Origin: Pseudomonadota bacterium
GTDB lineage: Bacteria; Pseudomonadota; Alphaproteobacteria; Reyranellales; Reyranellaceae
Direction of reading: 5' to 3'
DNA: 64,000 nt
Assembly (NCBI GenBank): GCA_020160995.1
Contig: JAIUOY010000078.1
Location: 2,151 to 66,150 of the forward strand
Shown: positions 1 through 64,000 of the stretch, piece by piece
Layout of the letters: each line of letters starts with the position of its first letter
Numbering within the stretch: position 1 is the stretch's first letter
Notes under the pieces: model-generated
Database searches by the model: none
Told to the model about the DNA's origin: nothing
The model's input: the letters and a program-made list of their open reading frames with translations, nothing else
Position numbers and translations under genes: made by a program

Positions 1-2
1 TC

Positions 3-173
3 TTTCGCGGCAAGCGCGACCTCGCGCCGTGGGGCGTCGCCATCGCCGTGGCGCTCGCGTCTAAATGGGCGATCGGCGGCAACTGGTACATCGTGATCGG
101 CGGCCTGGCGGGCGGCCTCTACGGCGCGCTGCGCGATTACAGGAAGACACCGCCCGGGAAGGCAACGTCGTGA
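3..173 (+). CDS. azlC: AzlC-family branched-chain amino acid exporter, 3' end (partial)
   Basis: Frame from nt 3 reads FRGKRDLAPWGVAIAVALASKWAIGGNWYIVIGGLAGGLYGAL..., a typical AzlC C-terminus; the TGA overlaps the GTG of the next gene. Confidence 0.7.
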   Translation, partial: FRGKRDLAPWGVAIAVALASKWAIGGNWYIVIGGLAGGLYGALRDYRKTPPGKATS

Positions 174-475
174 GCGCGAGCCCGGAAAACCTCGTCGCCA
201 TCTTCGTGATGGCGCTGGCGGCGATGGCGGCCAAGGGCGGCGGCTTCGTGGCCATGCGCTGGCTCGGCCGCCATCGCTTCGTCTCGGCATTGCTGGATCA
301 TGCGCCGGGCGCCGTGCTGGTGTCCGCGGCGGTCGTGCCCCTCACACAGGCGGGCGGCGCCTATTGGGCGGGCGCGGTGGCGGCCGCCGTGCTGACGCGC
401 ACGGCGGGCGGATTCACGCCGGGCCTGTTCGGCGCGGTCGGCGCCGTCGCCCTGGCGAGATGGGCCGGTCTCTAG
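170..475 (+). CDS. azlD: AzlD-domain membrane protein
   Basis: GTG start coupled to the azlC stop; small hydrophobic protein with LDHAPGAVLVS motif. Confidence 0.7.
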   Translation: MSASPENLVAIFVMALAAMAAKGGGFVAMRWLGRHRFVSALLDHAPGAVLVSAAVVPLTQAGGAYWAGAVAAAVLTRTAGGFTPGLFGAVGAVALARWAGL

Positions 476-514
476 AACGAAAGAGACAGAGCCGGCAAAA
501 GGAAGAACGGGAGT

Positions 515-694
515 TTAATGGGGCGGCGAGGCGCCGCTCAGTCGGACGATCTCGTCCTTGATCAACAGTTTTCGCTTCTTGAGGCTGCAGATCGCATCGT
601 CGTCGGGATGGGGACGCGTGCTCTCCGCGTCGATCGCGTGTTCCAGCGAAGCATGCTTGGCTTTGAGCGCTTCGATGTGGTCCACGGTGCTCAT
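515..694 (-). CDS. YdcH/DUF465 family protein
   Basis: HIEALKAKHASLEHAIDAESTRPHPDDDAICSLKKRKLLIKDEI matches the DUF465 pattern; start trimmed to ATG at 694. Confidence 0.85.
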   Translation of the reverse strand: MSTVDHIEALKAKHASLEHAIDAESTRPHPDDDAICSLKKRKLLIKDEIVRLSGASPPH

Positions 695-909
695 AGGCGA
701 CCTCCGAGCTGGTTGTGGATGGCTGACTCTGACTCCTGTTGGAGGGCGTGTCACGCCGAATCAGACATGGGGTGCGGTGACCATCCGCGCCTGTGTATAA
801 CCGCCGCAGGCGTTCGCCCCCGCCGCAAGAAAGGGTCCGCAAAACGGCGCTTTTCCAAGCGTTGCGCGCGGCAACCCGCGCCCGCGACGGGGCTGCAGCT
901 CGGGCCGGA

Positions 910-937
910 TTGTAAGGTTGGACTTGTAAGGTTGGAC
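910..937. repeat. 14-bp tandem repeat TTGTAAGGTTGGAC x2
   Basis: Exact copies at 910-923 and 924-937 in the intergenic region. Confidence 0.85.
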
Positions 938-1254
938 GACGTGCGGCGACTCGCGGATGTGGCAACTCCAATCGGCGATCCCTCCGCTGCGACGTCGAGC
1001 GGGTCGTACCGCACCAAGCGAATGGTTTGGCCCCCCGGCTCCCTGCTGCAGCTCGAAGCGACCGCCCACGGCATCCCAGCGCAACGCTGATACGAGCCGC
1101 CGACGTCGTATCAAAGGAACGCCGCAAAGCAGACTTGGTTGCCCGACAATCGCCGCAAGAAGGTCCGCGCCGTACGATTCTTCAAATCGCGGGCATCGAC
1201 GACACGCCGCTCGCCAGGCTCGACCCTCCTCCCCCGCCGACGACGGTGGAGGAG

Positions 1255-1743
1255 TCAGGAGCGGCAGGCTTGCGTCAGCTTCTCGACGTGGGCGCGATCC
1301 TGGTCGGTGGTCGCGTAGGTCTTTATCTCTTTCCCGCCGACGGTCAGGGTGAAGCCGCCCTGCAGCAGGTCGGCGAGCGCGGGCGTCATGGTGGTCAGGC
1401 CGTCGACCACATAGCTGCCGTTGAACATCTGCCCGGTCGCATCGATCGACACCGAGGCGGCGCCGCGCGACAGGACGAGCTTCGTCGGCGTCTTGCCGTC
1501 GGGACCCTTGCCCTCGGGCCGGAAGGCGACGACGGCGTCGGTGTAGCCCTTCGTGCAGGACACCGAAAAGCTCACATGGGTCGGCTCGTAGAAAGCGAGG
1601 TCGAGCGTGGGCGCCAGCTCCTCGTGCAGGAACCAGCCCTTGGGGATCGCCTTGGCCGTCTGCGCCCAGGCGCCGATGGAGACGGCGACGGCGCCGGCAG
1701 CGATTGCAACCGACAGGAGCGCAGCCCGCGACCACAGCGACAT
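1255..1743 (-). CDS. Exported hypothetical protein
   Basis: Signal peptide ending ...GAWAQ; host-like codon usage. Confidence 0.7.
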   Translation of the reverse strand: MSLWSRAALLSVAIAAGAVAVSIGAWAQTAKAIPKGWFLHEELAPTLDLAFYEPTHVSFSVSCTKGYTDAVVAFRPEGKGPDGKTPTKLVLSRGAASVSIDATGQMFNGSYVVDGLTTMTPALADLLQGGFTLTVGGKEIKTYATTDQDRAHVEKLTQACRS

Positions 1744-1824
1744 GAAGATCCCCCCCCGCTTCGCCGCAAACGAAACACCATCGCGGTTGCAGGAGCAAGC
1801 CCCTCCTCGCCCGGCCGCACTGTC

Positions 1825-1876
1825 GTCGTCGGTCGCCGTCGTCGGTCGCCCTCGTCGGTCGCCGTCGTCGGTCGAA
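1825..1876. repeat. 13-bp tandem repeat GTCGTCGGTCGCC x about 4
   Basis: Four near-identical units with no spacers. Confidence 0.8.
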
Positions 1877-1882
1877 GCAGAT

Positions 1883-2473
1883 TTACGCCTTCAGCCCCAC
1901 CGCCTCGGCGATCTCCTGCGGCAGCAGCGCGGGAAAGGTCGCGCGCATGAGGGCGGCGACGGCCGTGCGATCCTTGTCGTCGGGCGCGACGCCCAGGCAC
2001 ACGGCATAGACGCCGAGATTGCCCACCGCGGCGCGCATCCGCTTCTCCGGCGGATCGTCGCGATGCAGCGCGCGGTCGGCCGCGGCGGCGTAGAGGGTCG
2101 CCAGTTCGAGCTGCTCGGCATGCTCGGCCGCCAGCTCGGCATCGGCGACGCGGCGGCGCACCGCGTCGACGGTCTCGGGCAGCGCGCGCCCCGAAAACAG
2201 GTGGGCCCAGCTGCCGTCCTTGAGCTTGCGCCGGATCGCGCGCAGCGGCTTCACCACGTCGGCCTGCCAGACGTCGCTGGCCTTCAGGATCGCGCGCAGC
2301 CGGTCGGCGGAAAGCGTCGGCCGCCCCGACGCCGCCAGCCAGCAGCAGAACAGCAGCACGTTGACGTCGCAGCCGCGCCGCTCCTGCAGATCCAGACACG
2401 CCTCCGCCACGCCCTCGGCCCCGTAGAGTTCGAGCGAAAAATTCCAGAACGGATGCGGCAGGAAATCGGACAC
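1883..2473 (-). CDS. TIGR02444 family protein
   Basis: FWNFSLELYGAEGVAEACLDLQERRGCDVNVLLFCCW motif; GTG start chosen at 2473. Confidence 0.85.
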   Translation of the reverse strand: MSDFLPHPFWNFSLELYGAEGVAEACLDLQERRGCDVNVLLFCCWLAASGRPTLSADRLRAILKASDVWQADVVKPLRAIRRKLKDGSWAHLFSGRALPETVDAVRRRVADAELAAEHAEQLELATLYAAAADRALHRDDPPEKRMRAAVGNLGVYAVCLGVAPDDKDRTAVAALMRATFPALLPQEIAEAVGLKA

Positions 2474-2583
2474 GGAGGGGGTTCTACAGGCTGGGGGCGC
2501 GCGACTCCAGTACACCGGCGAGACTCAGCCCGCCGCTGCGAAATACACTATGCCTCGGTCGACAAGTTGCCTGTGTGCCTTAG

Positions 2584-4140
2584 TCAATTCTTCATAGAAC
2601 TATTGCAATACGGATGGACGAGCTGCCCATTGTCAGCGTGGCCCAATCCACCGTCCTGTACGCGTTGAATATGGTCATAAGAAACAGACTTCGCTGTATC
2701 TAGCAGACCGCCACAAATCGGGCACACAGGAGCCTTTTCGATGTGAGTACGATAGGCAATCTGAGATTTAGTGTCATCGGAAAATGAGGTGCTCTGAGGC
2801 TTACCAATTACGTCATAGATTTTGCCCTTCATGCCGAGGTGGGCGATGACGCCCGTCGGCGTAAGCTCACGCTCTGCCACTGCCTCATTGACTAGGTATT
2901 CAAACAGATCACGCATCCGAGGAATGCGTTGCTGCTTCCCAAGATTCTGCAAGACGATGCCGATGAGTGACTTGTTGTCGATCAAGAATCGCTCGATTGC
3001 CTTCCGGCCCACAGTGAACTTCTTGAACCAAGCGCCGTCATTGTTGCGCAGCTTTTCGGTTACGATGGCGGCCATGCCCAAGAAAAGAAACCGACTGTGC
3101 TTGCCCTTGTCGTTAGTAAAATAAACCGCTGGATGTAACCCTAGACTCTCTGCCTGGTTACTCGTCATGCGCCTGGCGATCTTGATGGCCGCCTTCATGG
3201 TCCTAACGGTCTCTTCGCCGGTTTCGTCATCCCCGTAGGACGATGGCGGATCAATCTTGTCCCTGCTTTTGCTGTTAACGACAGCAAGAAAGTCGATGAG
3301 CACCGACAGGGCATCTACCGGCGACGCGGAACCTCCTAACGGAAGATCCAGAGTCTTAAGGGGAATGTTGGGCTGAGGCTCGAAGAGCATCCTGTGCAAT
3401 TCGGCGGCGATGGCTTTTGTCTCAGCTTGCTTCTGCTCTCCGAAGGCCGAAGCATAGTTATGCCCGAAGCCCGCACGCACGATTGAGCGAGCGCCGATAG
3501 CGAGAGGCGTGCGCCGATATCGAATAAGCAGCTCCTCAGTTTCATCCAGTGGAGTGCCCTGCTGGTTGATCGCAAAAAACGAGTCTTCAGCTGTCTTGGC
3601 GGTGCCAATAACGGTCTGCAGCTGGATTGGCCGTGTGAACATTCGGCTCGCTCTACGTGCCGTAACGCTTTCCGAAGGCTTACCGATCAACTGCTCAAGT
3701 TCTTTGAACGGGTCGGCATGTGACATAATCAAAGCTCGCACGCGTTTCGCCATCGCGACTTGCTCTTTGGAAACCTCGCCGGAATAGAAATCCTTCGAGA
3801 TTGTTCCGTCGCCGTAGTCGTCCGATAGCCACGCGCAGAGAGCGCTAAGGCGGTGCGCGCCGTCGATCACAAATATGAAGTTCGCAGAGGGCCACAGGAT
3901 GAGAGATGGAATTACGTCGCCATCAAGAAAGCTCTTGATGAACTTTGTAACCTGGTCAGGTGACCAGTGGTTGGTTTCGCGCTGAAAATCCGGCTTCCGC
4001 AATAGCCGACGGATAGGCGAACCAGGAAGGAGTTGGGAAAGCTGAAGCTCGCGGATCGATTCCGGCTGAGCCGCGTCCTGGATTTCTCGCGCAAAATCTT
4101 CGCGCTGAATCATGGCGTCTAAGTTTACCCGTCGTGCCAT
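2584..4140 (-). CDS. GmrSD-like nuclease (DUF262/ParB-like N-terminus + C-terminal HNH)
   Basis: KPDFQRETNHW...IPSLILW...VIDGAHRLSAL (DUF262) and CPICG...DHIQRVQDGG...NGQLVHPYCN (HNH); visibly lower GC than flanks. Confidence 0.75.
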   Translation of the reverse strand: MARRVNLDAMIQREDFAREIQDAAQPESIRELQLSQLLPGSPIRRLLRKPDFQRETNHWSPDQVTKFIKSFLDGDVIPSLILWPSANFIFVIDGAHRLSALCAWLSDDYGDGTISKDFYSGEVSKEQVAMAKRVRALIMSHADPFKELEQLIGKPSESVTARRASRMFTRPIQLQTVIGTAKTAEDSFFAINQQGTPLDETEELLIRYRRTPLAIGARSIVRAGFGHNYASAFGEQKQAETKAIAAELHRMLFEPQPNIPLKTLDLPLGGSASPVDALSVLIDFLAVVNSKSRDKIDPPSSYGDDETGEETVRTMKAAIKIARRMTSNQAESLGLHPAVYFTNDKGKHSRFLFLGMAAIVTEKLRNNDGAWFKKFTVGRKAIERFLIDNKSLIGIVLQNLGKQQRIPRMRDLFEYLVNEAVAERELTPTGVIAHLGMKGKIYDVIGKPQSTSFSDDTKSQIAYRTHIEKAPVCPICGGLLDTAKSVSYDHIQRVQDGGLGHADNGQLVHPYCNSSMKN

Positions 4141-4423
4141 AGGTTTCCTTTTCGCCCCTTCTACCGCTGTTGCCAGAGGAACGTAGACGTCGTCCCAATC
4201 TAGCGAAACGCATGCACCCGCGACCGCTGCAAACACGCGCATGAAGGCTTCTCAACCGGGCGGTCCTCCCAATTTTATGGCGAGCATCATATACCGGAGG
4301 ACCACCCCGGCACTTGAAAGACCAGCTCGATGCGCGGCAACTGAATACCGTCACGAGATTATTCTCTCAAGTATACAATGCCCCAATTGCACGAACTGCT
4401 TCAGCTGGATTAACACCGGCTTC

Positions 4424-4817
4424 CACCCTTAGAGACGCCCTTCTACGAAGCGCTCCTCAGGATGAGGAAATACAAGGGCCTGGCCCCTCACCCGTACACC
4501 ACGCACACCGCGTTGCAGTCGACGATCTCGGCCGGCGTGTCGGCGGTGAGCGTGCCGGCGTCGCGGGCGGCGGGCACGAGGGCGAGCAGGCGTTGCTTCA
4601 GCGTTTCGAGGCCCGCGTCGTTGGGCCCGGCCTCGTGCGGTTCGACGGCGAGGTCGACGGCGAGACGGATCTTCTTCTGGCTCATGTGATTCCCCTTCCA
4701 CAGTTCGCCTCACCCTGAGGAGCGCTTCGCAGAAGCGCGTCTCGAAGGGTCGGCAACAGCATGACTGGCTCCCACCCTTCGAGACGCCGCGCGTTGCGCG
4801 GCTCCTCAGGGTGAGGG
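4424..4817. repeat. Palindromic repeat family A (CCTCAYCCTGAGGAG...GTCTCGAAGGRTG), three copies
   Basis: Copies at 4424-4467, 4708-4750 and 4773-4817; the last two are an inverted pair. Confidence 0.85.
4488..4685 (-). CDS. Small hypothetical phage protein
   Basis: 65-aa ORF between repeat copies, co-oriented with phage genes. Confidence 0.5.
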   Translation of the reverse strand: MSQKKIRLAVDLAVEPHEAGPNDAGLETLKQRLLALVPAARDAGTLTADTPAEIVDCNAVCVVYG

Positions 4818-5007
4818 CTAAACAAGCAGGTCGCCGGGCAGACCCTCCTTGGTCGTTCAGCCCTCCTTGGCTGGCCCGGCTTCCCGTTGCAGCGACCTTC
4901 CCCGGTCACCGAAACCTTCGACGAAACCTTGCGGCGATCATCCGACGCACAGCCGGTGAAACGCGAATCCTGCGCGCCGAACAATTTTGCAGATCAGCTC
5001 TCCTCGC

Positions 5008-5718
5008 CTAGCTCTCCTCAACCGTCAGCATCAGGTCGGGGAAGTTCTGCTCGAACACGGCGAGCGTCGCCTCCCAGCCGATCGCCGCCATGTGCGCCTT
5101 GAACTGCGCGTCGGAAATCGCCGGCGGAAGCGTCGGGAGGTTCGTCGCCGCCGTCGAGGCCGGCGCCGCGACGCGGTTCGCTGCCGCGCCGCCTTCACTT
5201 GCAGCACCGCTGCCCATCGCGACGCCCTTCGCTTCCTGCACCAGCGCGTGCAGCTTCAGCACCGTCATGCCCTCGGCGGCGGCGGTGGCCAGCCAGTCGC
5301 GCGCATTGTCGCGGTCGACGACGCCGACCAGCTCCTTCAGCTTCGACCAGCCGACCGGCCGCAGCTCCTGCCAGGTGAGGCCGAGATCGATCACGCTCTC
5401 GTAGATCGCGGCGAGATAGAGCGCCTTGCGCAGCTTGAAGCCGTGCCGCGCCTCGACGTAGCTGCGGAAGTCGGGATAGCCGGCGCCGCGATACCAGCGC
5501 TCGCGATGGATGCGCGCCAGCAGGCCGCCGAGACGAAAGGCATCGAAGTCGCTCGCCTCGGCGATCTCCGCCGCCAGCCGGTGCGCCTGCGCTTCGGAAA
5601 CATTCTCGATCTCGTGCGCGGTGCAGGTCAGCGGATCGGGCGCCAGCACGTCGCCTTTCAAGGCGCGCGCGAGCGGGACATGAGTCCCGGAGAGGGGAGT
5701 CTTGGTCGCAAGGTGCAT
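5008..5718 (-). CDS. Hypothetical phage protein (DUF3102-like helical motif)
   Basis: LGGLLARIHRERWY...YPDFRSYVEARHGFKLRKALYL...GWSKLKEL resembles phage DUF3102-type proteins. Confidence 0.6.
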   Translation of the reverse strand: MHLATKTPLSGTHVPLARALKGDVLAPDPLTCTAHEIENVSEAQAHRLAAEIAEASDFDAFRLGGLLARIHRERWYRGAGYPDFRSYVEARHGFKLRKALYLAAIYESVIDLGLTWQELRPVGWSKLKELVGVVDRDNARDWLATAAAEGMTVLKLHALVQEAKGVAMGSGAASEGGAAANRVAAPASTAATNLPTLPPAISDAQFKAHMAAIGWEATLAVFEQNFPDLMLTVEES

Positions 5719-5728
5719 CGTGTCGCCT

Positions 5729-5998
5729 CTAGCGGAGGAAGGCTTGCGTCGGTGCGGCGAAGGCCGCGGGATAGCGCGTGACGCCGCGCGTCGCCTTGAA
5801 GCGGCGGATGGCGTCGCGTTCCTCCTCGGGCGTGAGCCGCGGCTGGCGTGCCAGCTTTGCCATCAGCAGGCGGTTGGCGATCAGTTCGGCGGAACGACGC
5901 TTGTATTCCGCGCCGTTGCGGCCCGCCGCGCCTTCGCTTTCGCGTGCGACGGGCAGGGAAGACGGCGCAACTCCGCGCCGCACGATGACGACAGGCAT
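5729..5998 (-). CDS. Hypothetical phage protein
   Basis: ATG 8 nt downstream of a CCAAGGAGGG ribosome-binding site. Confidence 0.55.
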   Translation of the reverse strand: MPVVIVRRGVAPSSLPVARESEGAAGRNGAEYKRRSAELIANRLLMAKLARQPRLTPEEERDAIRRFKATRGVTRYPAAFAAPTQAFLR

Positions 5999-6030
5999 TC
6001 CAGCGACCCTCCTTGGTCTTTGCCAGAGTT

Positions 6031-6402
6031 TTACTTCTGCAACGTTTCTCCCGAAGCGCAAGGAATCCCGCTTAAGGAGGATTCCGGTTGCGGCGTGCAA
6101 TCGAGAGGCGTGCAAGCGATTGCAAGCCCCACCACCTGCAACGCGGCGCGCAGGTTGCCGATGTTGGGCGTGCGCTGGCCGCGCGCCCACGCGCCGATCG
6201 TGTCCTTGCCCAGCCCGGCATCGAGCGACACCTGTTCGCGCGCCAGCCCCCTCTTCTCGATCTCGCCGACAAGGCGATGCACCAGCGGATCGAGCGCGGT
6301 GCTGTGCGGCGTGGTTGTGGGGGCAGCGTCATGACCCCTCCGCCCTGTATGACAGGGCACCTCCCCCGCCGACGGGGGAGGAAGTTTGAGCGCGACGCTC
6401 AC
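6031..6402 (-). CDS. XRE-family helix-turn-helix protein with in-frame palindromic repeat near the N-terminus
   Basis: IEKRGLAREQVSLDAGLGKDTIGAWARGQRTPNIGNLRAAL is an HTH_3 pattern; GTG overlaps the ssb stop (GTGA). Confidence 0.7.
   Translation of the reverse strand: MSVALKLPPPSAGEVPCHTGRRGHDAAPTTTPHSTALDPLVHRLVGEIEKRGLAREQVSLDAGLGKDTIGAWARGQRTPNIGNLRAALQVVGLAIACTPLDCTPQPESSLSGIPCASGETLQK
6331..6381. repeat. Palindromic repeat family C (ACCCCTCCGCCCTGTATGACAGGGCACCTCCCC...GGGGAGG)
   Basis: Same core as copies at 9837, 10929, 25409 and 61381. Confidence 0.85.
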
Positions 6403-7214
6403 AGGCGCTCCGCGAGTCTTGCGACGTCGTAGCTGCGCGGCGCGAAGGCCGGCGCGGCGACAGGGGCGGCGGCGGGCGCGCGGCCGAGGCCCAGCGCGAT
6501 CAGGCGCGAGGCCGGCAGGTAGGGAAACTCCTGCTCGTAGTCGGCCGGCACGCCCTCGGCGCCGTAGCGTTCGGCCAGCGCGTCGAGCGGCGTGCGGTCG
6601 AGGAACTCGAACTCGGTGCCGACGCCGGGCGACAGGCCGTCGCCGCTGTCGAGCCGCGTCACCGCCAGGGTTGCGCCGGCCAGGCCCTCGCTGCCGAGCG
6701 TCGACGCCTTGAGCTGCAACTTCGCCAGCGTGCCCTTCTTGGCGACGAACAGCTTGCGCTGGTCGACCACGACGGTGCCCGCGCGGGGGCCGCGGCGGAT
6801 CGTGTAGGGCCGGTGGTCGATCACCGTGAAGGCCGCCACCAGCGCCGGCGGCCGGCCGCTGTCGCAGATCGGGCACGGCTCGCTGCCGCCGCCACTCCCC
6901 ATACCGTTGACGCACACGAAGGTCGCCCAGCGCCCGGCGAGCTGCACCGCATGTTCGTAGAGGCTGGGCACCGCCAGCAATCCATCCTCGTCGAGCGCGC
7001 CGTCGAGGAAGGTGATGCGCGCCGGCTCGTTCACGTCGATGCGAAAGCGATGCAGGCGGCGCTGCGCCTCGCGCCGCACCTCCTGCTCCGCGGCATCGCG
7101 CGCATAGGCGTCGTGGGCGGCCTTGCCGCGCAGCATCCAGCTCGGCGTGGAGGCAGAGCCGGGCGCGGGCGTTGCAGGCATCGGGGAAACGAAATCGGAA
7201 GCGACGTTGGACAT
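6399..7214 (-). CDS. Phage single-stranded DNA-binding protein (gp32-like, CPIC motif)
   Basis: ARITFLDG...LYEHAVQ...FVC...EPCPICD...AFTVIDHR...RKLFVAKK; AAGGAGG site before ATG 7214; replication-module context. Confidence 0.6.
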   Translation of the reverse strand: MSNVASDFVSPMPATPAPGSASTPSWMLRGKAAHDAYARDAAEQEVRREAQRRLHRFRIDVNEPARITFLDGALDEDGLLAVPSLYEHAVQLAGRWATFVCVNGMGSGGGSEPCPICDSGRPPALVAAFTVIDHRPYTIRRGPRAGTVVVDQRKLFVAKKGTLAKLQLKASTLGSEGLAGATLAVTRLDSGDGLSPGVGTEFEFLDRTPLDALAERYGAEGVPADYEQEFPYLPASRLIALGLGRAPAAAPVAAPAFAPRSYDVARLAERL

Positions 7215-7459
7215 CGAACGGTCCTCCTTGACCGATGGATACGGATGAACAGCGAACGCTTCCGACGTGTAGCCGCTCTCCGCAATCCTGCAAGCTTTGT
7301 GTCGCATGAGTTCATGCGTGCAATCGACTGGAGCTTGCATTTTTTGGACGATCAAACCACCAGCCGTATTTGACTACCCCGATCATAAACCGGCCTTGGC
7401 AACCATGCGTTGCTGTCCTTCCAACTTCCACATACCCTGTAGCTATGGGAGGTGGAGAA

Positions 7460-7966
7460 ATGGTGGACATCGTTACGGACGGCCAGATTCAAGGACTGCG
7501 GGAGCTTCCAAAAAAATTGGTCAACCCGAGAGCGCGGCAAAAGCATACAGAGCGGTTCATCACGCACGATTTCAAAGTGGAAAGCCTCGACGGCACCCAG
7601 AAATTCAGCATCTACAAACGCCAGAATCTGGCGGACTCCACGGACTTCTCAGTCGGAATTCGATGGGAAGGGCGAAGTGCCGAAATCACATTGGCACGTT
7701 ACAATGGCTCCAGCCATGAACATACCAATCACATTGAGGGCGATAAACTCTCCCATGTCTGCCATGTGCATCACGCGACCGAACGATATCAGATGGCGGA
7801 TCGCAAGCCGGAAGGGTACGCTACGGCCACTTCTGATTATATGAGCCTTGACGGAGCGTTTCGGTGTTTACTCGCCGATTGGAATATTCAGCAACCCAAC
7901 GCACCGGAGCCTTCCGGGCAGTCGGGCGATTGCCTGTTCGACGACGCTCCCAATGATGGAACGTGA
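7460..7966 (+). CDS. His-rich putative nuclease/toxin (DUF6978-like)
   Basis: LARYNGSSHEHTNHIE...CHVHHATERY motif; lower GC; ATGA-coupled to the next gene. Confidence 0.55.
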   Translation: MVDIVTDGQIQGLRELPKKLVNPRARQKHTERFITHDFKVESLDGTQKFSIYKRQNLADSTDFSVGIRWEGRSAEITLARYNGSSHEHTNHIEGDKLSHVCHVHHATERYQMADRKPEGYATATSDYMSLDGAFRCLLADWNIQQPNAPEPSGQSGDCLFDDAPNDGT

Positions 7967-8742
7967 TGGCTGATCTTTATACTGACATGGAGAAGTCGCT
8001 CTGCGAGGCGCTATGCGCGGAGGTGCGCATTGTCGCCCGTCCAAACAACGTGTTCGCTGTTTCAACCCCGTTGACCTTTCCGGATGGCGATAGCCTTCCG
8101 ATTTTCCTTCGCCGCCTCCCAGAAGGAGGCGTTGAGTTTACCGACATGGGCAATTCGCTCATGAGGTTAAGCTACGAGACCGATGCGCCGGCTCTCCGCG
8201 AAGGAACACGTGGCCGCATTCTATCTCAGTTGCTGGCCGAATTCGGCCTGGAGGACAGGAGGGGGGAGCTAGTGCTAGCTGTTCCTGGCCATCAGACTGG
8301 GCTAGGTGTCTTTAAGTTCAGCCAAGCACTCACTCGCGTTCATGACTTATCATTTCTTAATCGAGTGAATGTTGAGAGCACGTTCTACGAGGATCTTCGA
8401 AAGGACCTTGAGGAGATTGTTGGCGATCGTCGAATGATCTTGAACTACACGGTTCCGGCAATCGGGCCAGACTATCCAATCGACTACTTCATCCCCGGGT
8501 CGCGTCTGCCGCTTTATGTATTTGGGGTTCCGAATCAGGATAAAGCGAGACTAGCGACAATCGTACTTCAGCATTTATTGAGTAACGGTCAAATTTTCGA
8601 TTCCGCCGTAGTCTTCCGCGACGCTGACCTACTGCCTCGGAGAGATTTCAACCGATTGGCCAACGTTGCAAACGATATTGTAACATCCGCCGATGCAACC
8701 GAAGACTTGACGAGAAAAATTAAGCATAGGCTTGCCGCTTAG
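7963..8742 (+). CDS. DUF1828/DUF1829-like protein
   Basis: VSTPLTFPDGDSLPIFL...FTDMGNSLMRL N-terminal pattern; C-terminal PIDYFIP region is restriction-endonuclease-like. Confidence 0.65.
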   Translation: MMADLYTDMEKSLCEALCAEVRIVARPNNVFAVSTPLTFPDGDSLPIFLRRLPEGGVEFTDMGNSLMRLSYETDAPALREGTRGRILSQLLAEFGLEDRRGELVLAVPGHQTGLGVFKFSQALTRVHDLSFLNRVNVESTFYEDLRKDLEEIVGDRRMILNYTVPAIGPDYPIDYFIPGSRLPLYVFGVPNQDKARLATIVLQHLLSNGQIFDSAVVFRDADLLPRRDFNRLANVANDIVTSADATEDLTRKIKHRLAA

Positions 8743-9107
8743 GGGCGCGAGCATTGTAGGCGTGGAAACGGCAACAGCGTCGTTCGGAGCAATCGACATC
8801 GAGTGGTCCTCCTTGATCGGTGAATCGTGAATGCCGTCAGGAGTAGCCGCAATCCTGCAAGCTTTGTGTCGGTGCCTCGATGTTTGACGGGCGCCGCGCG
8901 CTGTTTCATACAACCCGCATGATCGAGAAGGACACCCACATCGTTGCCCGGCCGGCCGGTATCCCCTTGGCGGGATGCCGGGAAGCGGATCGGACGAACT
9001 AGCAACGAACTAGCCACGCCGATTGTCTGTCTCGGCCTCGCCCCTCAGGGACGAGGCTTTTCGGCGTGGAAAAGTGCCTCGTCCTCCCTTTGTCTCTGGA
9101 GACGAAC

Positions 9108-9839
9108 ATGGCACAGAACATCTACGACAATCCCGACTTCTTCGCCGGCTACAGCCGCCTGCCCCGCCAGGTCGACGGCCTCGACGGCGCGCCGGAATGG
9201 CCGGCCATCCGCCGCCTGCTGCCCGATCCGGCGGCCAAGCGCGTGGCCGATCTCGGCTGCGGCTTCGGCTGGGCGTCGCGCTGGTTTCGCGAGCACGGCG
9301 CGGCGTCGGTCCTGGGCGTCGACCTCTCGCGCAACATGATCGCGCGCGCGAAGGCGGACACGAACGATTCCGCCATCGACTACCGGATCGCCGATCTCGA
9401 CACGCTCGACCTGCCGGCGGCGGCGTTCGATCTGGTCTACAGCGCCCTCACCTTCCACTACGTGCAGGACTTCGCGCGGCTGGTCCGCACCATCCACGCC
9501 GCGCTGGCGCCGGGCGGCGATCTGGTGTTCACCATCGAGCATCCGATCTACATGGCCGCCGTTCATCCGCGCTGGACCTCGGACGAAGACGGCCGCAAGA
9601 CCTGGCCGGTAAACGGCTACGCCCGCGAAGGCGAACGCCGCACCGACTGGTTCGCCCCGGGCGTGCTGAAGCACCACCGCACCGTGGCGACCACGATCAA
9701 CACGCTGATCGATACGGGCTTCGCCTTGCGGCGGATGGAAGAGTTCGCCCCCACGCCCGGCCAGATCGCAGAGAACCCGAAGCTGGCCGAAGAACTCGAA
9801 CGGCCGATGATGCTGCTGGTCTCGGCGCGCAAGACCTGA
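9108..9839 (+). CDS. Class I SAM-dependent methyltransferase
   Basis: VADLGCGFG motif I; LGVDLSRNM; MAQNIYDNPDFF N-terminus. Confidence 0.9.
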   Translation: MAQNIYDNPDFFAGYSRLPRQVDGLDGAPEWPAIRRLLPDPAAKRVADLGCGFGWASRWFREHGAASVLGVDLSRNMIARAKADTNDSAIDYRIADLDTLDLPAAAFDLVYSALTFHYVQDFARLVRTIHAALAPGGDLVFTIEHPIYMAAVHPRWTSDEDGRKTWPVNGYAREGERRTDWFAPGVLKHHRTVATTINTLIDTGFALRRMEEFAPTPGQIAENPKLAEELERPMMLLVSARKT

Positions 9840-9944
9840 CCCCTCCGCCCTGTATGACAGGGCACCTCCCCATTCAAATGGGGAGGTGTCGTCGTCTTAC
9901 GACGACGGAGGGGTCATGCGGTCGGGTCGAGCGCGTCGGGTCGA

Positions 9945-10685
9945 TCAGCCGCCCAGGCCGAGCGCGCGCTTGGCGCTGTCGAACCAGCCTTCGACCGTGC
10001 CCCACCAGCCGCTCTCGGCGTAAACGATGTCGGCGCGGATTTCCTGCTTGAAGTCCGGCGGTGGCTGGAACAGCGCGGCGACCGGCATCTTCCAGGTCAC
10101 GCGGCGTCCGTCCTGGTCCACCACGCCGGTCGTGTTCTCGATCCGGGCCGCCGTTATCGTCACCGTGACGTAGCGGTTGGCCATGGCGGTCTTGAACATC
10201 GCGACGAAGGGATTGTCGCCGGCCGGCTGGGGCTTCTTCGAGTTCGCTTCGATCAGCGCGGCCAGCCGATAGGATGAGTCGCCCAGCCGCTCGAACGTGA
10301 AGGTCTTCAGCTCGAACGGCCCGTCGGGCGGTGTCGCGTCCGGCTTCCATGTCTTGGCGGCCTTCACCGGATCGTCGAGTTCGAGGGAAACGGTGCAGGT
10401 GAGCATGTCGCCGCGGGTGCCGCGCACGCCTTTCACCCAGCGTATGCCGTCGGGCAACGCGCCTCCCGCCGCCGCAGGCCCCTTCTCGCACTCCTTCAGC
10501 GGATCGGCGCCATCCTTGTCTTTCGCCAATCCGGCCATCAGGGCCGCGCCCTGCGCCGAGAATGCGAACTCGACATCGAGCTTGCCCGTGCCGTCCTTGC
10601 GAAAATCGGAATTCGCCGCCATCTCGAAACACCCGCCCAGCGACACGGCGGCAACGACGACCATCAAAGTTTTTATGCAACGCAT
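9945..10685 (-). CDS. LppM/DUF3153-like lipoprotein
   Basis: Lipobox SLGGC; DFRKDGTGKLDVEF and final NTTGVVDQDGRRVTW motifs. Confidence 0.65.
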   Translation of the reverse strand: MRCIKTLMVVVAAVSLGGCFEMAANSDFRKDGTGKLDVEFAFSAQGAALMAGLAKDKDGADPLKECEKGPAAAGGALPDGIRWVKGVRGTRGDMLTCTVSLELDDPVKAAKTWKPDATPPDGPFELKTFTFERLGDSSYRLAALIEANSKKPQPAGDNPFVAMFKTAMANRYVTVTITAARIENTTGVVDQDGRRVTWKMPVAALFQPPPDFKQEIRADIVYAESGWWGTVEGWFDSAKRALGLGG

Positions 10686-10724
10686 GCCGGAACTCCCTCG
10701 CTGGCGACTCTCGTTCGGGATTTA

Positions 10725-10847
10725 CTACCCTGCACCGTCGGCCAGCGCACGCTTCTCGGCATAGAAGTCGATGAAGGCGCGCATCTTGGTCGACAGATGC
10801 GCGCGCGACGGCAGGTAGAGATGAAAGCCCGGGATCGGCGGACACCA
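10725..10847 (-). pseudogene. LysR-type regulator C-terminal remnant
   Basis: WCPPIPGFHLYLPSRAHLSTKMRAFIDF is a typical LysR C-terminus; no N-terminus; abuts the duplicated segment. Confidence 0.75.
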
Positions 10848-10928
10848 CGCCCGACCAGATCGCAGAGAACCCCAACCTCGCCGAAGAACGCGAACGGCCG
10901 ACGAGGCTGCGGGTCTCCGCACGCAAGG

Positions 10929-11047
10929 CATGACCCCTCCGCCCTGTATGACAGGGCACCTCCCCATGTGAATGGGGAGGAGGATGATTCTTCGCCTCCC
11001 CATTCAGATGGGGAGGTGGCGCCGTCTGCGGCGACGGTGGGGTCATG
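10929..11047. repeat. Palindromic repeat family C, composite copy
   Basis: Two CCTCCCCAT...ATGGGGAGG hairpins inside TGACCCC...GGGGTCA ends. Confidence 0.85.
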
Positions 11048-11061
11048 CCGGCGCCCCGTGC

Positions 11062-11943
11062 TCACTCACGCAGCTCCGCCGCCGCGACGGCGAAGATCTC
11101 GTCGGCCGCGCCGACCGCCACGAAATGGCCGGCGCCCTGGACCGGATGCCACACCGCGCCCGGCATGCGGTCGGCCACGTCGCGGTTGATCGAGGCCGCG
11201 ACCAGCCGGTCGTCGGTGCCCTGCCAGAAATGGACGCGGCGTTCGATCTTCGTCACGTCGAAGGGCCAGCGGCGGTAGAGCAGCTCGCTGTCGCGCGCCA
11301 GGCCGTGGCTGCCCTGCGCGAAGCATTCGGCGGACATCAGCTGGAACGCCGTCACGACATTGGGCCGGTCGAGGATCTCGCGGTCGTCGTCGTTCACCGC
11401 CTTGCGGACCTGCGCGGTGAAGAGCTTGCGGAAGCGCGTCGCGCTGAGGCCGAGGGCGGCGTACATCAGGCCGAAGGCCGGCCGGAAGCCCAGCGCCAGC
11501 GCGCCGCCGAACGCATCGGCCCTGGAGAGACGGTCGGCCGCCCAGTTGTCGCCGAACGCGCCGTAGCTGCCGCCGGCAATGCTGGCGACATGGCGCAGCC
11601 GCGCGGGATCGATATAGGCCGCCGCCGCCAGCGCCCACGGCCCGCCTTCCGACCAGCCGGTCACGCCGAACATGCGATGGCCCAGCGCATCGGCGATCGT
11701 CGTCAGGTCGTCGGCCCAGCCGGCGAAGCTGCGCGGCTCCTGCGGGGTCGAGCGGCCGATGCCCGGCCGGTCGGCGCAGACCAGCCGCAGCCGGTGCTTC
11801 GTGGCGGCGTCCACGAACAGCAGCGCTTCGAGCCGGCTGCTCGGTCCGCCGTGATTGTGGATGACGAGCGGGCCCGCGGCATCGCCGACCTCCAGGCAGG
11901 CCAGCGTGCGCCCGTCGCGGGTCGCGATGTCGCGCTGCGCCAC
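11062..11943 (-). CDS. Alpha/beta hydrolase
   Basis: HGGPSS oxyanion motif, GWSEGG nucleophile elbow, WQGTDD and GAGHF catalytic Asp/His. Confidence 0.9.
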   Translation of the reverse strand: MAQRDIATRDGRTLACLEVGDAAGPLVIHNHGGPSSRLEALLFVDAATKHRLRLVCADRPGIGRSTPQEPRSFAGWADDLTTIADALGHRMFGVTGWSEGGPWALAAAAYIDPARLRHVASIAGGSYGAFGDNWAADRLSRADAFGGALALGFRPAFGLMYAALGLSATRFRKLFTAQVRKAVNDDDREILDRPNVVTAFQLMSAECFAQGSHGLARDSELLYRRWPFDVTKIERRVHFWQGTDDRLVAASINRDVADRMPGAVWHPVQGAGHFVAVGAADEIFAVAAAELRE

Positions 11944-11977
11944 CGCCCCCGCCCTCCGCACCCCGGCCCGCGCCCGC

Positions 11978-12361
11978 CTACCCGACGCCCGCGCGCAGCG
12001 CGGCGAGGTAGCGGACGGCCTGTTGCGGCAAGGTCACCGGGCCCTGCGGCGGCGGCGTCATCGAGACGATGCCGTAATGCGCCAGCGTGACGGCCTGCCG
12101 GTCGATATGGGCGATGTGCAGGAATTCGAGATGCTTGATGGTCGGGCCGTTGCAGTCGACGCGGCCGTCGACGATGCCGGTGACGGCCTTCTGGAACGCG
12201 CGGATGGCGGCGTCGGTCAGCGGCCCGACGATGCCGTCGACCACCAGCAGCGGCTCGACCTTGCGCGACTGCCGCCAGTCGTTGAGCAGGAGCTGCACGT
12301 ACTTGGCGTCGGGCGGATGGCTCTTCACCGCCTGGCCGACCGGCCGGGTCAATCTGCTCAT
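11978..12361 (-). CDS. Peptidoglycan-binding domain protein
   Basis: VQLLLN...LVVDGIVGPLTDAAIRAFQ...DGRVD is a PG_binding_1 pattern. Confidence 0.8.
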   Translation of the reverse strand: MSRLTRPVGQAVKSHPPDAKYVQLLLNDWRQSRKVEPLLVVDGIVGPLTDAAIRAFQKAVTGIVDGRVDCNGPTIKHLEFLHIAHIDRQAVTLAHYGIVSMTPPPQGPVTLPQQAVRYLAALRAGVG

Positions 12362-12398
12362 GGCGTCCTCGCGACCGGCTTTCCCGGGATCGACGTAC

Positions 12399-13112
12399 TC
12401 ATGCTTCGGTGTCGCTCGGCGGACCGAACAGGCCGCCGCCCGCGCCGCTCGGCGACAGCCCGCCCAGACCTTTCCCGCGCGTCATGACGAGCAGGATGAG
12501 GCCGAGGAACAGCAGGAAGGCCGCTTCGAGGAACGGCACGCGGATTTCCTGCTTCTGCTTCTGCCGCCGCTTGTAGCAAAGCTCGTAGAGGATCAGCCCG
12601 AGCCCGTGGCGGAACCATTTGAGCTGGATGTCGTAGGTGTCGCCGGCGAACACGATGGGCGCGCCGAACGGCACCGACATGTTGGGGTCGTAGTCGGTGC
12701 CGGGAAAGAACAGCAGCTTGAAGTCGGCGGTGAGCAGCGTGAAGCGCGCGATCTGCGCCACGCCGTCGTTCTCGGCCGACTTGGCCTTGATCTCGTAGAA
12801 CTCGCTCTTCGCCAGCGCGCCGCGGTTGGTGATGATGTCGGGCACGGCGTATTTGCCGGCCTGGTAGCCGTCCAGCATCTGCTTCCTGTTGATCACCCGG
12901 CCGAACGAGTTGCGCGACAGCCAGTCGGTGACGGTGGCCGGGCCGTTGGTGCCGGGATCGACGAAGATGTCGATGGCGCCCGCCGCCGCCGGCTGGGTGC
13001 GGAAGTGGCCGACGATGATGCGCTCGATCTCGCGCTCCATCTGCTGCTGCTCCGCCGGATTGGACCACAGGTCCTTCGGCGACACGCAGTCTCCGTTCGG
13101 GTTCAGCGACAT
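12399..13112 (-). CDS. Putative PD-(D/E)xK (restriction-endonuclease-fold) toxin-like protein with C-terminal hydrophobic helix
   Basis: E...VPDII...EFYEIK...Q motif; AAFLLFLGLILLV segment. Confidence 0.5.
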   Translation of the reverse strand: MSLNPNGDCVSPKDLWSNPAEQQQMEREIERIIVGHFRTQPAAAGAIDIFVDPGTNGPATVTDWLSRNSFGRVINRKQMLDGYQAGKYAVPDIITNRGALAKSEFYEIKAKSAENDGVAQIARFTLLTADFKLLFFPGTDYDPNMSVPFGAPIVFAGDTYDIQLKWFRHGLGLILYELCYKRRQKQKQEIRVPFLEAAFLLFLGLILLVMTRGKGLGGLSPSGAGGGLFGPPSDTEA

Positions 13113-13221
13113 GCGGGCTCTCCTTCACGCGCGTCCTCGCCGTCGATCGGACAGGCGCACGACCGCGCGGTCAACCTGCAGGAACGAGAGTCTCGCCTGC
13201 CGTGTGTCGGCTATCGCACGC

Positions 13222-13356
13222 TCAGGAAAGAAGAACGTAGAGCAGCGCCCACACCAGGAGGACGAGCGTCGATCCGACAACCAGCGGAAAGAAAAGCGAG
13301 TCGACCCCGTCGTCCTCGTGCGCCTGCCGATGCAGCCTGTGACTGTCGAAGATCAT
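13222..13356 (-). CDS. Small single-pass membrane protein (44 aa)
   Basis: LFFPLVVGSTLVLLVWALLYVLL hydrophobic segment; co-oriented with the cluster. Confidence 0.35.
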   Translation of the reverse strand: MIFDSHRLHRQAHEDDGVDSLFFPLVVGSTLVLLVWALLYVLLS

Positions 13357-13567
13357 GTGAACCCCCACACGCCGACGCAGCAAGGCAACCATGCGCCTCG
13401 CCGGCGACCGCGGCAAAGCCTTTGCGCAAAGCGGCGTCGCTTTTCAGAACCGTTGCAAATAGCAGTGCCCGCGAAGCCGGCGCGCGGCACGACTCTTGCT
13501 GCGTGTCGCTCTTCGTCTTGACCCAAGGCCTCACTCTGAGGAGCGAGGGACGTTCGAGTCCCGGTCG

Positions 13568-14863
13568 TCAGGCGCCGCCCGACGGATAGGCGAAGGGGTC
13601 CTTGGTGCCGGAGGGGAACGGCGGCAGGACCGGCGTTTCCGCGACGTGGACGTTGGGACCCTTGCCGAACTGGTTGGCCGGGATCTGCGCGCCCTTGGCG
13701 GCCAGCGTGGTGCCGAAATGCGCCTCGCGGACCAGCGAGGCGAAGGCGTCGGCATTGTGCAGGCGCTGGTTGGAGTTGTTGTTGCGGTAGCGCGCCTCGT
13801 AGGTGTAGCCGAGATCGTCGAGCGTCCAGCCGCCCTGCATGTCGCCGATGAAATGCGCCAGCTCGTGGATCAGCACGTGCGAGCGGTAATCGTCGTGCGA
13901 CTTGTCGAACTCGGGCGTCAGGTAGATGCGGTCGGCATAGTCGGGCGACAGCTTGCCCGGCACCTCGCCGCCGTGCAGCGTGCCCAGCATGCGGTGGCGC
14001 TCGGCCACGCCGCCCAGCCACGTATAGCCGGGATGCCCCGCCACCGCCTGCGGCGTGCGCCACAGCGACACGAAGATGTCGTCGGCCGGCGGCACGCCCG
14101 GAATGACCTTGCCGACGCGGTTGACCAGCGCGATGCCCATGCGGCGGATCATCGTCTCGACCTTCTGCGTCCCGGTGCGCGCGTGGCCGGGGTCCTTCTC
14201 GTGCAGCTTGAAGTGCTTGGCGACCAGCAGGAACTTCAGCCGGTCGGGATCGTCGCGCGCGACGGCGGGCGACGGCAGCCGGCCGGCATAGGCGGTGGCG
14301 CGCGTGGCCACCCGCACGGCGCTCAACGCCGCCTGGTAGCAGGCCGGCAGCAGCACGCTGCGCACGCTGGCATGGCGGATGGCGGCCTTCATGATCGCCT
14401 GCTTGTCGGCGTCGCTGAGGACGGCCGGCTTCGCGGCCTTCGGCGCGCCGACGACAGAAGGACCGGCCACCGCGCCGCCTCCTCCGCCGCCGCCTCCACC
14501 GCCTCCTCCTCCACTGGCGGCCGCGGGGATCGCCGCCGTCAGCGAGGCGCCGACCGCGCGGTTCAACGCCCGCAACGTCGCCTTGTCGGGCTCGATCTTG
14601 CTGTCGCGATAAGGAACCCAGTGCTGCTGGAAGCGCAGGATGGCGTTCTGCGTGCGCGGCCCCGCGATGCCGTCCTCCTTCAGGGGCTCGCCCGGTCCGC
14701 CCAGGGCGGCGACGACGGCGTTCAACGATTCCTGGATGGCGAGAACGTCTTCCTTGCGGTTGGTGCCGGTATAGCCCACCGAGCCGTCGAGGATGACCGC
14801 GCCCGGCAGACGGCAGGGCACACGCGTCTGCCCCATGTCTCCCATCAGGACTCTGAGTTGCAT
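13568..14863 (-). CDS. Peptidoglycan-binding domain + Gly linker + M35-like zinc metallopeptidase
   Basis: LKEDGIAGPRTQNAILRFQQ; poly-Gly linker; LIHELAHF...DDLGY...NADAFA (HExxH plus NAD motif); start uncertain (14836-14863). Confidence 0.7.
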   Translation of the reverse strand: MQLRVLMGDMGQTRVPCRLPGAVILDGSVGYTGTNRKEDVLAIQESLNAVVAALGGPGEPLKEDGIAGPRTQNAILRFQQHWVPYRDSKIEPDKATLRALNRAVGASLTAAIPAAASGGGGGGGGGGGGGAVAGPSVVGAPKAAKPAVLSDADKQAIMKAAIRHASVRSVLLPACYQAALSAVRVATRATAYAGRLPSPAVARDDPDRLKFLLVAKHFKLHEKDPGHARTGTQKVETMIRRMGIALVNRVGKVIPGVPPADDIFVSLWRTPQAVAGHPGYTWLGGVAERHRMLGTLHGGEVPGKLSPDYADRIYLTPEFDKSHDDYRSHVLIHELAHFIGDMQGGWTLDDLGYTYEARYRNNNSNQRLHNADAFASLVREAHFGTTLAAKGAQIPANQFGKGPNVHVAETPVLPPFPSGTKDPFAYPSGGA

Positions 14864-15143
14864 GTCGGACCCCGCTGCCCCCGATGGGACGGACCGATAC
14901 GCTACCACCGCCCGCGGCCGGGTAAAGCAGGACGAGGTGTTAAGCCCGGACCGGACGGCCTGCCCGCCTGCCCGATGGGAAGGAAAGGAGCGGCGCTTCC
15001 GGTTGCGCTCCGTACGAGTGATTCACCTCGTCTGTACTACCTCGGCCATTTCTGGGTGCATGTCGAAAATGTCACGAACGCGCCTACATCTGATCACATT
15101 CTTCTGGAGATAATTCGGACAGCCAGAATCGGGGGGAACTCAC

Positions 15144-15524
15144 ATGGCGATCCCGACGCTCAGTGGAAGCGTTGAGCTGAACGACAAGACGATCGACGCA
15201 GTGATTACCGAAGGGGGAGCGGGCGTTTACATCCTCGGCCCCAACGGCGTGAAGGGCGGCGTGTACGTCCGGCTCGTGGGACGATCCGACGTCAACCTGC
15301 GCGCCCGCCTGAAGCAGCATGTCGGCCGGCATTCGCACTTCGTCTACAGCTACGCCGACTCGCCGCTGGCGGCCTTCCAGGCGGAATGCAGGCTCTACCA
15401 CTATTACGATCCCAGCGAGAATGCCGGCCATCCGGTGCGGCCGCGCAACGCCGACTGGCGCTGCCCGGGCTGCGCTTTGTTCGACGAGCCGCGCCGCTTC
15501 TCGGAGGAGCAGGCCGGCTTCTAG
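15144..15524 (+). CDS. GIY-YIG-like nuclease domain protein
   Basis: GVYIL...VYVRLVGRS..NLRARLKQH...ECRLYH...N; C-terminal CPGC. Confidence 0.7.
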   Translation: MAIPTLSGSVELNDKTIDAVITEGGAGVYILGPNGVKGGVYVRLVGRSDVNLRARLKQHVGRHSHFVYSYADSPLAAFQAECRLYHYYDPSENAGHPVRPRNADWRCPGCALFDEPRRFSEEQAGF

Positions 15525-15775
15525 TGCGGCCGGTCCTTGCGGCCCTTCAGCAGCTCGCGCATGTCGAGCAGCGCGACCAGATAGCCGTGATGCCAGTAGG
15601 CGCGCTCCGACGTGTCGGCGTCGAGATGGATCTGCATTTCCGCCGTATCGGGCGCATTCTCCTGCAGCCAGAGCCGCAGCTCGACGATGCGCCGATCGAG
15701 CGTATCGGCCAGGAGCTGTCGTGGATCCTGTCGGCTGCTCGGGCGCGACGGACCCCCGGATCGGCGGGCGCACAT
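15521..15775 (-). CDS. Hypothetical protein
   Basis: HLDADTSERAYWHHGYLVALLD looks like a conserved small-protein motif; start uncertain. Confidence 0.5.
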   Translation of the reverse strand: MCARRSGGPSRPSSRQDPRQLLADTLDRRIVELRLWLQENAPDTAEMQIHLDADTSERAYWHHGYLVALLDMRELLKGRKDRPH

Positions 15776-15923
15776 GGCCCACGACGCTACGCCCTCGCCC
15801 CGGTTCCCGATAGAGAAACGAATTTCCGCTTCTGCAGCGCAGACTTCTCTTGACGTGAATCGCGCCGGGTCGCCGTGCCGCAGGAGTACCCCTTTCGGGT
15901 AGGCCCACCCACAGACAGACGAT

Positions 15924-15967
15924 TCAGAGACAGACGCCTCAGAGACAGACGCCTCAGAGATAGACGG
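15924..15967. repeat. 15-bp tandem repeat TCAGAGACAGACGCC x about 3
   Basis: Units at 15924, 15939 and 15954; the third contains the LRR gene stop. Confidence 0.75.
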
Positions 15968-16610
15968 TGCATCCCCGCGCCTCCAGTCCGGCAAACCATC
16001 CGGGCGGCTCGAAGCCCGCGACCCAGCGCAGGTCGAGCTTGTCGAGCCGCGGCAGCGCCAGCAGGCTTTCCGGCAGGCGCACGACGGGATTGCCGCGCAG
16101 GTCGATCTGGCGAAGTTCGCGCATCGTGCCGACCGACTCGGGCAAGGTCGCCAGCCGGTTGTTGCGCAGGTGCAGTTCGCGCAGCTTGGCCAGCCGCGAG
16201 ATGGAGGCGGGCAGGTCGGCGAAACGGTTGTCGGCGGCGCGCAGCTCGACCAGCCCCGCCATCGCCGTCACCACCTCGGGGAAGGTCTCGAAGTCGTTCT
16301 CGCCGATGTTGAGGTAGCGCAGCCGCTGCAGGCGGCCGAGCGAGCGCGGCAGCGCACGTAGCCGGTTGTCGTGCAGATAGAGGAAGTCGCTCAGCCCGTC
16401 GAGGCGGCCCAGCGACTCCGGCAGTTCCTCCAGCCTGTTGTGGCCGAGATCGAGCATGCGCAGCCGGCCGAGATCGCCCACCTTCTCGGAAATCTCCGCG
16501 AGATCGTTGTCGGCCAGCACCAGCGTCTGCAGGTCGGTGCGCCGCCAGACCTCTTCGGGTACGCGGCCCAGCCGCTGCTTCCACAGCGAGAGATGTTCGG
16601 GTCCGTCCAT
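15954..16610 (-). CDS. Leucine-rich repeat protein
   Basis: Repeated LxxLxLxxNxLxxLPxxI units. Confidence 0.9.
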   Translation of the reverse strand: MDGPEHLSLWKQRLGRVPEEVWRRTDLQTLVLADNDLAEISEKVGDLGRLRMLDLGHNRLEELPESLGRLDGLSDFLYLHDNRLRALPRSLGRLQRLRYLNIGENDFETFPEVVTAMAGLVELRAADNRFADLPASISRLAKLRELHLRNNRLATLPESVGTMRELRQIDLRGNPVVRLPESLLALPRLDKLDLRWVAGFEPPGWFAGLEARGCTVYL

Positions 16611-16681
16611 CGCCGCAGGATGACGGCGCGGCGCGGCAAAGCCAACGCCGCCCTGCCCTCGCCGTCACCCTCGCCGGCCGG

Positions 16682-17101
16682 CTACCCCTTCATCTCGGCC
16701 GGCATGGCCGTCCTGTCGACCGACACCGCCTCGAACACATGGCCGTCGGGATCCTCGAAGGTTCGATTGTAGAGCCAGCCCATGTCCATCGGCGCGCGGA
16801 TGTCGGCCTTGCCGCCGGCCGCGGCCGCCGCCTCGGCGATGGCGTCGACCTGCTCGCGGCTGTCGCGTGTCAGGGCCAGCAGCACCTCGCTCGTCGCATG
16901 GGCGTCGGCGATCTTCTTCGGCGTGAAGGTCGAGAAGTAGTCGCGGGTCAGCAGGTGAAAGGTGATGGTGTCGGACCACACCATGCTCGACGCCTGATGG
17001 TCGCTGAACTGTTCGTTCCTCTCGCACCCGATCGCCTCGTAGAAGCGCGTCGCGGCGGCAAGGTCCTTCACCGGCAGGTTTACGTAGATCGTCTTGGCCA
17101 T
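16682..17101 (-). CDS. VOC/glyoxalase family protein
   Basis: IYVNLPVKDLAAATRFYEAIG...FEDPDGHVFE. Confidence 0.9.
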   Translation of the reverse strand: MAKTIYVNLPVKDLAAATRFYEAIGCERNEQFSDHQASSMVWSDTITFHLLTRDYFSTFTPKKIADAHATSEVLLALTRDSREQVDAIAEAAAAAGGKADIRAPMDMGWLYNRTFEDPDGHVFEAVSVDRTAMPAEMKG

Positions 17102-17154
17102 TGTCCTTCTCCGTTGGATTTCCGGTTTGTCTCGTTTGCGTTTCCGTCCGCCGC

Positions 17155-18378
17155 TCAGAAGACCGGCGACAGCGGTTCGAGGCCGAAGGCGGCGCGGCCC
17201 GCATCCTCCATGGCGGTGCGCTGCAGGGTGATCTGGGCGATGGCGGCGCGGACATCGCGCAGCGCCCGCCCGAAAGGGTGCGCGTCGAACAGCGCGTGGC
17301 CGCCGGCGGCACGGCAGCACAGGTCGACCGCCTCCGCGCTCGCCTCGGCCGCCTGCACGCAGGCGCGCCGCGCACGCTTGCGCTGCGCCGGCTCGATCGC
17401 GCGCCCCGCCAGGATGCTGCGCCAGATCGCGGCGATCGCGTCGTCGAGATAGAGCTTGGCCGACTCGACGAGCGCCTGGGCCTTGGCCACGGCGTATTGC
17501 GCAAAGGCCTGCTGGCGAAGCGGATTGCCGCCGCCAGCCCCGCCCTTCAACCCGCCCTTCACTGCCGCCAGCTGCGTCAGCCCCTCGGTGGCGCCGTGGC
17601 CGATGCCCAGCGCCACGCTGGCGACGGCCGCGCCGAAGAACGCGCCGGGCAGCCGGAACACCGGCGCGGGATGCTTCGGCTTGTCGAGGAACACCCGGAA
17701 GCTCATGTCGGACGGCACGAAGAGACCGTCGACCTCGTAGTCGGTGCTGCCGGTGCCGCGCAGGCCGCTCGCCTGCCAGGTGTCGAGCACGCGGAACGCG
17801 GCGCGCGGCGCCAGCGCCTGGCGGATCTCGGGCGGCTTCCCGGTCGGCGTCTCGTCCCTCCCGCCGGGCGCGGCGACGCGGAAGCCGAAGACCATCCAGC
17901 GCGCCTGCGCCGCGCCGCTGGCCCAGCCCCAGCGGCCGCCGACGCGATAGCCTCCGTCGACGATCTCGCCGTGGCCGAGCGGCGCATAGGCGCCGGCGAT
18001 GCAGGCCGACGCATCGGCGACCATGGCGCGGCTTCGCGCGACCGGGAGATAGCCGACATAGAGTCCGCTGCCCGCACCGATGGCGAGGTTCCACGCGGTC
18101 GAGCCGTCGACGCGCGCGACCTTCTCGACGAGATCGAGATAGGAGAGCGGGTCGACCTCGCCGCCGCCGAGATCGCGCGGCAGGATCAGGCGGTAGACAT
18201 CGTGGCGCCGGAAGGCATCCGCCAGCGCCGGCGGCAGGTGCCGCAGCCGGTCGCCCTCTTCCCGGTGCCGGGCGGCGAGCCCCGCAATGTCGGCCGCCAT
18301 CGCCGCCGGCGCCGACCCTGCCACGGCCGCCCCTGCCGCAACCGCGGCCGCGTGGTCGAAGGTTTCGCGATCGGTCAC
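17155..18378 (-). CDS. Acyl-CoA dehydrogenase-family flavin monooxygenase
   Basis: GGRWGWASG, WQASGLRGTGSTD, GGHALF...FGRALRD motifs; GTG start. Confidence 0.85.
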   Translation of the reverse strand: MTDRETFDHAAAVAAGAAVAGSAPAAMAADIAGLAARHREEGDRLRHLPPALADAFRRHDVYRLILPRDLGGGEVDPLSYLDLVEKVARVDGSTAWNLAIGAGSGLYVGYLPVARSRAMVADASACIAGAYAPLGHGEIVDGGYRVGGRWGWASGAAQARWMVFGFRVAAPGGRDETPTGKPPEIRQALAPRAAFRVLDTWQASGLRGTGSTDYEVDGLFVPSDMSFRVFLDKPKHPAPVFRLPGAFFGAAVASVALGIGHGATEGLTQLAAVKGGLKGGAGGGNPLRQQAFAQYAVAKAQALVESAKLYLDDAIAAIWRSILAGRAIEPAQRKRARRACVQAAEASAEAVDLCCRAAGGHALFDAHPFGRALRDVRAAIAQITLQRTAMEDAGRAAFGLEPLSPVF

Positions 18379-18527
18379 GTCGAGACATCCTCGAACAGGT
18401 CCATGCGGGAGCCCCCGCCGACCGGCGCGACCGGCGCGGGCAAGGCCTTCCGCTGCCATGCGTCCGGTTCGAGAACCGCGGCGCAGAGCTTGCGGAGGGC
18501 GTCGAGAAGGAGGTCGCTCCTGTCCAT
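18375..18527 (-). pseudogene. 50-aa ORF resembling a LuxR-type regulator N-terminus, coupled to the monooxygenase
   Basis: MDRSDLLLDALRKLCAAVLEPDAW...; its TGA overlaps the monooxygenase GTG. Confidence 0.4.
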
Positions 18528-18553
18528 AGGCTCAAGCCCCGAAATCATGGATA

Positions 18554-18590
18554 GTAGACCGATCTACATATTATGTAGACCAGTTCTCAT
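18554..18590. promoter_or_regulatory. Probable TetR operators
   Basis: Perfect GTAGA-N4-TCTAC (18554-18567) and an imperfect copy (18573-18590) in the divergent promoter. Confidence 0.65.
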
Positions 18591-18618
18591 AGACGGTCAA
18601 TTCTGCTAGAAAGCGTCG

Positions 18619-19203
18619 ATGGCGAACGCGACGAAGGACCGGATGCTGCAGGCCGCGACCAAGCTCCTGCAGACGCGCGGCTATTACGGGACGGGGCTGA
18701 ACGATGTCCTGGCCGAGAGCGGCACGCCCCGCGGCTCGCTCTACTTCCATTTTCCCGGCGGCAAGGAGCAGCTGGCGCTGGAAGCCACGCGCGCCGCGGT
18801 CGACGAGGTGACGCGCACGACCGCCGAGACCATCGCCCAGGCGGCAACGCCGGGCGCGGCGCTCAAGACCATTTCCGGGCGCATCGTGGAGCTGATGCGA
18901 AGCACGGACTACGAGCGCAGCTGTCCGATCTCGCCGCTGGTGCAGGACGGGGCCAACGACCTGCCCGCCCTTCTCGATCTCTGCCGCGAGGCGTTCGACA
19001 CCTGGATGGGCCTGATGGCCGGGATGCTGCGCGACGCCGGCCTGCCGCCGCGCCGCGCCAGGGCGCTTTCGCTGCTCGCCCAGACGGTGTTCCAGGGCGG
19101 CGCCATCGTGGCGCGCGCCAAGCGCGACGAGCGGATGCTCCTCGACGCGATCGACGAGGTCGCCCGCCTGATCGACCGCGAAATCGCCGACGCTGCGCGC
19201 TAG
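18619..19203 (+). CDS. TetR/AcrR regulator (LmrA/YxaF-like)
   Basis: LLQTRGYYGTGLNDVLAESGTPRGSLYFHFPGGKEQL. Confidence 0.92.
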   Translation: MANATKDRMLQAATKLLQTRGYYGTGLNDVLAESGTPRGSLYFHFPGGKEQLALEATRAAVDEVTRTTAETIAQAATPGAALKTISGRIVELMRSTDYERSCPISPLVQDGANDLPALLDLCREAFDTWMGLMAGMLRDAGLPPRRARALSLLAQTVFQGGAIVARAKRDERMLLDAIDEVARLIDREIADAAR

Positions 19204-19218
19204 CAGACAGGCGCGACG

Positions 19219-20640
19219 GTGGCTTGGCGACCGACCTCGTATTCTGCTGTCGCGAGGCTCCTCGCCGTCGTCGTGGCTGCGGCCGCCGCCTGCGTGACGG
19301 GTGCCGGCGAGGCGGCGGCACAGAATCCGAACCAGGGGCTGCCGATTCCCGCCACGCCGGCGGAGGATCTCACGGCCATCGAGCGCAGCTTCACCCTGCC
19401 CAAGCCGCCGCGCCTCACCTTGTTCCCGCAGCTGCGCGAGACGATGAAGGACCAGCCCGCCTTCCTGCGCGACTCGAAGTTCGACATGAATTTCCGCAGC
19501 TACTACCGCAACGAGGCGGTGAGCGGTCCGGGCGGTTCGCTGAAGCAAGCCTGGGCGGCGGGCGGCGCCGTCGCCTTCGAGACCGGCCGGCTGTTCGACA
19601 TCCTGTCGCTGGGCGGCGTGCTCTACACCTCCCTGCCCGTCGTCGCGCCGCCGGACAACGGCAACACCGGGCTGCTGCTGCCCAACCAGCAGGGCTATGC
19701 CGCGCTCGGCCAGCTCTATGCCCGCGCCCGGTTGTTCGAGACGCATTACATCACGGCCGGCCGCTACTACTACGAGACGCCGTTCATCGGGCCGCACGAC
19801 AACCGCATGTCGCCCAACACCTTCTATGGCTACACGCTGACCGGCACGTTCGGGAATCCGGATGGAAACAACAAAGGCGGCGGGCCGAGCCTGCACTATG
19901 GCGGCGGCTGGATCGGCGCGATCAAGCCGCAGGACAGCATCGACTTCCAGGGCATGGCGCGCGCGGCGGGCGCCGACGCCGACTACGGCACGGCGGTGCT
20001 GGGCGCCCGGCTCGCCTGGGGCAAGGCCTCGATCGGCGCCATCGAGTACTACACGCAAGACACGATCAACATCTTCTACAGCGAGGCCAGGTACGGGCTG
20101 AACCCGGCGCCCGACATCCACCTGCTCGGCGCCGTGCAGTTCGCGGCCCAGAACAGCGTCGGCCGCAACCTGCTGAACGGCGGCACCTACTTCGCGACCA
20201 ATCAGGTGGGCGCCAAGGCCGAGCTGGGCTACGACACCGCGATCCTCACCCTGGCCTACTCCACGGTGAATCCGGGCTTCGCGATCCAGACGCCGTGGAG
20301 CGCCAACCCGTTCTACACCAGCGCGCAGATCCAGAACTTCCAGCGCGCCGGCGAGCAGGCGCTGTCGGTCGGCGCCTCCTACGTCTTCAAGCATCTCGGC
20401 CTGCCGGGCGTGGCGGCGTCGGTCTTCTACTTCAACGGCTGGACCGCCGCCCCCGCCGCCGGCGCGCCGCTGGTCGAGAGCGAATGGAACTTCGCGCTGG
20501 AATGGCGGCCGGAATGGAAGCCGCTGCACGGCCTGTGGCTGCGCGCCCGCTACGGCACCAACGCCGTCTGGCAAGCCGGCACCCTCGCCACCACCGACGA
20601 ACTGCGGCTGATCGCGAGTTATAAGGTCAAGCTCTATTGA
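19219..20640 (+). CDS. OprD-family outer membrane porin
   Basis: Signal peptide, amphipathic beta strands, NFRSYY, ELRLIASY C-terminus. Confidence 0.75.
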   Translation: MAWRPTSYSAVARLLAVVVAAAAACVTGAGEAAAQNPNQGLPIPATPAEDLTAIERSFTLPKPPRLTLFPQLRETMKDQPAFLRDSKFDMNFRSYYRNEAVSGPGGSLKQAWAAGGAVAFETGRLFDILSLGGVLYTSLPVVAPPDNGNTGLLLPNQQGYAALGQLYARARLFETHYITAGRYYYETPFIGPHDNRMSPNTFYGYTLTGTFGNPDGNNKGGGPSLHYGGGWIGAIKPQDSIDFQGMARAAGADADYGTAVLGARLAWGKASIGAIEYYTQDTINIFYSEARYGLNPAPDIHLLGAVQFAAQNSVGRNLLNGGTYFATNQVGAKAELGYDTAILTLAYSTVNPGFAIQTPWSANPFYTSAQIQNFQRAGEQALSVGASYVFKHLGLPGVAASVFYFNGWTAAPAAGAPLVESEWNFALEWRPEWKPLHGLWLRARYGTNAVWQAGTLATTDELRLIASYKVKLY

Positions 20641-20730
20641 GGGGGTGGGATACGTTCGCCCCTCTGCCTCGTCAGGGTCTGCCGAATCGCATTTGTCTCG
20701 CGGCAACTCCGGCCGCTCATAGTTAGGGTC

Positions 20731-21126
20731 CTAACGTAGAAAATGGCTCAGCCGAGCGCACAGCTTTCGCCCGTCCTTGATTTGGCATTCCCACACCGTC
20801 AGAGCGCGCCAGCCCGCGGCCTTGAGTTGCGACAGGCTAGTGGCGTCTCGAGCCACGTTGCGGGCGATCTTAGCCGTCCAATAGGCGCGATTGGTTTTGG
20901 GCGCCCTAGCGCCTCGGGGGCAGTCGTGACCGTGCCAGAAACAGCCGTTGACGAAGATAACCGCGCGACGACTTGGAAAGACCAGATCGGGCTTGCCGGG
21001 CAGATCGGCGCGGTGGAGCCGGTAACGGTAGCCCATGCCGTGCGCAAGAATTCTGACGGCTCTTTCCGGGCCAGTATCACGGCCTTTGACCGCCCGCATA
21101 ATCCGGCTGCGAAGCTCGCTCGTCAT
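20731..21126 (-). CDS. vsr: Very short patch repair endonuclease
   Basis: RSRIMRAVKGRDTGPE...LPGKPDLVF...FVNGCFWHGH. Confidence 0.95.
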   Translation of the reverse strand: MTSELRSRIMRAVKGRDTGPERAVRILAHGMGYRYRLHRADLPGKPDLVFPSRRAVIFVNGCFWHGHDCPRGARAPKTNRAYWTAKIARNVARDATSLSQLKAAGWRALTVWECQIKDGRKLCARLSHFLR

Positions 21127-21989
21127 TTCCTACGAATAGCTGTCGCCCTCGACACCCGCTGCACTTGGCCGCCGCGCTCGATGGAAGTCGTCCGAACGGT
21201 GTCTGTGCCTTTATAATCGACCCTGAAACGGACGCTGTTCACTTCGTCGACGAAGCCGCCAAAGCATGAATTGAGCGCATCAAGAAAGGTCACGTCTTTG
21301 AGAGCGTGAGGTTCGGGATTGGCATTGTTGCGAACCGTCGGAACGCTTCTGGGGAAGAGATAGATGCACGGAGGCGGAAGCTGATGTTGCCCCACCGTCA
21401 CCGAACGAGACCCGCCGTCAATGCGATTCATCTTCGGGCATGGCCGCGACTTCGTTCCGCACAACCAGTCCCAGACAATCAGGCCATCGACATGCTTGTT
21501 CTTGTCGATCATCTCTGCGCCAAGCCTGGTGTGGATACCCGACCACACGTTATGACGCGGGTCTGATGAAGGGTTCGTGCAGAGGCTCCAAATTATGAAC
21601 TCTTGTGCATGCGCTGGGCGCTCGGCGATAGTAGTGTTATTGCCGTCGAGACAGCCCTTGGCCTCGATTACTACGAGCCGGCCACCCGGCATCTTGATCG
21701 TGTAATCGTACCGATTGTTCCCACCCGCCGATTGCCACTCTTCAATGAGGTCCGCGTCCTCCATATGGCGGAGGATGCGAGCGATGAAATCACGCTTTGG
21801 CTGCATCGTGGCGGATTGCTGTCCGCGAAGACGTTCGACGGCTCCTTGAAGAATGCCGCTGAGGTAAAACTCCGCCTCCGGCAATCCGTGAGCTCCAAGT
21901 TTGTGCGCTTCGGTTCGCAAGACCTCTGCAAAGTCGTCGATTGTCTTTTTGAGATCAGTGCTTTGCTGACAAGGGATGACTGCTGACAT
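21123..21989 (-). CDS. Putative type II restriction endonuclease
   Basis: YDYTI...VIEAKGCLD PD-(D/E)xK motif; lies between the C5 methyltransferase and vsr. Confidence 0.7.
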   Translation of the reverse strand: MSAVIPCQQSTDLKKTIDDFAEVLRTEAHKLGAHGLPEAEFYLSGILQGAVERLRGQQSATMQPKRDFIARILRHMEDADLIEEWQSAGGNNRYDYTIKMPGGRLVVIEAKGCLDGNNTTIAERPAHAQEFIIWSLCTNPSSDPRHNVWSGIHTRLGAEMIDKNKHVDGLIVWDWLCGTKSRPCPKMNRIDGGSRSVTVGQHQLPPPCIYLFPRSVPTVRNNANPEPHALKDVTFLDALNSCFGGFVDEVNSVRFRVDYKGTDTVRTTSIERGGQVQRVSRATAIRRK

Positions 21990-23232
21990 CGGTTAGATCG
22001 GCTTCCATCAGGTTACTCAGCAGAATCGGCTCCAGCAGATTCTCCGCCAGGAACCGAACGACTGGCACAACCAGCCCGTCGCCCATTAGATGGTATGCCT
22101 CATTGTAGCTCTTCGGCAACTTGTACTCGTCGGGCAGGCCCATCAGGCGAGCGGCCTCCCGGCTGGAAAGCAGACGTGATCGGACCTCACTACCCTTGAT
22201 AACCATGATCAACTGACGGCTTGAGCCGCCCGAGGAGGTGCGCAGGCAACCCGCTACATCATCGAACCGGATTTCAGCGCGTTGGACTTTCTTGCCTTCA
22301 TCCTCCAGCCGCGTGCGCTTGTAGACTGCGCCTACGAGCCTTTGGTTGGACCTCTTGGCTGCAACAACCTTATACAAGTTGCCTTCGCTCATCATGTCCA
22401 ACAGCTTCTCTGTTTCAGCGATGGTGTGCCATGTTACGCTTGTTGGATTGTCTTCAACTAGGTCGGCGAACCGTGTATTACGGCGCGGCGGGGCTGGCAG
22501 CTTCCACCACAACCAATTTTCCTTCGCCTTGCCTGTCAAACGGAGCTGCGCCAACTGCAACGCTTTCGGATGCCAGTGCATGGACCCGTCCACACCCAAG
22601 AGTTCGGCGGGCACATTGACGCCCTTGGCGACGGCGATGATGAACAACCGAGGGCGCGATTGAGGCACGAAGTCAATTGCATCGGCGACCAGCGCGCCGA
22701 AACGATAGCCGGCTTCGGAGAGTGCGTCGGCAATCGCAGTGAAGTCCTTGCCGCCATGAGACGTGAGCATGCCGCACACATTCTCCAAGACGATCATGCG
22801 AGGCGCGCGCCTCTTGGCGACCAGCTTCTTGACCAACTCCCAGAATGGCCAGAACGTCCCGGACCTATCTCCCTTGAGGCCCGCGCCCATCCCGGCGAGC
22901 GACAAGTCTTGGCAAGGGAATGACGCCCATACCAAGCCCGGCTTGCCTGGCAATTCGCTTACCTCGACCTTTCGCACATCCTTCGTATGGAGCGTTGCGT
23001 CGCCCCAATTCTCCTTGTAGGCGGCGGCCTTCTTGAAATCGAAGTCGTTGGCGAACAAGCATGTCCAGCGCGCGCCAAGTCCAGCTCGGGCCATGCCGCC
23101 GCCCGCAAAAAATTCGTAGAAGGCGAGGCCCGGCGCCGCGGTCGGGGCGGAAGCATTCGCGTCCGGCTTCCGCTTATAAGCGAGAACCTTATCAGTGATG
23201 TTGTTCAAGTCCGCGAACAAATCTTCCTTCAT
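21955..23232 (-). CDS. DNA (cytosine-5) methyltransferase
   Basis: FFAGGG motif I, SFPCQDLS motif IV, ENV motif VI, RPRLF motif VIII, MGDGLV motif X. Confidence 0.95.
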   Translation of the reverse strand: MKEDLFADLNNITDKVLAYKRKPDANASAPTAAPGLAFYEFFAGGGMARAGLGARWTCLFANDFDFKKAAAYKENWGDATLHTKDVRKVEVSELPGKPGLVWASFPCQDLSLAGMGAGLKGDRSGTFWPFWELVKKLVAKRRAPRMIVLENVCGMLTSHGGKDFTAIADALSEAGYRFGALVADAIDFVPQSRPRLFIIAVAKGVNVPAELLGVDGSMHWHPKALQLAQLRLTGKAKENWLWWKLPAPPRRNTRFADLVEDNPTSVTWHTIAETEKLLDMMSEGNLYKVVAAKRSNQRLVGAVYKRTRLEDEGKKVQRAEIRFDDVAGCLRTSSGGSSRQLIMVIKGSEVRSRLLSSREAARLMGLPDEYKLPKSYNEAYHLMGDGLVVPVVRFLAENLLEPILLSNLMEADLTDVSSHPLSAKH

Positions 23233-23711
23233 GGCTCGCTCCTGCTGGGCAGCCGCGACGTCCCGGACGTGCGGTTCGCCTTCTCCTTGCCGCCGATGTG
23301 CGTCTCGCCGACCTCGCCGTCGCTGTTCAGCACGGTCGGATCGTTACCGCACGCCTCACGGATACGCCGTAGGACAAACCAAGCCGACTTTTGGGTGATG
23401 CCGATCTCTTTGCTGAGCCGCGTACTGGAGACGTCTGTACGGGCTGTTACGAACAGATACATAGCGTACAGCCACTTGTGTAAAGGTACATGGGATCGCT
23501 CGAAAATCGTGCCCGTGCGGCAGGTGAAGTCGACGCGGCAGGCGTTGCAGCGATAAAATCCTTCTTTGCGAGCCGAGATTCGCTTGGCTTCTTGGCAGGT
23601 CGGGCAAACCGGACCCTGTGGCCAGCGACGGCCTTCGATGTAAAGACGGGCAGCTTCCGCGTCTGGGATCTTCTGAAAGACCTGACAGGTGTTAATCATC
23701 GACCGGCTCAT
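23229..23711 (-). pseudogene. Truncated IS1595-family transposase (Zn ribbon + HTH kept, catalytic domain lost)
   Basis: RWPQGPVCPTC...YRCNACRVDFT..TGTIFERSHVPLHKW; EVGETHIGG replaces the EVDETYxGG catalytic motif; ends at 160 aa. Confidence 0.85.
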
Positions 23712-23758
23712 AATCCCTTCTACACGTTCTCATGGTAGATAACCACCCAAACCAGATA

Positions 23759-23779
23759 GGGTGATCAAGTATATAACCT
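23759..23779 (-). mobile_element. Probable IS1595 terminal sequence
   Basis: AT-rich GGTTATATACTTGATCACC just upstream of the transposase; composition returns to high GC beyond it; no partner end found. Confidence 0.4.
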
Positions 23780-23894
23780 AATCAATTCACGGTCGCCTGG
23801 AAGAAACCTCCAGAGCGCCGGCAGCGTCGGCCGCGACCTGCTGAGGCGGCGCGTGAAAGTACCGGCGGACTTCCTGTCTGCTAGTCTCGCGTCC

Positions 23895-24431
23895 ATGGAA
23901 CTGATCTTCAGGACGGCGACACTTTCGGAGGGCAAGGAGGTCGTGCGCGTCATCCGCGCGGCCTTCACGCCCTATATGCGCGCGCTGGGACGCGAGTTTC
24001 CGGCCGACGGCTCGGCCGCGTTTGCCGAGCGGTGGCAGCGAATCGTGGCGGAGCTCGGCCGCGGCGACGTCTATCTCGCGCTGGCGGGCCATGGGGAGGG
24101 CAATGGGGAGGGCAATGGCGAGGGCGCGCACATCGTCGGCGCCGTGCGGACGACGCCGCAGGAGAACGACCTCTACATCAACCAGATCGCCGTCGATCCG
24201 TCGCAGCAGGGCAGCGGCATCGGGAGCTGGCTGTTGCAGCGGATCGACGAGGTGGCGCGGGCACGCGGCCTGGGCGGCCTGACGCTCGAAACCGCCGAGA
24301 TGGCCGTGGCCAACATCCGCCTCTACCAGCGGCACGGCTTCGCGATCGTGCGCCGCGGCCCGCCCGACCACGGGCTCGACGCTCATCCCCGCGTCTACAT
24401 GGCGAAGACGTTCCGGGCCGCGGCGTCCTGA
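23895..24431 (+). CDS. GNAT N-acetyltransferase
   Basis: IAVDPSQQGSGIGSWLL motif A; NIRLYQRHGF; GEGN microrepeat. Confidence 0.9.
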   Translation: MELIFRTATLSEGKEVVRVIRAAFTPYMRALGREFPADGSAAFAERWQRIVAELGRGDVYLALAGHGEGNGEGNGEGAHIVGAVRTTPQENDLYINQIAVDPSQQGSGIGSWLLQRIDEVARARGLGGLTLETAEMAVANIRLYQRHGFAIVRRGPPDHGLDAHPRVYMAKTFRAAAS

Positions 24432-25405
24432 GGGACGAGGCCGGCGAGCGGGCCGGCCAGCAGCGCCCGCACCTCCGCCGCCGCGAGGTCGGCGGGATCG
24501 CAGCCTTGGTAGGGCAGCTCGACGGGCAGGAAGCGCACGCCGGGCAGCGCGCGCATCAGCCGGTCGCGGGCGCGGGCGCCGGCGGCGTCGCGGTCGAACA
24601 TCGGCAGGATCGTCGTCGCGCCGCCGAGCCGCGCGATCTTCGCCGCGCCCAGCGAGGCGGTGAGCGGGCAGACGACGTTCGGCCAGACCTCGAAGACGCG
24701 CGCCAGATCGAACACCGACTCGACCACGACCAGCGGCCGCTCGGGATCGGCCCACGCCTCGCCCAGCCAGACCTCGGGGCTGCAGCGTCCGTCGCGCGTG
24801 TACATCAGATAGCGCAGCGCGACGTGTTCGTGGACGGTGCGGCCATGCAGCCCGCGCAGCCGGCCGTGATGGTCGCGCACCGGAAAGCAGAGCCGCTGGC
24901 GCAGCGGATCGAAGCGCAGGTCGAGCGCGCGGGCGACCTCGTAGGGCACGCGGCGCGCGGCGAGATAGGGGTGCACCTCGTCGCCCGCCTCTCCCTGGGC
25001 AAAAGCCGGCTCGAACTCGGCAAGCCAGGATTCGGGAAAGACGACATCCTCGCGCTGGCCCCACGTCCGCTCGTCGAGCGACGGCGACGGCGCAGGCGCG
25101 GCCGCCGAACTCCCCGATGCCAGCACGGCCAGCGCCCCCTTGAAGTCGAGCCGCCGCCCGCTGGGCCGCTGCCGTTCGAGATGGCGCATCTCGTACAGAA
25201 GATCGAACGGCACGCCATGCCAGTGGCAACTGAAACACGTGCAGAGCCCGCTTGCGAGCTTGAGCCCAAAGCTCCCCCGCCCCGACCCGTCGCGATGCCG
25301 CCACGGCCCCAGCGGACACGCCCCCGTCACCCACCCGCTCCGCCCGGTCTGCGGCGCCGCAAGCCCCAGGCAACGCAGGAAGTTCGTCGCCGTGTCGAGG
25401 TTCAT
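24395..25405 (-). CDS. Phage DNA primase (Zn-binding + Toprim)
   Basis: CPLGPWRH...CTCFSC; YLAARR; FPVRD...HGR; VVESVFD; FDRDAAG; DPAD. Confidence 0.88.
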   Translation of the reverse strand: MNLDTATNFLRCLGLAAPQTGRSGWVTGACPLGPWRHRDGSGRGSFGLKLASGLCTCFSCHWHGVPFDLLYEMRHLERQRPSGRRLDFKGALAVLASGSSAAAPAPSPSLDERTWGQREDVVFPESWLAEFEPAFAQGEAGDEVHPYLAARRVPYEVARALDLRFDPLRQRLCFPVRDHHGRLRGLHGRTVHEHVALRYLMYTRDGRCSPEVWLGEAWADPERPLVVVESVFDLARVFEVWPNVVCPLTASLGAAKIARLGGATTILPMFDRDAAGARARDRLMRALPGVRFLPVELPYQGCDPADLAAAEVRALLAGPLAGLVPQDAAARNVFAM

Positions 25406-25408
25406 GGA

Positions 25409-25464
25409 CTCCTCCCCATTCAAATGGGGAGGTGTCAGCGTCTGCGCTGACGGAGGGGTCATGA
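25409..25464. repeat. Palindromic repeat family C just upstream of the primase ATG
   Basis: CCTCCCCATTCAAATGGGGAGG hairpin plus GGAGGGGTCA end. Confidence 0.85.
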
Positions 25465-25485
25465 CCCCTACCCTCACACCCGCCG

Positions 25486-25863
25486 TCACACCCGCTTGTG
25501 CAACGTGATCGCCCGCGTCTCGCTGCGGGAGACGTCGAGCACCTGCTCCTTCTGGTCGCCGGTGAGATGACGGTCGATGTCGACGAGGTTCACCCGCGCG
25601 ATGCGCAGGAACGTCTCGCTGCCGAGCAGCGCCGCCAGCCGCGGCATGTCCTTGACCGCGCGCACCGTCCGCCCCTCGGCCTCGACCTCGACGAAGAAGT
25701 GCCGGCCGTTCTTCACCGAGAGATCGTCGGCCACCAGCTTGTCGCGCACGACGCCCAGCCGGTTCTCGAAGTCGCGGATCAGCCGCCGCGCGCTCTCGAC
25801 ATGCTCCTGCAACAGCCCGAGCGCGTCGATTTCCTTGGCGAGAGTGTCAGTCGTCCGGGGCAC
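25486..25863 (-). CDS. Hypothetical phage protein
   Basis: AAGGAGG site before GTG; lies between helicase and primase on the phage strand. Confidence 0.65.
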   Translation of the reverse strand: MPRTTDTLAKEIDALGLLQEHVESARRLIRDFENRLGVVRDKLVADDLSVKNGRHFFVEVEAEGRTVRAVKDMPRLAALLGSETFLRIARVNLVDIDRHLTGDQKEQVLDVSRSETRAITLHKRV

Positions 25864-26099
25864 CTTGATCCTCCTTGATCGTGTGCGATGTCGCGATGAC
25901 CAACGCTACGCAAGGAAGCGGAGATGGCAAATTGTTTCGGCATCGCAAGGAGAATCATGAGCCTGTTTAAAATGAAGGACGACCTCTCCGGCAATTCCAC
26001 CTTCCCGGCCAACCACTGATTTTGAGTTGCATGGGGATAAACGGATTGTTTGGCTGGGGAGATCGGGGTTAGCTTGTCTCTCCATCAAGGAGGACAACT

Positions 26100-26282
26100 G
26101 TGGCGAGCACAAACTGGAAACCCGGGAACCTGGTAGAATTGAAAGCAGGTGGCCCGCTTATGGTCGTCGACAGCGTGGATCATTATGGGAAGGTTTGGTG
26201 CTCATGGTTCGCCGGGAAAAAGCATGAAAAGGCGGGATTTGCCGCTGAGACACTTCAAACGCCATCTGAAGAAAAGAAATGA
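26100..26282 (+). CDS. YodC/DUF2158 family protein
   Basis: KPGNLVELKAGGPLMVV...VWCSWF...F. Confidence 0.85.
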   Translation: MASTNWKPGNLVELKAGGPLMVVDSVDHYGKVWCSWFAGKKHEKAGFAAETLQTPSEEKK

Positions 26283-26563
26283 CCACGGATCCATCCGACA
26301 AGCCAACCGCAACGACGGTTGCCGAGTGGATGGCAGCGGAATTTCACAAGGAAGGTTGGCTTGATCAAGAAACTGCGGCGGGTACCATTATTGGCCGATT
26401 CGGTGATGAATTCGTCTACGAGAATGCCAACGGCAACCTCTCAATTCAAAGAGCCGTACTGCAGGAATTTCAAAGACTTACAGCGACCACTGCAATTTGG
26501 GTGCGGAGTGACCGCGCGTGGCGCAAGAGGGACAAGAATGACGGGCCAAGTCGCCAAACATAA
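26279..26563 (+). CDS. DUF6953-like small protein
   Basis: VAEWM...LDQETAA...FGDEFVYENANGNLSI...WVRSDRAWRKR; ATGA-coupled to YodC. Confidence 0.6.
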   Translation: MTTDPSDKPTATTVAEWMAAEFHKEGWLDQETAAGTIIGRFGDEFVYENANGNLSIQRAVLQEFQRLTATTAIWVRSDRAWRKRDKNDGPSRQT

Positions 26564-26737
26564 GAGCTCGGACTGATGACAATGCAGGTCTAGACTTTAG
26601 ACTGCGGCGAAAAACTGCGCCCTCGATACGAAGGACATCAGCGACCGTCGGAAGGGTCTTCTCGGTCCGGAGCGTCCAGCCCGAGGCCGGGCGCCACGAA
26701 TGCCACCCAGCGCTTGTAAAGTGCTGACTCGCCCCCC

Positions 26738-28015
26738 TCACTCCACCTCCAGCTCCCCCACCCTCTCCATCATCTCCGAAAAGTCCGTCGTCCAATCGAA
26801 GTTCCAGTTCACGGTGAACGAACCCGTCTCGCCGTTGCGGCCCTTCAGGATCGAGACTTCGCGCTGCTTGATCGTCTCGGCGCTCTCGGGCTGCATCAGG
26901 CCCAGCGCCAGCGAGGAGAGTTGCAGGATCGCGTCGGAGTAGCCGATGTCGTCGCCGGTCTGCGGCGGCTTCTTCCCGCCTCCGCCGCTCCCGCTCCCGC
27001 CCTTCGCCGGCCGCGCGAACTGCCAGGAGCACGCCGTCGGCGCGAGGTCGCAGATGTGCTGCTTGATCAGCGACGCATTCTCCGCCACGCGCTTGAAACG
27101 GTCGCGCTCGGTGGGGTGCGTCAGGAGATAGGCGCCGTCGATCACCACGAAGTCGGGCTTGAGCTGGCGGCAGAGCGCATGCAGGTCGGCCACCGACGCC
27201 GCCAGGTTGCCGTCGACGACATGGAACGGCACCGGGCTTTGCGCGCTCTCGACGAGGACGTGCTTCATCTGCCGATACTGCGTCGTCGTGAGCGCTGCAT
27301 CGCGGATGCCCTTGAACGGCAGCTTCGCGTGGATGGCCAGCAGGCGCTGCACGATGACCAGCGGCTTGATCTCCATCGAGACGAACAGCGGCACCTTGCC
27401 CTGCACCGCCCAGGCATGCAGCGCCATCCACAGCATGAACCACGTCTTGCCCGCCGCGGGACGCCCCGCCAGCCCGATCATGTCGCCGGTGCCGAGGCCG
27501 CCCGTCATCGCATCGAGCGTCGGCCAGCCGAGTTGCAGGCCCATGGTGCCCGCGTCCATCATCTTGGCCTTGAAGGCCTGCATGATCGCGTCCTGCGCGC
27601 GGCGATAGTCCATCACCAGCGCGCCGTTGTTCTGCACCGACAGCGCCATCACCGCGTTGCCCAGCAGGTTCAGCGCCTCGCGCGGATTGGCATTCGCGCC
27701 GGCGAGGTGCTTGTGATGGACCTCGGCCAGCAGCGCCACGAGGCTGCGGTGCAGATGGTTGTCGCGCGCGCGGTCGAGATAGAAGGCGGCGGGCTGCGTC
27801 TGTGCCGCGAGATCGAAGCCGGTGTCGGCCTTCACCAGCGCGAAGTCCGGCAGGGTGCCGTAGGTCTTCACGTGGCGGTCGAAGTAATTCCACAGGCGCT
27901 CCTCGTGCCCCGCGAAGAGATGCGCGACCGGCCCGTGCTTCAGGAGCGTCTCGACCCGCCCCTCGCCGATCACGGCCGCGAGATAGCGCTGCGCGGAGGA
28001 GAGCATCAGAGACAC
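26738..28015 (-). CDS. dnaB: DnaB-like replicative helicase (phage)
   Basis: Walker A GRPAAGKT, FVSME, Walker B VVIDGAYL, IGYSDAILQ, LKGRNG. Confidence 0.92.
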   Translation of the reverse strand: MSLMLSSAQRYLAAVIGEGRVETLLKHGPVAHLFAGHEERLWNYFDRHVKTYGTLPDFALVKADTGFDLAAQTQPAAFYLDRARDNHLHRSLVALLAEVHHKHLAGANANPREALNLLGNAVMALSVQNNGALVMDYRRAQDAIMQAFKAKMMDAGTMGLQLGWPTLDAMTGGLGTGDMIGLAGRPAAGKTWFMLWMALHAWAVQGKVPLFVSMEIKPLVIVQRLLAIHAKLPFKGIRDAALTTTQYRQMKHVLVESAQSPVPFHVVDGNLAASVADLHALCRQLKPDFVVIDGAYLLTHPTERDRFKRVAENASLIKQHICDLAPTACSWQFARPAKGGSGSGGGGKKPPQTGDDIGYSDAILQLSSLALGLMQPESAETIKQREVSILKGRNGETGSFTVNWNFDWTTDFSEMMERVGELEVE

Positions 28016-28043
28016 CCCTCCCTGTCGTCGCGCGCTCTTCTCT

Positions 28044-28132
28044 TGTCGTCCTGAGCGAAGCGAAGGACCTCATGGCGGTTGCCCCACCGATGGCTGGCGG
28101 CGATGAGATCCTTCACTTCGTTCAGGATGACA
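28044..28132. repeat. Palindromic repeat family B (TGTCRTCCTGAGCGxAGCGAAGGA...TCCTTC...TCAGGAYGACA)
   Basis: Long inverted arms; similar copies at 30817 and 45263. Confidence 0.88.
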
Positions 28133-28148
28133 GAAGGGAGCAGACGCC

Positions 28149-28733
28149 TCATATCGCGACCTCGAGATAGTGGTTGCGCAGGAGATCGGCGACGAAGCCG
28201 CCATATTCACGGCCGGCGTCGGCGAGGCTCGGCGCATAGAGCACGGTCTGCAGCCCCGACGCGCTCCAGCGCGCGGTGAGCAGCGCCGTGAGCTGCGCCA
28301 CCCGCCAGGCCGGCGCCTCGCGCACCGCCGCGCGCTCCGGCACGAAGTCGGGGATCAGCAGACAGGTCGCGGCGATCGGCGCGCCGGCCGCCACCGCTTC
28401 CAGCGCATCGAGCAGCGGCACCACGCGCGCCCGCACGAAGTTGCGCGACAGGCAGCCCGCCAGCGCGCCGATGCGCTGCAACGGATCGAGCGCCGGCGCC
28501 TCGCCGGTCAGCAGCAGGCCGCAGCGTCCCTCGGCGCGATGGCGATGGAAGCCCGCCAGCCACGCCCGCTCCGCCGCGGTCAAGGCCGGCGGCAACTTCT
28601 GCCACAGCAGATGAATCGGAATCCCGGCATCGCGTGCAACGCTCGTGCGATTTGCAATCAATTGCATGTGCCGCTCGGGATCGAGCACGCCGTGCGGCCG
28701 GAACCACGGTTTGAAGCAGGGCTCGTCGCTCAC
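28149..28733 (-). CDS. DnaC/IstB-like helicase loader (degenerate P-loop)
   Basis: RDAGIP; GLLLTG without a canonical GKT; LLIPDF at the Walker B position; lies between initiator and helicase. Confidence 0.55.
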   Translation of the reverse strand: MSDEPCFKPWFRPHGVLDPERHMQLIANRTSVARDAGIPIHLLWQKLPPALTAAERAWLAGFHRHRAEGRCGLLLTGEAPALDPLQRIGALAGCLSRNFVRARVVPLLDALEAVAAGAPIAATCLLIPDFVPERAAVREAPAWRVAQLTALLTARWSASGLQTVLYAPSLADAGREYGGFVADLLRNHYLEVAI

Positions 28734-28903
28734 GCCGCGGCGTCCCGCCAGCCTGCACGCCCGATATCCGCGTCGACATCCGTCACGTCCACCCTCCTTG
28801 GTGTCTGTCGTGTCCTGCCTCCTCGACTAGACGGCTCGAAGGCCCGACGCAAACTTTTCGTGGCGCGTCGTTCGGTCGTGATTTGAGAAGAGTCGTCGAC
28901 GGT

Positions 28904-28933
28904 GCCTAGACTGAACGGCGCCTAGACTGAACG
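28904..28933. repeat. 14-bp direct repeat GCCTAGACTGAACG x2 upstream of the sulfatase
   Basis: Exact copies at 28904-28917 and 28920-28933. Confidence 0.8.
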
Positions 28934-28955
28934 CGTCTCAAGATGGAGCGACACA

Positions 28956-30710
28956 ATGGATGCAAACAGCCGCCACGGTTCGGAGCCCCTGCCATCCACC
29001 TCCAGCGATGCCGAAACGGCGAGTCCCGCGCCGCTCAAGAGCAGCGCCGACACGGCGAGTCCCGCGCCGCGCCAGGGCGGCGCATCGGCCGCCAGCGTGA
29101 CGCGCCGCGGCCTGCTCCTGAACGGCACCACGCTGGCCGGCGCCGCCGCGCTCGGCACCGCCGCCGCGCCGCTGCAACAGGCGCAGGCGCAAGGACAGAC
29201 GCAGGGCCAGACACAGGGCCAGACGCAGGGACAGGCCGCCGGCCGCGGCAAGCCCAACATCCTGGTCATCTTCGGCGACGACGTGGGCTACTGGAACATC
29301 AGCGCCTATCATCGCGGCGTCATGGGCTACAGCACGCCCAACATCGATCGCCTGGCCAAGGAAGGCGGGCAGTTGATGAGCTACTACGCCCAGCAGAGCT
29401 GCACCGCCGGCCGCTCCGCCTTCATCACCGGACAGATGCCGTTCCGCACCGGCCTCAGCAAGGTCGGCCTGCCGGGCTCCGACCTCGGCCTGCGCAAGGA
29501 AGACCCGACCATCGCCGAACTGCTGAAGCCGCTGGGCTATGCGACCGGCCAGTTCGGCAAGAACCATCTCGGCGACAAGGACGAGTTCCTGCCGACCAAC
29601 CACGGCTTCGACGAGTTCTTCGGCAACCTCTACCACCTCAACGCCGAGGAGGAGCCGGAGAATCCCGACTATCCGAAGGACCCGGAGTTCCGCAAGAAGT
29701 ACGGCCCGCGCGGCGTCATCAAGTCGTCGGCCGACGGCAAGATCGAGGATACCGGCCCGCTCACCAAGAAGCGCATGGAGACCATCGACGAGGAAGTGCT
29801 GGCGGTCGCGCAGGACTTCATCGCGCGCGCCAAGCAGGCCAACAAGCCGTTCTTCACCTGGTTCAACACGACGCGGATGCATAACTTCACCCACGTCAAG
29901 GAAGCCGACCTGGGCAAGAGCAAGCTCGGCTTCTACGCCGACGGCATGATCGAGCACGACGCGATCGTGGGCAAGCTGCTCGCGACGGTCGACCAGCTCG
30001 GCCTCACCGACAACACCATCGTGATCTACACGACCGACAACGGGCCGATGGTCTGCCTGTTCCCCGATTCGGGCACGACGCCGTTCCGCGGCGAGAAGAA
30101 CACCAACTGGGACGGCGGCTGGCGCGTGCCGGCGCTGATCCGCTGGCCGGGCACGATCAAGCCGGGCACGGTCTACGACGACCTGTTCGCCGGCGAGGAC
30201 TGGCTGCCGACGCTGCTGGCGGCGGCGGGCGTGCCCGACATCAAGCAGAAGCTGCTGGCGGGCCACACCGCCGGCGCCAAGACCTTCAAGGTCCATCTCG
30301 ACGGCTACAACCAGTCGGACTATCTCTCGGGCAAGAGCCCGACGACGGCGCGCAAGGAGTTCTTCTACTTCAGCGACGACGGCGACCTGCTGGCGCTCCG
30401 CTACGAACGGATCAAGATCCATTTCATGATCCAGGAGGCGACCGGCATCGACGTCTGGCGTCATCCCTTCACCATCCTGCGGGCGCCGATCTTCTTCGAC
30501 CTCGCCATCGACCCCGGCGAACGCGCCCAGGAGGGCATGGGCTACAACGACTGGTGGTACCGACGGGCGTTCCTGGTGGTGCCGGCGCAGGCGATCGTCG
30601 CGCAGACGCTGGCGACCTTCAAAGACTTCCCGCCGCGCCAGAAACCGGCGAGCTTCACCGTCGACCGCGCCATGGAAGCCCTGACGCGAACGGTCAGCGG
30701 CGGCCGGTAA
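28956..30710 (+). CDS. Tat-exported arylsulfatase
   Basis: RRGLL Tat motif; PNILVIFGDD; SCTAGRSAFITG formylglycine motif; GKNHLG; TDNG; GEK. Confidence 0.92.
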   Translation: MDANSRHGSEPLPSTSSDAETASPAPLKSSADTASPAPRQGGASAASVTRRGLLLNGTTLAGAAALGTAAAPLQQAQAQGQTQGQTQGQTQGQAAGRGKPNILVIFGDDVGYWNISAYHRGVMGYSTPNIDRLAKEGGQLMSYYAQQSCTAGRSAFITGQMPFRTGLSKVGLPGSDLGLRKEDPTIAELLKPLGYATGQFGKNHLGDKDEFLPTNHGFDEFFGNLYHLNAEEEPENPDYPKDPEFRKKYGPRGVIKSSADGKIEDTGPLTKKRMETIDEEVLAVAQDFIARAKQANKPFFTWFNTTRMHNFTHVKEADLGKSKLGFYADGMIEHDAIVGKLLATVDQLGLTDNTIVIYTTDNGPMVCLFPDSGTTPFRGEKNTNWDGGWRVPALIRWPGTIKPGTVYDDLFAGEDWLPTLLAAAGVPDIKQKLLAGHTAGAKTFKVHLDGYNQSDYLSGKSPTTARKEFFYFSDDGDLLALRYERIKIHFMIQEATGIDVWRHPFTILRAPIFFDLAIDPGERAQEGMGYNDWWYRRAFLVVPAQAIVAQTLATFKDFPPRQKPASFTVDRAMEALTRTVSGGR

Positions 30711-30711
30711 C

Positions 30712-30744
30712 GCCCCGTTCATGGCCCCGTTCATGGCCCCGCTC
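30712..30744. repeat. 12-bp tandem repeat GCCCCGTTCATG x2 plus partial
   Basis: Sits at the sulfatase/initiator junction and contains the initiator stop. Confidence 0.75.
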
Positions 30745-31786
30745 CCGGAGATGCTTCCAGCAAAAGCATCTCCCGGTAGGTCATGATCGCGGGGCGACCG
30801 TGCGCGCTGCTTCTCTTGTCATCCTGAGCGCAGCGAAGGATCTCATGGCGGTTGCAAGCGGCGATTAGGTCCTTCGCTACGCTCAGGACGACAGAAGGCC
30901 GAAGCACCGCGCCCGAGGCACATCTCCCGGCTTCGCTCAGGACAGGCCCTACGAGACGCGGCACGCCGTGCGGCTCCTCGGGGTGAGGTGGCTTGTCCAT
31001 CATCATGCGCACCGCCTCGATGTGTTTCACGAGAAACCCGAGCTGCGGCAGGTCGGGCGATCTGAACGCGCCGAGGTGTTTCTCGGCGGCGCGCACGACC
31101 CGCGGCCAGTGCGCCAGGGCGAAGCGCACCGCCCGCTCCGCCTCGCCGGCGCGCAGGGTGCGCACGAGGTGGCGGAACTGGCCGCGCATCTTGTGGGTGA
31201 TCGGCGCCGACGGCCGCGCGTCCCGCCACAGCGCTTCCAGCGCCGCAACCTTCGCCGCGGCCCGTGCTGGAGCTGGCGTTGAGGCTGGCGTTGAGGCTGG
31301 CGTTGGAGCGGGTGCCGCGGCGGCCGGCGGGCCGCACGCAATCTTGGTTTCTTCCATAGGTTTGATTCTGAAGGTTTGAAGGGTGGGCCCTGCAGGGCTC
31401 GCCCGGGTGGGCCCCCGGGGGCCCGCCTGGGTGGGCCCCTGTGCGCCCACCGCTCCGCCTACCGCTCCACCCGCCGCTCCGGCCGCCGCGACGCGCAGCA
31501 GCGCCTCGGTCGGCCGCACGAACAGCGAGACCTTGCCGGCGAATCCGTGCTGCTCGCGCACGATGAAGCCGCGCGCTTCCATCGTCGCCAGCACGCGCCG
31601 CAACTGCTTCAGCGAGCAGTCCAGCTCGACCTGCCATTGCGCGCGCGTGAGCGTCACCCACCTGTCGCCGCCGTGGCGGACCTTCGTGTAGCGATGCCAG
31701 CGCAGCAGGCGATGCAGGAAATGGCCGGAGAGCAGGTCGCCTGCCGCCGCGATACAGCGATGGAGAGGCACGCAACGATCGCTCAT
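30731..31786 (-). CDS. Putative phage replication initiator (winged HTH) with in-frame repeat in the C-terminus
   Basis: LTRAQWQVELDCSLKQLRRVLATMEARGFI is wHTH-like; internal repeat region; ATGA-coupled to the dNMP kinase; upstream of loader and helicase. Confidence 0.65.
   Translation of the reverse strand: MSDRCVPLHRCIAAAGDLLSGHFLHRLLRWHRYTKVRHGGDRWVTLTRAQWQVELDCSLKQLRRVLATMEARGFIVREQHGFAGKVSLFVRPTEALLRVAAAGAAGGAVGGAVGAQGPTQAGPRGPTRASPAGPTLQTFRIKPMEETKIACGPPAAAAPAPTPASTPASTPAPARAAAKVAALEALWRDARPSAPITHKMRGQFRHLVRTLRAGEAERAVRFALAHWPRVVRAAEKHLGAFRSPDLPQLGFLVKHIEAVRMMMDKPPHPEEPHGVPRLVGPVLSEAGRCASGAVLRPSVVLSVAKDLIAACNRHEILRCAQDDKRSSAHGRPAIMTYREMLLLEASPGAGP
30817..30893. repeat. Palindromic repeat family B inside the initiator ORF
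   Basis: Reads in frame as VVLSVAKDLIAACNRHEILRCAQDD. Confidence 0.88.
31339..31438. promoter_or_regulatory. Candidate phage replication origin
   Basis: GGGTGGGCCC at 31381, 31405 and 31429 (24-bp period) next to an AT-rich run at about 31339-31380, inside the initiator gene. Confidence 0.55.
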
Positions 31787-32388
31787 CGGTTGGCCATCCC
31801 GTGCTGGCGCCGCACATAGTCGCGCAGCAGCTGGTTCACGTGCAGCAGCAGCGCCGGCACCGCGCCGTTGTTGAGAAGGTTGGCATCGACCTCGAAGGCG
31901 GCCTGCTCGGGATCGGGCGCCGTGGCAAGGCCGGAGTCGTCGCCGTCGCGCCCGTCGGTGCGCCCGTCGGTCCGCACGATCCGCCAGACCAACCCGCCCA
32001 TCGCGCGCACCATGTCGACTTCCTCGAAGCGGCTGCAATCCTCGGCGACCACCGGCCCGGCCTGCAGCATCGGCTCGACCGTGCCGCGCCAGCACTGCAC
32101 CCAGAGGTCGGGGCCGATCATGTCGCGGCCCCAGCCCTGGGCCAGCGACTGCAGCGCGTGGCGCGGCGTGCGTCCCGCCAGCTCGCGCACCGGCCGCGTC
32201 TTGAGGTCGCCTTCGAGGCAGCGTTTCACATAGTCGGGCGGCCGCCCTTGCGCCGCGATCAGCGCCCCCAGCATGGTCTTCAGCGGCTCGCCGAAGCGCA
32301 GCCGCCGGAAGCCGTGGCGCAGCACCAGATGATCCGCCACGGTCGTTTTGCCGGATCCCGCGGATCCGGTCAGAGCCAGCACCAGCAC
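31783..32388 (-). CDS. Deoxynucleoside monophosphate kinase (phage)
   Basis: LTGSAGSGKTT; RFGEPLK; TPRHALQSL...WGRDMIGPDLWV. Confidence 0.85.
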   Translation of the reverse strand: MLVLALTGSAGSGKTTVADHLVLRHGFRRLRFGEPLKTMLGALIAAQGRPPDYVKRCLEGDLKTRPVRELAGRTPRHALQSLAQGWGRDMIGPDLWVQCWRGTVEPMLQAGPVVAEDCSRFEEVDMVRAMGGLVWRIVRTDGRTDGRDGDDSGLATAPDPEQAAFEVDANLLNNGAVPALLLHVNQLLRDYVRRQHGMANR

Positions 32389-32504
32389 GCCACCCTCCTT
32401 GGTGATTGCGTTGCGTCGCGTTCTGCGATGTCGTGCCTTCCTCGACTAGCCACGCCTGCGGGCGGCGGCAAGTTTTTCGCCGGGAGCGACCGGGGGAGCA
32501 TCCG

Positions 32505-33005
32505 ATGATCGACGCGGCCTACGTGCGGCGCATGGCACGCTACAATCGCTGGCAGAACGAAAGCCTCTACGGCGCGGCGAGCCGTCTCTCCGAGGCGGAA
32601 CGGCGGCGCGACCGCGGCGCCTTCTTCGGCTCGATCCACGCGACGCTGGCGCATCTCGTCTGGGCCGACCGGCTGTGGCTCGCCCGCTTCGAGCTGACGC
32701 CCGTGACGGCGACAACCATGGCAGAGGGGCTGGCGGCCTTCCCGACCTGGCCGTCACTGCAGGACGCGCGCGTCGCCTGCGATGCCGAGATCGTGCGCTG
32801 GGCCGATGCGCTGACGCCGGACGGGCTGGCGGGCGACCTCGCCTATTATTCGATGAGCGCGCATCGCGAGATCGGCGGCCTGCGCTGGGTCTTCGTCGCA
32901 CATTTCTTCAACCACCAGACCCATCATCGCGGCCAGGCGCACTGCCTCCTCACCCAGTGCGGCCTGAAACTTCAGGACACCGACCTGCAATTGATGCCGG
33001 AGTAG
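32505..33005 (+). CDS. DinB/YfiT family protein
   Basis: MARYNRWQNE...GAFFGSIHATLAHL...HFFNHQTHHRGQ. Confidence 0.92.
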   Translation: MIDAAYVRRMARYNRWQNESLYGAASRLSEAERRRDRGAFFGSIHATLAHLVWADRLWLARFELTPVTATTMAEGLAAFPTWPSLQDARVACDAEIVRWADALTPDGLAGDLAYYSMSAHREIGGLRWVFVAHFFNHQTHHRGQAHCLLTQCGLKLQDTDLQLMPE

Positions 33006-33141
33006 CGGCGCCGTGATGCCGATGTGAATCGCCTTCGTCCGTGCAATCGATTGCACGAAGGCGGCATCGGGGTCCCTGCTTACATGCCCCCCGACGCCGA
33101 TGGTGGTGATAAGGCTGTCTTAGGGTTGCCAATCCCTATTT

Positions 33142-33197
33142 TATAATTGACAATAATTTCAATTATCCTTTACAAATACCCACTATCCTTGACAATA
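33142..33197 (+). promoter_or_regulatory. Three phased direct repeats in an AT-rich promoter
   Basis: TATAATTGACAATA (33142), TATCCTTTACAAAT (33164), TATCCTTGACAATA (33184). Confidence 0.55.
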
Positions 33198-33216
33198 AAC
33201 GGCAGGAAGCGGGTCA

Positions 33217-34281
33217 ATGCCGCGTAAGAGTAGGCAAAATCCGGCGATCCGGGACTTTATCCTTCACAATGTCGCCAACCACCCGGCCGACATCGTGGCG
33301 CTGACCAGCGAGAAGTTCGGCATCAGCCGCTCTGCCCTGGCCGGGTACATGGCGAAGCTCGTGGCCGAAGGCCTGCTCGAAGCGTCCGGCAATACCCGCG
33401 CGCGCCGCTACGAGTCGAAGCCGATTTCGTCGGGAAGCTACAAGATCGACCTCAGCCCCGGCCTGCCGGAGCACCACGTTTTCCGGTTCAGGATTCTGCC
33501 CCTGATGAAGGACGTTCCCAAGAACGTCGTCGACATCTGCCAGTACGGCTTCACGGAGATGCTGAACAACGCGATCGACCATTCGCAGAGCCCGGACGCG
33601 GTCATCTCCTACGAACAGACTCCTGTCGCCATCAAGATGTGGGTCATCGACCATGGCGTCGGCATCTTCGCCAAGATTCAGAAAGACTTCGGGCTGGCCG
33701 ATCCGCGAAGCGCCCTGCTCGAACTGTCGAAGGGCAAACTCACGTCGGACAGAGCCAACCATGCCGGCGAGGGAATCTTCTTCACGTCGCGCATGTTCGA
33801 CGACTTTCAGATCCATTCCGGCCATCTGATCTACAATCGCGAGCATCTAGAGGACGACGACTGGCTCATCGAAACGAAAGACGTGGCCAACGACGTCAAG
33901 GGCACCGCTATAGTAATGACAATCTCCCCTGCCGCGAAACGAACGACGGCAGAGGTGTTCGAGAAGGTCCAGGGCGAGGATATCTCGTTCCGCAAGACCC
34001 ATGTCCCGGTGAGCCTCGGCCGCTATCCCGGCGAGCAGTTGGTGTCGCGGTCGCAGGCCAAGCGCATCCTCGCGCGCTTCGACCAGTTTTCCGAAGTGAT
34101 GCTCGACTTCGACGGCGTGCCGCAGATCGGCCAGGCCTTCGCCGACGAGATATTCCGCGTCTTTGCCGGAAGCCATCCGGGCACGCGCGTCGTGCCGATA
34201 CGTGCGAATGAAGCGGTGCGGAAGATGATCGACTACGTGAAGAACGCGCCGCCCCCTGCGACGCCGCCCGCCAAGCCTTAA
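33217..34281 (+). CDS. wHTH + histidine-kinase-like ATPase + DUF4325 (STAS-like) protein
   Basis: GISRSALAGYMAKLVAEGLL; FTEMLNNAIDHS, DHGVGIF, GEGIFFT; SRSQAKR...LDFDGV..IGQAFADEIF. Confidence 0.85.
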   Translation: MPRKSRQNPAIRDFILHNVANHPADIVALTSEKFGISRSALAGYMAKLVAEGLLEASGNTRARRYESKPISSGSYKIDLSPGLPEHHVFRFRILPLMKDVPKNVVDICQYGFTEMLNNAIDHSQSPDAVISYEQTPVAIKMWVIDHGVGIFAKIQKDFGLADPRSALLELSKGKLTSDRANHAGEGIFFTSRMFDDFQIHSGHLIYNREHLEDDDWLIETKDVANDVKGTAIVMTISPAAKRTTAEVFEKVQGEDISFRKTHVPVSLGRYPGEQLVSRSQAKRILARFDQFSEVMLDFDGVPQIGQAFADEIFRVFAGSHPGTRVVPIRANEAVRKMIDYVKNAPPPATPPAKP

Positions 34282-35171
34282 TTCCCCAGATGCCCGAACC
34301 GGCTGCCGGGGGTGAGCCACGTCACGAAGGAGTTGCCGTCGACCGCCCAGCCTGCCGCGCCGCCCGCGCCCGGGCCGCCGCCGCCGTTGCTGGCCGTGCC
34401 GCCGGCGCTGCCCGGCTGGCCCCAGTCGCCGCCATTGCCGCCGGCGCCGCCGGTGTGCCAGGTGATCGGGCCGCCCTCCTCGCCGCCGCGCGCCACGGAG
34501 ACGCCCGCGCCGCCCGTGCCCGCGCCCGCGAAGGAGCCGTTGTTGCCCGGGCCGCCCGGCGTGTAGCCGGCATTGTTGGCGCCGCCGCCCGCGCTGCCGC
34601 CGCCGCGGCCGCCGCCGCCGCCCGAGCCGCCGATGAAGAGATTGAGGTCCCAGTCAACATAGTCGCCGCCGATACCGCCGCCGCCGCCGCCGCCGGCGAT
34701 CGTGCCGTTGTTCGTGACGTTCAGCGTGTTGCGCACGTACATCGCAAGTCCGCCCGCTTCGCCGTTGATGCCGGCCACGCCGTTGCCGCCCTGGCCGCCG
34801 CGCCCGCCGACGGTCCTTCCGGCGTTCACAACGAGGTTGATCGCCGAGCCCGCCGGCAGGCCGCTGCAGGTCAGGGCCGCGACGCCGGTGTACGCCGAGG
34901 CGACGTCGGCATTGAGGGTGACGTTGCCCACCACCGGATCGACGCCGTTCCAGCCCAGGTACGTCGCCAGCGTCGACATGCTCAGGTTCGTAACGGCGGT
35001 GTTGTAGGTGAAGTCGAAGCGGAACGACTTGAAGTAGACCTTCTTCCAGAGGCCGCCGTCGTTGGTCCAGATGCCCTTGACCGGCTTCCACACGCCGGCG
35101 TCCTTGACGTGGATCGCCGTCGCCCTCTTCCAGGCCCCGGCGTCCTTCACGAATGTCGACTCGTTCGCCAT
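34278..35171 (-). CDS. Tail fibre adhesin resembling T-even gp38 (Gly-rich)
   Basis: Trp-repeat N-terminus (GAWK/GVWK/GLWK); GGRGGQGG, NNGTIAGGGGGGG and GGGGRGGG glycine motifs. Confidence 0.65.
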   Translation of the reverse strand: MANESTFVKDAGAWKRATAIHVKDAGVWKPVKGIWTNDGGLWKKVYFKSFRFDFTYNTAVTNLSMSTLATYLGWNGVDPVVGNVTLNADVASAYTGVAALTCSGLPAGSAINLVVNAGRTVGGRGGQGGNGVAGINGEAGGLAMYVRNTLNVTNNGTIAGGGGGGGIGGDYVDWDLNLFIGGSGGGGGRGGGSAGGGANNAGYTPGGPGNNGSFAGAGTGGAGVSVARGGEEGGPITWHTGGAGGNGGDWGQPGSAGGTASNGGGGPGAGGAAGWAVDGNSFVTWLTPGSRFGHLGN

Positions 35172-35175
35172 GGCC

Positions 35176-35883
35176 CTACACCTGGTACCAGATATCGCCG
35201 TTGTTGCCGCCGGACGGCGCCGCGGTCGAGACGGTGCGCTGGCCCTTGCCGTTGAGGCCGGGCGCGATCTTGGCGTCCGTGACCTGGCCGTCGGCGATCT
35301 TGATGGTCGTCACGGCATCGTTGGCCAGCTTCACGGTGGTGACGTGGCCGTCCCAGATCTCGTTCACGCCCACCGCGTTCAGCACGGCGAGCCCGCCCAG
35401 GCCGAGATTGACGCGAGCCGCCCCGACATTGTTCGCGCCCGTGCCGCCCACCGCGATGCCCAGCGCGGCAATGCCCGTGATGCTGCCGCCGGTGATCGAC
35501 ACGCTGTTGCCGTTCTGCGTCGCCATCGAGCCCAGCCCGAGACTGCCGCGCGCCCCGGCGGAGTCGGTGGCGCCGGTGCCGCCCCAGGCCAGCGGCACGA
35601 CATTCGCCGTCGCCACCACGCCCAGCCCGAGATTGCTGCGTGCGCCCGCCGCGGTGGTTGCCCCCGTGCCGCCGCCGGCGACCGATATGCCCTGCGTGTA
35701 GTAGACGCCGTCCCAGAATTTCTCGAACAGCACGCTGGTTGGATTGAACCGGATCGCCCCGTTGGGGAGGTTGGTCGGCTGGCTGTAACTCAGCATGGTG
35801 AGCGACGCGTGGTCGCGATCTTTGATCATCTGCATCACGTCGGTGTAGAGCGATGCGTTCTGCGGATTGTTCCAGTCGGCCAT
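35176..35883 (-). CDS. Tail fibre protein
   Basis: Three GGTGA...ARxxLGL repeats and VTTxKLAxxAVT repeats; follows the J-like gene. Confidence 0.75.
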   Translation of the reverse strand: MADWNNPQNASLYTDVMQMIKDRDHASLTMLSYSQPTNLPNGAIRFNPTSVLFEKFWDGVYYTQGISVAGGGTGATTAAGARSNLGLGVVATANVVPLAWGGTGATDSAGARGSLGLGSMATQNGNSVSITGGSITGIAALGIAVGGTGANNVGAARVNLGLGGLAVLNAVGVNEIWDGHVTTVKLANDAVTTIKIADGQVTDAKIAPGLNGKGQRTVSTAAPSGGNNGDIWYQV

Positions 35884-35904
35884 TTCGGTATCTCCTTATA
35901 AAGT

Positions 35905-36015
35905 CCTCATCCTGAGGAGCGCCGCACAGCGGCGCGTCTCGAAGGATGGGAACGCGGACCTTGCCTGCTGCCCATCCTTCGAGACGCTCACTCCGTTCGC
36001 TCCTCAGGATGAGGG
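35905..36015. repeat. Palindromic repeat family A, inverted pair
   Basis: Copies at 35905-35950 and 35971-36015. Confidence 0.88.
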
Positions 36016-36037
36016 CGTTGTTGTCGCGCTGTGACGA

Positions 36038-39000
36038 TCAGTATCCCCGTGCGGTCCAGCTCACCTGGCCCGAAAGGCGGTTGCCGGCGGCGTCGAACAA
36101 CAGAATCTTGAAGCTTGTCGGATAGGGCACGCCGGCGAAGTCGTAGATCGCGTAGCGCGCCGCGGTGCCCACGGGCGTCGTCTGGATCGAACTCACCGAG
36201 GTGAACGGCGTGGTGAAGAGGACGGTCGTGCCACCGCTGTCGCCGGCGCCGGCCGAGACCATCCCGGCATCCGTCTTGGTCTTGGAGGCAAGCTTCACCG
36301 ACATCCCGCCGATCGCGCACACCGCGCCGGTGCTGGCAAAGCCCAGGGTCACGCGCAGATGGCGGAAATTCGCCACGTATTGCTGCGAGCCGGTGCCGAC
36401 CATGGTCCAGGTCAGCCCGTCGAGGCTGCTTTCGAGCGTCGTGGTCATGGCCACCGCGCCGGAGACGTCGGCCTTGCTGACATTGATCGTCACCAGCGTG
36501 GCGTCGACCGTCGAGCCGTAGTCGAAGGTCTCGGCGTAGGAGGCGGTGCCCGGGCCGGGATCGAGCCAGTCGAGGTAGCCGGCGTCGATCTGGTCCTGCG
36601 GCTGGTCCCAGCCGCGGTTCGTGAAGTGCGTCAGCCAGGTCTCGCCGGTATGGGTCGGGCCGTAGAGCACGCCGCCCTGCAGGGTCATGTTGACCTTGGT
36701 GCCCGCAAAGATCGACGGCCATTCGACGCGCAGCAGATAATCCGGCGGCTGGTTGACCACCGCCGTCACCGACGTCGGCACGCCTTCGTTGCCGCCGCTG
36801 TCGACCGCCGCCACCCAGTAGGTGTAGGTGCCGGCCGCGCTCTCGAACACGCTGGTGAAGGTGCCGGACTTGTCGCCGATCAGTGTGCCGGTCGACCACG
36901 CCCCGCCCTTCTTCACCACGTAGCGGTCGATGGGCAGCGCCGAGGTCGCGCTGCCCCACTTCAGCAGCACGTTGTTGTCGATCACCTGCGCGGCGAGGCC
37001 GGAAACGGCGGTCGGCGCGGCGACGTTGAGCGTGGCCGAGCCCGCGCCGCCGTAATTGCCCGCCTTGTCGATGGCCGCGACCCAGAAGGTGCGGCCGCCG
37101 CCCCAGCGCACCGGCGAGGTGAAGGTGGTGCCCTTGACGCGCGAGACGAACGCGCCGCTCGCCCAGTCGCCGCCCTGGCGGATTTCGTACTCCTCGACCT
37201 GGAAGGAGGCGGCGCCGCCGGTCCAGGCGATCTTGTAGAGGTCGGACTCCAGCGCGACCGAGACCGAGGGTGTCGGCGGTGCGGCGACCACCACGTCGAG
37301 GCTTGCCGGCACGGGGCTGTAGATGCCCTGCGGCCGCGTTACGGCGGCGACCCAGTAGGTGTGCGTGCCCGCCCCGACGCCCTTCTCGGTATAGCGCAGC
37401 TCGCGCGGCGTGCCGACCTTGGTGGCGTCGGCCCAGCTCGCGCCGCGCCGCACTTCGTAGTAGTCGACGTTGAGGTCCTCCACCGCGTCCCATTTGATGG
37501 CGACGCCGTCGGGATCGTAGACGGGCTGCAGGCCGGTGACGTTGCTGGGCGGCACCGCGGTGGTGAGCGTGATGTCGGGCGCTACCATCCACGCGCTGGT
37601 CTTGCCGTTCAGCGCCTTGGCCCGCACGCGGAAAGCGTAGACGCCTTCCTGGCTGTCCTGATACTCGATGCTGGTCATCGAGGTCGTGCCGACGGTCTGG
37701 TAGTCGATGTCCTGCGGCCCCTTGACCTGCACCTCGTAGGCATAGACGCGGCCGTCGTCCGACTTCTCCCACGACAGGATCGCCGCCGCGCGCACCGCCG
37801 AGCCCACCCGATAGAGGCGCATCATGGAGGATGGCCCGGTCGGCGCCACGATCGGCCCGGTCGGCGTCACATTGTAGGGCGGCGGCGGGACGACGAGCCC
37901 CTTCTCGACGCGATCGAACTTGGCGGGGTCGTGGAACACGCCCATCGCCTCGAAGGTCGCCGGCCCGACCTCGATGTTGGAGACCAGCAGGAACTGCCGC
38001 GCCTCCAGCGACGTCGAGGTGATGGCCCACACCGCGCCGGCCAGCGGCACCTCGTGCAGCGGCGTCGACCAGGTGAAGGTCGCCGTCTCGCCCGCCGCGT
38101 TGGTCAGCGTGCGCTTCTGCAGGGTGCCGTCGGGCATGGTGATGTGCAGCGTGTAGCTGAACGCCGCCAGCACCGCGTAAGCCTGGTCGACCGTCACGCT
38201 GTCCGGCGTGGCCGAGACGATGCGGCCGCCGAAGATCTGCTGGGCATAGTTCTCGTCGGCGATCGACACGATGTCGCCGGGGAACTTGTCGGCCAGTTCG
38301 AGGCCGGAGCGGAAATGCACCGTCTCGGTCGCCGTGCGCTCGGTGTCGAGCACCCACTTGCCGGTGCGGATCGCCTGCCCTCGATTTGTGCAGCCATAGG
38401 CCACGATGTCGATCTGGCGCACGCCGTAGAGCGCCACGCCCTCGGGATCGTCGACCCATTCGACGGCGGGACGATAGGCGTCGGCCGGATCGTTCCACAC
38501 GACCTTGGCCGTGGTGTGCCGCGCCTTGAGCGAGGTGCCCTCGTACTTGAACTCGCCGCCCAGCACGTTGGCGTTGGTGAACAGCGCCACCGGCGACTTG
38601 GGCATGTCGGCGGTTGCCCGCACCGCGCCGGACGACCAGAACGGCATGCCGCGGAAGATCGACGCCATCGTGTTGACGACGGCATAGGCTTCCTGCCGGC
38701 TGTTCAGCAGCATGTTGCAGGTGTAGCGCGGCTCCTTGCCCCCGGCGCCGTCGTCGACGCCGAGATAGGCGCCGCTCTCGTCGACCGCGTCGCAATACTG
38801 GCCGATGGTGTAGAGGTCCCACTTCCAGGGATTGACCGCCGCCGGATCGAGGCCGAGCCCGTAGCGCGTGTTGGTCAGCAGGTCGTAGAAGCACCAGGCG
38901 GGATTGTCGGACCAGTCGGTCTTGAAGGTGCCGTTCCAGTCGCCGGTATAGCTGCGGGTGAGCGGATCGTAGTTCGACGGGATCTTGATCAGCAGGCCCT

Positions 39001-39805
39001 TGACGTCGTAGGAGCGCGCCGGCGCGGATCCCGAGAACTGCGCGGTGTCGATCTGCATGCCGCAATAGGCGACGTTGGGATGGGCGAGCTTGCCGTCGAC
39101 CACTTCGGTGATCGAGGTCCAGAAGAGTTTGTCCTTGAACCATTCCTCCGGGTCGTCGTCGTTCTCGCGCTGGATCTTGATGTCCCACGGCGCGCCGCCG
39201 GCCGGCAGCGCCACGCGATAGTCGCGCTGGTAGGTCGAGGTCGTCTTGCCGTGGAAGCCGACATAGTGCGTCTGCACGAAGGCGCCGCCGTGCGCCTTGA
39301 CGGAGATGAAGAAGTTCGACGTGTAGGGGTTGATGTCGCCCGTCTCGTTGTTCTGCATGTAGAGCGCGGGCGTCGAGATCTTGACGATGACGGCGTTGGC
39401 CTGCGGATTGGAAACGGTGCGCGTGACGCCGCCGTTGGACTTGCGGATCTCCAGCCCCTGCCCACCGCCCAGCGACACCGTGTTGCGGCTCGACGGGAAG
39501 CCCGCCATGTAGGTCTGGACGCCGAAGGGCGCGCCGTAGCGCGTATCCCAGGCGACGCCGGTGAAGTTGAAGGTGCCGTCGGCGTTCATGAGCGGCGTGT
39601 CGTCGAAGAAGATCGACTGGTCCTCGGCGACCAGACCCTTGATCGGCCCTTCGCACCAGAGATCGAGGAAGCGCGCGATGGAGCGCGACTGCAGGGAATT
39701 GGGCGCCTCGACGGGCGTGCGCCCCACCGGCTCCGACGCCGCCCCGCCCTTGCCGCCGCTGCCGCCGCGCCCGAAGACGGTGTGGCTCGGGTTGATGGAC
39801 CTCAC
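36038..39805 (-). CDS. Tail tip / host-specificity protein (lambda J-like) with FN3-type domains
   Basis: DLWCEGPIKGL; WSDNPAWCFYDLL; EPRYTCN; GCTNRGQAIRTGKW; GTG start after AAGGAGG. Confidence 0.95.
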   Translation of the reverse strand: MRSINPSHTVFGRGGSGGKGGAASEPVGRTPVEAPNSLQSRSIARFLDLWCEGPIKGLVAEDQSIFFDDTPLMNADGTFNFTGVAWDTRYGAPFGVQTYMAGFPSSRNTVSLGGGQGLEIRKSNGGVTRTVSNPQANAVIVKISTPALYMQNNETGDINPYTSNFFISVKAHGGAFVQTHYVGFHGKTTSTYQRDYRVALPAGGAPWDIKIQRENDDDPEEWFKDKLFWTSITEVVDGKLAHPNVAYCGMQIDTAQFSGSAPARSYDVKGLLIKIPSNYDPLTRSYTGDWNGTFKTDWSDNPAWCFYDLLTNTRYGLGLDPAAVNPWKWDLYTIGQYCDAVDESGAYLGVDDGAGGKEPRYTCNMLLNSRQEAYAVVNTMASIFRGMPFWSSGAVRATADMPKSPVALFTNANVLGGEFKYEGTSLKARHTTAKVVWNDPADAYRPAVEWVDDPEGVALYGVRQIDIVAYGCTNRGQAIRTGKWVLDTERTATETVHFRSGLELADKFPGDIVSIADENYAQQIFGGRIVSATPDSVTVDQAYAVLAAFSYTLHITMPDGTLQKRTLTNAAGETATFTWSTPLHEVPLAGAVWAITSTSLEARQFLLVSNIEVGPATFEAMGVFHDPAKFDRVEKGLVVPPPPYNVTPTGPIVAPTGPSSMMRLYRVGSAVRAAAILSWEKSDDGRVYAYEVQVKGPQDIDYQTVGTTSMTSIEYQDSQEGVYAFRVRAKALNGKTSAWMVAPDITLTTAVPPSNVTGLQPVYDPDGVAIKWDAVEDLNVDYYEVRRGASWADATKVGTPRELRYTEKGVGAGTHTYWVAAVTRPQGIYSPVPASLDVVVAAPPTPSVSVALESDLYKIAWTGGAASFQVEEYEIRQGGDWASGAFVSRVKGTTFTSPVRWGGGRTFWVAAIDKAGNYGGAGSATLNVAAPTAVSGLAAQVIDNNVLLKWGSATSALPIDRYVVKKGGAWSTGTLIGDKSGTFTSVFESAAGTYTYWVAAVDSGGNEGVPTSVTAVVNQPPDYLLRVEWPSIFAGTKVNMTLQGGVLYGPTHTGETWLTHFTNRGWDQPQDQIDAGYLDWLDPGPGTASYAETFDYGSTVDATLVTINVSKADVSGAVAMTTTLESSLDGLTWTMVGTGSQQYVANFRHLRVTLGFASTGAVCAIGGMSVKLASKTKTDAGMVSAGAGDSGGTTVLFTTPFTSVSSIQTTPVGTAARYAIYDFAGVPYPTSFKILLFDAAGNRLSGQVSWTARGY

Positions 39806-39828
39806 AATGCGCCTCCTTCGACGACCAT

Positions 39829-39958
39829 CCTCATCCTGAGGAGGCGCAACGCGCCGTCTCGAAGGATGGGCAACAGGCACGGTGCGCGTTCCCATCCTTC
39901 GAGACGCTCGCTCGGCGCGGCGTATCCTCCGCGCTCTCGATCGCTCCTCAGGATGAGG
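39829..39958. repeat. Palindromic repeat family A, inverted pair
   Basis: Copies at 39829-39870 and 39891-39958. Confidence 0.85.
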
Positions 39959-40216
39959 CTTTGGCTGTCCACAGCTCGGCTCCCGCATAGGCCTCAACAG
40001 CCGACAGCGTAGCGGCGGCGGGTGCTGGATGAGGCCGATGCGGCCGCGGTGGCTCTGAATCGGACCACCAGGCTCCGGACATCTGGCGAACCGGCGCGGG
40101 GGCCGGGGCGGCGCCGTCGCTTCCGTCTCGACTGCGGTGAAGAGGGCCGGAAAGGCAGCGGCCCCTCCCGACGGGAGGCGGCCGGGGTCGCTCCGGGCGG
40201 GACGGTCGCGGGCCGA

Positions 40217-40939
40217 CTACTCTTTCGCCGGGCGTCGCTTGGCCTCCACACGCCTTTCGATGTCGCGATGGTCTCTGCCCAGGATACGAATCGGACCGGC
40301 CGGCCGCACCGCCGTCGCCTCGCCCTCTCCCTCCAGGGCAACGGTGATGTTCGTGGCGCTGGCCAGAGCGAAGACCACGCTGCTGCCGCTTTCCATCGCG
40401 ACAGCGTCCGGACTGAAGCCCTTCTCCTCGACAGCGACCGTCCGTGCCTCCGACTCGAATTTCTCCCCGGCCTTAGCCCGTCCGACGTCTATCCGGCCGA
40501 CCAGACCGTTCCTTCCAGCGTGCATCTTGTAGCGGCCCGGCCGGATCAGGGTAACGGCATACATGTCGCCCGACTGGAGCCGCCTGCTGTCGAAGGCCAG
40601 TTCGCCATTCCCCCGCAGCACGACCTGAAAGCCGCGACTGCCCTTGCTAGCATAGAAGACCGCATACCCAACCTGCTCCTTTGCGGTGGTAGCGCGATAC
40701 TTGCGGGGTAGGCCGTTAGCGTTGGGGCCGGCAATCACGTTCAGATCGATCTGCACCGAGGACGGTTCGGCGTCTTCCGTCACAGTGATCCCGAAAGTTC
40801 CGACGACGGCCTTGCCGTAGTGAACCTCGCCCTCGTATTCTCCGACCGTCAACGGATGAATGATCGAGGCCAGCACACCGAGCGCGTCGGACTCGAAAAC
40901 CGTGGCCCGCAGCATGGCGGTGTTGACGAGTGTGCTCAT
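40217..40939 (-). CDS. Hypothetical all-beta protein with cupredoxin-like segments
   Basis: FDSRRLQSGDMYAVTLIRPGRY and GFSPDAVAMESGSSVVF resemble cupredoxin strands in permuted order, without Cu ligands. Confidence 0.6.
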   Translation of the reverse strand: MSTLVNTAMLRATVFESDALGVLASIIHPLTVGEYEGEVHYGKAVVGTFGITVTEDAEPSSVQIDLNVIAGPNANGLPRKYRATTAKEQVGYAVFYASKGSRGFQVVLRGNGELAFDSRRLQSGDMYAVTLIRPGRYKMHAGRNGLVGRIDVGRAKAGEKFESEARTVAVEEKGFSPDAVAMESGSSVVFALASATNITVALEGEGEATAVRPAGPIRILGRDHRDIERRVEAKRRPAKE

Positions 40940-40940
40940 G

Positions 40941-41867
40941 TCAGACTCCGATTGAAGCCGAAATCGTGAGCTCCGGATCTGTCACGACGACTTTGGGATC
41001 GACCACAGGCACCAGGACAGGCACCAGGACGGGGCCGCCGGACATAGCCTCGGCCGGCATGATCGGATAGGGATTCTCCAGCTCGAAGATCGGCGTCTTC
41101 TTGGCAAAGTGCTGCAGGACCAGCTGAACGGCCAGATCAAATAGGCCGATGGAAATGCCGAGAAGGTTGGACAGCCATTCCTCAATATCGTCGCCAATAT
41201 CGAGAATGTCCCGGATCAGATCGGCGAAGCTGCCAAGAATTGCCTCCACCAGGTCCTGCGCCCAGTCGGGCAACCAGCCGAGGATCGTATCGACGACCGC
41301 TGCGATCAACTTGTCGAGCAGGGCGCCGACGGTGTCAGCAATGTCGATGAGATCGATGTCCAGCCAGCCCGGATTGAGAAAGAACCGCCATTTGTCCGGC
41401 ACGCCCTGCGCATGCGCCTGCCAGACGCTCATGCCGGCATTGCCGGGGTCGTCGAAATGCTCGGTGCGTATGCCGCAGGTTCCGGAAATCTCTGACCGGA
41501 TGAGCCCGCTCAGATCGAGGGGCACCTTGAGATCGGGATCGGCCTCGAAGAAGCAGTATCGCGGCAGGCGGATGATGCACCCGAACGGACTGGGCAGGAT
41601 GCAGTTTCCACCGACGCATACCTTGGGAATGTTGAGCCCCGGCGTGACGACCAAGGGATCGTAAACAATGTCGAGTTCCTTGAGGAGCACGGTGTTGTTG
41701 CTCTGAAAGTCGATGCGGCCCTTCTCCAAGCGAATCCCGACCGTCCAGTCGATGGAGAAGTGGACGAGATCGACCGAGCCGCTCGCCTGCTCGCGGAGCT
41801 TGCCGCGCAGAACTCGAAACACCTGCTGTACGGTGCTTTCGGACAACGCGATCTCAACGTCGGCCAT
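40941..41867 (-). CDS. Hypothetical protein, possible BPI/TULIP-like tubular fold
   Basis: IALSESTVQQ N-terminus, long amphipathic strands, Cys cluster, acidic helix, final LTISASI strand. Confidence 0.6.
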   Translation of the reverse strand: MADVEIALSESTVQQVFRVLRGKLREQASGSVDLVHFSIDWTVGIRLEKGRIDFQSNNTVLLKELDIVYDPLVVTPGLNIPKVCVGGNCILPSPFGCIIRLPRYCFFEADPDLKVPLDLSGLIRSEISGTCGIRTEHFDDPGNAGMSVWQAHAQGVPDKWRFFLNPGWLDIDLIDIADTVGALLDKLIAAVVDTILGWLPDWAQDLVEAILGSFADLIRDILDIGDDIEEWLSNLLGISIGLFDLAVQLVLQHFAKKTPIFELENPYPIMPAEAMSGGPVLVPVLVPVVDPKVVVTDPELTISASIGV

Positions 41868-41878
41868 GGCACGCCCCC

Positions 41879-42745
41879 CTAGGAAGCTACGGCGTCGATG
41901 AATACCGCCACCCGGTCGTTGGCGATGCTCGGATTGAACGGGACGTTGCCGGATGTGGGCGTCAGCCCCACGACCAGCTGTCCGAACTTGCCCAACCCGA
42001 AGATGAGGTCGTCGACCGCCACCTTCAGCCGGGGCAATAGGCTCAGCCGAACCGTCGCTTCGATAAGGCACTCCAGGATGGCTTCGAGCCCCTCGGGCCT
42101 GATGTCGACCAGTTCGAGGCCATCGAGGGCGAGGCTGAGGCGCTTGCCGAACGCGTCGTCCTTCACCGCGACGGTGCCGGTTGCAAACAGCGACAGGCAG
42201 AAGCACTTGATGTTTTCGCGATGCACGGGCAACGGCCGGGCCCGGGGCGGCGGCCGATCGTCCTCCGGACGAAACTTGTCGAAGGCGCCCAAGGTATCGC
42301 GAGGGTCTGCCGGGCGGACCGTGCCTTCGACGATCTCCGCGATCTTGTCGAGATACTCCTTGCCGGGACAGGCCAGGCCCAGGCAGACCTCTATCTTCAG
42401 GGCGAACTGTTGCGGCCTGAGCGGGTCAAGCTCCCGAGGCAGCGTAAACTGACTGCCAGGATGGAAGTCGATGCGCAGATCCGCCAGTTGGGCGCAGTAT
42501 TCGAACCCCCAGGTCCCGCCGGTTCCCGGAACTGGCAGGAGCGGTTGAAGGGCCACTCTGGGCTGACTTATCGGCAGACCCGGCGCGACCTCGACCACCT
42601 CGCAAAGCAGCTCCGGCTCCCCGACAAACGCCGCCGTTCCATAGTTGAACAGCGAGGGCCGTTGCCGGCGCACGTTCAGGATCAGCTTGTTGAAGGCGCC
42701 TTCCGAGACAGAAGTATGAATACTGCAGAAGTCTGTCGCAGCCAT
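41879..42745 (-). CDS. Hypothetical Cys-rich protein, possible BPI/TULIP-like fold
   Basis: SVSEGAFNKLI N-terminus; LELVDI..EGLEAILECL; final RVAVFI strand. Confidence 0.6.
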   Translation of the reverse strand: MAATDFCSIHTSVSEGAFNKLILNVRRQRPSLFNYGTAAFVGEPELLCEVVEVAPGLPISQPRVALQPLLPVPGTGGTWGFEYCAQLADLRIDFHPGSQFTLPRELDPLRPQQFALKIEVCLGLACPGKEYLDKIAEIVEGTVRPADPRDTLGAFDKFRPEDDRPPPRARPLPVHRENIKCFCLSLFATGTVAVKDDAFGKRLSLALDGLELVDIRPEGLEAILECLIEATVRLSLLPRLKVAVDDLIFGLGKFGQLVVGLTPTSGNVPFNPSIANDRVAVFIDAVAS

Positions 42746-43001
42746 GAGGCAATCCCCGATTGCGCGATGTCCTTTTGCACTCTCTACTTTTACGAGTACC
42801 TGGACTCATAGTATTGTCGCACATGCCGCGCAAGCCAAAACAGGTTCTCCGTGTGGCACAGGATTGGACCACCCCCTTAAGGGGTAGGCGACCTCCTCGC
42901 CTGAACACATGCACGTGAAATAGGCATACGCCAGAACAACCTTGAATCGCCGGTACTCGTTCACGAGAATTTCCGGACGCTACAACTTTGGGGCATGTCC
43001 G

Positions 43002-43847
43002 GTGGCGAAGGACAACCAGGCGGGGGACAAACCACAGACGACCATACTGGCCGAGCGCGCCTGCAAGGTCGGCGGCGGCGTCTGCGCGGCCAGCATCGGC
43101 AGCGCCCAGACCCAGCTTCAGGACTGGACCTGGCTGTTCATGGCGTCGGGGACCATCGGCGCGGCCGCCTTCTGCGCCGGCGGCCTGTTCATGATCTTCG
43201 ACGGCCACAGGGCCATCCGAAGCTCCAGCAAGCGGAAGGAGGTCGTCCGCCGCGGCGTGCAGCTCGCCGGCATCACGGGCGTGCTGGCCATCGTCGGTTA
43301 TTTCGTGGCCGACAATTTCGAGCCGCTGGGACGCATCTTCGGCCGCGCCCGGCCGGCGGTGGAAGCCAGCCGGCCCGCGACCAACGATCCGCCGGAAAGC
43401 AGGGCAAACTCCGTCGAGGCGCCCTCGCCTCCAACCTCGCCTTCGCCCCCGGCTCAGGCCCAAGCCCAAGCCCAAGCCCAGCAACCGACCTCGGGCACGA
43501 ACACCGCCGCGCTGGCGCCCCCGGCTTCGGCATCGACGCCGGTTCCTGCGCCGGTTCCTGCGCCTGCCCCTGCTCCGGCCCAGGCCAGTCCGCCGCCGTC
43601 GGAAATCGTCTCGCTGTACGGCACCACGCCGCGGGCGCTGTGCGGGCAGGCCGACATGAGCGCGCGGCGCAGCAGCTCGCTCCGGCCCGCGCCCGCCGGC
43701 TGGATTCTCTACAGCACCGACTATTTCTCCGGCTTCAAGGAACAGCCGCTGGCGTTCGGCGAGCCCGTCAGCATCGGCAACTGCACGCTCGTGCTGGAAG
43801 GCATCGATCCGGACCTGCCGCGGCTGGACTTCAGGATCGTCAGATGA
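43002..43847 (+). CDS. Membrane-anchored protein with Pro/Ala-rich linker
   Basis: Two hydrophobic segments, PA/QA-rich stalk, small C-terminal beta domain; start uncertain (43002 or 43140). Confidence 0.6.
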   Translation: MAKDNQAGDKPQTTILAERACKVGGGVCAASIGSAQTQLQDWTWLFMASGTIGAAAFCAGGLFMIFDGHRAIRSSSKRKEVVRRGVQLAGITGVLAIVGYFVADNFEPLGRIFGRARPAVEASRPATNDPPESRANSVEAPSPPTSPSPPAQAQAQAQAQQPTSGTNTAALAPPASASTPVPAPVPAPAPAPAQASPPPSEIVSLYGTTPRALCGQADMSARRSSSLRPAPAGWILYSTDYFSGFKEQPLAFGEPVSIGNCTLVLEGIDPDLPRLDFRIVR

Positions 43848-43858
43848 GGGGGCGCGGC

Positions 43859-44470
43859 ATGGCAAACAGGATCTTGACCGGCATGGTCGGAGGCGTTCTC
43901 GCGGCCGTCGCCGCCGCCGGCACGGCATCCGCCTGCGAGAAGCTCGTCGACATGCCGCCGCCGCGCATCGAGGAGATGATGGAGGTGCTGAAGGACGGCG
44001 GCGGCGGCAGCGAGCTGAAGCAGCTCCTCGCCTTCGAGGAGCTGGCCTGTTCGAGCCGGCCCGCCGTCCGCAAGTTCGCGCTCGATACCGGCCTCGCCTC
44101 CAAGAGCAAGCCGCTGCGCAGCCAGTCCTTCGCCGCGCTGCTGATGCAACGCGACCAGATCCGCCTGGACCTGCTCGAAGAACTGAAGGGCGACCGCACG
44201 ATGGAGATGTGGCTGCGCAACAATGGCCGCAGCCTCGCCTACCCGTTCCACAACAGGGACGCGGCGCAGAACTGCATCTCGCTTTCGGCCAGCTACAAGT
44301 GCCCCGGCCCGCAGATGATCGCCATCGACGGGCTGAACATCCGCATCGTCGACCCGCAGCGCCACCTCACCGGCACCTTCGCCCTCCAGCCCGACAATTC
44401 CCTGCGCGGCACCATCCTCGTCAAACGCGCGGGACGGCCCGTTGCGGCCAAGATCGAACTGGAGAAGTGA
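43859..44470 (+). CDS. Exported hypothetical protein
   Basis: Signal peptide ending TASA-C; Cys pairs; 11 nt after the previous gene. Confidence 0.65.
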   Translation: MANRILTGMVGGVLAAVAAAGTASACEKLVDMPPPRIEEMMEVLKDGGGGSELKQLLAFEELACSSRPAVRKFALDTGLASKSKPLRSQSFAALLMQRDQIRLDLLEELKGDRTMEMWLRNNGRSLAYPFHNRDAAQNCISLSASYKCPGPQMIAIDGLNIRIVDPQRHLTGTFALQPDNSLRGTILVKRAGRPVAAKIELEK

Positions 44471-44477
44471 ACGAGAG

Positions 44478-45236
44478 CTACAGCTTGCCGCCCGAGAAGG
44501 CGTGACGGACCGTTGTGGTGCCTGGCTTGACGGCGGTGACGGTGCCCTCGATCTGATCGGTCGAGACCGACGCCGACACCAGGGTCGAGCCGATGCGCAT
44601 GCGGCCATAGAGGATCGGGATCGGGCCGCCCTGCTCCGACGTGTTGACCGGACCGCCGTAGATGAAGCTGGTCCGCGCCTCGGGCCGCTCCATGTTGGTG
44701 TAAGCCGCCTGCGAGGCCTGCGGCGTCGGCGAGATGAGCTGCGAGACGCCGGTGAGCGCCGTCATCAGGCCGAGCGAGGCAATGTTGCCGTAGGTGATCG
44801 AACCAAGAATGGCGCCGGTGCCGATAGCGCTGCCAAAGGAAAATGTCGCTGCCCCAGCTCCAGATGTCGCGGCGGCGGCGGCCCCGCCGAGAAGACCGGC
44901 TGCACCGATGAATGCACCCGCGATCAAGACTGTGCCGAGGATGATCTTGCCGACCGTCTTGCCGGTGTCGCCGCCTGCGCCCATCGCTGCGGGCATGATG
45001 TGGATGTCGTGTTTGCCGAGCGTCATCGGCAGTTCGGCGAGATCGAGGTCGATGCCGCTGCGCCGCGTCGCTCCTTTGATGAAGGAATAGGCCGGCCCGC
45101 GGAAGAAATATTCCTTGAAGCCCGGCCGGATCGCCGACAGCGCCCAGACGGCTTCGGGCAGGGTGTCGACGTCGAGCCGGTGGCGATAGCCGAAGCGCCG
45201 GCCCAGCGCGCCATAGAGATAGACCTGGCGCATCAT
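44478..45236 (-). CDS. Tail assembly protein (lambda I-like)
   Basis: LYGALGRRFG...EAVWAL; NTSEQGGPIPILYGRMRIGS. Confidence 0.92.
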   Translation of the reverse strand: MMRQVYLYGALGRRFGYRHRLDVDTLPEAVWALSAIRPGFKEYFFRGPAYSFIKGATRRSGIDLDLAELPMTLGKHDIHIMPAAMGAGGDTGKTVGKIILGTVLIAGAFIGAAGLLGGAAAAATSGAGAATFSFGSAIGTGAILGSITYGNIASLGLMTALTGVSQLISPTPQASQAAYTNMERPEARTSFIYGGPVNTSEQGGPIPILYGRMRIGSTLVSASVSTDQIEGTVTAVKPGTTTVRHAFSGGKL

Positions 45237-45262
45237 GGGGCGAACTCCCGGCTCGCTTCCGC

Positions 45263-45355
45263 TGTCGTCCTGAGCGCAGCGAAGGACCTAAAGGCCGCGA
45301 GACAGTCTTGCTCTGGGTCAGCGCAATGAGATCCTTCGCTGCGCTCAGGATGACA
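45263..45355. repeat. Palindromic repeat family B between the K-like and I-like genes
   Basis: TGTCGTCCTGAGCGCAGCGAAGG...CCTTCGCTGCGCTCAGGATGACA. Confidence 0.88.
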
Positions 45356-45360
45356 ACGAA

Positions 45361-46143
45361 TCATTGCCCGCCCTCCGGTGCAACCGATTGCGCGGCGGGT
45401 TGGAGCGCAGAGGGCCGCAGCCGCATCGTCCTGGCGTGGTACTTCTGCTTCCACGGGCCCAGCACGTCCTTGCGCGAGAGGCGGTTGGTGAGGTGGTGCA
45501 GCACCAGCCCGTTGCCGACATAGATGCCGGTATGGTTGATCGTCGGCGCGCCGACCTGGAACAGCAGCACGTCGCCCGGCTGCAGCGGCTCGCTGTCGCC
45601 GAACGCGTCGAAGTCGAAGCGGTGGAGATTGTCCTCGATGACCCGCTGGCCCTTGTTCCACCAATCGGGATCGCGCGGCGTCAGCGGCAGGACGAGGCCG
45701 CGTTCCTGCCGGTACCAGTCGCGCACCAGCGCATAGCAGTCGGCGATGCCGTGACGGAACGGCCGCTGCTCGTAGGGCGCGACGGGCAGCATGTCGCCCC
45801 AGAAGAAGAGCTTGGGCCGGTGCACGGGATCGAGCACGACGATGCCCCACGGCACGTCGTCTTCGGCGGCCTGCGCCATGTCGGTCTTCGACGGGCCGTC
45901 GAGCCCGTGCGGATGGGAATGCACGATGGCGCGCAGCTCGCCCGACGCCCGCGCTTGCGCCATGAAGCCGGCGTCGATCTCGAAGGCCGTGCTCCGATCC
46001 TCGGCCACGTTCTCGCACGGGACGTAGCGGTCGCCGCCGTCTTTACCCAGCACGACGCCGCACGCCTCTTCCGGCGCGAGCGATTGGGCGTGCTCGACGA
46101 TGGCCTCGCGCACGGCGTTGGAAATATCGAACATCGGCAGCAT
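45361..46143 (-). CDS. Tail assembly protein (lambda K-like; JAB + NlpC/P60)
   Basis: PEEACG, HSHP..PS..D (JAB); DCYALVRDWY, NHTGIY, LHH (NlpC/P60); TGATG overlap with L. Confidence 0.93.
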   Translation of the reverse strand: MLPMFDISNAVREAIVEHAQSLAPEEACGVVLGKDGGDRYVPCENVAEDRSTAFEIDAGFMAQARASGELRAIVHSHPHGLDGPSKTDMAQAAEDDVPWGIVVLDPVHRPKLFFWGDMLPVAPYEQRPFRHGIADCYALVRDWYRQERGLVLPLTPRDPDWWNKGQRVIEDNLHRFDFDAFGDSEPLQPGDVLLFQVGAPTINHTGIYVGNGLVLHHLTNRLSRKDVLGPWKQKYHARTMRLRPSALQPAAQSVAPEGGQ

Positions 46144-46907
46144 CAGCGGGTCCTCGAAACGGCGGGAAAGCCCGAGAACGGCAGCTCGCCGTCGGCGCCG
46201 TAGCGCGCCTTGCAGCCCGAGAGCTTGTGGCTGCAGACGTCGAGATGGGCCGCGTCGGTCGGCGCGTCCTTGGCGGTGAACCTGGCGTCGCCGGCATAGG
46301 GACAGGTGCCGTAGACGAAGTCGTTCGCCGCCGCGTCCCACTTGCGATAGGTCTCGGTGCAGGCGTCGCGGATGATCTGGCGGCGCGGCAGCATCACGCC
46401 CTGCTGGTCGAGCGCGGCCGAGAGGTCGAACTCGATCATGCCCTTGGTCTGCGAGACCTTGCGGTCGACGTGGTAGACGTCGGGGATGTAGTGCGTGTCG
46501 GGGTCGGCGTCGGGCTGGCCGTCGAGATATTTCTTCAGCGTCTTCCAGCGCGTGACCCTGGCGCCGAGCAGGTCGTTGTACTGCACGACGGCGGCCTGCA
46601 GGAGGCCGAGCGCATTGCCGACGGTGAGCTTGGGCCTGGGCAGCTGGCCGCGGCCCGCCCATTCGAAGCCTTCGGCCACGATGGGATGCGGTGCGTAGGT
46701 GTGGCCCTTCCACATCGGCGCGGCGCCGTCGACCAGGCCGGAGCAGAGATACCAGATCTCGGTGCCGCCGATCGGCGCGGTGTCGATGTCGAACAGCACG
46801 ACGATGTCGCCGGGCGTGAGCGACTGGTTGTCGGCGGCGAGCCCCCGCGTGGCGGTGAACAGCTCGTCGCCATGCGGCAGCACGCCATGCGGCGCGGTGG
46901 AGGACAT
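46143..46907 (-). CDS. Minor tail protein (lambda L-like)
   Basis: PRPKLTVGN; LPRRQI...C...C..C......C Fe-S Cys pattern; FSGFP. Confidence 0.93.
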   Translation of the reverse strand: MSSTAPHGVLPHGDELFTATRGLAADNQSLTPGDIVVLFDIDTAPIGGTEIWYLCSGLVDGAAPMWKGHTYAPHPIVAEGFEWAGRGQLPRPKLTVGNALGLLQAAVVQYNDLLGARVTRWKTLKKYLDGQPDADPDTHYIPDVYHVDRKVSQTKGMIEFDLSAALDQQGVMLPRRQIIRDACTETYRKWDAAANDFVYGTCPYAGDARFTAKDAPTDAAHLDVCSHKLSGCKARYGADGELPFSGFPAVSRTR

Positions 46908-46940
46908 GCGGGGTCTCCGGGAGCGATGCCGGTGGCGCCG

Positions 46941-47273
46941 TTAGGCGGCCGACCAGGGCAAGGGCCGGGGCACGACAGGCGGGTTGAGGCGCGCGTCGAC
47001 GGCCTGGGCGAGCGACGCTTCGTGGCGATCGACCGTCTCGGTGCCCAGCATTGCCTGCACCCAGGCGACGATGGTGGCTTCGGTCAGCGCCTCGAAGGGC
47101 ACGAAGGCGGCCTGCGCATCGAGATCGATATCGCAGGTGCCGTAGATCGACTCCTGCACCTCGCCGTCGTGGCCGAACAGGCGCCAGTGGACCTTGCCGA
47201 CGACATTCTGCAGATCGCCGACCTGGGGGTAGCATTCCAGGCGCTCGATTTTCCAGGTGAAAGCAACAGCCAT
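46941..47273 (-). CDS. Tail-fibre-associated small protein (DUF7936-like)
   Basis: FTWKIERLE...VVGKVHWRL...FVPFEALTEATIVAWV...LPW; CCAAGGAGGG site upstream. Confidence 0.65.
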   Translation of the reverse strand: MAVAFTWKIERLECYPQVGDLQNVVGKVHWRLFGHDGEVQESIYGTCDIDLDAQAAFVPFEALTEATIVAWVQAMLGTETVDRHEASLAQAVDARLNPPVVPRPLPWSAA

Positions 47274-47362
47274 GCGACCCTCCTTGGTCGTTCGATGATT
47301 AGGCGACTTCCGTCCCCCCGATCGGGCCGCCCCGGTCCCGGTGGCGGCAAAAGAGAACAGGC

Positions 47363-50095
47363 TCAGGCGGGCGCGAGAGTGGTAATGGTCCCGCCGCTGC
47401 CCCGGTACTTGAGAGCACCGCCGGAGATGTAGATGTAGCCACCTATGCTTGGCGTTCCCGGATCGGCGGTGTTTGCCAGCCAGAGATGGCAGCCCACATT
47501 TATCGACATCTTGTCGGCACCGGCGTTGTTTCGCCAGGTATGCACATCGAATTCCGAATAGAATTGTGTGACGCCGATGCCCTTCTCCTGCATCCATTGG
47601 TCCTTGTAGTACAGCATGCGGGAAACGTGCCGGTCGCGGACCGTCATGTTGAACTTTGCGGCGGCACTGTTGCCGATACTGTGATTGTAGATGGTCGAAT
47701 TCAGGTGGCCGTCATAGTCCAGCTGAACCGAAAAGGGATCGCCAGTTTTCAAGTAAGGTCCGACAGTAACAAGCCCACCGTAAGGCTGAAGACCGAGATA
47801 GCCTTTGCCGTTGACCTGGTTTGCTACTTCCAATCCCATAGAGTTGACGCCTAGCTGCATTATGGAAAAGCGCGAATGCGTTGCGCCTCCCGTCGTATTC
47901 GGGACGTGAAAGTCTGCCAGGGTGGTGAAGCCGGTCGAGACAGTGAGCCCCATCACTGACAAGATCGCGACAGGGGCCATTCCGATACCTACGCCAGTTG
48001 TATTAACGATTAGGCGATCTGCGCCACCGCCGGTGCGGAACAGGTGGTTGTCAAAGTCGCTGTAGCGGGTCGCAATACCGGCATAGCCATATTCGTGCAG
48101 GTAATTACCGTTGTAGTTGACACCGCGGTAGGCACCTCTTCCGCCAACTTCTTGATAGTATTCCGCTGCTTGGTTCGCGGTGCCAGTCGTAATCTGTCGA
48201 ATTTTCGTGCTGAGACTGCTCTTGATCTGGAGATTAAAGCTCGTATCGCACCAATCGCCGATCCCCACTCCGTTGTCGTTTACAAACAGTTTGTCGCTGC
48301 TGGCGCGCAGTTTGACCGTGCTGCCTTTGATCACCATCGGTTGGTACGATACCACCCCAGTTGCATCGGCGCTCTCGATGGCGGCTTCGACAGAGCTAGT
48401 AACAATGCGGACGCCTATGGTCGTGCCTGCAACGAGTAGCGGCTGTGGCGCACCATCCAAGGTCTTGATGTGCAGCTTGAACTGGGGGCTGCTAATACCG
48501 ACGCCCATCCTGCCATTGACGATCCTCGCCCACTCCGTGAACGTCGTTTTGTCGTAACTACCAAACGCGATGGCGGCGCTGGTGGTGGACAGCGCATTGG
48601 CGAAGATGTTCAGCGTGTTCGGCGATATGCCGAAGCCTGTCGCACCTGCATTGCCGTCGTCATAAAGATAGAGGCCATTCAGACCAGCCGACGTGCCAAA
48701 TGACAGGTTGGCATTCGGAGAGCCCGTCCCGAACCCCACGTATCCTTTGCCCACTACGAATTTTGTAGTCGTCACGCCACTGCCGACAAAGACGGAACCA
48801 GAGCTGTTATAGTTGAGGTAGGTCGAGCCGGTAGAGTCTGGATTGATGTGCAAACTACCGGGCGCATAGAAACGAGTAGTGTCGCTCCCGTCGATGTTCA
48901 GGAGCGTGGCCATGCTGCCGCCTGCCGTCCTGATCTTATATGCCTTGTTGTTTGCGAGCAGAATATCTCCAGCCACTTCAAGCGCGGCTCCCGGCGCAGA
49001 TACACCGATGCCGACATTCCCCGTCGTGCCGATGCTGAAATTCTCCTGGCCGTTCGCGCCGATGATCCTGAAACGGCCGACATCGCCGCCCGCGGCAGTG
49101 CCGGCGAGGCCGAGATAGATCGTGCGCGTGCCGTCCATCAGCGCGACATAGGCGCTGTCGTAAATGGCCGCGCCGTTCGTGCCCTTGATGGCAATGGAAT
49201 TGGCGCTGTCCGTGCTGACGAAGTAGCCGTTTCCGCCATTGAAGCCGGCGCCCTGCACATGGAACTTCGCCCCCGCGACGGTCGTGCCGATGGAGACTGC
49301 GCCATCCCACTTCACCCGCATGCGCTCGACGCCGTTGGTTCCAATCAGAACCTCCTCGCCATTGACGAACAGCGGACGCCAGGCCGCCAGGCCGGTATAG
49401 TCCACGCCTTCGATGGCCGAGGTGACGCCGTTGGGGCCGATGCGAACCGCCGTGTTGGTGCTGGTCGTGATGATCGCGGAGGGCGCGCCGCCGTGATTGA
49501 CGACGTGGAGCGCCGCCGCCGGCTCGATCCCTGTCGCCACGGCCGCGCCCACGGCGACGGACAGGCCGTTCTGATTGATCCTGACCGTGTTTCGCAGATT
49601 GCCGGTCTGGCCCGACCAGAGGTTGACGTTCCACCCCGACCGGATGTCGACCGACGCGGACGAGATGCCGATGCCGGCAATCCAGCCATCGCCGTCGTCG
49701 TAGAAGCGGAAGGCGCTGACCGAACCGGGCGTGCCGTCGATGATGTTGGGCGCGAGCTTCAGCGTTCGCGCCGTGAGGTCCCACGTGCCCGCCACCGGAT
49801 AGAGCATCAGCACATCCTTGACGCCCTCGGTGAAGTGCACCGGCGTGCCGGTCGAGGATTCCTTGAATTCGAGCCGCGTCAGCACCGGCTCACCGCCGAC
49901 GCCCGCGATCGTCCACGAGGAATGCTCCCACTGGTTGGCGCTGCGGTTGACCACGATGGCGTCGCAGGTGTCGCCGTTGGCCATCACCGCGTCGAAGGTG
50001 CGGAAGTTGAGCAGGGTCGAGCGCGCCAGCACCTTGGCGCCGGTGCCGGTGCTGGTGGTGGTGTCCTTGACGCGAAGCTTGACGACGTGAGCCAT
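47363..50095 (-). CDS. Long side tail fibre
   Basis: RVKDTTTSTGTG N-terminal attachment domain; repeated GxVGIGxxxP units; lower-GC distal part. Confidence 0.85.
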   Translation of the reverse strand: MAHVVKLRVKDTTTSTGTGAKVLARSTLLNFRTFDAVMANGDTCDAIVVNRSANQWEHSSWTIAGVGGEPVLTRLEFKESSTGTPVHFTEGVKDVLMLYPVAGTWDLTARTLKLAPNIIDGTPGSVSAFRFYDDGDGWIAGIGISSASVDIRSGWNVNLWSGQTGNLRNTVRINQNGLSVAVGAAVATGIEPAAALHVVNHGGAPSAIITTSTNTAVRIGPNGVTSAIEGVDYTGLAAWRPLFVNGEEVLIGTNGVERMRVKWDGAVSIGTTVAGAKFHVQGAGFNGGNGYFVSTDSANSIAIKGTNGAAIYDSAYVALMDGTRTIYLGLAGTAAGGDVGRFRIIGANGQENFSIGTTGNVGIGVSAPGAALEVAGDILLANNKAYKIRTAGGSMATLLNIDGSDTTRFYAPGSLHINPDSTGSTYLNYNSSGSVFVGSGVTTTKFVVGKGYVGFGTGSPNANLSFGTSAGLNGLYLYDDGNAGATGFGISPNTLNIFANALSTTSAAIAFGSYDKTTFTEWARIVNGRMGVGISSPQFKLHIKTLDGAPQPLLVAGTTIGVRIVTSSVEAAIESADATGVVSYQPMVIKGSTVKLRASSDKLFVNDNGVGIGDWCDTSFNLQIKSSLSTKIRQITTGTANQAAEYYQEVGGRGAYRGVNYNGNYLHEYGYAGIATRYSDFDNHLFRTGGGADRLIVNTTGVGIGMAPVAILSVMGLTVSTGFTTLADFHVPNTTGGATHSRFSIMQLGVNSMGLEVANQVNGKGYLGLQPYGGLVTVGPYLKTGDPFSVQLDYDGHLNSTIYNHSIGNSAAAKFNMTVRDRHVSRMLYYKDQWMQEKGIGVTQFYSEFDVHTWRNNAGADKMSINVGCHLWLANTADPGTPSIGGYIYISGGALKYRGSGGTITTLAPA

Positions 50096-50153
50096 GGCCT
50101 GCCCCTCCTTGGGCTGGATCTGCGGAAGCCGGGATCGCTCTCACCGGCGAGAA

Positions 50154-50501
50154 CTAGAGATCGAACACCTGCTCGAAGGTCGCCTGCACGTTGCCGGTGG
50201 TGCCGCTGGTCTTCTCGCGGCTCCAGCTCTCGCACTTGACCTGGAGCGGCGCCTCGCCCGGCGGCGTCCACAGGAACGGCAGGTAGCCCTTCTGCGCCTT
50301 GAGGAAGCTGTTGATCTCCAGGCACTCGCTCCACGCGATGCCCTGCCACGCCACCGTCCACTTCTCGGCGACGGTGTTCAGCCCGTCGCCCACCCTCTGC
50401 TCGTAGCCGTTGCCGTAGGTGTTCTTCAGCACGCGCGGCGCATAGCTCACCGGCGTGCCGAAGGTGCAGTCGATGGCGGGAAACTGAACCGTCGTCGTCA
50501 T
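50154..50501 (-). CDS. Distal tail protein (lambda M-like)
   Basis: YGNGYEQRVGDGLN...W...FL...GYLPFLWTPP...ATFEQVF. Confidence 0.92.
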   Translation of the reverse strand: MTTTVQFPAIDCTFGTPVSYAPRVLKNTYGNGYEQRVGDGLNTVAEKWTVAWQGIAWSECLEINSFLKAQKGYLPFLWTPPGEAPLQVKCESWSREKTSGTTGNVQATFEQVFDL

Positions 50502-53500
50502 TGCACCACTCCCGCGCTGAACGAGCCGCTGGGGTTGAGCAGGCCGCCCGGCCGCATCTGGTCCTGCAGGTTCTTGTTCACCAGGGCCGTCACGATGGCG
50601 CCCAGCTCGCGCGCCTGCTCCATCATGTTGCCGCGCCCGCCGCCGTCGCCGGAACCCTGACCGCCAGCCGGCGCCGCCATGTTGACGCTGATGTTGGTCT
50701 GCACCGTCATGCCCCCGCGCATGCCGCCGCCGCGCAGCTCGACCGGAATCCGCCCCGACGGCACCGGCACATAGGCTTCCGGCACCGACCCCTCGCCGAA
50801 CATCGCGAGCTGCGGCGACGTCGCGATGCCGCCGCCGGCATATTTGCGCAACGGCACCGGCCCGCGGCTGGTCATGATGCCGCCGTCGGCGAACAGGCTG
50901 ACGACGAACTGGAGGATGTTGCTCAACCAGCCGCCGCCGGAGCCGGCGCCGGCACTCCCCACATTGAGCAATCCCTCGAACAGTTTATCGATGAGCTTGT
51001 TGGTAATCATGTCGAACAGCTTGTCGGAGATCTTGTTCAGCGCGTTGAGGCCCGCCTTGCCGAACGCCTCCCATACCGTCATGCCTTCCTTCAGATTCGC
51101 TCGGACGTCGGTAAAGAAGCCCTTCATCGTCTCCTTCGCGAAGCCGATCACCTCCTTGTAGCGCTGGGTGGTTCCCTCGGCCTCCGCCATCTGGTCTGAC
51201 ATCCGCTTGAAATCGGCCAGCAGCGCGGGCGTGATGGCTATGCCGCGCTCCTTCGCCTGGTTCACCATGTCGAACTGCAGGCGCAGCGAAGCGGCCGCCT
51301 CGCTGGACCTGCCGACAGCCTCTCGCTCCATGGCCTGGCGCGCGACAAAGTCCTCGCTGCGTTTCCGGTTGCCCGCTTCCCAGTCTGCGTTGCCCTTGTT
51401 CTCGTCGGCGGCGGCCTTGCCCCGGATCGCCTCTTCGATCCCTGGCCGTGACGCCGGCGCCGCATCGCGTGTCGCCTTGGCAACTTCGAGGTCGAGCAAA
51501 AGCTTGCGCTGCTTCACCACGTCGCCTGCGGCGGCGGCCATCTTCTGCAGATGCTCGGTCTCGGCCTTCAGCCCCTCGATGACTTTCTGGTCGGTCAGCG
51601 CCTGCTTGGCCTCGAACAGCTCTATCTGCAGCTTGCCGGTGCCGTCGGTCGCGCGCGCAGCCTTTGCCTCGGCCTCGGCGCGCCTCATAGCATAGGCGCC
51701 CTCTTCGACCTTCTTCATCGCGGCGGCAATGTTGCTCAGCTCGTCGAGTAGAGACTTCGAGGCGTTTACGCCGACGCCGCCGCCGACGCCGACGCCAAGC
51801 CCCTCTTTCGGAGGGTTGCGCCATTTTCTGGGTCTACGGCCGCCGCTGCGGCCACGGCCTCGGCGGCTACCGCTGCCGTCGCTCACTTCCCCATCGTCGT
51901 CGCCGCTTGGTGCATCGTTTCCGTTACCCTTCGTTCCTCCTTCGCCATTAGGTAGCGACCCGATGACATTTGCCGTTGTCTTGGCTGCCTCAGCGGCAAG
52001 CTTCAATGCCTCGTTAGCAGTTCTCAGTCTGTTGAACGCTACATCGAGCTCTGCTTTGGTGGCTTGACCTTGCCGAGAAAGTTCCAGGACGCGTTGGTAA
52101 TCTGCTTCGAGTATCTTGACGTTTTCACGCGCGCGATGGAGCGTGGCTTCTTTCTCCGCTACCTTCTTGTCGACGATCGCGCCGCTCACATCGAGCGTCT
52201 TGCCAAATTTGGCCAGCATGTTGGCCGCCTGATCGGCAGCCTTCTTGACTGCACCGTCCATGCCTTTGCCTACGGCGGCGGCGGCGTCTTGTTCCAGTCT
52301 CTGCAACTCGTATCGGATCGTGCCGATCTGCTGTTCAAGCGACTTGACGAGATTCTGGTCGCCTAAGGTCTTGAGCGGCTTCTTGTTGAGTATCTCGAGA
52401 TCACGCTCGAGAGCCGCAATGAATTCCTTCCGTGCTTCGACTTTCGCCTCTGCACTCTTGGTCTTGAACACCGTAAAGAAGTTCACAACGTCGGCGGTGA
52501 GGCTTACGACCTTCGCCGAAAGATCCGACAGCCAACTGTCGTTGAACTGGTCGAGGAAGCCGTTCCAAGCATAGCCCAGCTCCTCGAAGGCACCTGAAAG
52601 CCCTTGGCCTTCTTCGCCACCGCCCTTGCCGAGTCGCGCCGTCAGGATACTCAGTGCTTCAGCCTGGGCCGCCGCGCGTCCCGAGCTCAGCTCCATCAAC
52701 CTGATGCGGTCCTTCTCGAGGTCGTTGAGCTCGATCCCGGCCTCGCGCAGCTGCTCCATGCCCCTAACCGGATCGGCCATGGCTCGGGCGACGAGCCGCG
52801 ACGCCGACGCTAGGTCCGTGCCCATCACCTCCGCGAGGCGTGCCGACACGCTCAAAGCGCCTCCGAACGTCTCCTTGCTCACGCGGCCGATCCGGATCAG
52901 CTCAGCAGCGGCGTTGCGGACATTCGTGTCGTCGATGCGGGAGGCCGACGATTGCGCCAGCACAACATCGTTAATCTGGCCCTTCGACATACCGATAGCG
53001 CCACCGGTGACGTCTAGAGAGGCACCCAGCATCTTCTGCGACTTCTCGTAAGCGATCGTGTTGTCGACCATCTGCTTGTAGACGTCGACGACGAGCTCGC
53101 CTGCTTCCTTGAGAAGCTTGAGGCCGTTAATCCCGCTGGCCAACGGTCCCGTGAGCGCCATTAGACGTCCGCCAATACCACCGATCGCCTGCCCTGTGGC
53201 TCTCGCTCCGCCAGCGCCCGCGGTCAGTGTTACCGCGAGCCCTTTCATCCGGCTGCTGGCGCCGCCCGCCGCCTGGCCCGATGTCTTTGCCGTGGTCGCC
53301 AGCGTGTCGAAGCCTTTGGTGCTGGCAGCTAACGCACCGGTGAGCGTCGTCAGGTCGCCTTTGATACTCCCGATTGCCTGTCCTGCGGTCTTGGCGCCTC
53401 TGCTTGCGCCAGTCATCGCCCGCTGGAGTGCCGCGACCTTCGCACTCGTCGCATCGACGGCCTTGGCGGCATCCTTGTTGGCTTCGATCCACTTTTTCAG

Positions 53501-53557
53501 CACCGCCGACGCTTCGTCACGCATGCGGACGACGACTAAAAGTTCCTGGTCGGCCAC
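50498..53557 (-). CDS. Tape measure protein
   Basis: 1019 aa, Ala/Gly/Lys-rich coiled coil; C-terminal FADGG...AMFGEGSVPEAYVP motif. Confidence 0.93.
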   Translation of the reverse strand: MADQELLVVVRMRDEASAVLKKWIEANKDAAKAVDATSAKVAALQRAMTGASRGAKTAGQAIGSIKGDLTTLTGALAASTKGFDTLATTAKTSGQAAGGASSRMKGLAVTLTAGAGGARATGQAIGGIGGRLMALTGPLASGINGLKLLKEAGELVVDVYKQMVDNTIAYEKSQKMLGASLDVTGGAIGMSKGQINDVVLAQSSASRIDDTNVRNAAAELIRIGRVSKETFGGALSVSARLAEVMGTDLASASRLVARAMADPVRGMEQLREAGIELNDLEKDRIRLMELSSGRAAAQAEALSILTARLGKGGGEEGQGLSGAFEELGYAWNGFLDQFNDSWLSDLSAKVVSLTADVVNFFTVFKTKSAEAKVEARKEFIAALERDLEILNKKPLKTLGDQNLVKSLEQQIGTIRYELQRLEQDAAAAVGKGMDGAVKKAADQAANMLAKFGKTLDVSGAIVDKKVAEKEATLHRARENVKILEADYQRVLELSRQGQATKAELDVAFNRLRTANEALKLAAEAAKTTANVIGSLPNGEGGTKGNGNDAPSGDDDGEVSDGSGSRRGRGRSGGRRPRKWRNPPKEGLGVGVGGGVGVNASKSLLDELSNIAAAMKKVEEGAYAMRRAEAEAKAARATDGTGKLQIELFEAKQALTDQKVIEGLKAETEHLQKMAAAAGDVVKQRKLLLDLEVAKATRDAAPASRPGIEEAIRGKAAADENKGNADWEAGNRKRSEDFVARQAMEREAVGRSSEAAASLRLQFDMVNQAKERGIAITPALLADFKRMSDQMAEAEGTTQRYKEVIGFAKETMKGFFTDVRANLKEGMTVWEAFGKAGLNALNKISDKLFDMITNKLIDKLFEGLLNVGSAGAGSGGGWLSNILQFVVSLFADGGIMTSRGPVPLRKYAGGGIATSPQLAMFGEGSVPEAYVPVPSGRIPVELRGGGMRGGMTVQTNISVNMAAPAGGQGSGDGGGRGNMMEQARELGAIVTALVNKNLQDQMRPGGLLNPSGSFSAGVVQ

Positions 53558-53611
53558 GGCTCCACCCCTCCTTGGGTTCGGCGCCCTGCGGCGCGTCGTC
53601 AGCTTTTCAGC

Positions 53612-54396
53612 TCAGTCCTTCTTCTCCATCTGCGCCGCGCGGCATTCGCTCACGGTGCCGTGGATCAGGCGCATGATCGCGAGGTACTTCACCGTCTGGC
53701 TCATCACCCCGCCCTCGTCGGCCAGCACGCCCTCGGCGTAGAGGCCGTAGAGCGCCATCAGTTCGCCGAACAGCGCCGGGTCGTCCTTGACCGGCCGGCG
53801 CGGACAGGCCCAGCTCTCCGCGCCGTCCACCTCCATCGGGACCAGCGCGCGATCGGTCCACGATCCGTCGGGCCGTTGCCTGGCGTCGCAACCCCACTCC
53901 TTCTGCTGCCGCGCCGTGCAGGTCGCACAGTTGCGCTCCGGCAGCAGGCAGAGCGCGATCACGCCGCGACGGATTTTCCCGCGTCGTCGGCGCTCACCGT
54001 GTTGATGGCCTTGATCTCGCGCGCCAGCCAGCCGGTCAGCTCGGCGTCGATCAGCGCCAGGCAATCGTCGGCCACCACCTGGTACTTCTTGCCCATCACG
54101 ACCTTCTCGGCCGTCGCGAAGACGACCTCGTTGCCGTGCGCGTCGGCGAACTTCTCCCAGCCCTTCAGGCCGAAGCGGACATATTCGAGGTTGGCTTCGT
54201 TCAGCTTGACCTGCGCCACGGCGCGGCCATTGTCCTCGCCGTCGGTGAAGGTGAGGCTGCGGTCGCCGATATAGGCGGCGACGAAGGCGTCGATGGCGCC
54301 GATGGTGAAGCGGGTGGCGTCGGGGGTGCCGTAAGCCTCGTCCAGCTTGGACTCGACGGTCTTCACGGCGGACAAAGTGAGTGCCTTGATGGCCAT
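53612..54396 (-). CDS. Tail assembly chaperone GT via -1 frameshift
   Basis: In-frame G GGA AAA at 53980-53974 shifts into GKIRRGVIALC..., an open frame ending at 53612. Confidence 0.75.
53959..54396 (-). CDS. Tail assembly chaperone G
   Basis: Position upstream of the tape measure gene; GLKGWEKF; slippery heptamer near the end. Confidence 0.8.
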   Translation of the reverse strand: MAIKALTLSAVKTVESKLDEAYGTPDATRFTIGAIDAFVAAYIGDRSLTFTDGEDNGRAVAQVKLNEANLEYVRFGLKGWEKFADAHGNEVVFATAEKVVMGKKYQVVADDCLALIDAELTGWLAREIKAINTVSADDAGKSVAA

Positions 54397-54465
54397 TCTG
54401 CTTCTCCTCCTAGAGATGCTGTTGGCGTGATGATCGCCGCACCATACGGAGAGAAGGCGCCGGGC

Positions 54466-54663
54466 CTATTGCGCGCCGTCGTCGTGGTCGGCCCGTGCGT
54501 CCAGCCCCAGGCAGCCCCCAAGGCTCGTCTTGTCGGCCATCACCACGGTGATCTTCGCCGGCGCGTGATAGCGTGCAACCGATTGCGCCGCGCCGCGCGT
54601 CAGCTTGGCGCCGACCAGCTCGCCGTTGGCTTTCTGGACGATGAAGACTTTGACTTCGTACAT
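54466..54663 (-). CDS. Small hypothetical protein
   Basis: 65-aa ORF MYEVKVFIVQKANGELVGAKLTR...; co-oriented. Confidence 0.45.
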   Translation of the reverse strand: MYEVKVFIVQKANGELVGAKLTRGAAQSVARYHAPAKITVVMADKTSLGGCLGLDARADHDDGAQ

Positions 54664-54767
54664 GGGGCGGTGCCGGTCGCCATCCTGCCGCGGACCGGCC
54701 GGCCTGGAACGCCGCCTGCGCGCGCGTTGAGGCGACGCGCGACCACGGCCGTCGGCCGTCGGCCCGA

Positions 54768-55220
54768 CTATTTGAGATCCTGCATCGTGAACGTGTCGCT
54801 CCCAGCCGGAGAGCGGCCGTGGCAAACATCGGCCACCGTGTCGATGGACCTTTGCAGATTGCTCCATCCGGCCGGTGTCACTTCCGTTGCCGCCATCGGT
54901 GCGACGCTGCCGTCCTTTCCGACGACGTAGAGGTCGAGGACCACCCGCACGTTGGGCCCTTGCTGCGTGACGGTGTAGCGGGAGCGGTTGCCGTTCCTGT
55001 CGGCGACGATCTGGCCCGGCACGTCCGTCGGCACGATCTGGAACTGGTTGCGGACGAGATTCTGCGTCATCCGCCGCTGCATGCAGTCGACGGTCGCACC
55101 GGCGCCTACAGTGTCGAGCCGGGCGGCTGGGGCACCGGGCGCGGCGACCGAACCCGTCCGGGCGGCGCAGGCCGTCATCGACAGGGCCAACGCGACGCCA
55201 GCAGCAATACGTACGATCAT
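54768..55220 (-). CDS. Lipoprotein, paralog A
   Basis: Lipobox MTAC; VDCMQR...VRVVLDLYVVGKDG...VADVC. Confidence 0.75.
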   Translation of the reverse strand: MIVRIAAGVALALSMTACAARTGSVAAPGAPAARLDTVGAGATVDCMQRRMTQNLVRNQFQIVPTDVPGQIVADRNGNRSRYTVTQQGPNVRVVLDLYVVGKDGSVAPMAATEVTPAGWSNLQRSIDTVADVCHGRSPAGSDTFTMQDLK

Positions 55221-55262
55221 CTCTCTCCCATCTCGTCGAATTCGCACGAGTCCATGAGATCG

Positions 55263-55805
55263 CTACCGGGCCGTCGGCGAGGGCAACAGCGGCGCGCCGT
55301 CGGCGAATTCGAGGCGGTCGGCGTAGACCAGCGCCTCGTCGATCGTGTCGAACAGGCGTTCGCCGACGACCATCTTGCCCAGCGCCTCGTTCTTCTCGAT
55401 CCTGTACTTGTTCACGAGAAAGATCCTGTAGGCGTCGGTCGCGAGGTCCGGGCTCATGAACCGCGCGCCCATCACCGCCGGCGACATGTCGACGGTCAGC
55501 GCCGCACTCCGGTTGGTCTCGGCCGTGTCGGCCAGCACGTAGCCGCGCTCGATCAGCTTGCGCAGGTGATAGGGATTGAAGTTGAAGCTCCAGACCAGCG
55601 ACATCAGGAGACACAGGAACGGACCCCACGCGGGCAATGTGAGGAGGATCGCGACCGCGACGGCGAAATAGGTCAGGAAGACCAGATACTCGCCCCGGAA
55701 CAAGGCGGGGAACGGACCGAAGAACAGCGTGGTCCACGAATAGCCGGCGGAGCCGATCATCTCGCGCCCGGTCTCCTTGTGTCTCAGCTTCACCGGCGTC
55801 GCCAT
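55263..55805 (-). CDS. Small membrane protein (DUF2628-like)
   Basis: GYSWTTLFFGPFPALFRG; YHLRKLIERGY. Confidence 0.65.
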   Translation of the reverse strand: MATPVKLRHKETGREMIGSAGYSWTTLFFGPFPALFRGEYLVFLTYFAVAVAILLTLPAWGPFLCLLMSLVWSFNFNPYHLRKLIERGYVLADTAETNRSAALTVDMSPAVMGARFMSPDLATDAYRIFLVNKYRIEKNEALGKMVVGERLFDTIDEALVYADRLEFADGAPLLPSPTAR

Positions 55806-55992
55806 TTCACTCCCCACCCAAACGGCGGCGATCCCAGGTTGGCACCGTTCGCTCGGGCAAGGGTGATCGAGCTGCAGCGCAGCACGAAGCCCGCATTCCG
55901 CGCTTGGCGTTCGGAGGGCAACCCGCTTACCGTGCGCGGCCGACTTGAGTCGCGGCAGCCGCCGTTCACGGTATCGGCACGGAGGAGACAGC

Positions 55993-57066
55993 ATGGTCCA
56001 TACGCCACGCCGCCACGCCCTCGGGATGATCGCCGCGCTCCTCGCGTCCGGCGCCGCATCCCGTACTCTTCCCGCCGCGGCGCAGACGACCACTGCGCCT
56101 GCCCCCACGCCGGCCCCCACACCTGCCCCCGCGCCGGCCGCCACTCCCGCCACGCCAGCCACGTCGTTCCCGACGCGGCCGATCCGGCTGATCGTGCCGC
56201 ATGCGCCGGGCGGCAACTCCGACACGTTCGGCCGCATCCTGGCGCAGAAGATGGGCGAGCGGATCGGCCAGCAGGTCGTGGTCGAGAACCGGCCGGGCGC
56301 CGGCGGCACGCTGGGCAGCGCGATGGTCTCCAAGTCGCCGCCCGACGGCTACACGCTGGTGGTGGCCGACAACGGCACGCACGCCATCGCGCCCACGCTC
56401 TACGGCGCCAAGCTCAACTACGACGTCTTCAAGGACTTCACGCCGATCACGCTGGCCGCCACCTTCCCGACCGTGATCATGATCCACCCGTCGGTGCCGG
56501 CGCAGAACGCCCAGGAATTCGTGGCGCTGGCCAAGAGCCAGCCGGGCAAGCTCACCTATTCGTCGGCCGGCACGGGCAACGGCTCGCATCTCACCGTCGA
56601 GCTGTTCCGCGCGGCCGCCGGCGGCCTCGACATGGTGCACGTCCCCTACAAGGGCGGCGCGCCGGCGGTGCAGGCACTGCTGGCCGGCGAGGTGCAACTG
56701 TCGTCGGTCAGCGTCAACACGGCGCTGCCGCACATCCAGGCCGGCAAGGTGCGGGCGCTGGGCATGGCGTCGATGAAGCGCTCGCCCGCCCTGCCCGACG
56801 TGCCGACCTTCGCCGAGAACGGCATTCCCTTCGAGGCCGACAGCTGGCTGGCCATCATGGGTCCGCCCGGCATTCCGGCCGACGTCGCGGCGAAGCTCAA
56901 CCAGGAGATCGCCGCCACCCTGCGCGAGCCCGAGACGCAGGAACGCCTGGCCAAGCTCGGCCTGGTCGTCGTCGCCTCGCCGCAAGCCGGCCTGACCGAC
57001 GTGCTGAAACGCGACGTGCCGAAGTGGGGCAAGGCCGTCAAGGATTCCGGCGCGGTTACGGACTAG
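55993..57066 (+). CDS. Bug/TctC tripartite tricarboxylate transporter substrate-binding protein
   Basis: Tat-like RR signal; FPTRPIRLIVPHAPGG; VENRPGAGG; HVPYKGGAPA. Confidence 0.95.
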   Translation: MVHTPRRHALGMIAALLASGAASRTLPAAAQTTTAPAPTPAPTPAPAPAATPATPATSFPTRPIRLIVPHAPGGNSDTFGRILAQKMGERIGQQVVVENRPGAGGTLGSAMVSKSPPDGYTLVVADNGTHAIAPTLYGAKLNYDVFKDFTPITLAATFPTVIMIHPSVPAQNAQEFVALAKSQPGKLTYSSAGTGNGSHLTVELFRAAAGGLDMVHVPYKGGAPAVQALLAGEVQLSSVSVNTALPHIQAGKVRALGMASMKRSPALPDVPTFAENGIPFEADSWLAIMGPPGIPADVAAKLNQEIAATLREPETQERLAKLGLVVVASPQAGLTDVLKRDVPKWGKAVKDSGAVTD

Positions 57067-57524
57067 CGGAGATCCTTGATCGAGAAGGTGTCGCCTCCCA
57101 TCGGCGACTGCCGGCGGCAGACGTCCGCGACCGCGTCGACCGAGTTCCGCAGAAAGTCGGAGGCGATCGGTGTCACTTCCGAGGCCGCCATGGGCGCGGC
57201 GCGGCCGTCCTTTCCGATCACGTACAGGTCGAGAACCACCCTCACATAGTCGCCATGCTGAGACAGGGCGTAGATCGAACGATTGCCGTGCTTGTCGGCG
57301 ACGATCTGCCCGGGCGCCTGCGTCTCGGTCAGCCGGAATTTGTTGCGAAGCAGATTGAGCGTTATCCCGCGCTGCATGCAGTCGACGTTCGCGCCGTAGC
57401 CCACGGCCTCCAGGCTGGCCCCGAGAGTACCGGGGGCAGCCACCTCGGCAGGGAGGTAGGCGCAGGCCCCCGCCGCAAGAGCCGCGCCCAGCATCGCGGC
57501 ACTCGAACGCATCGCTCGCTTCAT
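57063..57524 (-). CDS. Lipoprotein, paralog B
   Basis: Lipobox AGAC; aligns along its length with 54768-55220. Confidence 0.75.
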   Translation of the reverse strand: MKRAMRSSAAMLGAALAAGACAYLPAEVAAPGTLGASLEAVGYGANVDCMQRGITLNLLRNKFRLTETQAPGQIVADKHGNRSIYALSQHGDYVRVVLDLYVIGKDGRAAPMAASEVTPIASDFLRNSVDAVADVCRRQSPMGGDTFSIKDLR

Positions 57525-57632
57525 CTCTCCTCCGGTCACGCGCGACGGGATGAAGCAACAAAACAGACGATGGAGCAACCGGCCGGAGGGAGACGTGCGA
57601 CCGAAGCCGCGCGTCTCCCTCCGTACCCGTCC

Positions 57633-58904
57633 TCAGCAGGCGTAGAATATGATCTCGTCGTCGCCGTTCAGGCGATTGAACTGCAATGCGGCGTCGAGGG
57701 CCTGCAGGCCGTTGCGGTCCTTGTAGGTGAGGCCGGTGTACTGGACGCAGGGCGCGTGGATGTACCAGCTGTTGCCCGGCGTCGTGCCGACCCGCATGCC
57801 GAAGGGCATCAGGCGGGCGTTGGCGAGCTTGGTCCAGAAGTCCTGGCTGGCGACCAGCGTGGCTTCCGGGTCGATGCCGCCGGAGCTGCCGCGGTCGGTG
57901 ATGCGCAGGCCGGTGTAGCCGTTGGCCGCGTTGATCGAGGTGCGCGGGTCGATCTTGTTGGCGATGTCGAAGCTGAACGTGTCGACCACGCACGGGTTGT
58001 TGAGCGGGCCCGCGACGCCGAAGCCGTCGACATGCAGGCGGCCGAGTTCGACCTGCTGCGGCAGGGTCGACTCGAACACCGGCGCGGCCGGAAAGGCCGC
58101 ATCCGTCGGCGTGCTGTAGATGCCGGTGAACTCGAACTCCACCGTGGCGCGCCCGCCGGCCTGCGCATTCACCTTGAAGGTGCCGTAGCAGCCAGTCGCC
58201 TCGTGCAGCACGCCGTCCTTGTAGAGGCGCAGCGAGACGCTCTCCTGCTGGTTCTCGACCGAGGTCGGCTGATACTTGATGCCGGCCGGAAAGACCGTGA
58301 CGATCCACTTCTGCCCCGCGATCAGCGATCCGCTCCAGGTCGGCGTGACCGTGGCGCCCGCGAGACCGCCGGTCGTCAGCGTGGCCGCCGTGCCGGAGAT
58401 CATGTCGACGCCCACTTGCGCGGCCGTGCCATCGTCGGCCGTGATCGTCATCTCCGCCGTGCCCGAGAGGCCGCCGGTCGTGACGTCGATCAGCAGCGTC
58501 TTCGGCTCGGTGATGCCGGAGAAGCTACCGCCGGTCGCCCAGGTGACGGTCGGGCCGCCAGCGACGTTGCCGATTGGCAGGAACGCGCCCTACCAGGCCG
58601 ACGCCTTGTTCTCGGCGACCAGCGAGCAGGCGCGCAGCAGGCGGCCCAGCCGGCTTTCCGAGCCGACCGTGCCGCTGCCGCGCAGCTCGTGCGTGAAAGA
58701 GATCTTGGAGATCTTGCGGCCGATCATGTCGGGCGTCGGCGAGAGATCGGCGCGATAGAGCGGCCGGTCGATGTTCTGGAGATCGATCTTGTAGTCGGCG
58801 TTCTCGACCAGAATCGGGCTGGTCGAATCGCTGAACGCGGGCAGCGTGCCGTAGGCCGGCTCGATGCCGGCATAGAGCATGGTCTTGCGGGTGAGAATGG
58901 ACAT
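57633..58904 (-). pseudogene. Major tail tube protein interrupted by one in-frame TAG (58590-58592)
   Basis: The ORFs ending at 58590 and at 57633 share one frame with a single TAG between them; LLRAC, YQPTS, DGVLHEATGCYG, YxDRNG tail-tube motifs. Confidence 0.85.
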
Positions 58905-58934
58905 GGAAGCCCCTCCTTGGGCCAAAGGGATTGA

Positions 58935-59693
58935 TTAGACGGCGACGGTAGCGGCAACGCCGCCGGTGGCATCGCCCAGCGCGTTGAGCTTGGTGGCGAG
59001 TTCCTTCACGGCGTTGGCGATCTTCTGCATCGCCGCGCCGGCATCGGCTGCCTTGACGATGGCGTTGGCCGCCGTCGCATCGGCGCCCGAGGCCGCCGTG
59101 CCGGTGCCTTCGGGAATGTCGGCGAAGACGAGGCTGTAGGCCGGCGTGCCGCCCGACAGGTCGACGATCTCCGCCGCCCCGCAGGCGACGGCGAGCTTGT
59201 TCGTGTGCAGGACGAGCTGGGCCACGGCGTTCTTGAGCCGCGTCAGCACGACGTTCGCGCCGGCGGCCGAGGCCATCGCGGTGCCGACGCCGGTGTAGGA
59301 GACATCGATGGCGGCGATGGTGCCGTCCGCGGACGTGCCGACGATGTTGTCGACCAGTGCGCCGCCCAGCGCCGGCACGCGCGCATTGAGGAGATTGACC
59401 TGGGCGATCAGCTCCTTCAGCGCGTCGGTGGCATTGGCGAAGCCCGCTTCCAGCTCGGCCTTCTGGGCGGCGTCGCTGCTGCCGAGCGCGGCCGGCACGA
59501 AGCTGCCGATGGCCTCGATCGTGCCGTTGGCGGTCTGGCCGCCCGAGTTGTCGGTGAGATCGGTTACAGTCGACGCGGCGATGCGGGCCAGCGACTGGGC
59601 CAGGCCGCGCATCGCGGGCGTGAGCCCGTTGCCGTCGGCGCGAAAGATCTGGCTGCCCGCCGCATACTGCGTTCGGGAAATCCTGACGGTCAT
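58935..59693 (-). CDS. Virion structural protein (head fibre/decoration-like)
   Basis: Three internal D(N/L)xxG...I repeats separated by helices; lies between tail terminator and tail tube. Confidence 0.55.
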   Translation of the reverse strand: MTVRISRTQYAAGSQIFRADGNGLTPAMRGLAQSLARIAASTVTDLTDNSGGQTANGTIEAIGSFVPAALGSSDAAQKAELEAGFANATDALKELIAQVNLLNARVPALGGALVDNIVGTSADGTIAAIDVSYTGVGTAMASAAGANVVLTRLKNAVAQLVLHTNKLAVACGAAEIVDLSGGTPAYSLVFADIPEGTGTAASGADATAANAIVKAADAGAAMQKIANAVKELATKLNALGDATGGVAATVAV

Positions 59694-59822
59694 TGGAGCA
59701 CCTCGTTGTGCGGGATGCGGGTGCATCCCTCCATGCCCGCCCCGGACTGGCACCGCCCCCGCCCGCCCGGTATCGCTCCCGGCCGCCGTGGTTCGGCGCT
59801 GCGCCAACGAAGATTGCTACCT

Positions 59823-59852
59823 ATGCGTGTTTTACTTTACAAATACACGCAT
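59823..59852. promoter_or_regulatory. Inverted repeat ATGCGTGT-N14-ACACGCAT in a divergent promoter
   Basis: Perfect 8-bp arms around an AT-rich spacer. Confidence 0.55.
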
Positions 59853-59895
59853 ATAGAGTGGCGTCGCTGAAACATCCTGGATTGGAGAAGCTGCG

Positions 59896-60195
59896 ATGTC
59901 GGGGCTCTTTCGGAAACTGATGCTCGTCGCGGGCATCGGCATGATCGGAATGGCATTCCCAGGCGGCGCCAATGCCGCCCCGATGGGTTCCTACCAGCCG
60001 TCGCTGGCGGACCACGGCGGCTCCTTCACTCTCGCAGGCAATGGATCGCGCTATGGCGATACAAGGGACGGCTACACCACGGTGATCGTGACGAACCGCG
60101 GCCAGAACGGCTACCCCGACCACGTCGTCAAGCAGCGTGTCCGCTGCTGGAGCCAGTACTACGACGGCTACCGCCAACGCATCGCGAAGTGCTGA
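59896..60195 (+). CDS. Small exported protein (moron)
   Basis: Signal peptide ending GANA; GGAGAAG site upstream. Confidence 0.6.
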   Translation: MSGLFRKLMLVAGIGMIGMAFPGGANAAPMGSYQPSLADHGGSFTLAGNGSRYGDTRDGYTTVIVTNRGQNGYPDHVVKQRVRCWSQYYDGYRQRIAKC

Positions 60196-60309
60196 TCGCA
60201 GCCCTGTGCGCGCAACCAACGAACGGCGCAACTCAACCTAAAAGAGTTTTACACAGACGAAATGCGCCTATACGGTCAGGCCGTTTCAGTCGAAGTGAAA
60301 AGGAAGACA

Positions 60310-60894
60310 ATGCGCCTGTTGCTGCTGCTTGCCGTCGCCGTTGCGATCTCGGCCTGTTCACCACCTCCGCCGAGTCCGTCCCGCGCTTCGGGCTCGCCCA
60401 CCAGCACGGCCCGATCTTCCGATACGTACGATCCGCATTCTCCCCATATCGAGAGCGACCCCTATTCGACAACCATCGACGTCAAAACCAAATCTGCAAC
60501 CCGCAAAGGCACCGAAGTCACCGAGGTCTACGGCCTCTACTCGAAGACGCTCCGCAAGGGCAATGCCACGCGCGTCTATGTCCAGTGGTCGGCCATCTAT
60601 AGCGACCGGACATGGCATATCTACAACCGGGCCTCGAACGACAAGGGTCAGTCGTACGACTTCCAGGAAGTGGAGCGCGACGTTGGTAGCTGCCGCTCCC
60701 AGCGTTGTGTTTATCGAGAGACCTACAACATCATTATTCCCTTGGCCGACCTCAAGCGCGGCGCGACCGACGGCATCCGGTTCAAGATCTATGCGCGCAG
60801 CGGCGACAGCGCCGTCGTCGAGCTTCCCGCCTCGCTGATCGTCCAGTTCAACGAAAAGTTCGCCGAGGCCCAGAAGATGCGCGCCGGGTCCTGA
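60310..60894 (+). CDS. Lipoprotein (moron)
   Basis: MRLLLLLAVAVAISAC lipobox; Pro/Ser linker; C-x4-C. Confidence 0.75.
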   Translation: MRLLLLLAVAVAISACSPPPPSPSRASGSPTSTARSSDTYDPHSPHIESDPYSTTIDVKTKSATRKGTEVTEVYGLYSKTLRKGNATRVYVQWSAIYSDRTWHIYNRASNDKGQSYDFQEVERDVGSCRSQRCVYRETYNIIIPLADLKRGATDGIRFKIYARSGDSAVVELPASLIVQFNEKFAEAQKMRAGS

Positions 60895-60964
60895 CGGACC
60901 GGGCTTTGCTTCAGTCGTTTGGGACCGTACAAAGCGCGTCGGTCACTATCGAGAGAACTGAAGA

Positions 60965-61369
60965 ATGCCCTCCGTCATTGCCGCGATCCTGGAATCGTCG
61001 GCGTTCCTCGTGCTCGCACGGGTGCTGCTCACCTTCGTCTTCTGGTCGTCCGGGCTCGCCAAGCTGTTCGGCTTCAACGCCGCCATCGCCGAGATGGAGA
61101 TGTTCGGCCTTCATCCCGGCTGGCTGTTCGCCGTCGCGACCATCATCGTGCAGCTCGGCGGCTCGCTGGCGGTGATCCTGAACCGCGGCGTCTGGCTCGG
61201 CACCGGCGCGCTCGCCATCTTCACCTTGCTGACCATCCCCATCGTCCACGACTTCTGGAACAAGACCGGCATGGACGCCTTTCACCACATGGTGGTCTCG
61301 TTCGAGCATGTGTCGATGGTCGGCGGCCTGGCGCTGGCGGCGATCCTGTCGAAGAAGACGGCGCGCTGA
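60965..61369 (+). CDS. DoxX family membrane protein
   Basis: LARVLLTFVFWSSGLAKL...QLGGSLAV...HDFW...EHVSMVGGL. Confidence 0.9.
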   Translation: MPSVIAAILESSAFLVLARVLLTFVFWSSGLAKLFGFNAAIAEMEMFGLHPGWLFAVATIIVQLGGSLAVILNRGVWLGTGALAIFTLLTIPIVHDFWNKTGMDAFHHMVVSFEHVSMVGGLALAAILSKKTAR

Positions 61370-61380
61370 CTCTCTCTCGC

Positions 61381-61492
61381 TCTGACCCCTCCGCCCCTGC
61401 GGGGCACCTCCCCATCTGAATGGGGAGGAGGATGACTTCGCCTCCCCCGTCAACGGGGGAGGTGGCGGCGTCTTCGCCGTCGGAGGGGTCAA
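61381..61492. repeat. Palindromic repeat family C, composite copy
   Basis: TGACCCCTCCG...CGGAGGGGTCA ends with two internal hairpins. Confidence 0.85.
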
Positions 61493-61511
61493 GTCCCTTC
61501 CGCCTCCGGCG

Positions 61512-61982
61512 TCACACGATCCGGCGCGGGTCCTTGATCGAGTGGCGGTACTTCATCGTGTAGAGGAGCACGCCGGCGACATGGCGCTGGTTCTCGTCCT
61601 CGACGTCGGAGTCGTTGCTGGTCTCCACCAGGTCGATCACCAACCCGCCCAGGGTCGGGTCCTCGGCGAGGCGGCGCTGGACCGCGCCGAAATAGGCATT
61701 CATCTCGCTGCTGGGCTGCGCACCCGATTGCACGACCAGCTTGATCTCGAGCGCCACCGTCAGGCTGCACTCGCGCACCATGTGGAGGTCGCGCTTCGTC
61801 TCGCGGCCATCGAAGATGCCGAGCGAGCGTTGCTTGCGATAAGCCCAGTCGCGCAGCGGCGCGCGCACCACGAGATCCCAGGCGAAACCATAGTCGCCCG
61901 CGGGCTGCGTCCTGATGATCTGTTCGAGGGCAGCCAGCGCGCGTTCGCGCACCGTCAGTTGGTTGGGAACGAACTCAGCCAC
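61512..61982 (-). CDS. Tail terminator-like protein
   Basis: RRLAEDPTLGGLVIDLVE...YRH pattern; neck-gene position. Confidence 0.7.
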   Translation of the reverse strand: MAEFVPNQLTVRERALAALEQIIRTQPAGDYGFAWDLVVRAPLRDWAYRKQRSLGIFDGRETKRDLHMVRECSLTVALEIKLVVQSGAQPSSEMNAYFGAVQRRLAEDPTLGGLVIDLVETSNDSDVEDENQRHVAGVLLYTMKYRHSIKDPRRIV

Positions 61983-61994
61983 CGTTCATCTCCT

Positions 61995-62366
61995 TCAGCC
62001 CATCTCCTTGAGGATCGCCTTGAGCGCGCGTTCCAGGAAGTAGTCGCGCTCGCCGTCGAGCGCGCGCAGCACCTCGATCCGCGTCCGGCCGCGCTTCGTC
62101 TGCGCCTGCATCAGGTACGGCGTGCGCCTGAGGCCCTGCCGTCGCGCCGTCAGGAGCACGCGGCCCCTGATGTCGCCCAGGCTGCTGCCCGCAATCTCGA
62201 CGCTGGCCCCCGAGCCGGCGGTCGCGCCTTTCAGGTAGGTTTCGAGTTCGCGCCGCAGCGCCCCCGGCACGCGCTGCCAATCGTCGGCGAACGCCTTGGC
62301 GACCGCCTCGAAGCCCGCCGCGGCGTCGGTGTAGCGTCGGCCGCGGAACGAGACTTCGATGCCCAT
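61995..62366 (-). CDS. Tail completion/neck protein (possibly internally shortened)
   Basis: Position in the head-tail joining cluster. Confidence 0.55.
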   Translation of the reverse strand: MGIEVSFRGRRYTDAAAGFEAVAKAFADDWQRVPGALRRELETYLKGATAGSGASVEIAGSSLGDIRGRVLLTARRQGLRRTPYLMQAQTKRGRTRIEVLRALDGERDYFLERALKAILKEMG

Positions 62367-62379
62367 TGCGCGACGCCCG

Positions 62380-63012
62380 TCAGACGACGACGCCGGCGCG
62401 CGGCGTCTCGGCCCAGGGCAGGTAGCGCGCGTGACGCTCCAGGATGCGCACGAGCTGGCCTTGCAGCAGCCGCGCGTCGGCCGTCGACTGGTTCTGCACG
62501 AACATGGGATGCGCGCTCAACGCCACGCGGGCATGCAGCCGCGCCGCCAGCGCCAGCCAATCCGGCACGGCGTCGAAATGCTGGCCGTCGGTCGCCGTGA
62601 AGCCCGCGGTGTAGGACACGCGGAACCACCACGGACGGAAGCCGCCGAGCGCCTCGCCGGCGCCTCCCCCGGGCGCGATCGACACGACGCCCTTCTCGGG
62701 GTCGACGGTCGCCGTGGCGGTGAGGTCGATCTCGTTCGTGCCGAACTCGGCCGGCAGACGTGCGGCCGTCACCGTCGGCGTCCCAACGAGGAAGCCGCGC
62801 AAAAGGCCCAGCCGCACGAGATGGCCGGCCGGATACTGGCCGATCTCCACGGCAAAATCGTCGCGCGCCGTCGTCCGCTCCAGGGTGGTGCGGAGACGGC
62901 TCGCGATATCGTCCGTCGCGGCATCGAGCGCGGCCAGGATGGCGTTGTCGCCGTCCTGACCGGCCTCGACACCCAGCGCTTCCCGGACGGAAAGCAGGCT
63001 GGCGAGCTTCAT
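62380..63012 (-). CDS. Head-tail connector/adaptor
   Basis: KLASLLSVREALG...DNAILAALDAAT; RVSYTAGF...VPDWL. Confidence 0.75.
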   Translation of the reverse strand: MKLASLLSVREALGVEAGQDGDNAILAALDAATDDIASRLRTTLERTTARDDFAVEIGQYPAGHLVRLGLLRGFLVGTPTVTAARLPAEFGTNEIDLTATATVDPEKGVVSIAPGGGAGEALGGFRPWWFRVSYTAGFTATDGQHFDAVPDWLALAARLHARVALSAHPMFVQNQSTADARLLQGQLVRILERHARYLPWAETPRAGVVV

Positions 63013-63043
63013 GATGTCCTCGCTTGTGGTCGGACGCCGAGAG

Positions 63044-64000
63044 CTAGACCGTGCCGATGTTCGTGTACTTCACGATGGCGTCGGTCTCCTCGACCTGCAC
63101 GGCCACGCGGGCGGTCAGCACGACGATGTAGACGCGCTCGCTGATGTTCTTGTCGAACTCCAGGCTGATCTGGCGCTGGATGCCGAAGATCAGGTTGAGC
63201 GGGTTGGTGAACAGGCCCAGCGCCTCGGGCATGAGCTGCACCGCCTTCATCGGCACGCCGTAGGGCGAGAGCAGCCCGCTGGTCTGGACCTGCAGGTCGC
63301 CCAGCACGCCGACGCGATTGGCCAGCGTGTCGCGATACTCGGTCTCCTGGTTCACCGACACGAAGTGGCGCATCGCCGCCTTGTTGCGGAGATACTGGAC
63401 CGGCATGTCGGTCATGCCCTTCTTGAACATCTCCTTGGCGATGGCGGCATTGGCCCAGTTCACGACATGGCCGGCGCCCGCGAGCTTCAGCCAGCCGTCG
63501 AACATCGAGAGATAGGCCTGGTCGTCGGCGTCGCCCGGATTGGTGTAGGCGGTGTCGCCTAGCAGGCACAGTTCTTCGAGGTCGAGCGCCGCACGCTCGG
63601 CGATCAAGGTCACCAGCGTCTCCTGCAGGCCGCTCGACCACGGGCTGTTCGACGGCTCGTTGCCGGCCGCGACCGCGCGCTCGATATTGTCCTCCAGCAC
63701 GTCGTAGGGCAGCCGGATCTCGGCCATCACCTCCTGGGTGGAGAGCATGATGTGCTCGGTGCCGGGCTTGGCGCGCTGCGCCTGGGTCAGCGCCACGCCG
63801 GACTGCGCCTTGCGCAGGATGCGGTTGGCAAAGCCGATCTTGTTGATCTTGCGCTGCGGCGCCGCCATCTCGACGACCCTCGCCTCCTTGATGAGCGTCG
63901 GCTCCTTGATGAGCTTGCGGATGAAGGCCGCGCCCTGTTCGGGCATCAGCAGGCCGCCATTGGCCGAGAGGTCGGCGAGCGCGAGGTCGGCTTTCTGCAG
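63044..64000 (-). CDS. Major capsid protein, HK97 fold (5' partial)
   Basis: Open to the window end: GGLLMPEQGAAFI...KINKIGFANRIL...LPYDVLEDNIE...FTNPLNLIFG. Confidence 0.92.
   Translation of the reverse strand: MQKADLALADLSANGGLLMPEQGAAFIRKLIKEPTLIKEARVVEMAAPQRKINKIGFANRILRKAQSGVALTQAQRAKPGTEHIMLSTQEVMAEIRLPYDVLEDNIERAVAAGNEPSNSPWSSGLQETLVTLIAERAALDLEELCLLGDTAYTNPGDADDQAYLSMFDGWLKLAGAGHVVNWANAAIAKEMFKKGMTDMPVQYLRNKAAMRHFVSVNQETEYRDTLANRVGVLGDLQVQTSGLLSPYGVPMKAVQLMPEALGLFTNPLNLIFGIQRQISLEFDKNISERVYIVVLTARVAVQVEETDAIVKYTNIGTV

Follow-up and report, generated by a model that had tools for sequence, protein, structure and literature searches.

The window (the whole 64,000-nucleotide stretch that was analysed) contains a tailed-phage backbone of minus-strand virion and replication genes that runs from position 4488 to the window end, spanning 4.4-64 kb. 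The right end of the element lies beyond the window; the major capsid protein (MCP) gene (63044 to beyond 64000) is cut by the window end, and portal, protease and PolA genes follow just to the right, as seen in relatives and in locus L002. The left boundary (4423..4829) consists of hairpins of REP family C on either side of a 73-aa ORF (4488-4709, minus strand). On the host side, a GmrSD-like gene (2584-4242) sits beside the element, with DUF2390 (1883-2515) and DUF465 (515-760) host genes farther out. The small ORF, DUF2390, hyp1255 and DUF465 occur in identical order in the MAG locus L025.

Phage backbone and tail-tube gene

Read from the window end leftwards, the minus-strand virion genes comprise MCP, a head-tail adaptor (62380-63012), a 123-aa protein (61995-62366), the tail terminator (61512-61982), a conserved gene homologous to gp24 of Rhodobacter phage RcZahn (58935..59693) and the tail-tube gene (57633..58904; PF18906; RcZahn gp25 homologue). 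A lambda-like tail module (44478..54396, minus strand) encodes G/T-like chaperones (53612-54396), TMP (50498-53557), gpM (50154-50501), a low-GC fibre of 910 aa (47363-50095), a DUF7936 protein (46941-47273), gpL (46143-46907), gpK (45361-46143) and gpI (44478-45236). It is followed on the same strand by gpJ (39805 to 36038, GTG start at 39805), a second fibre (35176-35883) and a Gp38-like Gly-rich protein of the tail tip/fibre group (34278-35171). The replication genes, also on the minus strand, include a dNMP kinase (31783-32388; phrog_139), a DnaB-like helicase (26738-28006), a DNA primase (24395..25489, ORF as listed; phrog_47) and a gp32-like SSB (6399..7220; phrog_17226; RcZahn gp57 homologue, 40% aa identity). 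Among them lie minus-strand genes for an HTH protein with weak similarity to RcZahn gp51 (about 30900-31800) and a gp52 homologue (28149-28733), as well as a 125-aa gene after the primase (25486-25863); a gp66 homologue (5008..5718, minus strand; phrog_17202) was assigned by PHROG and RcZahn comparison.

The sequence-only reading had described a near-complete minus-strand virion and replisome gene set, and comparison with free phages bears this out. The backbone is collinear with RcZahn (MW677529), with homologues running from MCP, adaptor, terminator, gp24, tube and chaperone through to gp52, DnaB, primase, SSB and gp66. MCP shares 66% amino acid identity with RcZahn and 51-59% with Rhizobium and Stenotrophomonas phages. 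The claim that most phage ORFs remain intact with strong ribosome-binding sites also holds: backbone ORFs align over their full length with orthologues, and AAGGAGG or AGGAGG precedes the tube, gpJ, fibre and chaperone starts. GC3 of the phage genes is host-like (0.86-0.95) and is lower in TMP and the 910-aa fibre (0.76-0.78). These two genes are only 35-55% identical to their orthologues; adjacent genes are 91-96% identical. Their divergence and low GC3 indicate recent exchange with other phages, as expected of an active or recently active phage.

In the window, the tube gene carries an in-frame TAG at 58590-58592, codon 105 of 423 (58904->57633), which had been taken as a sign of domestication. 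The stop is present, but that interpretation fails. Position 58591 is C in contigs of the same strain from three wastewater metagenomes, giving TGG, and codon 105 is likewise TGG in every relative checked, L005, L006 and L018 among them. The stop is therefore private to the window sequence; it is a single SNP, either a mutation that arose very recently in this one genome or an error in its consensus.

Cargo blocks and palindromic repeats

Seven blocks of genes foreign to the RcZahn-like backbone interrupt the element. All seven intervals listed earlier as cargo hold non-backbone genes, but their count is seven and not the claimed ten or more; at least ten insertion events are plausible, since the largest block is a composite of at least four sub-insertions. 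This 17-kb block of mixed strands (7370..24431; Pfam, PADLOC) lies between SSB and primase, two genes that are directly adjacent in both RcZahn and L015, where the block is not present. It begins with a low-GC, candidate PDC-M24-like pair (7370-8742, plus), a SAM methyltransferase (9003-9839, plus) and a lipoprotein flanked by REP composites at a spacing of 1094 bp (9945-10685, minus). An alpha/beta hydrolase (11062-11961), a run of PG-binding proteins, small membrane proteins and an HExxH protein (11978-14908), an LRR protein (15954-16664) and an acyl-CoA dehydrogenase (17155-18459) follow on the minus strand. TetR (18610-19203, plus), an OprD porin (19204-20640, plus), a low-GC group of Vsr, type II REase, Dcm and an IS1595 fragment (20731-23711, minus) and a GNAT gene (23760-24431, plus) complete the block. 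A 9-kb core is common to the window and L027 and is partly found in L025; the R-M system, TetR/ACAD, PDC-M24 pair and lipoprotein are extras of the window.

The remaining blocks are smaller. The interval at 26.0-26.6 kb holds a gene for a small DUF6953 / phrog_10782 protein (26279..26563, plus), which may be a phage gene rather than cargo. A Tat-signal sulfatase (28956..30710, plus) is not found in the orthologous locus L031, and of the DinB-family and HATPase_c_2/DUF4325 pair (32406..34281, plus) only the DinB-family protein occurs there. Between gpJ and gpI, a mixed-strand block (40217..44470) contains three minus-strand genes with a GC3 of about 0.76 (40217-42745), 1.1 kb in which no ORF makes a convincing gene, and a lipoprotein (43859-44470, plus); this cargo is missing from L030-L032, and L029 has its lipoprotein only. 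The hot spot between chaperones and tube (54768..57632, mixed strands) carries a lipoprotein (54768-55220, minus), a membrane protein (55263-55800, minus), a TctC/Bug receptor (55867-57066, plus) and a lipoprotein paralogous to the first (57063-57530, minus). TctC is present in L018 and not in L005, and other relatives have different genes at this site. The last block (59857..61369, plus) encodes a small secreted protein, a lipoprotein (60196-60894) missing from L005 and L018, and a DoxX protein common to both. Cargo content varies among close relatives at fixed junctions. Genes of chromosomal type (porin, TetR, ACAD, TctC, sulfatase) take up about 30 kb of a stretch of about 60 kb. The suggestion of a defence island is only partly upheld: a single complete type II R-M system, accompanied by Vsr, and the candidate PDC-M24-like pair lie inside the element and the GmrSD-like gene beside it, but most cargo consists of ordinary envelope, transport or metabolic genes.

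Three palindromic REP families with 6, 7 and 7 arms (20 in total, against chance expectations of 0.00, 0.01 and 0.12) occupy 13 sites, all of them intergenic; the site at 30786-30894 falls within the 3' tail of a long ORF. Family B lies between DnaB and the gp52 homologue (28044-28132), after the sulfatase (30786-30894) and between gpI and gpK (45260-45358), the last site being common to the window and L029-L032. Family C occurs in the tail tip/fibre region (35892-35986 and 39855-39907), and family A after the DoxX cargo (61402-61493). The families are confined to Reyranella(ceae) loci, host flanks included, and none was found in RcZahn-like phage contigs, which confirms the host origin proposed for these repeats.

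Conservation at the locus and functions not found

A second Reyranella species carries the element at this chromosomal position too, with a matching general layout and with DUF2390 and DUF465 as neighbouring host genes. The MAG contig SCVC01000030.1 reads SSB, gp66 homologue, small ORF, GST, DUF2390, FAA hydrolase, hyp1255 homologue and DUF465, and its SSB-MCP distance is 59 kb, compared with 56 kb in the window. Between the two, dS is 0.35-0.40 for the host flank, 0.14-0.61 for phage genes and 0.26-0.69 for cargo. Long residence is supported by this shared locus and layout, by internal host REPs at partly shared sites, by host-like GC3 and by a dS that matches flank and cargo, although the shared locus could also reflect site-specific integration. 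Several of the comparison sequences are MAGs or metagenome contigs.

Selected retention of phage genes had been proposed as well, and dN/dS across relatives agrees with it. Values for head, tail and replication genes are 0.04-0.33, no worse than for host flank genes (MCP 0.04-0.09, terminator 0.04-0.07, tube 0.08-0.20, DnaB 0.07, gpJ 0.20-0.25), pairwise estimates in which selection on a resident element is inseparable from repeated gene conversion by active relatives. MCP is 98-99% identical in amino acids at a dS of about 0.14, and several lineages, at dS up to 0.3-0.6, still have roughly 35 full-length ORFs of the backbone. The copy in L040, from a more distant Reyranellaceae MAG, is a more eroded version (67% identical) in which tube, chaperone, TMP, gpM and gpL are still intact and at least 9 kb of host-type genes occupy the position expected for terminator and head genes.

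Among about 75 ORFs, no Pfam or PHROG match was found for a terminase, integrase, holin or catalytic endolysin domain. In L022, the 10 kb upstream of PolA contain no terminase gene, and IMG/VR and JGI metagenomes yielded no terminase locus of the Reyranella type. Between SSB and gp66, where RcZahn has genes for a helicase, a RecA-like protein, a resolvase, Cas4 and RuvC, none of these is present. In five related lineages, PolA is N-terminally short, beginning at the position of RcZahn residue 129, and its gene comes immediately after that of a co-diverging LysR; the ExoI motif of the PolA exonuclease domain looks degenerate in relatives. Genes past LysR vary between lineages, so LysR could be another cargo block, with terminase and integrase farther off. 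With packaging, integration, catalytic lysis and recombination genes not found, PolA short in relatives and read depth equal to that of the host flank, the element is probably not viable as a phage, as had been inferred. Contig depth is about 8-12x over host flank and element alike in run X1 and likewise even in X2-X4, so that the proposed read-coverage check gives equal depth for both, and no excision joints were seen in the metagenome runs examined. In RNA-seq assemblies, contigs with about 93% identity to the window cover tail, head and cargo genes; this signal may be DNA carry-over, since 34-kb contigs occur in the same assemblies and depth is flat. No search made returned a match to RcGTA genes or proteins.

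Proposed origin and maintenance of the element

The element is probably a vertically inherited, defective (grounded) but selectively maintained prophage in the Reyranella chromosome, with module junctions as insertion hot spots, and the window region is best read as the old and incomplete remains of a tailed phage of roughly 100 kb. Its ancestor would belong to the 80-100-kb siphovirus lineage that includes RcZahn, Rhizobium phages RHph_TM16/Y1_11 and Delepquintavirus. RcZahn, these Rhizobium phages and the Stenotrophomonas Delepquintavirus phages DLP3/DLP5 have the same single-direction gene order as the element; PolA beside the portal in the element's relatives and tolerance of accessory genes between modules are further likenesses to the RcZahn group. 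Unlike RcZahn, the element is integrated, has host-like GC3 and contains host REPs as well as chromosomal-type genes amounting to about 30 kb, and a lambda-like gpM-L-K-I-J tail tip takes the place of the GTA-type distal tail. It is also without the terminase-to-gp14 region, lytic transglycosylase, recombination genes and most of genes 67-147. RcZahn has a GC content of 60.7%, compared with 66.5% for its host (PMC8601537).

An intact, inducible temperate RcZahn-like phage with many morons, whose terminase, integrase and lysis genes would be found beyond the window or at a distance of over 10 kb upstream of PolA, is an unlikely alternative, kept because the element continues past the right edge of the window. 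Full-length backbone ORFs with good ribosome-binding sites, a tube gene intact in the population, group genomes of 80-100 kb, TMP/fibre replacement pointing to recent phage-type recombination and cargo-like variation past LysR would all fit it, and in RcZahn, too, accessory genes separate terminase and portal (PMC8601537). It is difficult to reconcile, however, with internal host REPs at sites common to several lineages, with chromosomal-type genes making up some 30 kb of a stretch of only about 60 kb, with an SSB-gp66 interval devoid of a recombination module and with the short PolA and adjoining LysR of five lineages. The 10 kb without terminase in L022, the host-type genes (at least 9 kb) at the terminator/head position in the more distant MAG, and depth and dS on a par with the host flank argue in the same direction.

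We regard a domesticated particle producer, either GTA-like or resembling Bartonella BaGTA and its run-off replication module, as quite unlikely. In such a scheme, equally doubtful, the replisome would amplify the cargo neighbourhood, and heads and tails would package and deliver host DNA with a terminase encoded elsewhere. Vertical inheritance with strong purifying selection on head, tail and replisome genes, the concentration of cargo within the element and a fast-evolving fibre and TMP, which suggest that the adsorption apparatus is still used, speak for it, as do the RNA-seq contigs, unless these stem from DNA carry-over. Terminase and lysis genes were not found, though, no RcGTA protein matched, and the lambda-like distal tail contrasts with that of RcZahn, which includes a GTA TIM-barrel protein. 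Known GTAs have small heads. Unlike these, the capsid here would be sized for about 100 kb (RcZahn capsid size: PMC8601537). BaGTA/ROR offers a precedent, a domesticated phage-derived region with a replication module and capsid genes among host-adaptation genes (PMC2697382, PMC3610622, PMC5496983). The element, known here from genes and sequence data, resembles BaGTA in combining replication and capsid genes and differs in that its terminase was not found and read depth revealed no amplification in four metagenomes.

Plain neutral decay with no retained function, in which low dN/dS would reflect recent inactivation or gene conversion from active relatives, seems improbable. Large deletions relative to RcZahn, the degenerate-looking ExoI motif, the eroded L040 version and the fact that a nonsense mutation can arise in one strain without its immediate loss are compatible with decay, but the roughly 35 full-length ORFs with omega not above host flank genes, the near-identical MCP and the intact tail genes of the 67%-identical L040 speak against it. 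An assembly chimera of phage and host contigs can practically be dismissed: many relatives are MAGs and assemblies break at REPs, but independent assemblies from four runs and two studies tile the window at 100% identity bar a few SNPs and cross phage/cargo junctions (e.g. 6337-9866, 11445-17650, 20015-25440, 34712 to about 44095, 45327-56305 and 56279-61415).

The selectively maintained, defective prophage favoured here has parallels. Bobay, Touchon and Rocha reportedly described defective prophages under purifying selection in PNAS in 2014; like these, the element is truncated, inherited vertically among related species and constrained in its remaining genes, and it differs from them in its Reyranella host clade, phage lineage, large parent genome and unusually heavy load of host genes and REPs. 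Phage morons, known from lambdoid phages, are self-contained genes between phage genes, often on the opposite strand. The cargo is moron-like in its recurrent junctions, frequent opposite orientation and variability between close relatives, but goes beyond typical morons with blocks of up to 17 kb and a porin, TetR, acyl-CoA dehydrogenase, TctC and sulfatase that look ordinary chromosomal. F-type tailocins are lambda-like and flexible. The lambda-like set of tube, TMP, gpM, L, K, I, J and fibre conserved in the chromosome recalls them, as does the tail module of L040, which has no head gene within 9 kb upstream. Unlike F-type tailocins, the element retains strongly constrained capsid, portal-side and replisome genes, and neither a lysis cassette nor regulators were identified in it.

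We propose that the prophage lost its packaging, lysis, integration and recombination functions and would be unable to form infectious virions unaided. Insertions may be tolerated at the junctions of phage transcription modules, so that self-contained genes, many on the opposite strand, build up there. These genes may have entered by horizontal acquisition, as with the low-GC R-M and PDC-M24-like islets, or by recombination with host DNA, possibly via REPs, the Reyranella-specific hairpins that appear to have colonised the intergenic junctions of the element. The remaining head, tail and replisome genes would be kept because they still do something for the cell, perhaps by forming particles or tails now and then or by interacting with related phages as they come in. 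Read in this way, the element is a good example of a known process, a defective prophage gathering host genes, and not a new type of element.

Host, origin and phage backbone

The sequence of the window, 64 kb with a GC content of ~66%, was also found in activated-sludge and wastewater metagenomes. Logan contigs of four runs that carry the same strain (X1–X4, from two studies, 2017 and 2022) tile it at 100% identity except for a few SNPs. A chimeric assembly was rejected because these independent contigs cross the phage/cargo junctions. Breaks in the metagenome assemblies coincide with palindromic repeats (REPs). One contig, present in 4/4 metagenomes, joins 25432 (end of a family A REP) to 28037 (start of a family B REP) with 18 extra letters between. 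Since it has just 22 nt on one side, a deletion variant was rejected, and the joint is probably a REP-to-REP adjacency at another genomic locus sharing the repeats. The nearest genomes are Reyranella MAGs, namely Reyranella sp. GW715_bin.31 and a MAG labelled R. massiliensis, and the host is therefore assigned to Reyranella (Alphaproteobacteria). The GW715_bin.31 copy lies on a 367-kb contig, and its major capsid protein (MCP) matches that of the window at 98% (aa). ARAGORN detected no tRNA genes in the window, which thus contains no tRNA attachment site.

As the sequence-only reading had claimed, the minus strand carries a phage backbone, defined here by GC-frame gene calling together with Pfam and PHROG scans. 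From right to left, the series begins with the MCP (63044 to beyond 64000, phrog_1623). The scans place next a head-tail adaptor, a 123-aa protein and the tail terminator, followed by a conserved 252-aa protein, the tail tube (58904–57633, PF18906), G/T-like chaperones, TMP, gpM, a 910-aa fibre, DUF7936, gpL, gpK (JAB and NlpC/P60) and gpI. Then come gpJ (GTG at 39805 to 36038), a fibre, a Gp38-like Gly-rich protein, a dNMP kinase, an HTH protein, a gp52-like protein, DnaB and primase. A 17-kb gap separates primase from a gp32-like SSB (6399–7220), which is followed by a homologue of gp66 of Rhodobacter phage RcZahn (5008–5718) and a 73-aa ORF (4488–4709), all on the minus strand.

RcZahn (MW677529, 101.6 kb) is the closest isolated phage, with an MCP 66% identical (aa) to that of the window (E 2e-130). 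By MCP, the next closest are Rhizobium phages RHph_TM16/Y1_11 and Stenotrophomonas phages DLP3/DLP5; related IMG/VR contigs measure 89–100 kb. Synteny with the closest free phage had been proposed as a check, and the window is indeed collinear with RcZahn, 13 proteins matching in the same order. The order DnaB, primase, SSB ... gp66 is also that of the related locus L015. The tube is 42% identical to RcZahn gp25. Neither the tube protein nor a 7-sequence tube profile gave a match in a PDB sequence search, and the annotation of DLP3, whose tail region differs, held no helpful tube homologue; the identity of the tube was settled by its Pfam match to PF18906. For 26–50 kb of the window, megablast gave no match among 50,697 phage records, and hence no close isolated phage. 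In relatives of the element, protease, portal and family-A DNA polymerase lie directly right of the MCP. Homology and synteny place the element among the large siphoviruses related to RcZahn, RHph_TM16 and Delepquintavirus, with which it shares a homologous MCP and tail tube and a collinear order of structural and replication genes. Complete RcZahn- and Delepquintavirus-like siphoviruses measure 80–100 kb and have terminase, lysis and recombination genes, which the element lacks in the window; its right end lies outside, where a terminase may follow.

Missing functions and activity

Pfam and PHROG detected no terminase, integrase, repressor, holin or catalytic endolysin domain among the ~75 ORFs of the window. 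Two PHROG 'endolysin' matches (13568–14908 and 11978–12361) have a PG-binding domain only and were not taken as a lysis cassette. No terminase, lytic transglycosylase, helicase 58, RecA-like, Cas4 or RuvC gene was found by tblastn, Pfam and PHROG in the window or in the related loci L005 and L018, and the RcZahn terminase had no tblastn match in the window or the Reyranella loci. Genes for a helicase, a RecA-like protein, a resolvase, Cas4 and RuvC sit between SSB and gp66 in RcZahn and L015; they are absent from the window, as are most of RcZahn genes 67–147.

The right end was followed in related loci. PolA, which lies right of the window (L005 982–2943; L018 3018–4979; L022–L024), has an N-terminus ~150 aa shorter than in related phages. 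In five related lineages it measures ~640 aa versus ~800, its start corresponding to RcZahn residue 129; the exonuclease domain is weak, and a co-diverging LysR gene directly precedes the PolA gene. Its ExoI motif reads 'RLD' in relatives of the element in place of 'DLE' in RcZahn, so proofreading may have been lost. Within 10 kb upstream of PolA, L022 has no terminase; chromosomal-type genes, an IS110 transposase and a HigB-like gene are located there. A more distant Reyranellaceae MAG (L040, tube 67% aa) retains gp24 and the tube through gpK, and at least 9 kb of host-type genes stand where its terminator and head genes are expected. In IMG/VR and JGI metagenomes, searches with the RcZahn terminase and a 4-sequence profile of it returned 26 loci, 0 of which had Reyranella REPs or a linked Reyranella PolA/portal, a result that is not decisive.

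Read coverage, proposed earlier as a further check, pointed to quiescence. Contig depth is equal over host flank and element (~8–12x in X1, likewise even in X2–X4), and no excision or circle joints were seen in the metagenome contigs of X1–X4. RNA-seq runs X23–X27 contain contigs that match structural and cargo genes of the window at ~93% identity. Since these assemblies also include contigs of 34 kb and show flat depth, DNA carry-over is possible, and the matches stem either from contaminating DNA or from a related copy that is expressed. X24–X27, small libraries of a coded 'organism A', yield tail, head and cargo contigs over window 44001–64000, which lack the lipoprotein at 60198–60870, as L005 does.

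The genes beyond LysR vary between lineages, which makes an intact phage conceivable, with its terminase and integrase genes at a distance beyond the right end of the window; we regard this as unlikely. From the missing functions and the depth equal to the host flank, we infer that the element probably cannot make infectious virions. A function resembling that of a GTA or, by analogy, BaGTA/ROR is conceivable but quite improbable. The families of the distal tail are those of lambda (Phage_min_tail, Phage_tail_L, NLPC_P60/JAB, Lambda_tail_I, GpJ FNIII-A, Phage-tail_3), and GTA-type families such as the GTA TIM-barrel host-specificity protein had no Pfam or PHROG match in the window. An elaborate form of this idea, which we likewise hold to be improbable, would make the Reyranellaceae element an undescribed one, domesticated from a ~100-kb siphovirus for BaGTA/ROR-like gene transfer of independent origin. 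Heads and lambda-like tails would be formed, the replisome (PolA, DnaB, primase, SSB) would over-replicate and export the internal accessory genes, and the terminase would be located elsewhere.

Inheritance, selection and the tail-tube stop codon

The best-supported reading is that of an old prophage of the RcZahn lineage, fixed and vertically inherited in Reyranella, with its remaining genes under purifying selection. In GW715_bin.31 the element is oriented as in the window and spans a like extent (SSB–MCP distance 59 kb, versus 56 kb in the window). Its left end meets DUF2390, a hyp1255 homologue and DUF465, the host genes of window 515–2515, this left flank being the one directly compared with the window. 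The LysR/PolA junction is common to five lineages. Between the window and GW715_bin.31, dS is 0.35–0.40 in the host flank, 0.14–0.61 in phage genes and 0.26–0.69 in cargo. Long residence, as first suggested, is thus borne out by the shared locus and layout and by a dS on par with flank genes. Selective retention also held: pairwise NG86 comparisons at dS 0.08–0.6 gave a backbone dN/dS of 0.04–0.33, comparable to 0.04–0.30 in the host flank, with 0.04–0.09 for the MCP, 0.04–0.07 for the terminator, 0.07 for DnaB, 0.08–0.20 for the tube and 0.20–0.25 for gpJ. With ORFs of full length and dN/dS still low where dS reaches 0.6, pure neutral decay is unlikely. As in defective or domesticated prophages, the retained phage genes are under purifying selection, and the element occupies an orthologous position in a second Reyranella species with dS parity to the flank.

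Backbone GC3 is host-like (0.86–0.95) except for TMP and the 910-aa fibre (0.76–0.78). These two genes (47363–53557) are 35–55% identical to their orthologues, and their neighbours 91–96%. To judge from sequence, this segment was exchanged more recently with another phage, an adsorption module replaced by recombination within the resident element.

A nonsense codon in the tail tube had been read as part of a domestication signature. The codon is present, but it does not support that reading. The tube ORF starts with ATG at 58904 behind an AAGGAGG ribosome-binding site and reads ...ENKASAW-TAG-GAFLPIG..., with TAG at 58590–58592 (W105*). In L005, L006 and L018 the codon is TGG, and RcZahn gp25 is an uninterrupted 411-aa ORF. 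Same-strain contigs of X1, X2 and X4 have C at 58591, giving TGG, the sole difference in a 5137-bp contig. Four positions in 64 kb differ between the window and near-identical metagenome populations, namely 58591, 38501, 63275 and 61842 (the last in X2 only); the other three being synonymous, W105* is the sole non-synonymous difference. Because same-strain metagenomes and relatives have TGG, the stop is private to the window sequence. It arose by mutation very recently or is an error in the consensus, and carries no information on long-term decay. Programmed readthrough or stop recoding was rejected on the same TGG codons, and is further ruled out by uninterrupted tube ORFs in the distant loci L010, L011 and L014 and in RcZahn.

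Cargo, repeats and meaning of the element

Genes foreign to the backbone occur in 7/7 intervals that the sequence-only reading had named as cargo, with one reservation. The 7.4–24.4 kb block contains a PDC-M24-like pair, a methyltransferase, a lipoprotein, an alpha/beta hydrolase, PG-binding proteins, an LRR protein, an acyl-CoA dehydrogenase, TetR, an OprD porin, Vsr with a type II REase, Dcm and an IS1595 fragment, and GNAT. Smaller blocks carry a Tat-signal sulfatase (28.96–30.7 kb), DinB and a HATPase/DUF4325 protein (32.4–34.3 kb), three genes without family match and a lipoprotein (40.2–44.5 kb), two paralogous lipoproteins, a membrane protein and a TctC receptor (54.8–57.6 kb), and a secreted protein, a lipoprotein and DoxX (59.9–61.4 kb). 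The reservation concerns the DUF6953 gene at 26.3–26.6 kb, which may belong to the phage rather than the cargo, given its match to phrog_10782. Primase and SSB, 17 kb apart in the window, adjoin in L015 and RcZahn, gpI adjoins gpJ in L030–L032, and in L031, which has no sulfatase at this site, the HTH and gp52-like genes are direct neighbours. Since relatives have these pairs uninterrupted, the cargo blocks are insertions.

Cargo turns over at fixed junctions among L005, L018, L031, L040 and the window. L005 lacks TctC and one lipoprotein and has DoxX; L018 has TctC with an MFS transporter, an MmyB-type regulator and two DoxX copies; L040 carries VasI-domain genes at the tube/chaperone junction; and a different Dcm island follows DnaB in L031. 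A 9-kb core of the 7.4–24.4 kb block is common to L027 (GNAT, OprD, LRR, PG-binding/HExxH genes, hydrolase, methyltransferase), to which the window adds low-GC R-M and PDC-M24-like islets, TetR/ACAD and one lipoprotein.

Several cargo genes deserve separate mention. Four minus-strand genes at 11978–14908, kept in L025 (the GW715_bin.31 locus) and L027, encode a 446-aa PG-binding and HExxH protein, a 73-aa membrane protein, a 237-aa C-terminal-anchored protein and a 127-aa PG-binding protein, and may represent either a diverged lysis cassette or a group of secreted effectors. Three co-oriented genes of lower GC3 (40217–42745) lie between gpI and gpJ in the window lineage only and have no Pfam, PHROG or PADLOC match; a 1.1-kb GC-rich stretch without a convincing gene (42745–43859) adjoins them. 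The paralogous lipoproteins (54768–55220 and 57063–57530) bracket the membrane-protein and TctC genes, an arrangement that suggests duplication in connection with the insertion; in L018 a single copy stands beside TctC. Where the window has TctC, L040 (MAG GCA_046349335.1) has its two VasI-domain (T6SS-associated) genes at 12354–14886.

Three REP families were found, with 7 arms of family A (CCTCCCC-N8-GGGGAGG composites; 0.01 expected by chance), 6 of family B (TCCTGAGCGNAGCGAAGGA; 0.00 expected) and 7 of family C (GCGTCTCGAAGGRTGG; 0.12 expected). These 20 arms occupy 13 sites in the window, all 20 are intergenic, and several sites coincide with cargo boundaries. Across 38 fetched loci, the REPs occur in Reyranella(ceae) DNA only, including plainly chromosomal parts of L018, L022 and L025, and are absent from RcZahn and large RcZahn-like viral contigs, so that the palindromic repeats are of host type, as first proposed. 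With REP/BIME-type repeats they share short imperfect palindromes, intergenic place and copies in host-only DNA. A family B site between gpK and gpI is common to the window and L029–L032. A 136-nt direct repeat made of REP composites (9751–9886 and 10845–10980, 89% identical, spacing 1094 bp) flanks the lipoprotein gene 9945–10685. This gene is missing from L027, and REP-mediated insertion or duplication is therefore possible.

Defence genes form part of the cargo. PADLOC identified REase_II (5e-112) with Dcm and Vsr at 20.7–23.2 kb. The low-GC islet 20731–23711, which also contains a truncated IS1595 zinc-ribbon fragment beside Vsr, the type II restriction enzyme and the Dcm methylase, was probably acquired recently as a mobile R-M unit. 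A PDC-M24B match, a candidate defence family, was found at 7963–8742 (1e-13); this DUF1828 protein is the second of a low-GC two-gene islet (7370–8742) that is absent from the orthologue L027 and whose first gene had no match. A weak GmrSD/NsnA-like match (2584–4242) is a low-GC GmrSD_N/HNH-type gene just beyond the left end of the prophage, where GW715_bin.31 has a GST gene. All other cargo genes tested by PADLOC had no match, among them the HATPase/DUF4325 protein, the three 40.2–42.7 kb genes, u15114 and u12399. In the orthologous SSB–primase cargo block, L025 (1–3083) encodes a giant TIR-STAND-WD40 protein (>1459 aa), likely an immune sensor.

Under the reading of an old, vertically inherited prophage, an RcZahn-like ancestor would have lost the functions for packaging, lysis, integration and recombination. 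Insertions would be tolerated at the junctions between its modules, where REPs, chromosomal-type genes and defence islets of horizontal origin would have settled, while purifying selection would still keep the remaining phage genes. The process is already known, and the element adds another example. Bobay and co-workers are said to have described, in 2014, defective prophages under purifying selection, which the element matches as a phenomenon; it is similar in kind to moron-type insertion, taken unusually far. The tube stop codon holds a methodological warning, as the most decay-like feature is a single private SNP absent from the natural population. The locus represents a case of a large phage genome turning into ordinary chromosome, with module junctions as landing pads for host repeats, defence systems and transport, envelope and metabolic genes, and with capsid, tail and replisome genes that stay constrained over species-level divergence. 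For Reyranella, a common wastewater and soil genus, it provides a concrete candidate for particle production or gene transfer.

Follow-up and report, generated by a model that had tools for sequence, protein, structure and literature searches.

Elements that integrate by the Campbell route carry a copy of the end of their target gene, as phages do at tRNA genes or at gene 3' ends, and the rexAB genes of phage lambda are exclusion genes held in the prophage immunity region. Among catalogued phage defence candidates, the closest to the locus described here is PDC-M24, one of 145 PADLOC candidates and one whose name implies no mechanism; it was defined on copies lying inside BREX, DISARM or type I R-M loci (Payne et al., bioRxiv 10.1101/2024.01.29.577857). 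A further point of comparison is DS-6B/HipAD, a validated two-gene defence system with a DUF3037+DUF1829 protein (DefensePredictor, PMC13092281). In the literature on DUF1828, DUF6978 and PDC-M24, we found no functional study of the gene pair considered here.

The locus lies within the window, by which we mean the whole 64,000-nucleotide stretch of DNA that was analysed. A foreign segment of 1,438 bp (7305-8742, the cassette) carries two coupled genes, A and B, and has on either side a copy of the start (leader and 5' end) of a gp32-like gene labelled ssb. Its GC content is 52.5% (0.525 vs 0.704 and 0.662 in the flanks), low as the earlier note had observed. Taking the comparisons below together, we think it fairly probable that this is a foreign PDC-M24-type operon, presumably an anti-phage module, that was gained recently by a single crossover within a core of 22-25 nt. 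The gene pair is already catalogued as a defence candidate; what the locus adds is that the arrival of such a cassette can be read cleanly from natural sequences.

Like PDC-M24, the cassette has a small A and, behind it in the same orientation, a DUF1828-type B. Gene B matches PADLOC PDC-M24B at E=1.5e-13 and 4e-13, and the same family is matched by 35 of 35 members of the B family. The differences are that the match in B covers only residues 16-150 (the N-terminal 135) and that the window's gene A falls below every PADLOC threshold, with no model match at E<=0.1; elsewhere in the A family, 10 of 48 members match PDC-M24A (best 3.5e-6) and no other PADLOC family. At the level of sequence, these matches show the cassette to be a divergent branch of PDC-M24, with a DUF6978-like A and a DUF1828 B. 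DS-6B/HipAD also has a DUF182x-type domain in a two-gene defence system, but its architecture and partner (a HipA kinase) are different, and the DUF1829 domain is not detected in B.

Gene A (7460..7966, + strand, with GGAGG 6 nt before the ATG) encodes a His-rich, DUF6978-like and PDC-M24A-related protein of 168 aa, with the motifs RYNGxSHxHxN ... HxHxATERY. It matches phrog_27326 at E=1.9e-41 and Pfam DUF6978 (PF22398) at 22 bits (E=2.2e-4), below the gathering cut-off of 29.6; the PF22398 label is precomputed on many of its homologues, and the kinship with DUF6978 is likely to be real but distant. Ten residues are invariant in the family (K18, R54, R80, N82, G83, H86, H88, N90, H102 and H104). 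An exact 36-mer of the gene had no match in JGI metagenome contigs.

The earlier note called the two-gene cassette nuclease-like, and here the expectation as to which of the two proteins carries a nuclease-type fold has to be corrected. The AF2 model of A (pLDDT 92.4) found no fold match in the PDB by Foldseek (best E=0.27, with no nuclease among the matches), the same search of BFVD was uninformative (the best match is an uncharacterised protein), and no nuclease profile in Pfam or NCBIfam matched. An assignment as an HNH or His-Me finger nuclease was dropped, because neither Foldseek search gave an informative match. We would picture A as a small beta-rich protein in which the invariant four-His/Asn/Arg cluster is probably a metal centre; that it serves as a partner enzyme or regulator of B would be a guess.

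Gene B (7966..8742, + strand) encodes a 258-aa protein. It scores 59 bits against Pfam DUF1828 (PF08861; cut-off 22, E=5.8e-16, residues 34-125), and PF08861 is the sole domain listed for all of its homologues. Its C-terminal half (residues 129-258) gave no Pfam match to DUF1829 at E<=0.1, and so the first part of the earlier description of B as DUF1828/1829-like stands and the second does not. In the AF2 model (pLDDT 88.5, pTM 0.57), the C-terminal domain would have a PD-(D/E)xK-like fold, for which Foldseek returned Can2 (probability 1.0, E=1.6e-3), VC1899, SfsA, BstEII and Cas4, the matches being weak (TM ~0.36). The best of these structural matches, the CRISPR ancillary nucleases Can2/Card1 (PDB 8q44, 8bao, 1xmx), share with B the combination of an N-terminal domain and a C-terminal PD-(D/E)xK-type domain, but the N-terminal domain of B is DUF1828 and not a demonstrated CARF, and no cyclic-oligoadenylate system lies near the cassette. 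Residues E137, D173 and K193 are conserved in B; the strand PLYVFGV contains no acidic residue, and the canonical (D/E)xK of beta-3 is not apparent. As modelled, the nuclease-type fold would sit in B and not in A, and B may not cut anything, because the fold match is weak and the beta-3 motif is not apparent. We would describe B as a two-domain protein with a Can2/Card1-like C-terminal domain; it would act as a nucleic-acid-binding sensor or effector. Against the PDB, by sequence and by profile, A and B gave chance-level matches only, and no NCBIfam model matched A, B, ssb or the neighbouring genes.

The two genes travel as a unit. They meet at GTGATG, with either a 1-nt overlap (TGA/ATG) or a 4-nt overlap (GTGA), and not at the ATGA junction previously proposed. 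The stop/start overlap recurs in three other loci (L001, L003, L004), and would lead to A and B being made in a fixed ratio. In viral loci, A has B just downstream in 38 of 38 cases and B has A just upstream in 33 of 33, always in the same order and orientation. Because A and B are never apart in these 71 viral loci, the independent occurrence that the earlier note named as evidence against a functional module was not found.

To judge by its relatives and their neighbourhoods, the cassette is most likely a constitutively expressed anti-phage or exclusion module. In 18 of 29 non-redundant viral loci, an S24/HTH cI-type repressor is the nearest gene upstream in the same orientation; Pseudomonas phage 5399 has the order cI - small ORF - A - B, and in a B. 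multivorans prophage the pair also lies downstream of a cI-type repressor. In temperate phages, this position just downstream of and co-oriented with the repressor recalls lambda rexAB, but the pair has no sequence or fold relation to RexA or RexB, and the window copy is chromosomal and has no repressor. The same constant position behind cI would also suit a plain addiction (toxin-antitoxin) module, or a lysogeny accessory such as a repressor or induction modulator, with no anti-phage role, as would the finding of two small coupled genes on mobile DNA that often stand alone between housekeeping genes (L003, L085, L088). We consider that explanation rather unlikely, if worth keeping in mind. 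Many chromosomal copies have no repressor nearby, and some adjoin SIR2-HerA, AIPR or GmrSD-like genes (L087 adjoins SIR2 and DUF87/HerA, L001 adjoins AIPR, and L086 lies among transposases). In addition, the copies that defined PDC-M24 came from defence loci of the three kinds named above, and both proteins exceed typical antitoxins in size and conservation. An anti-phage or exclusion module is the reading that we prefer, and it keeps one part of the earlier proposal, namely a tightly coupled foreign module of a kind found in defence contexts.

The bracketing gene (ssb; 6399..7214, - strand, 271 aa) had been placed by the earlier note in a phage setting. It is instead resident in the chromosome and conserved among Reyranella genomes, with 81-98.5% aa identity in L008-L010, L093, L095 and L097; together with its neighbours it belongs to a set of chromosomal genes conserved in at least seven Reyranella-like sequences, with host genes around, and it is not part of an evidently active phage. 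The other flank is also resident: a class I SAM methyltransferase gene (9108..9839, + strand; Pfam Methyltransf_11, E=6e-23) is collinear in L008, L093, L095 and L097. A blastn search with 5000-9000 against phage records found no match. Please note that the label "ssb" is taken only from the annotation of one phage homologue and from a weak match to the T4 gp32 core 1gpc (E=0.4), the sole match among PDB profiles. The protein matches phrog_17226 (E=3.6e-43), has 41 phage tblastn matches, and carries a C-x12-C-x2-C motif but has no Pfam match; its RcZahn homologue, gp57, bears the annotation "T4 gp32-like" and has primase and helicase as its neighbours on the two sides. Elsewhere in the window, phage-like genes (DnaB, tail J, tape measure, tail L) are found at 24-64 kb, and a GmrSD-like gene lies 3 kb from the cassette and is likewise absent from relatives.

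The duplicated leader that the earlier note described is there. The left copy (7161..7304, - strand, 144 nt) comprises the live leader, with its promoter-like core, AAGGAGG and ATG, and the first 18 ssb codons. The right copy (8743..8871, - strand, 129 nt) comprises a relic leader and 19 codons of a different ssb allele, beginning MSIAPNDAV. The likeness of the two runs from a perfect 25-mer (7280-7304 = 8847-8871, 25/25) via TCAAGGAGGACC and the ATG into some 18-19 codons, and includes 7210-7240 and 8795-8825 at 84% identity; overall, 101 of 118 ungapped positions are identical (~86%, plus indels). The 25-mer has only these two occurrences in 64 kb, even allowing 3 mismatches, where 0 are expected. 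It consists of 22 nt of true homology plus CGG, and this core belongs to a promoter-like region that all ssb leaders conserve. The relic ORF of the right copy and its missing spacer, both pointed out previously, are real: exactly 7 nt are absent between the invariant CTTGCAGGATTG and CGGCTAC, a loss unique to this copy among the leaders compared, all others of which keep the spacer. A 10-nt block is also missing, and there are further indels relative to the left copy.

Relatives with a single leader, which would show the site before insertion, do exist. They comprise R. massiliensis 521 (L008), three metagenome loci (L093, L095 and L097) and two wastewater contigs. In the first four, the distance from the ssb start to the methyltransferase start is ~327-342 nt, the spacing in the window minus 1567. 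The window and L093 are 98.4% identical in the left flank (nt) and 98.5% in ssb (aa). In two wastewater runs, contigs join 7279/7282 to 8847/8850, that is, within the 22-25 shared bases; these empty-site contigs carry 2 SNPs each in 515-626 nt, or ~99.6% flank identity to the window. The filled form occurs in nine runs, and the four that were compared (X1, X3, X5, X9) match the window without a single difference. Filled and empty alleles thus coexist in almost identical wastewater strains, a natural before-and-after pair. The cassette was in none of the RNA sequencing runs searched.

Comparison of the two leader copies with those of relatives indicates where each came from. The left copy is identical at 143 of 144 positions to the single copy of the empty-site L093, and 93% identical to that of R. 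massiliensis 521. For the right copy, the best matches are class II leaders (L092, 0.89; L009/L089, 0.86), with class I leaders at 0.83-0.86; its first nine residues, MSIAPNDAV, are those of the L009 ssb, it lacks the 10-nt block of class I, and it has the CTACTCC state. By these sequence characters, the left copy is the resident (class I) allele and the right copy the allele of another lineage, a different natural allele and not, as the earlier note supposed, a decayed duplicate of the left. No genome was found in which the cassette stands next to a class II ssb, as it would in the donor.

We propose the following course of events. The ancestral resident chromosome would have had one ssb leader, as in the six related sequences. 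Donor DNA from another Reyranella lineage, in which the cassette was joined to that donor's ssb leader and first 19 codons, probably took the form of a circle that had looped out at repeats on either side; no such circular intermediate was seen. One Campbell-type crossover within the promoter core of 22-25 nt common to both lineages would then have given the order resident upstream DNA - core - donor leader/5' relic - cassette - core - resident leader - intact ssb. On this model the crossover maps to the 25-mer, with the empty-site joints inside the left core, and the relic, as the donor homology arm, betrays a donor of another lineage. The likeness to Campbell-type elements lies in an insert within a direct repeat of which one copy is resident and one was brought, an intact target gene and precise empty sites; the differences are that there is no integrase, that the arm comes from the start of a protein gene (5' leader and first codons), and that the crossover was seemingly limited to 22-25 identical bases in arms ~86% identical. 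The data fit recent gain; repeated precise loss between the repeats would be a less likely alternative.

A site-specific recombinase acting in trans (integron-, Xer- or integrase-like), with the 22-25-nt core as its attachment site, would leave the same scar without homologous recombination. The joints lie precisely in a short stretch of identity that contains a near-palindrome around AAGCTT, and other cassettes of this type are flanked by 46-nt and ~105-nt repeats. We nevertheless think this improbable: there is no recombinase gene within or beside the cassette, and all ssb leaders share the core within their promoter-like region. The repeats at other loci are unrelated in sequence and length, so homology arms fit better than one attachment site.

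Very improbable, in our view, is the earlier proposal of capture at an early phage promoter, with the duplicated ssb promoter and leader making the module's expression phage-responsive. It is true that the cassette sits within ~155 nt of the conserved ssb leader core and that the window holds the phage-like genes mentioned above, but ssb and its neighbours are chromosomal, and in real phages the pair is linked to a cI-type repressor gene and not to an early promoter. The cassette would be transcribed divergently from the live ssb promoter, reading away from it, and has its own upstream region (7305..7459, + strand, 155 nt), which contains the ribosome-binding site of gene A and is found in no empty-site relative. 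The relic promoter points antisense into gene B, could give antisense RNA only, and is probably dead, because the 7-nt spacer has been lost. Nothing in the locus points to control of the cassette by phage transcription. A strict sigma-70 consensus scan of 7100-9150 found no promoter, only an intragenic terminator-like hairpin.

Just as hard to credit is an origin in situ, by a long target-site or tandem duplication of the leader whose right copy then decayed: direct repeats do flank the insert and the right copy does have deletions, but that copy shows the other allele class (MSIAPNDAV, no 10-nt block, CTACTCC), and with flanks >99.6% identical to those of empty-site strains there was too little time for the 14% substitutions and several indels between the copies, which excludes a fresh target-site duplication. 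Insertion of a transposon or IS with target-site duplication was rejected, there being no transposase in 7305-8742 and the repeats (129/144 nt, 86% identical) being of different allele classes.

Single-crossover gain from another lineage, our preferred reading, makes the locus a concrete model for the recombinase-free movement of small defence cassettes. More tentatively, and with the odds against it, PDC-M24-type cassettes in general may spread without their own recombinase, as small circles with a homology arm from the end of the previous host's neighbour gene that integrate by a single crossover at as few as 22-25 identical bases, sparing the target gene and leaving a relic copy behind. The closest homologues of the present cassette (65-71% aa, e.g. 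L013) occupy an unrelated site and do not share its flanks. Among the eight distinct non-phage chromosomal cassettes examined, three are bracketed by repeats: the one in the window (129/144 nt), L088, where 46 nt (45/46) duplicate the 3' end of the upstream gene, and L001, where the repeats are ~105 nt at ~83% identity.

The A–B pair forms an operon of foreign origin that is intact, is always found paired, has an upstream region of its own, and is recently polymorphic. The cassette (7305–8742) lies between two copies of the ssb leader and carries gene A (7460–7966, +; 168 aa, His-rich), with GGAGG 6 nt ahead of its ATG, and gene B (7966–8742, +; 258 aa, DUF1828). Its GC content is 52.5%, compared with 70.4% in the left flank and 66.2% in the right, which agrees with the lower GC given in the earlier note. 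The ATGA coupling given there is not borne out: the junction reads GTGATG, with a TGA/ATG overlap of 1 nt, or a GTGA overlap if the start is GTG. Within gene B, a GC-rich hairpin followed by a T-rich tail (8113–8131) is the sole terminator-like site in 7100–9150, a number within chance expectation.

On the ssb strand (−), the left copy of the leader spans 7161–7304 and the right copy 8743–8871, the latter ending exactly at the gene B stop codon. When aligned, they are similar from a shared 25-mer via TCAAGGAGGACC and the ATG into 18–19 codons, with an 84% match between 7210–7240 and 8795–8825 and 101 of 118 ungapped positions identical, several indels besides. The 25-mer is indeed identical (7280–7304 and 8847–8871, 25/25) and has no third copy in the 64 kb with up to 3 mismatches allowed (0 expected by chance). 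Full identity between the copies is confined to the 22-nt core CGACACAAAGCTTGCAGGATTG; it extends to the 25-mer because a 7-nt deletion puts a second CGG beside it. As had been noticed, spacer sequence is missing on the right: in every live leader, 7 nt separate the invariant CTTGCAGGATTG from CGGCTAC, and the right copy alone has 0. If this pair of motifs is a promoter, that of the right copy would be a dead relic; if it were active, its transcripts would run antisense through B and A.

Empty sites were found in several data sets. When the ssb protein was scanned against species-representative genomes, Reyranella massiliensis 521 (L008) and two Reyranella MAGs were returned. The former is collinear with the window (~91% over 20 kb), lacks 7304–8846, and has a single 24–25-nt stretch there that matches both window copies. 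A leader-core pattern scan of metagenome contigs added three loci (L093, L095, and L097) in which ssb stands beside the methyltransferase and the cassette is absent; the two gene starts are ~327–342 nt apart, which is the 1894 nt of the window minus 1567. The left flank of L093 is 98.4% identical to the window. The empty form also occurs in two wastewater runs, in one contig each at depth 8–10, joining 7279/7282 to 8847/8850 inside the shared 22–25 bases, with two SNPs only (7178 G>A and 9016 A>G) in 515–626 nt. Relatives with a single leader, which the earlier note had suggested looking for, are thus at hand. Collapse during assembly is an unlikely source of the joint because Logan contigs are assembled from 31-mers, longer than the repeat. 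The filled form is present in nine other runs, and the four compared with the window (X1, X3, X5, and X9) show zero differences from it. Since both forms occur in near-identical strains, the cassette is a presence/absence polymorphism. It is absent from every more distant relative examined, and to explain this by a single recent gain is much more parsimonious than to invoke five or six precise losses.

How the cassette arrived can be read from its leaders. Aligned with those of seven other loci, they sort into two classes. Class I (the left copy, R. massiliensis 521, L093, L095, and L097) has CGGCTACACGTCGGA, a 10-nt block TGTTCATCCG, and an ssb start of MSNVA or MSIVA; class II (L009, L089, and L092) has CGGCTACTCCTCGAC, no 10-nt block, and the start MSIAPNDAV. 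The left copy is identical to the single copy of L093 at 143 of 144 positions. The right copy is nearest to class II leaders (0.86–0.89), and the relic ORF recognized earlier at its start is present and begins MSIAPNDAV, as does the ssb of L009. The duplicated leader is therefore real as two copies, but the right one is a class II-like allele and not a duplicate of the left. A fresh duplicate that has since decayed is ruled out, because the copies differ by 14% plus indels while flank identity with an empty-site strain is >99.6%. Judged from these alignments, the right copy would have entered together with the cassette. The observed order (upstream, core, donor arm, cassette, core, resident leader, ssb) is exactly what would result if a circular molecule of cassette plus arm recombined with the resident core by one crossover. 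An exact 36-mer of gene A found no donor genome among JGI metagenome contigs.

Two further A–B cassettes have bracketing repeats. In L088, a 46-nt direct repeat (6862–6907 and 8287–8332; 45/46) copies the 3′ end of the upstream gene, which is B12-dependent methionine-synthase-like; the first copy now provides its 3′ end and stop, the other being a relic gene end, so that the gene-preserving architecture is the same as in the window. In Gillisia (L001), a direct repeat of ~105 nt (4844–4945 and 6327–6430; ~83% identity) could be an unrelated intergenic element. These three cassettes, a small sample, hint at a general arm-mediated insertion route; what this locus contributes is the insertion anatomy together with natural empty sites.

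The kind of gene pair is already known, and what is new is this divergent member. A and B each belong to a large family, and neither occurred independently among IMG/VR loci: B is directly downstream of A in 38/38 A-side loci, and A directly upstream of B in all 33 B-side loci. The pair is also found in Gillisia, a Burkholderia multivorans prophage, Pseudomonas phages, and several other genomes. When 29 non-redundant viral loci were compared, 18 had a repressor (HTH + S24 peptidase) as the closest gene of appreciable size upstream and in the same orientation; Pseudomonas phage 5399, for instance, reads cro/cI, small ORF, A, B. What looks like a small defence island (L087, 3486–8261) has A–B directly after a SIR2-like gene and a DUF87 (HerA-like) gene, with a Gp49/HTH toxin-antitoxin-like pair upstream and IS21 downstream. 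An AIPR (Abi-like) gene is just upstream in Gillisia; elsewhere the pair lies among transposases (L086) or alone amid housekeeping genes (L003, L085, and L088). Against PADLOC, window B matches PDC-M24B (E=1.5e-13, over the N-terminal 135 residues) and window A has zero matches; among relatives, PDC-M24A is matched by 10/48 A and PDC-M24B by 35/35 B, with no other PADLOC family matched. Because PDC-M24 alone is matched, we count the cassette as a divergent member of this catalogued candidate. PDC-M24 is one of 145 predicted candidates that were put forward for their location inside BREX, DISARM, and type I R-M loci (bioRxiv 10.1101/2024.01.29.577857).

The profile and structure searches proposed earlier were informative for B (PDC-M24B and PD-(D/E)xK folds) and gave no PADLOC or PDB match for A. 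The invariant residues of A (K18, R54, R80, N82, G83, H86, H88, N90, H102, and H104) build RYNGxSHxHxN and HxHxATERY. Its model (pLDDT 92.4, pTM 0.83) is mostly beta; the best E in PDB is 0.27, and in BFVD an uncharacterised phage protein alone matched (E=1.8e-3). With HxH pairs on adjacent strands, A may have a metal site. The model of B (pLDDT 88.5, pTM 0.57) has the DUF1828 domain at its N-terminus, followed by a helix of 45 residues and, at the C-terminus, an alpha/beta domain whose best fold matches are all PD-(D/E)xK proteins (Can2, VC1899/Card1, SfsA, Cdn1, BstEII, and Cas4), with modest scores (E ~1e-3, prob up to 1.0, TM ~0.36). Conserved residues are E137, D143, Y170, D173, and K193, and the acidic residue usual in this strand is missing from PLYVFGV. 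The predicted nuclease-type fold would thus belong to B, where it may be degenerate, and not to the His-rich A, for which the label nuclease-like is unsupported. The cassette would most likely be a standing anti-phage or exclusion module of the PDC-M24 type in which B would bind nucleic acid, A would supply or control a metal-dependent activity, and either protein could be the effector.

Nothing supports expression wired to phage transcription, since the cassette is placed divergent from the ssb promoter and has its own upstream region. Nor is capture at a phage early promoter supported, as ssb and the genes around it have long been part of the chromosome and are common to Reyranella lineages. 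In phages, homologues of the ssb gene (6399–7214, −; 271 aa) lie between primase and helicase; the label is plausible but not proven, because it stems from one homologue annotated "T4 gp32-like" and a weak profile match in PDB to the T4 gp32 core alone (E=0.4). Further right (24000–64000), phage-type genes, including a DnaB-like helicase (26741–28015), tail J-like (36041–40216), tail L (46146–46940), and tape measure (50501–53611), are interspersed with host-like ones (sulfatase, GNAT, HATPase/STAS); with the distant ssb, they look like an old, broken-up prophage.

A low-GC GmrSD-like gene (2584–4242, −; DUF262/GmrSD_N E=1e-13, weak HNH match) lies in an insertion (2511–4471) that is missing, like the cassette, in R. 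massiliensis 521, L095, and L097. Within 6 kb, the lineage of the window has therefore acquired two inserts of defence type. Copies of a ~55-nt intergenic, REP-like repeat lie in both orientations at ~10995–11047, 9865–9918, 6328–6381, 4708–4816, and 4415–4467; the repeat is present too at the homologous loci of L008–L010 and adjoins the variable segments. The spot upstream of the ssb leader seems prone to rearrangement. The DNA there differs among Reyranella: L009 has a 131-aa and a 186-aa gene (8907–9896), and in L010 an alpha/beta hydrolase abuts the leader (9828–9853), with window 7295–11070 missing.

Follow-up and report, generated by a model that had tools for sequence, protein, structure and literature searches.

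The genes A, B and C, which lie within the tail module of a phage in the stretch of Reyranellaceae DNA analysed here (64,000 nucleotides of contig JAIUOY010000078.1, hereafter the window), are an uncharacterised, co-occurring three-gene operon which appears to be undescribed. The trio is cargo of the phage and not a component of its tail, and the cassette is overwhelmingly cellular, being found in Bacteria and Archaea and only rarely carried by phages. The explanation we prefer, to which we give an even chance, is that of a self-contained moron operon of a lambda-like temperate phage, in which A and B would constitute a split double-TULIP and C a beta-sandwich protein, the whole binding a lipid or another hydrophobic ligand.

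The three genes are tightly packed, with 11 nt from A to B and 1 nt from B to C, and a purine-rich run resembling a Shine-Dalgarno sequence is found 6-10 nt 5' of the start of each (Table 1). The packing and coordinates given in a first-pass annotation of this DNA were reproduced, as were the AT-rich region upstream, with a GC content of 0.55-0.57 at 42600-43050 against 0.66 for the whole window, and the less biased codons, with a GC3 of 0.78-0.80 across the trio and of 0.90-0.93 across J, K and L; GC3 is also low in the tape measure gene and in a 910-aa gene (0.76-0.78). The same annotation placed the trio between the tail genes I and J. Pfam confirms both flanks and identifies K (Prok-JAB and NLPC_P60), L (Phage_tail_L) and the tape measure protein further upstream, but the insert is bigger than had been described, extending over approximately 39806-44477 and including, besides the trio, two plus-strand ORFs and a palindromic repeat element. 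The start of J is the GTG at 39805, preceded by a GGAGG ribosome binding site, and not the TTG at 39997, as judged from the start context and from the gene call on L088, the same phage contig recovered from another sample.

Table 1. Coordinates of the three-gene cassette, the co-inserted elements and the flanking tail genes in the window
Feature	Position	Strand	Description
Gene A	41879..42745	minus	288 aa
Gene B	40941..41867	minus	308 aa, ATG start; the ORF listing extends B to an upstream GTG
Gene C	40217..40939	minus	240 aa
Gene J, tail tip / host specificity	36038..39805	minus	1255 aa; Pfam FNIII-A_GpJ 1.5e-30, Phage-tail_3 4e-20; downstream flank
Gene I, tail assembly	44478..45236	minus	Pfam Lambda_tail_I 3e-7; upstream flank
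orfD	43140..43847	plus	Co-inserted cargo ORF; two hydrophobic helices, Pro/Ala/Gln-rich linker; no Pfam family
orfE	43859..44470	plus	203-aa cargo ORF of the same insert; N-terminus resembling a signal peptide or lipobox, MANRILTGMVGGVLAAVAAAGTASAC; no Pfam family
Nested perfect palindromic repeat element	39829..39958	none	Inside the 411-nt spacer from the C stop to the J start
AT-richer divergent intergenic region	42746..43139	none	5' of A, common to A and the opposite-strand orfD

The start of orfD is uncertain, with alternatives at 43002 and 42942, and the gene is called as 281 aa on L088. It was not found next to the trio in other loci and is outside the conserved cassette, and orfE is not among the conserved cassette genes either. 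A second copy of the palindromic element is present at 35905-36014, immediately past J, and the search for repeats at the insert boundaries detected no target-site duplication, only this unrelated element. The divergent region 5' of A is presumed to be the promoter region of the trio; a promoter scan found no sigma-70 consensus upstream of A, terminator-like sites at the locus are no more frequent than in shuffled sequence, and Rfam and tRNA scans gave no match. A search for RNA evidence of expression found the sequence solely in DNA metagenome runs (wastewater, activated sludge).

HMM searches of six-frame ORFs recovered the order A-B-C in every locus with sufficient contig, approximately 85 loci distributed over several phyla of Archaea and more than 12 of Bacteria; this survey of conservation bears out the earlier proposal of a co-occurring three-gene unit. 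C is always the next gene after B, which it overlaps or follows within 25 nt, and the intergenic gaps in seven other gene-called loci range from -1 to 25 nt. A and B, which are separate genes in the window and always adjacent elsewhere, occupy one ORF in 17 of 83 loci, giving a chain of about 620 aa; in 15 of the 17 the linker measures 32-40 residues. Such fusions occur in Actinomycetota, Anaerolineae, Bacteroidota, Acidobacteriota, Bathyarchaeota, Nitrososphaera and methanogens, and the partnership of A and B is supported by them. The protein complex proposed at first is thus supported as far as A and B are concerned, and the family median pI values of A (5.07), B (4.05) and C (9.25) are electrostatically complementary. 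There is no fourth conserved gene, since the commonest neighbour cluster occurs in 9 loci only and varies in position and strand. Literature searches retrieved no description of a TULIP-based defence system or of a cytoplasmic TULIP system, and no mention of the locus tags.

All three proteins lack a match at E<=1 in Pfam, NCBIfam and PADLOC, and PHROGs gave noise alone, in line with the first-pass statement that no family could be recognised. Homologues are nevertheless abundant, 148 for B, 84 for A and 722 for C, with E-values down to 1e-160, far beyond chance. B is the most conserved of the trio (homologues at 43-79% identity and a mean column identity of 61% in the family alignment), its homologues being all of about 300-313 aa; A follows with 31-72% identity and a column identity of 43%, none of its homologues matching a Pfam family, and C is the fastest evolving (28%). 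A, B and C have neither a signal peptide nor a transmembrane segment (maximum KD19 1.33-1.68), and conservation begins at Met1 in all three families, in agreement with the absence of signal peptides noted before. Two of the proteins had been called Cys-rich, and these are the acidic A, with eight cysteines, and the very acidic B, with five, while C of the window has none. Six cysteines of A are near-invariant (C48, C121, C126, C181, C183 and C226, in 68-73 of 73 sequences and in 10/10 archaeal ones), and four of B (C84, C89, C97 and C105) lie in a hairpin insert. B further has the invariant acidic motifs LDIDLIDIAD and ILDIGDDIxEW. A plain lipid carrier does not account for the near-invariant cysteines, six in A and four in B, which are kept in archaea too. 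Paralogy of A and B was ruled out (hhalign probability 1.3%).

A and B probably have the TULIP fold, as judged from their predicted models, and would be two unrelated single TULIP-like proteins. The AF2 model of A (pLDDT 90.2, pTM 0.82) has, by DSSP, a helix at 15-28, strands at 79-93, 113-125, 179-197 and 200-213 and a helix at 217-252; that of B (pLDDT 82.2, pTM 0.69) has a helix at 10-23, strands at 25-33, 37-54, 60-79, 123-138 and 159-176, and helices from 179. In both models the topology is that of a TULIP, which consists of helix A, four to five long curved antiparallel strands and helix B, and B has the extra N-terminal strand which the authors of the TipA study describe in double-TULIPs (bioRxiv 10.1101/2025.09.09.675085). 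Foldseek against the PDB ranked as top matches of A CETP, BPIFA1/SPLUNC1, JHBP, LBP, BPI and OrfX1-OrfX3 (E 5e-3 to 0.3) and as top matches of B BPI (1ewf/1bp1), CETP, Der p7/f7, LBP and OrfX2; Takeout is also among the TULIPs in the top ranks. The combined check by AlphaFold monomer and Foldseek, which was run for A and B, thus placed TULIPs at the top of both rankings at sub-threshold scores: E-values go no lower than 4.7e-3 and 6.8e-3, none being <=1e-3, with probabilities up to 0.92, TM-scores of 0.2-0.33 and a large rmsd. The TULIP assignment first made from the strand pattern is supported as probable by the topology and the ranking; there is no link at the sequence level. In Pfam no TULIP family (LBP_BPI_CETP, JHBP, SMP, DUF1439, P47 and others) was matched at E<=1, 64 members of the A family gave no Pfam match either, and single-sequence and profile searches of the PDB with A and B returned no TULIP. 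PDB matches to a kinase (0.0023) and to a phage central fibre (0.055) were rejected as short helical or loop alignments. A Foldseek search of B against the BFVD viral fold library gave nothing meaningful (best probability 0.11).

For C, five homologues were found by word seeding as against the 722 representative proteins of the full HMMER search. The family is of about 235 aa and basic, and its C-terminal tail has a net positive charge in 73 of 80 sequences. C was first described as a permuted cupredoxin without metal ligands. In favour of this description, the motif order is swapped in the family, the C-terminal-type motif (129-154 of P0211) preceding the N-terminal-type motif (174-204 of P0213), Cupredoxin_1 is matched in 14 of 74 members, and the type-1 copper ligands (His, Cys, His, Met) are absent. 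Against it, no Cupredoxin_1 match reaches the gathering score of 27 (the highest has 22.7 bits, E 1e-4), PKD is also matched in 8 of the 74, again under the gathering score in every case, and C of the window itself does not match the Pfam cupredoxin families. The azurin/plastocyanin matches (E 0.27 with one sequence, 0.087 with a 10-sequence profile), in which the stretch FD..L..G..Y....PG.Y of C falls on the loop region at the C-terminus of azurin, are kept as no more than a weak lead: the azurin match is gone with the 74-sequence profile, although the recurrent Cupredoxin_1 matches partly revive it. With no cysteine in the window protein, no Cys column conserved across 80 sequences and H28 as the sole conserved His, C has no type-1 copper site. 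The sub-threshold signals of Cupredoxin_1, PKD and Ig type suggest that C may be a small beta-rich protein, cupredoxin-like or Ig-like, without a copper site; weak matches are what it has in common with azurin and plastocyanin, from which it differs in copper ligands, motif order and threshold score.

According to the explanation we prefer, A and B together would form a split double-TULIP, built of two barrels like BPI, CETP and the Bdellovibrio TipA. C, as a basic beta-sandwich partner, would dock on the very acidic A-B tube, on the anionic membrane via its positive tail, or on both, in an adaptor role resembling that of TipB or of the C2 domains which accompany other TULIPs. As none of the three has a signal peptide, the A-B-C complex would be cytoplasmic and lie against the inside of the cell membrane, where it may take up, hold or move a lipid or other hydrophobic ligand. 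We regard it as possible, though doubtful, that the trio represents an ancient and unrecognised cytoplasmic TULIP machinery common to Bacteria and Archaea and exchanged between the two, in part by phages. In it a split or fused double-TULIP with a beta-sandwich partner of its own and with conserved cysteine and acidic centres would carry out an operation on membrane lipids, be it extraction, transfer or controlled permeabilisation, for which prokaryotes offer no described counterpart.

By tblastn, B matched none of 50,697 GenBank phage genomes, while gene L from the same tail module matched 1,553 of these records; B likewise had no match in 72,556 plasmids. Among 2.9 million IMG/VR contigs a single trio was present, located between terminase and portal in the head module and on the opposite strand. 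Because it is absent from the phage set, has its one other viral copy elsewhere in the phage genome and has a GC3 below that of J, K and L, the trio is regarded as cargo. Eighty of the 81 loci from the genome and viral contig scans are in cellular genome assemblies, where the neighbours examined are non-phage genes and the contexts mostly chromosomal and without prophage, including methanogens, Bathyarchaeota and Nitrososphaera. Among isolates, Pseudodesulfovibrio cashew, Chitinophaga sp. YR573, Flavobacterium sp. LC2016-01 and Hydrogenophaga sp. A37 have the cassette in their genomes. Copies from Burkholderiaceae, Hydrogenophaga, Syntrophales and one Methanotrichaceae MAG share 78-80% identity with the phage copy L087, and no phage genes were found around these L087-like cellular copies. 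The distribution is patchy and partly horizontal; large lineage-specific clades (archaeal, Chloroflexota, Bacteroidota) suggest in addition much vertical inheritance. The immediate neighbours (132 proteins from about 70 loci, one gene per side) are by Pfam a heterogeneous group of housekeeping and transport genes with no theme of lipid metabolism or redox, and no toxin recurs among them. PADLOC matches in the same 132 proteins are mad8 (4), mad3 (3), AriA (2) and otherwise single generic matches.

With low confidence we favour a role in conflict or exclusion over a housekeeping one, because the cassette is patchy, mobile and self-contained and because the characterised bacterial TULIPs used for comparison (TipA, OrfX/P47) and the eukaryotic BPI act in conflicts between organisms. 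The more specific proposal of anti-phage defence or superinfection exclusion, in which the A-B tube would permeabilise the membrane or extract lipid and so kill or depolarise the infected cell, with C as sensor or gate, we consider unlikely. It would fit a self-contained, patchy cargo that moves horizontally and is present in two different temperate phages and, in P. cashew, next to an integrase island (transposases are found at another locus), as well as a TIR-domain gene adjoining the nearest relative of the trio, the far faster evolution of C, and the destabilisation of membranes by BPI and TipA. It is opposed by the lack of PADLOC matches for A, B and C themselves, by the few and generic ones among neighbours otherwise devoted to housekeeping and transport, and by the considerable vertical inheritance to which the clades point. 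The toxin, exclusion or defence role first suggested for the genes found no backing, there being no PADLOC match, no defence-island signature one gene to either side and no recurrent toxin neighbour.

The conserved cysteines of A and B hint at metal binding, at a cofactor or at disulfides. In a complex for metal, cofactor or redox chemistry, metal or Fe-S would be bound by cysteine clusters (Cx4C, CxC and two others for A, four residues in hairpins for B), with C as a degenerate cupredoxin-like partner. The retention of these residues in 66-73 of 73-84 sequences, archaea included, the invariant acidic clusters of B and the recurring sub-threshold Cupredoxin_1, azurin and plastocyanin signals of C are in keeping with it; yet we hold it improbable, given that C has no site for type-1 copper, that the fold searches with A and B pointed to lipid carriers rather than metalloproteins and that the neighbours show no redox theme.

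The trio might also be an accessory complex of the OrfX/P47 type, in which the conserved cysteines would form disulfides and TULIPs without signal peptides would be freed by lysis of the cell or phage and act outside on foreign membranes or on a partner toxin. OrfX1-OrfX3 for A and OrfX2 for B are among the fold matches, several TULIPs per operon and many conserved cysteines would be shared, and the cassette of the window is phage-borne, so that lysis would free the proteins. This is nonetheless distinctly improbable for a cassette whose neighbours, toxin or other, do not recur, which has no sequence link to the P47/OrfX families and which is present in methanogens, Bathyarchaeota and Nitrososphaera in a mostly chromosomal context without prophage. 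That the three are virion or tail-assembly proteins peculiar to this phage, as their same-strand position between these two tail genes, I and J, could imply, is extremely improbable in view of the cellular loci with non-phage neighbours, the phage genomes devoid of B, the head-module location and opposite strand of the sole other viral copy, the lower GC3 and the two opposite-strand ORFs inserted alongside.

With its two or three genes the cassette is compact; it has hundreds of diverse members, natural fused and split forms and representatives in isolate genomes, and it makes directly testable the assembly of double-TULIPs, their gating by partner proteins and the role of a signal-less TULIP inside a prokaryotic cell. 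Its occurrence as cargo at two unrelated positions of lambda-like phages shows that phages traffic it, and phyla far apart from one another have near-identical copies. If a conflict or membrane function is true, it would be a new effector type for phage-host biology; if it is merely a niche carrier of lipid or cofactor, a useful family definition would result and nothing further. To our knowledge the archaeal A and B would be the first archaeal TULIPs, if the TULIP reading is true. In the literature consulted, prokaryotic TULIP proteins are few and archaeal ones absent (PMC5507252; bioRxiv 10.1101/2025.09.09.675085).

Among known systems the best fold matches are BPI, LBP and CETP (PDB 1bp1, 1ewf, 4m4d, 2obd), with barrels of helix, curved sheet and helix, two per unit as proposed for A-B. 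These are secreted proteins of eukaryotes, each a single chain; A and B match them weakly (E 5e-3 to 0.1, TM 0.2-0.33) and do not match Pfam LBP_BPI_CETP, and B differs by its Cys-hairpin insert and by a five-helix acidic region in place of the single helix B. The double-TULIPs known to us so far are all secreted, unlike the signal-less A and B. OrfX1-3 and P47 of the clostridial neurotoxin clusters (PDB 8fbf, 8bgm, 9arj) are bacterial TULIPs, several per operon, which appear among the fold matches; these proteins are without signal peptides and carried on mobile elements. They differ in size and gene number, and a toxin gene always accompanies them; no neighbour recurs beside the trio, which has no sequence link to them. 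YceB, a periplasmic lipoprotein, shares the prokaryotic TULIP fold and differs in its single domain; A and B do not match Pfam DUF1439, and YceB is not among the listed Foldseek matches. YceB/DUF1439 is described as a bacterial single TULIP (Wong & Levine 2017, PMC5507252).

A known system of similar layout is TipA/TipB of Bdellovibrio bacteriovorus (bd2538/bd2539), where TipA is a double-TULIP and TipB a beta-sandwich adaptor which binds and opens TipA, the two genes overlapping by 4 nt (bioRxiv 10.1101/2025.09.09.675085). Chains of TipA or TipB were not among the PDB sequence or fold matches of A, B and C. In both systems a double-TULIP, a probable one in the case of A and B (about 570 aa in TipA; 596 aa for A plus B and about 620 aa when fused), is followed directly by the gene of a small partner, which is a beta-sandwich in TipB and may be one in C. 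TipA and TipB are secreted with signal peptides, which A, B and C lack; the TULIP halves of the present cassette are in most loci encoded separately, C exceeds TipB in size (about 235 aa) and ends in a basic tail, and the cassette is found also in archaea and phages.

The genes A, B and C occupy 40217-42745, with gaps of 11 nt between A and B and 1 nt between B and C, and an SD-like purine run stands upstream of all three starts. These are the ORFs and gaps of the first-pass annotation, and the placement between the tail genes I and J was confirmed by Pfam for both flanks. The AT-rich upstream region and the less biased codons that it had also reported are equally borne out, GC directly upstream of A being 0.55-0.57 and GC3 0.78-0.80 in the trio versus 0.90-0.93 in J, K and L. 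A scan for promoters and terminators detected no consensus promoter and no terminators above chance. The true start of J is GTG 39805, preceded by GGAGG, and the I-J insert therefore spans approximately 39806-44477, containing beyond the trio two plus-strand ORFs and a palindromic repeat element. Both of these cargo ORFs lack a Pfam family and run opposite to the tail operon; any I-to-J late transcript would traverse them antisense.

Features of the I-J insert and of the flanking tail genes
Feature	Position	Strand	Description
Gene A	41879-42745	minus	ORF, 288 aa
Gene B	40941-41867	minus	ORF, 308 aa
Gene C	40217-40939	minus	ORF, 240 aa
Cargo ORF	43140-43847	plus	two hydrophobic helices, membrane-like; Pro/Ala-rich QAQAQAQAQ linker
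Cargo ORF	43859-44470	plus	203 aa; signal-peptide or lipobox-like N-terminus (…AAAGTASAC)
Gene J	downstream flank of trio		Pfam FNIII-A_GpJ + Phage-tail_3
Gene I	upstream flank of trio		Pfam Lambda_tail_I
Gene K	upstream of trio		Pfam Prok-JAB + NLPC_P60
Gene L	upstream of trio		Pfam Phage_tail_L
Tape measure protein	upstream of trio		Pfam-confirmed flank

The repeat element is a nested palindrome of about 110-130 nt found at 39829-39958, 35905-36014, 4708-4816 and about 4422-4467. Its outer arms are CCTCATCCTGAGGAG / CTCCTCAGGATGAGG and its inner arms CGTCTCGAAGGATGGG / CCCATCCTTCGAGACG, both perfect in the two copies bracketing gene J. Chance alone would give about 1 and 0.2 occurrences of the arm motifs, against 7 and 9 observed. 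In appearance the element is REP- or MITE-like; it accounts for a spurious extension of the J ORF upstream to TTG 39997 and for the small ORFs at 35867-36125.

In agreement with the earlier statement that no family was recognisable, A, B and C gave no matches in Pfam, NCBIfam or PADLOC at E<=1, only noise in PHROGs and no credible match in PDB sequence searches, and a description of the cassette was not found in any paper, family model or annotation by literature and database searches. All three belong to large families of "hypothetical proteins". For B, 148 homologues were retrieved (43-79% identity, every one 295-328 aa long), and for A 84; for C a word-seeded search gave 5 homologues, while an exhaustive HMMER search gave 722 representative clusters. 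B is the best conserved, with a mean column identity of 61%, followed by A (43%) and C (28%). A paralogous relationship of A and B was not detectable (hhalign probability 1.3%).

The three family HMMs were run against six-frame ORFs of 80 loci (one genome per species), six metagenome contigs and one viral contig. Wherever the contig was sufficient, the order was A-B-C on one strand, with a spacing of -1 to 25 nt in gene-called loci. In 17 of 83 loci A and B are joined in a single stop-free frame, with a linker of 32-40 residues in 15 of the 17; fused forms are found in Actinomycetota, Anaerolineae, Catalinimonas and Sulfotelmatobacter among the bacteria and in Bathyarchaeota, Nitrososphaera, Nitrosopumilales, Methanoregula and Methanospirillum among the archaea. 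Gene fusion of this kind is classically taken as evidence of a physical partnership, here a predicted one, between A and B. When the remaining ORFs within 7 kb were clustered, no recurrent fourth gene emerged; the commonest neighbour cluster is represented at 9 loci, with its distance and strand varying. The 132 nearest-neighbour proteins, one gene per side, spread over 106 different Pfam families, none with more than three members; ABC transporters, sulfatases, MFS and dxs are among them. With no recurrent partner and such mixed neighbours the cassette is self-contained.

A role as defence or abortive-infection effector is unlikely, since the neighbour data give no backing for a classical defence-island system: one gene per side, neither a metabolic nor a defence-island theme is present, and PADLOC matches among the 132 proteins are few and generic. 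The trio nearest to that of the window, with B 79% identical, lies on a metagenome contig of 4 kb (L094) and is followed by a convergent gene for a 256-aa TIR_2-domain protein (3050-3820, minus strand), the sole defence-flavoured immediate neighbour noticed.

With the family alignments, AlphaFold2 produced confident models of A and B (pLDDT 90.2 and pTM 0.82 for A, pLDDT 82.2 and pTM 0.69 for B). The model of A is a textbook case of a helix, four long strands and a long helix, with a few C-terminal strands. That of B starts with an N-terminal strand, helix A and five long strands, which are broken by a Cys-rich hairpin insert, and continues with a five-helix acidic region and C-terminal strands. 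The top Foldseek matches in PDB were CETP, BPIFA1/SPLUNC1, JHBP, LBP, BPI, BSP30b, Takeout and OrfX1-OrfX3 for A, and BPI, CETP, Der p 7 / Der f 7, LBP, OrfX2 and an SMP domain for B. The statistics are weak (E 5e-3 or worse, TM-scores 0.2-0.33), with no match at E<=1e-3 for either model. The TULIP (tubular lipid-binding) fold guessed earlier from sequence pattern was thus a good guess, in that TULIPs rank top with sub-significant E-values, and we regard it as likely, though not proven, for both proteins. Taken with the fusions, these models make A and B together look like a split double-TULIP, the same architecture as in BPI, CETP and TipA.

Six cysteines of A (C48, C121, C126, C181, C183, C226) are kept in 68-73 of 73 sequences and are present in all 10 archaeal ones, and four of B (C84, C89, C97, C105) in 66-82 of 84. 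B, with a median pI of 4.05, is extremely acidic, and its Asp/Glu clusters LDIDLIDIAD and ILDIGDDIxEW are invariant. Plain lipid carriage does not account for these features, and a metal, cofactor or disulfide role is to be kept open for them. A metal or cofactor complex as the function of the whole cassette is, next to the TULIP ranking of both models, quite unlikely.

C has a basic pI (family median 9.25) and no cysteine; in 73 of 80 sequences the C-terminal 30 residues carry a net positive charge, and an RW(Q/K)KP motif is frequent there. The charge complementarity of acidic A/B and basic C fits a putative complex. The first-pass annotation had proposed a permuted cupredoxin without metal ligands for C, of which the swapped motif order and the missing ligands stand, while all matches to the fold are sub-threshold. 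Plastocyanin/azurin was matched at E 0.27 with the single sequence and 0.087 with a 10-sequence profile, and no longer with a 74-sequence profile; the region FD..L..G..Y....PG.Y aligns with the azurin copper loop, and in this segment C has no Cys, His or Met copper ligands. Scanned one by one, 14 of 74 members gave sub-threshold Cupredoxin_1 matches (best 22.7 bits versus a cut-off of 27), 8 PKD and 5 CarboxypepD_reg. The end of the Cupredoxin_1 profile (positions 76-102) is matched by residues 129-154 of the C-family protein P0211, and its beginning (22-52) by residues 174-204 of P0213, an order which could reflect a circular permutation or two partial domains. By these motifs C is probably a beta-sandwich of cupredoxin-like flavour with no copper site. 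Two very large proteins, P0305 (2071 aa) and P0344 (4110 aa), have 28 C-profile matches each, confined to profile positions 127-151 (the LIRPGxY strand pair), which suggests that this segment is similar to a strand motif in some common Ig-like domain that occurs as repeats.

We infer that A and B would form a two-barrel TULIP tube with C as its partner, as TipB is for TipA (bioRxiv 10.1101/2025.09.09.675085) or C2 domains for SMP proteins, and that the complex would handle a lipid or hydrophobic ligand at the cytoplasmic membrane face. A released accessory of the OrfX/P47 type, to which the OrfX matches might point, is very unlikely.

According to the labels of the MAG records, bacterial carriers belong to Alpha-, Beta- and Gammaproteobacteria, Desulfobacterota, Bacteroidota, Acidobacteriota, Actinomycetota, Chloroflexota, Cyanobacteria, Bacillota, Deinococcota and Rokubacteria, and archaeal carriers to Bathyarchaeota, Nitrososphaera, Nitrosopumilales, Methanoregula, Methanospirillum, Methanomassiliicoccales and Methanosuratincola; some of the archaeal copies are on contigs of megabase size. 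Cultured carriers include Chitinophaga sp. YR573, Flavobacterium sp. LC2016-01 and Pseudodesulfovibrio cashew. Being present in at least 99 of 185,579 species representatives, the cassette is rare and patchy. Clustering of B gave lineage-specific clades (archaeal, mostly fused; Chloroflexota; Bacteroidota) and one promiscuous clade, 78-80% identical, of Burkholderiaceae, Hydrogenophaga, Syntrophales, a Methanotrichaceae MAG and the viral contig, which points to vertical descent together with recent horizontal transfer, while individual odd placements could be MAG contamination. The Methanotrichaceae copy (L039, 150-kb contig), whose B is 79-80% identical to the Burkholderiaceae, Hydrogenophaga and viral-contig copies and falls outside the archaeal clade, reflects either recent transfer between domains or an error in binning.

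Viral copies of the cassette are extremely rare. No match was found in 50,697 GenBank phages or 72,556 plasmids, and in IMG/VR a single contig (L087) carries the cassette, between the lambda-type terminase and portal and on the opposite strand. The large terminase of this contig is in two ORFs (7070-8775, minus strand; GpA_ATPase 7987-8775, GpA_nuclease 7070-7990), which could reflect a frameshift, a sequencing error or a degraded prophage, and a 329-aa ORF lies with the trio between it and the portal gene. The window copy is nearest to chromosomal Allosphingosinicella copies (60%); the two lambda-like phages have therefore acquired different subtypes at different places. Other trios neighbour an integrase island, transposases or a TIR-domain gene. 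The cassette is a moron and not a tail gene, and despite its position between I and J a tail component is extremely improbable.

Large ORFs in the left half of the window (1-35000; e.g. 28938-30734 and 18571-20706) had no tblastn match in the 50,697 phage genomes. ORF 2584-4242 has matches in two phages, a gene of Burkholderia phage KL3 (43% identity) and a stretch of Pseudomonas phage pf8 that carries the annotation "putative repressor C protein". From this pattern, the window may contain some host DNA or an early region that is very novel. No tRNA or Rfam matches were found anywhere within the 64-kb window.

A, B and C form an operon, are conserved as a unit of three parts (two where fused), lack secretion signals and are carried as cargo. 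For its role we lean tentatively towards conflict or exclusion, because the cassette is mobile and patchy and because the other characterised bacterial TULIP systems compared act between organisms. At the level of the fold the cassette is of a known kind, and its architecture is similar to that of TipA/TipB, the Bdellovibrio double-TULIP and its beta-sandwich partner. It differs in being split and without signal peptides, in its conserved cysteines and acidic centres and its distinct partner protein, and in being phage-borne and present in archaea.
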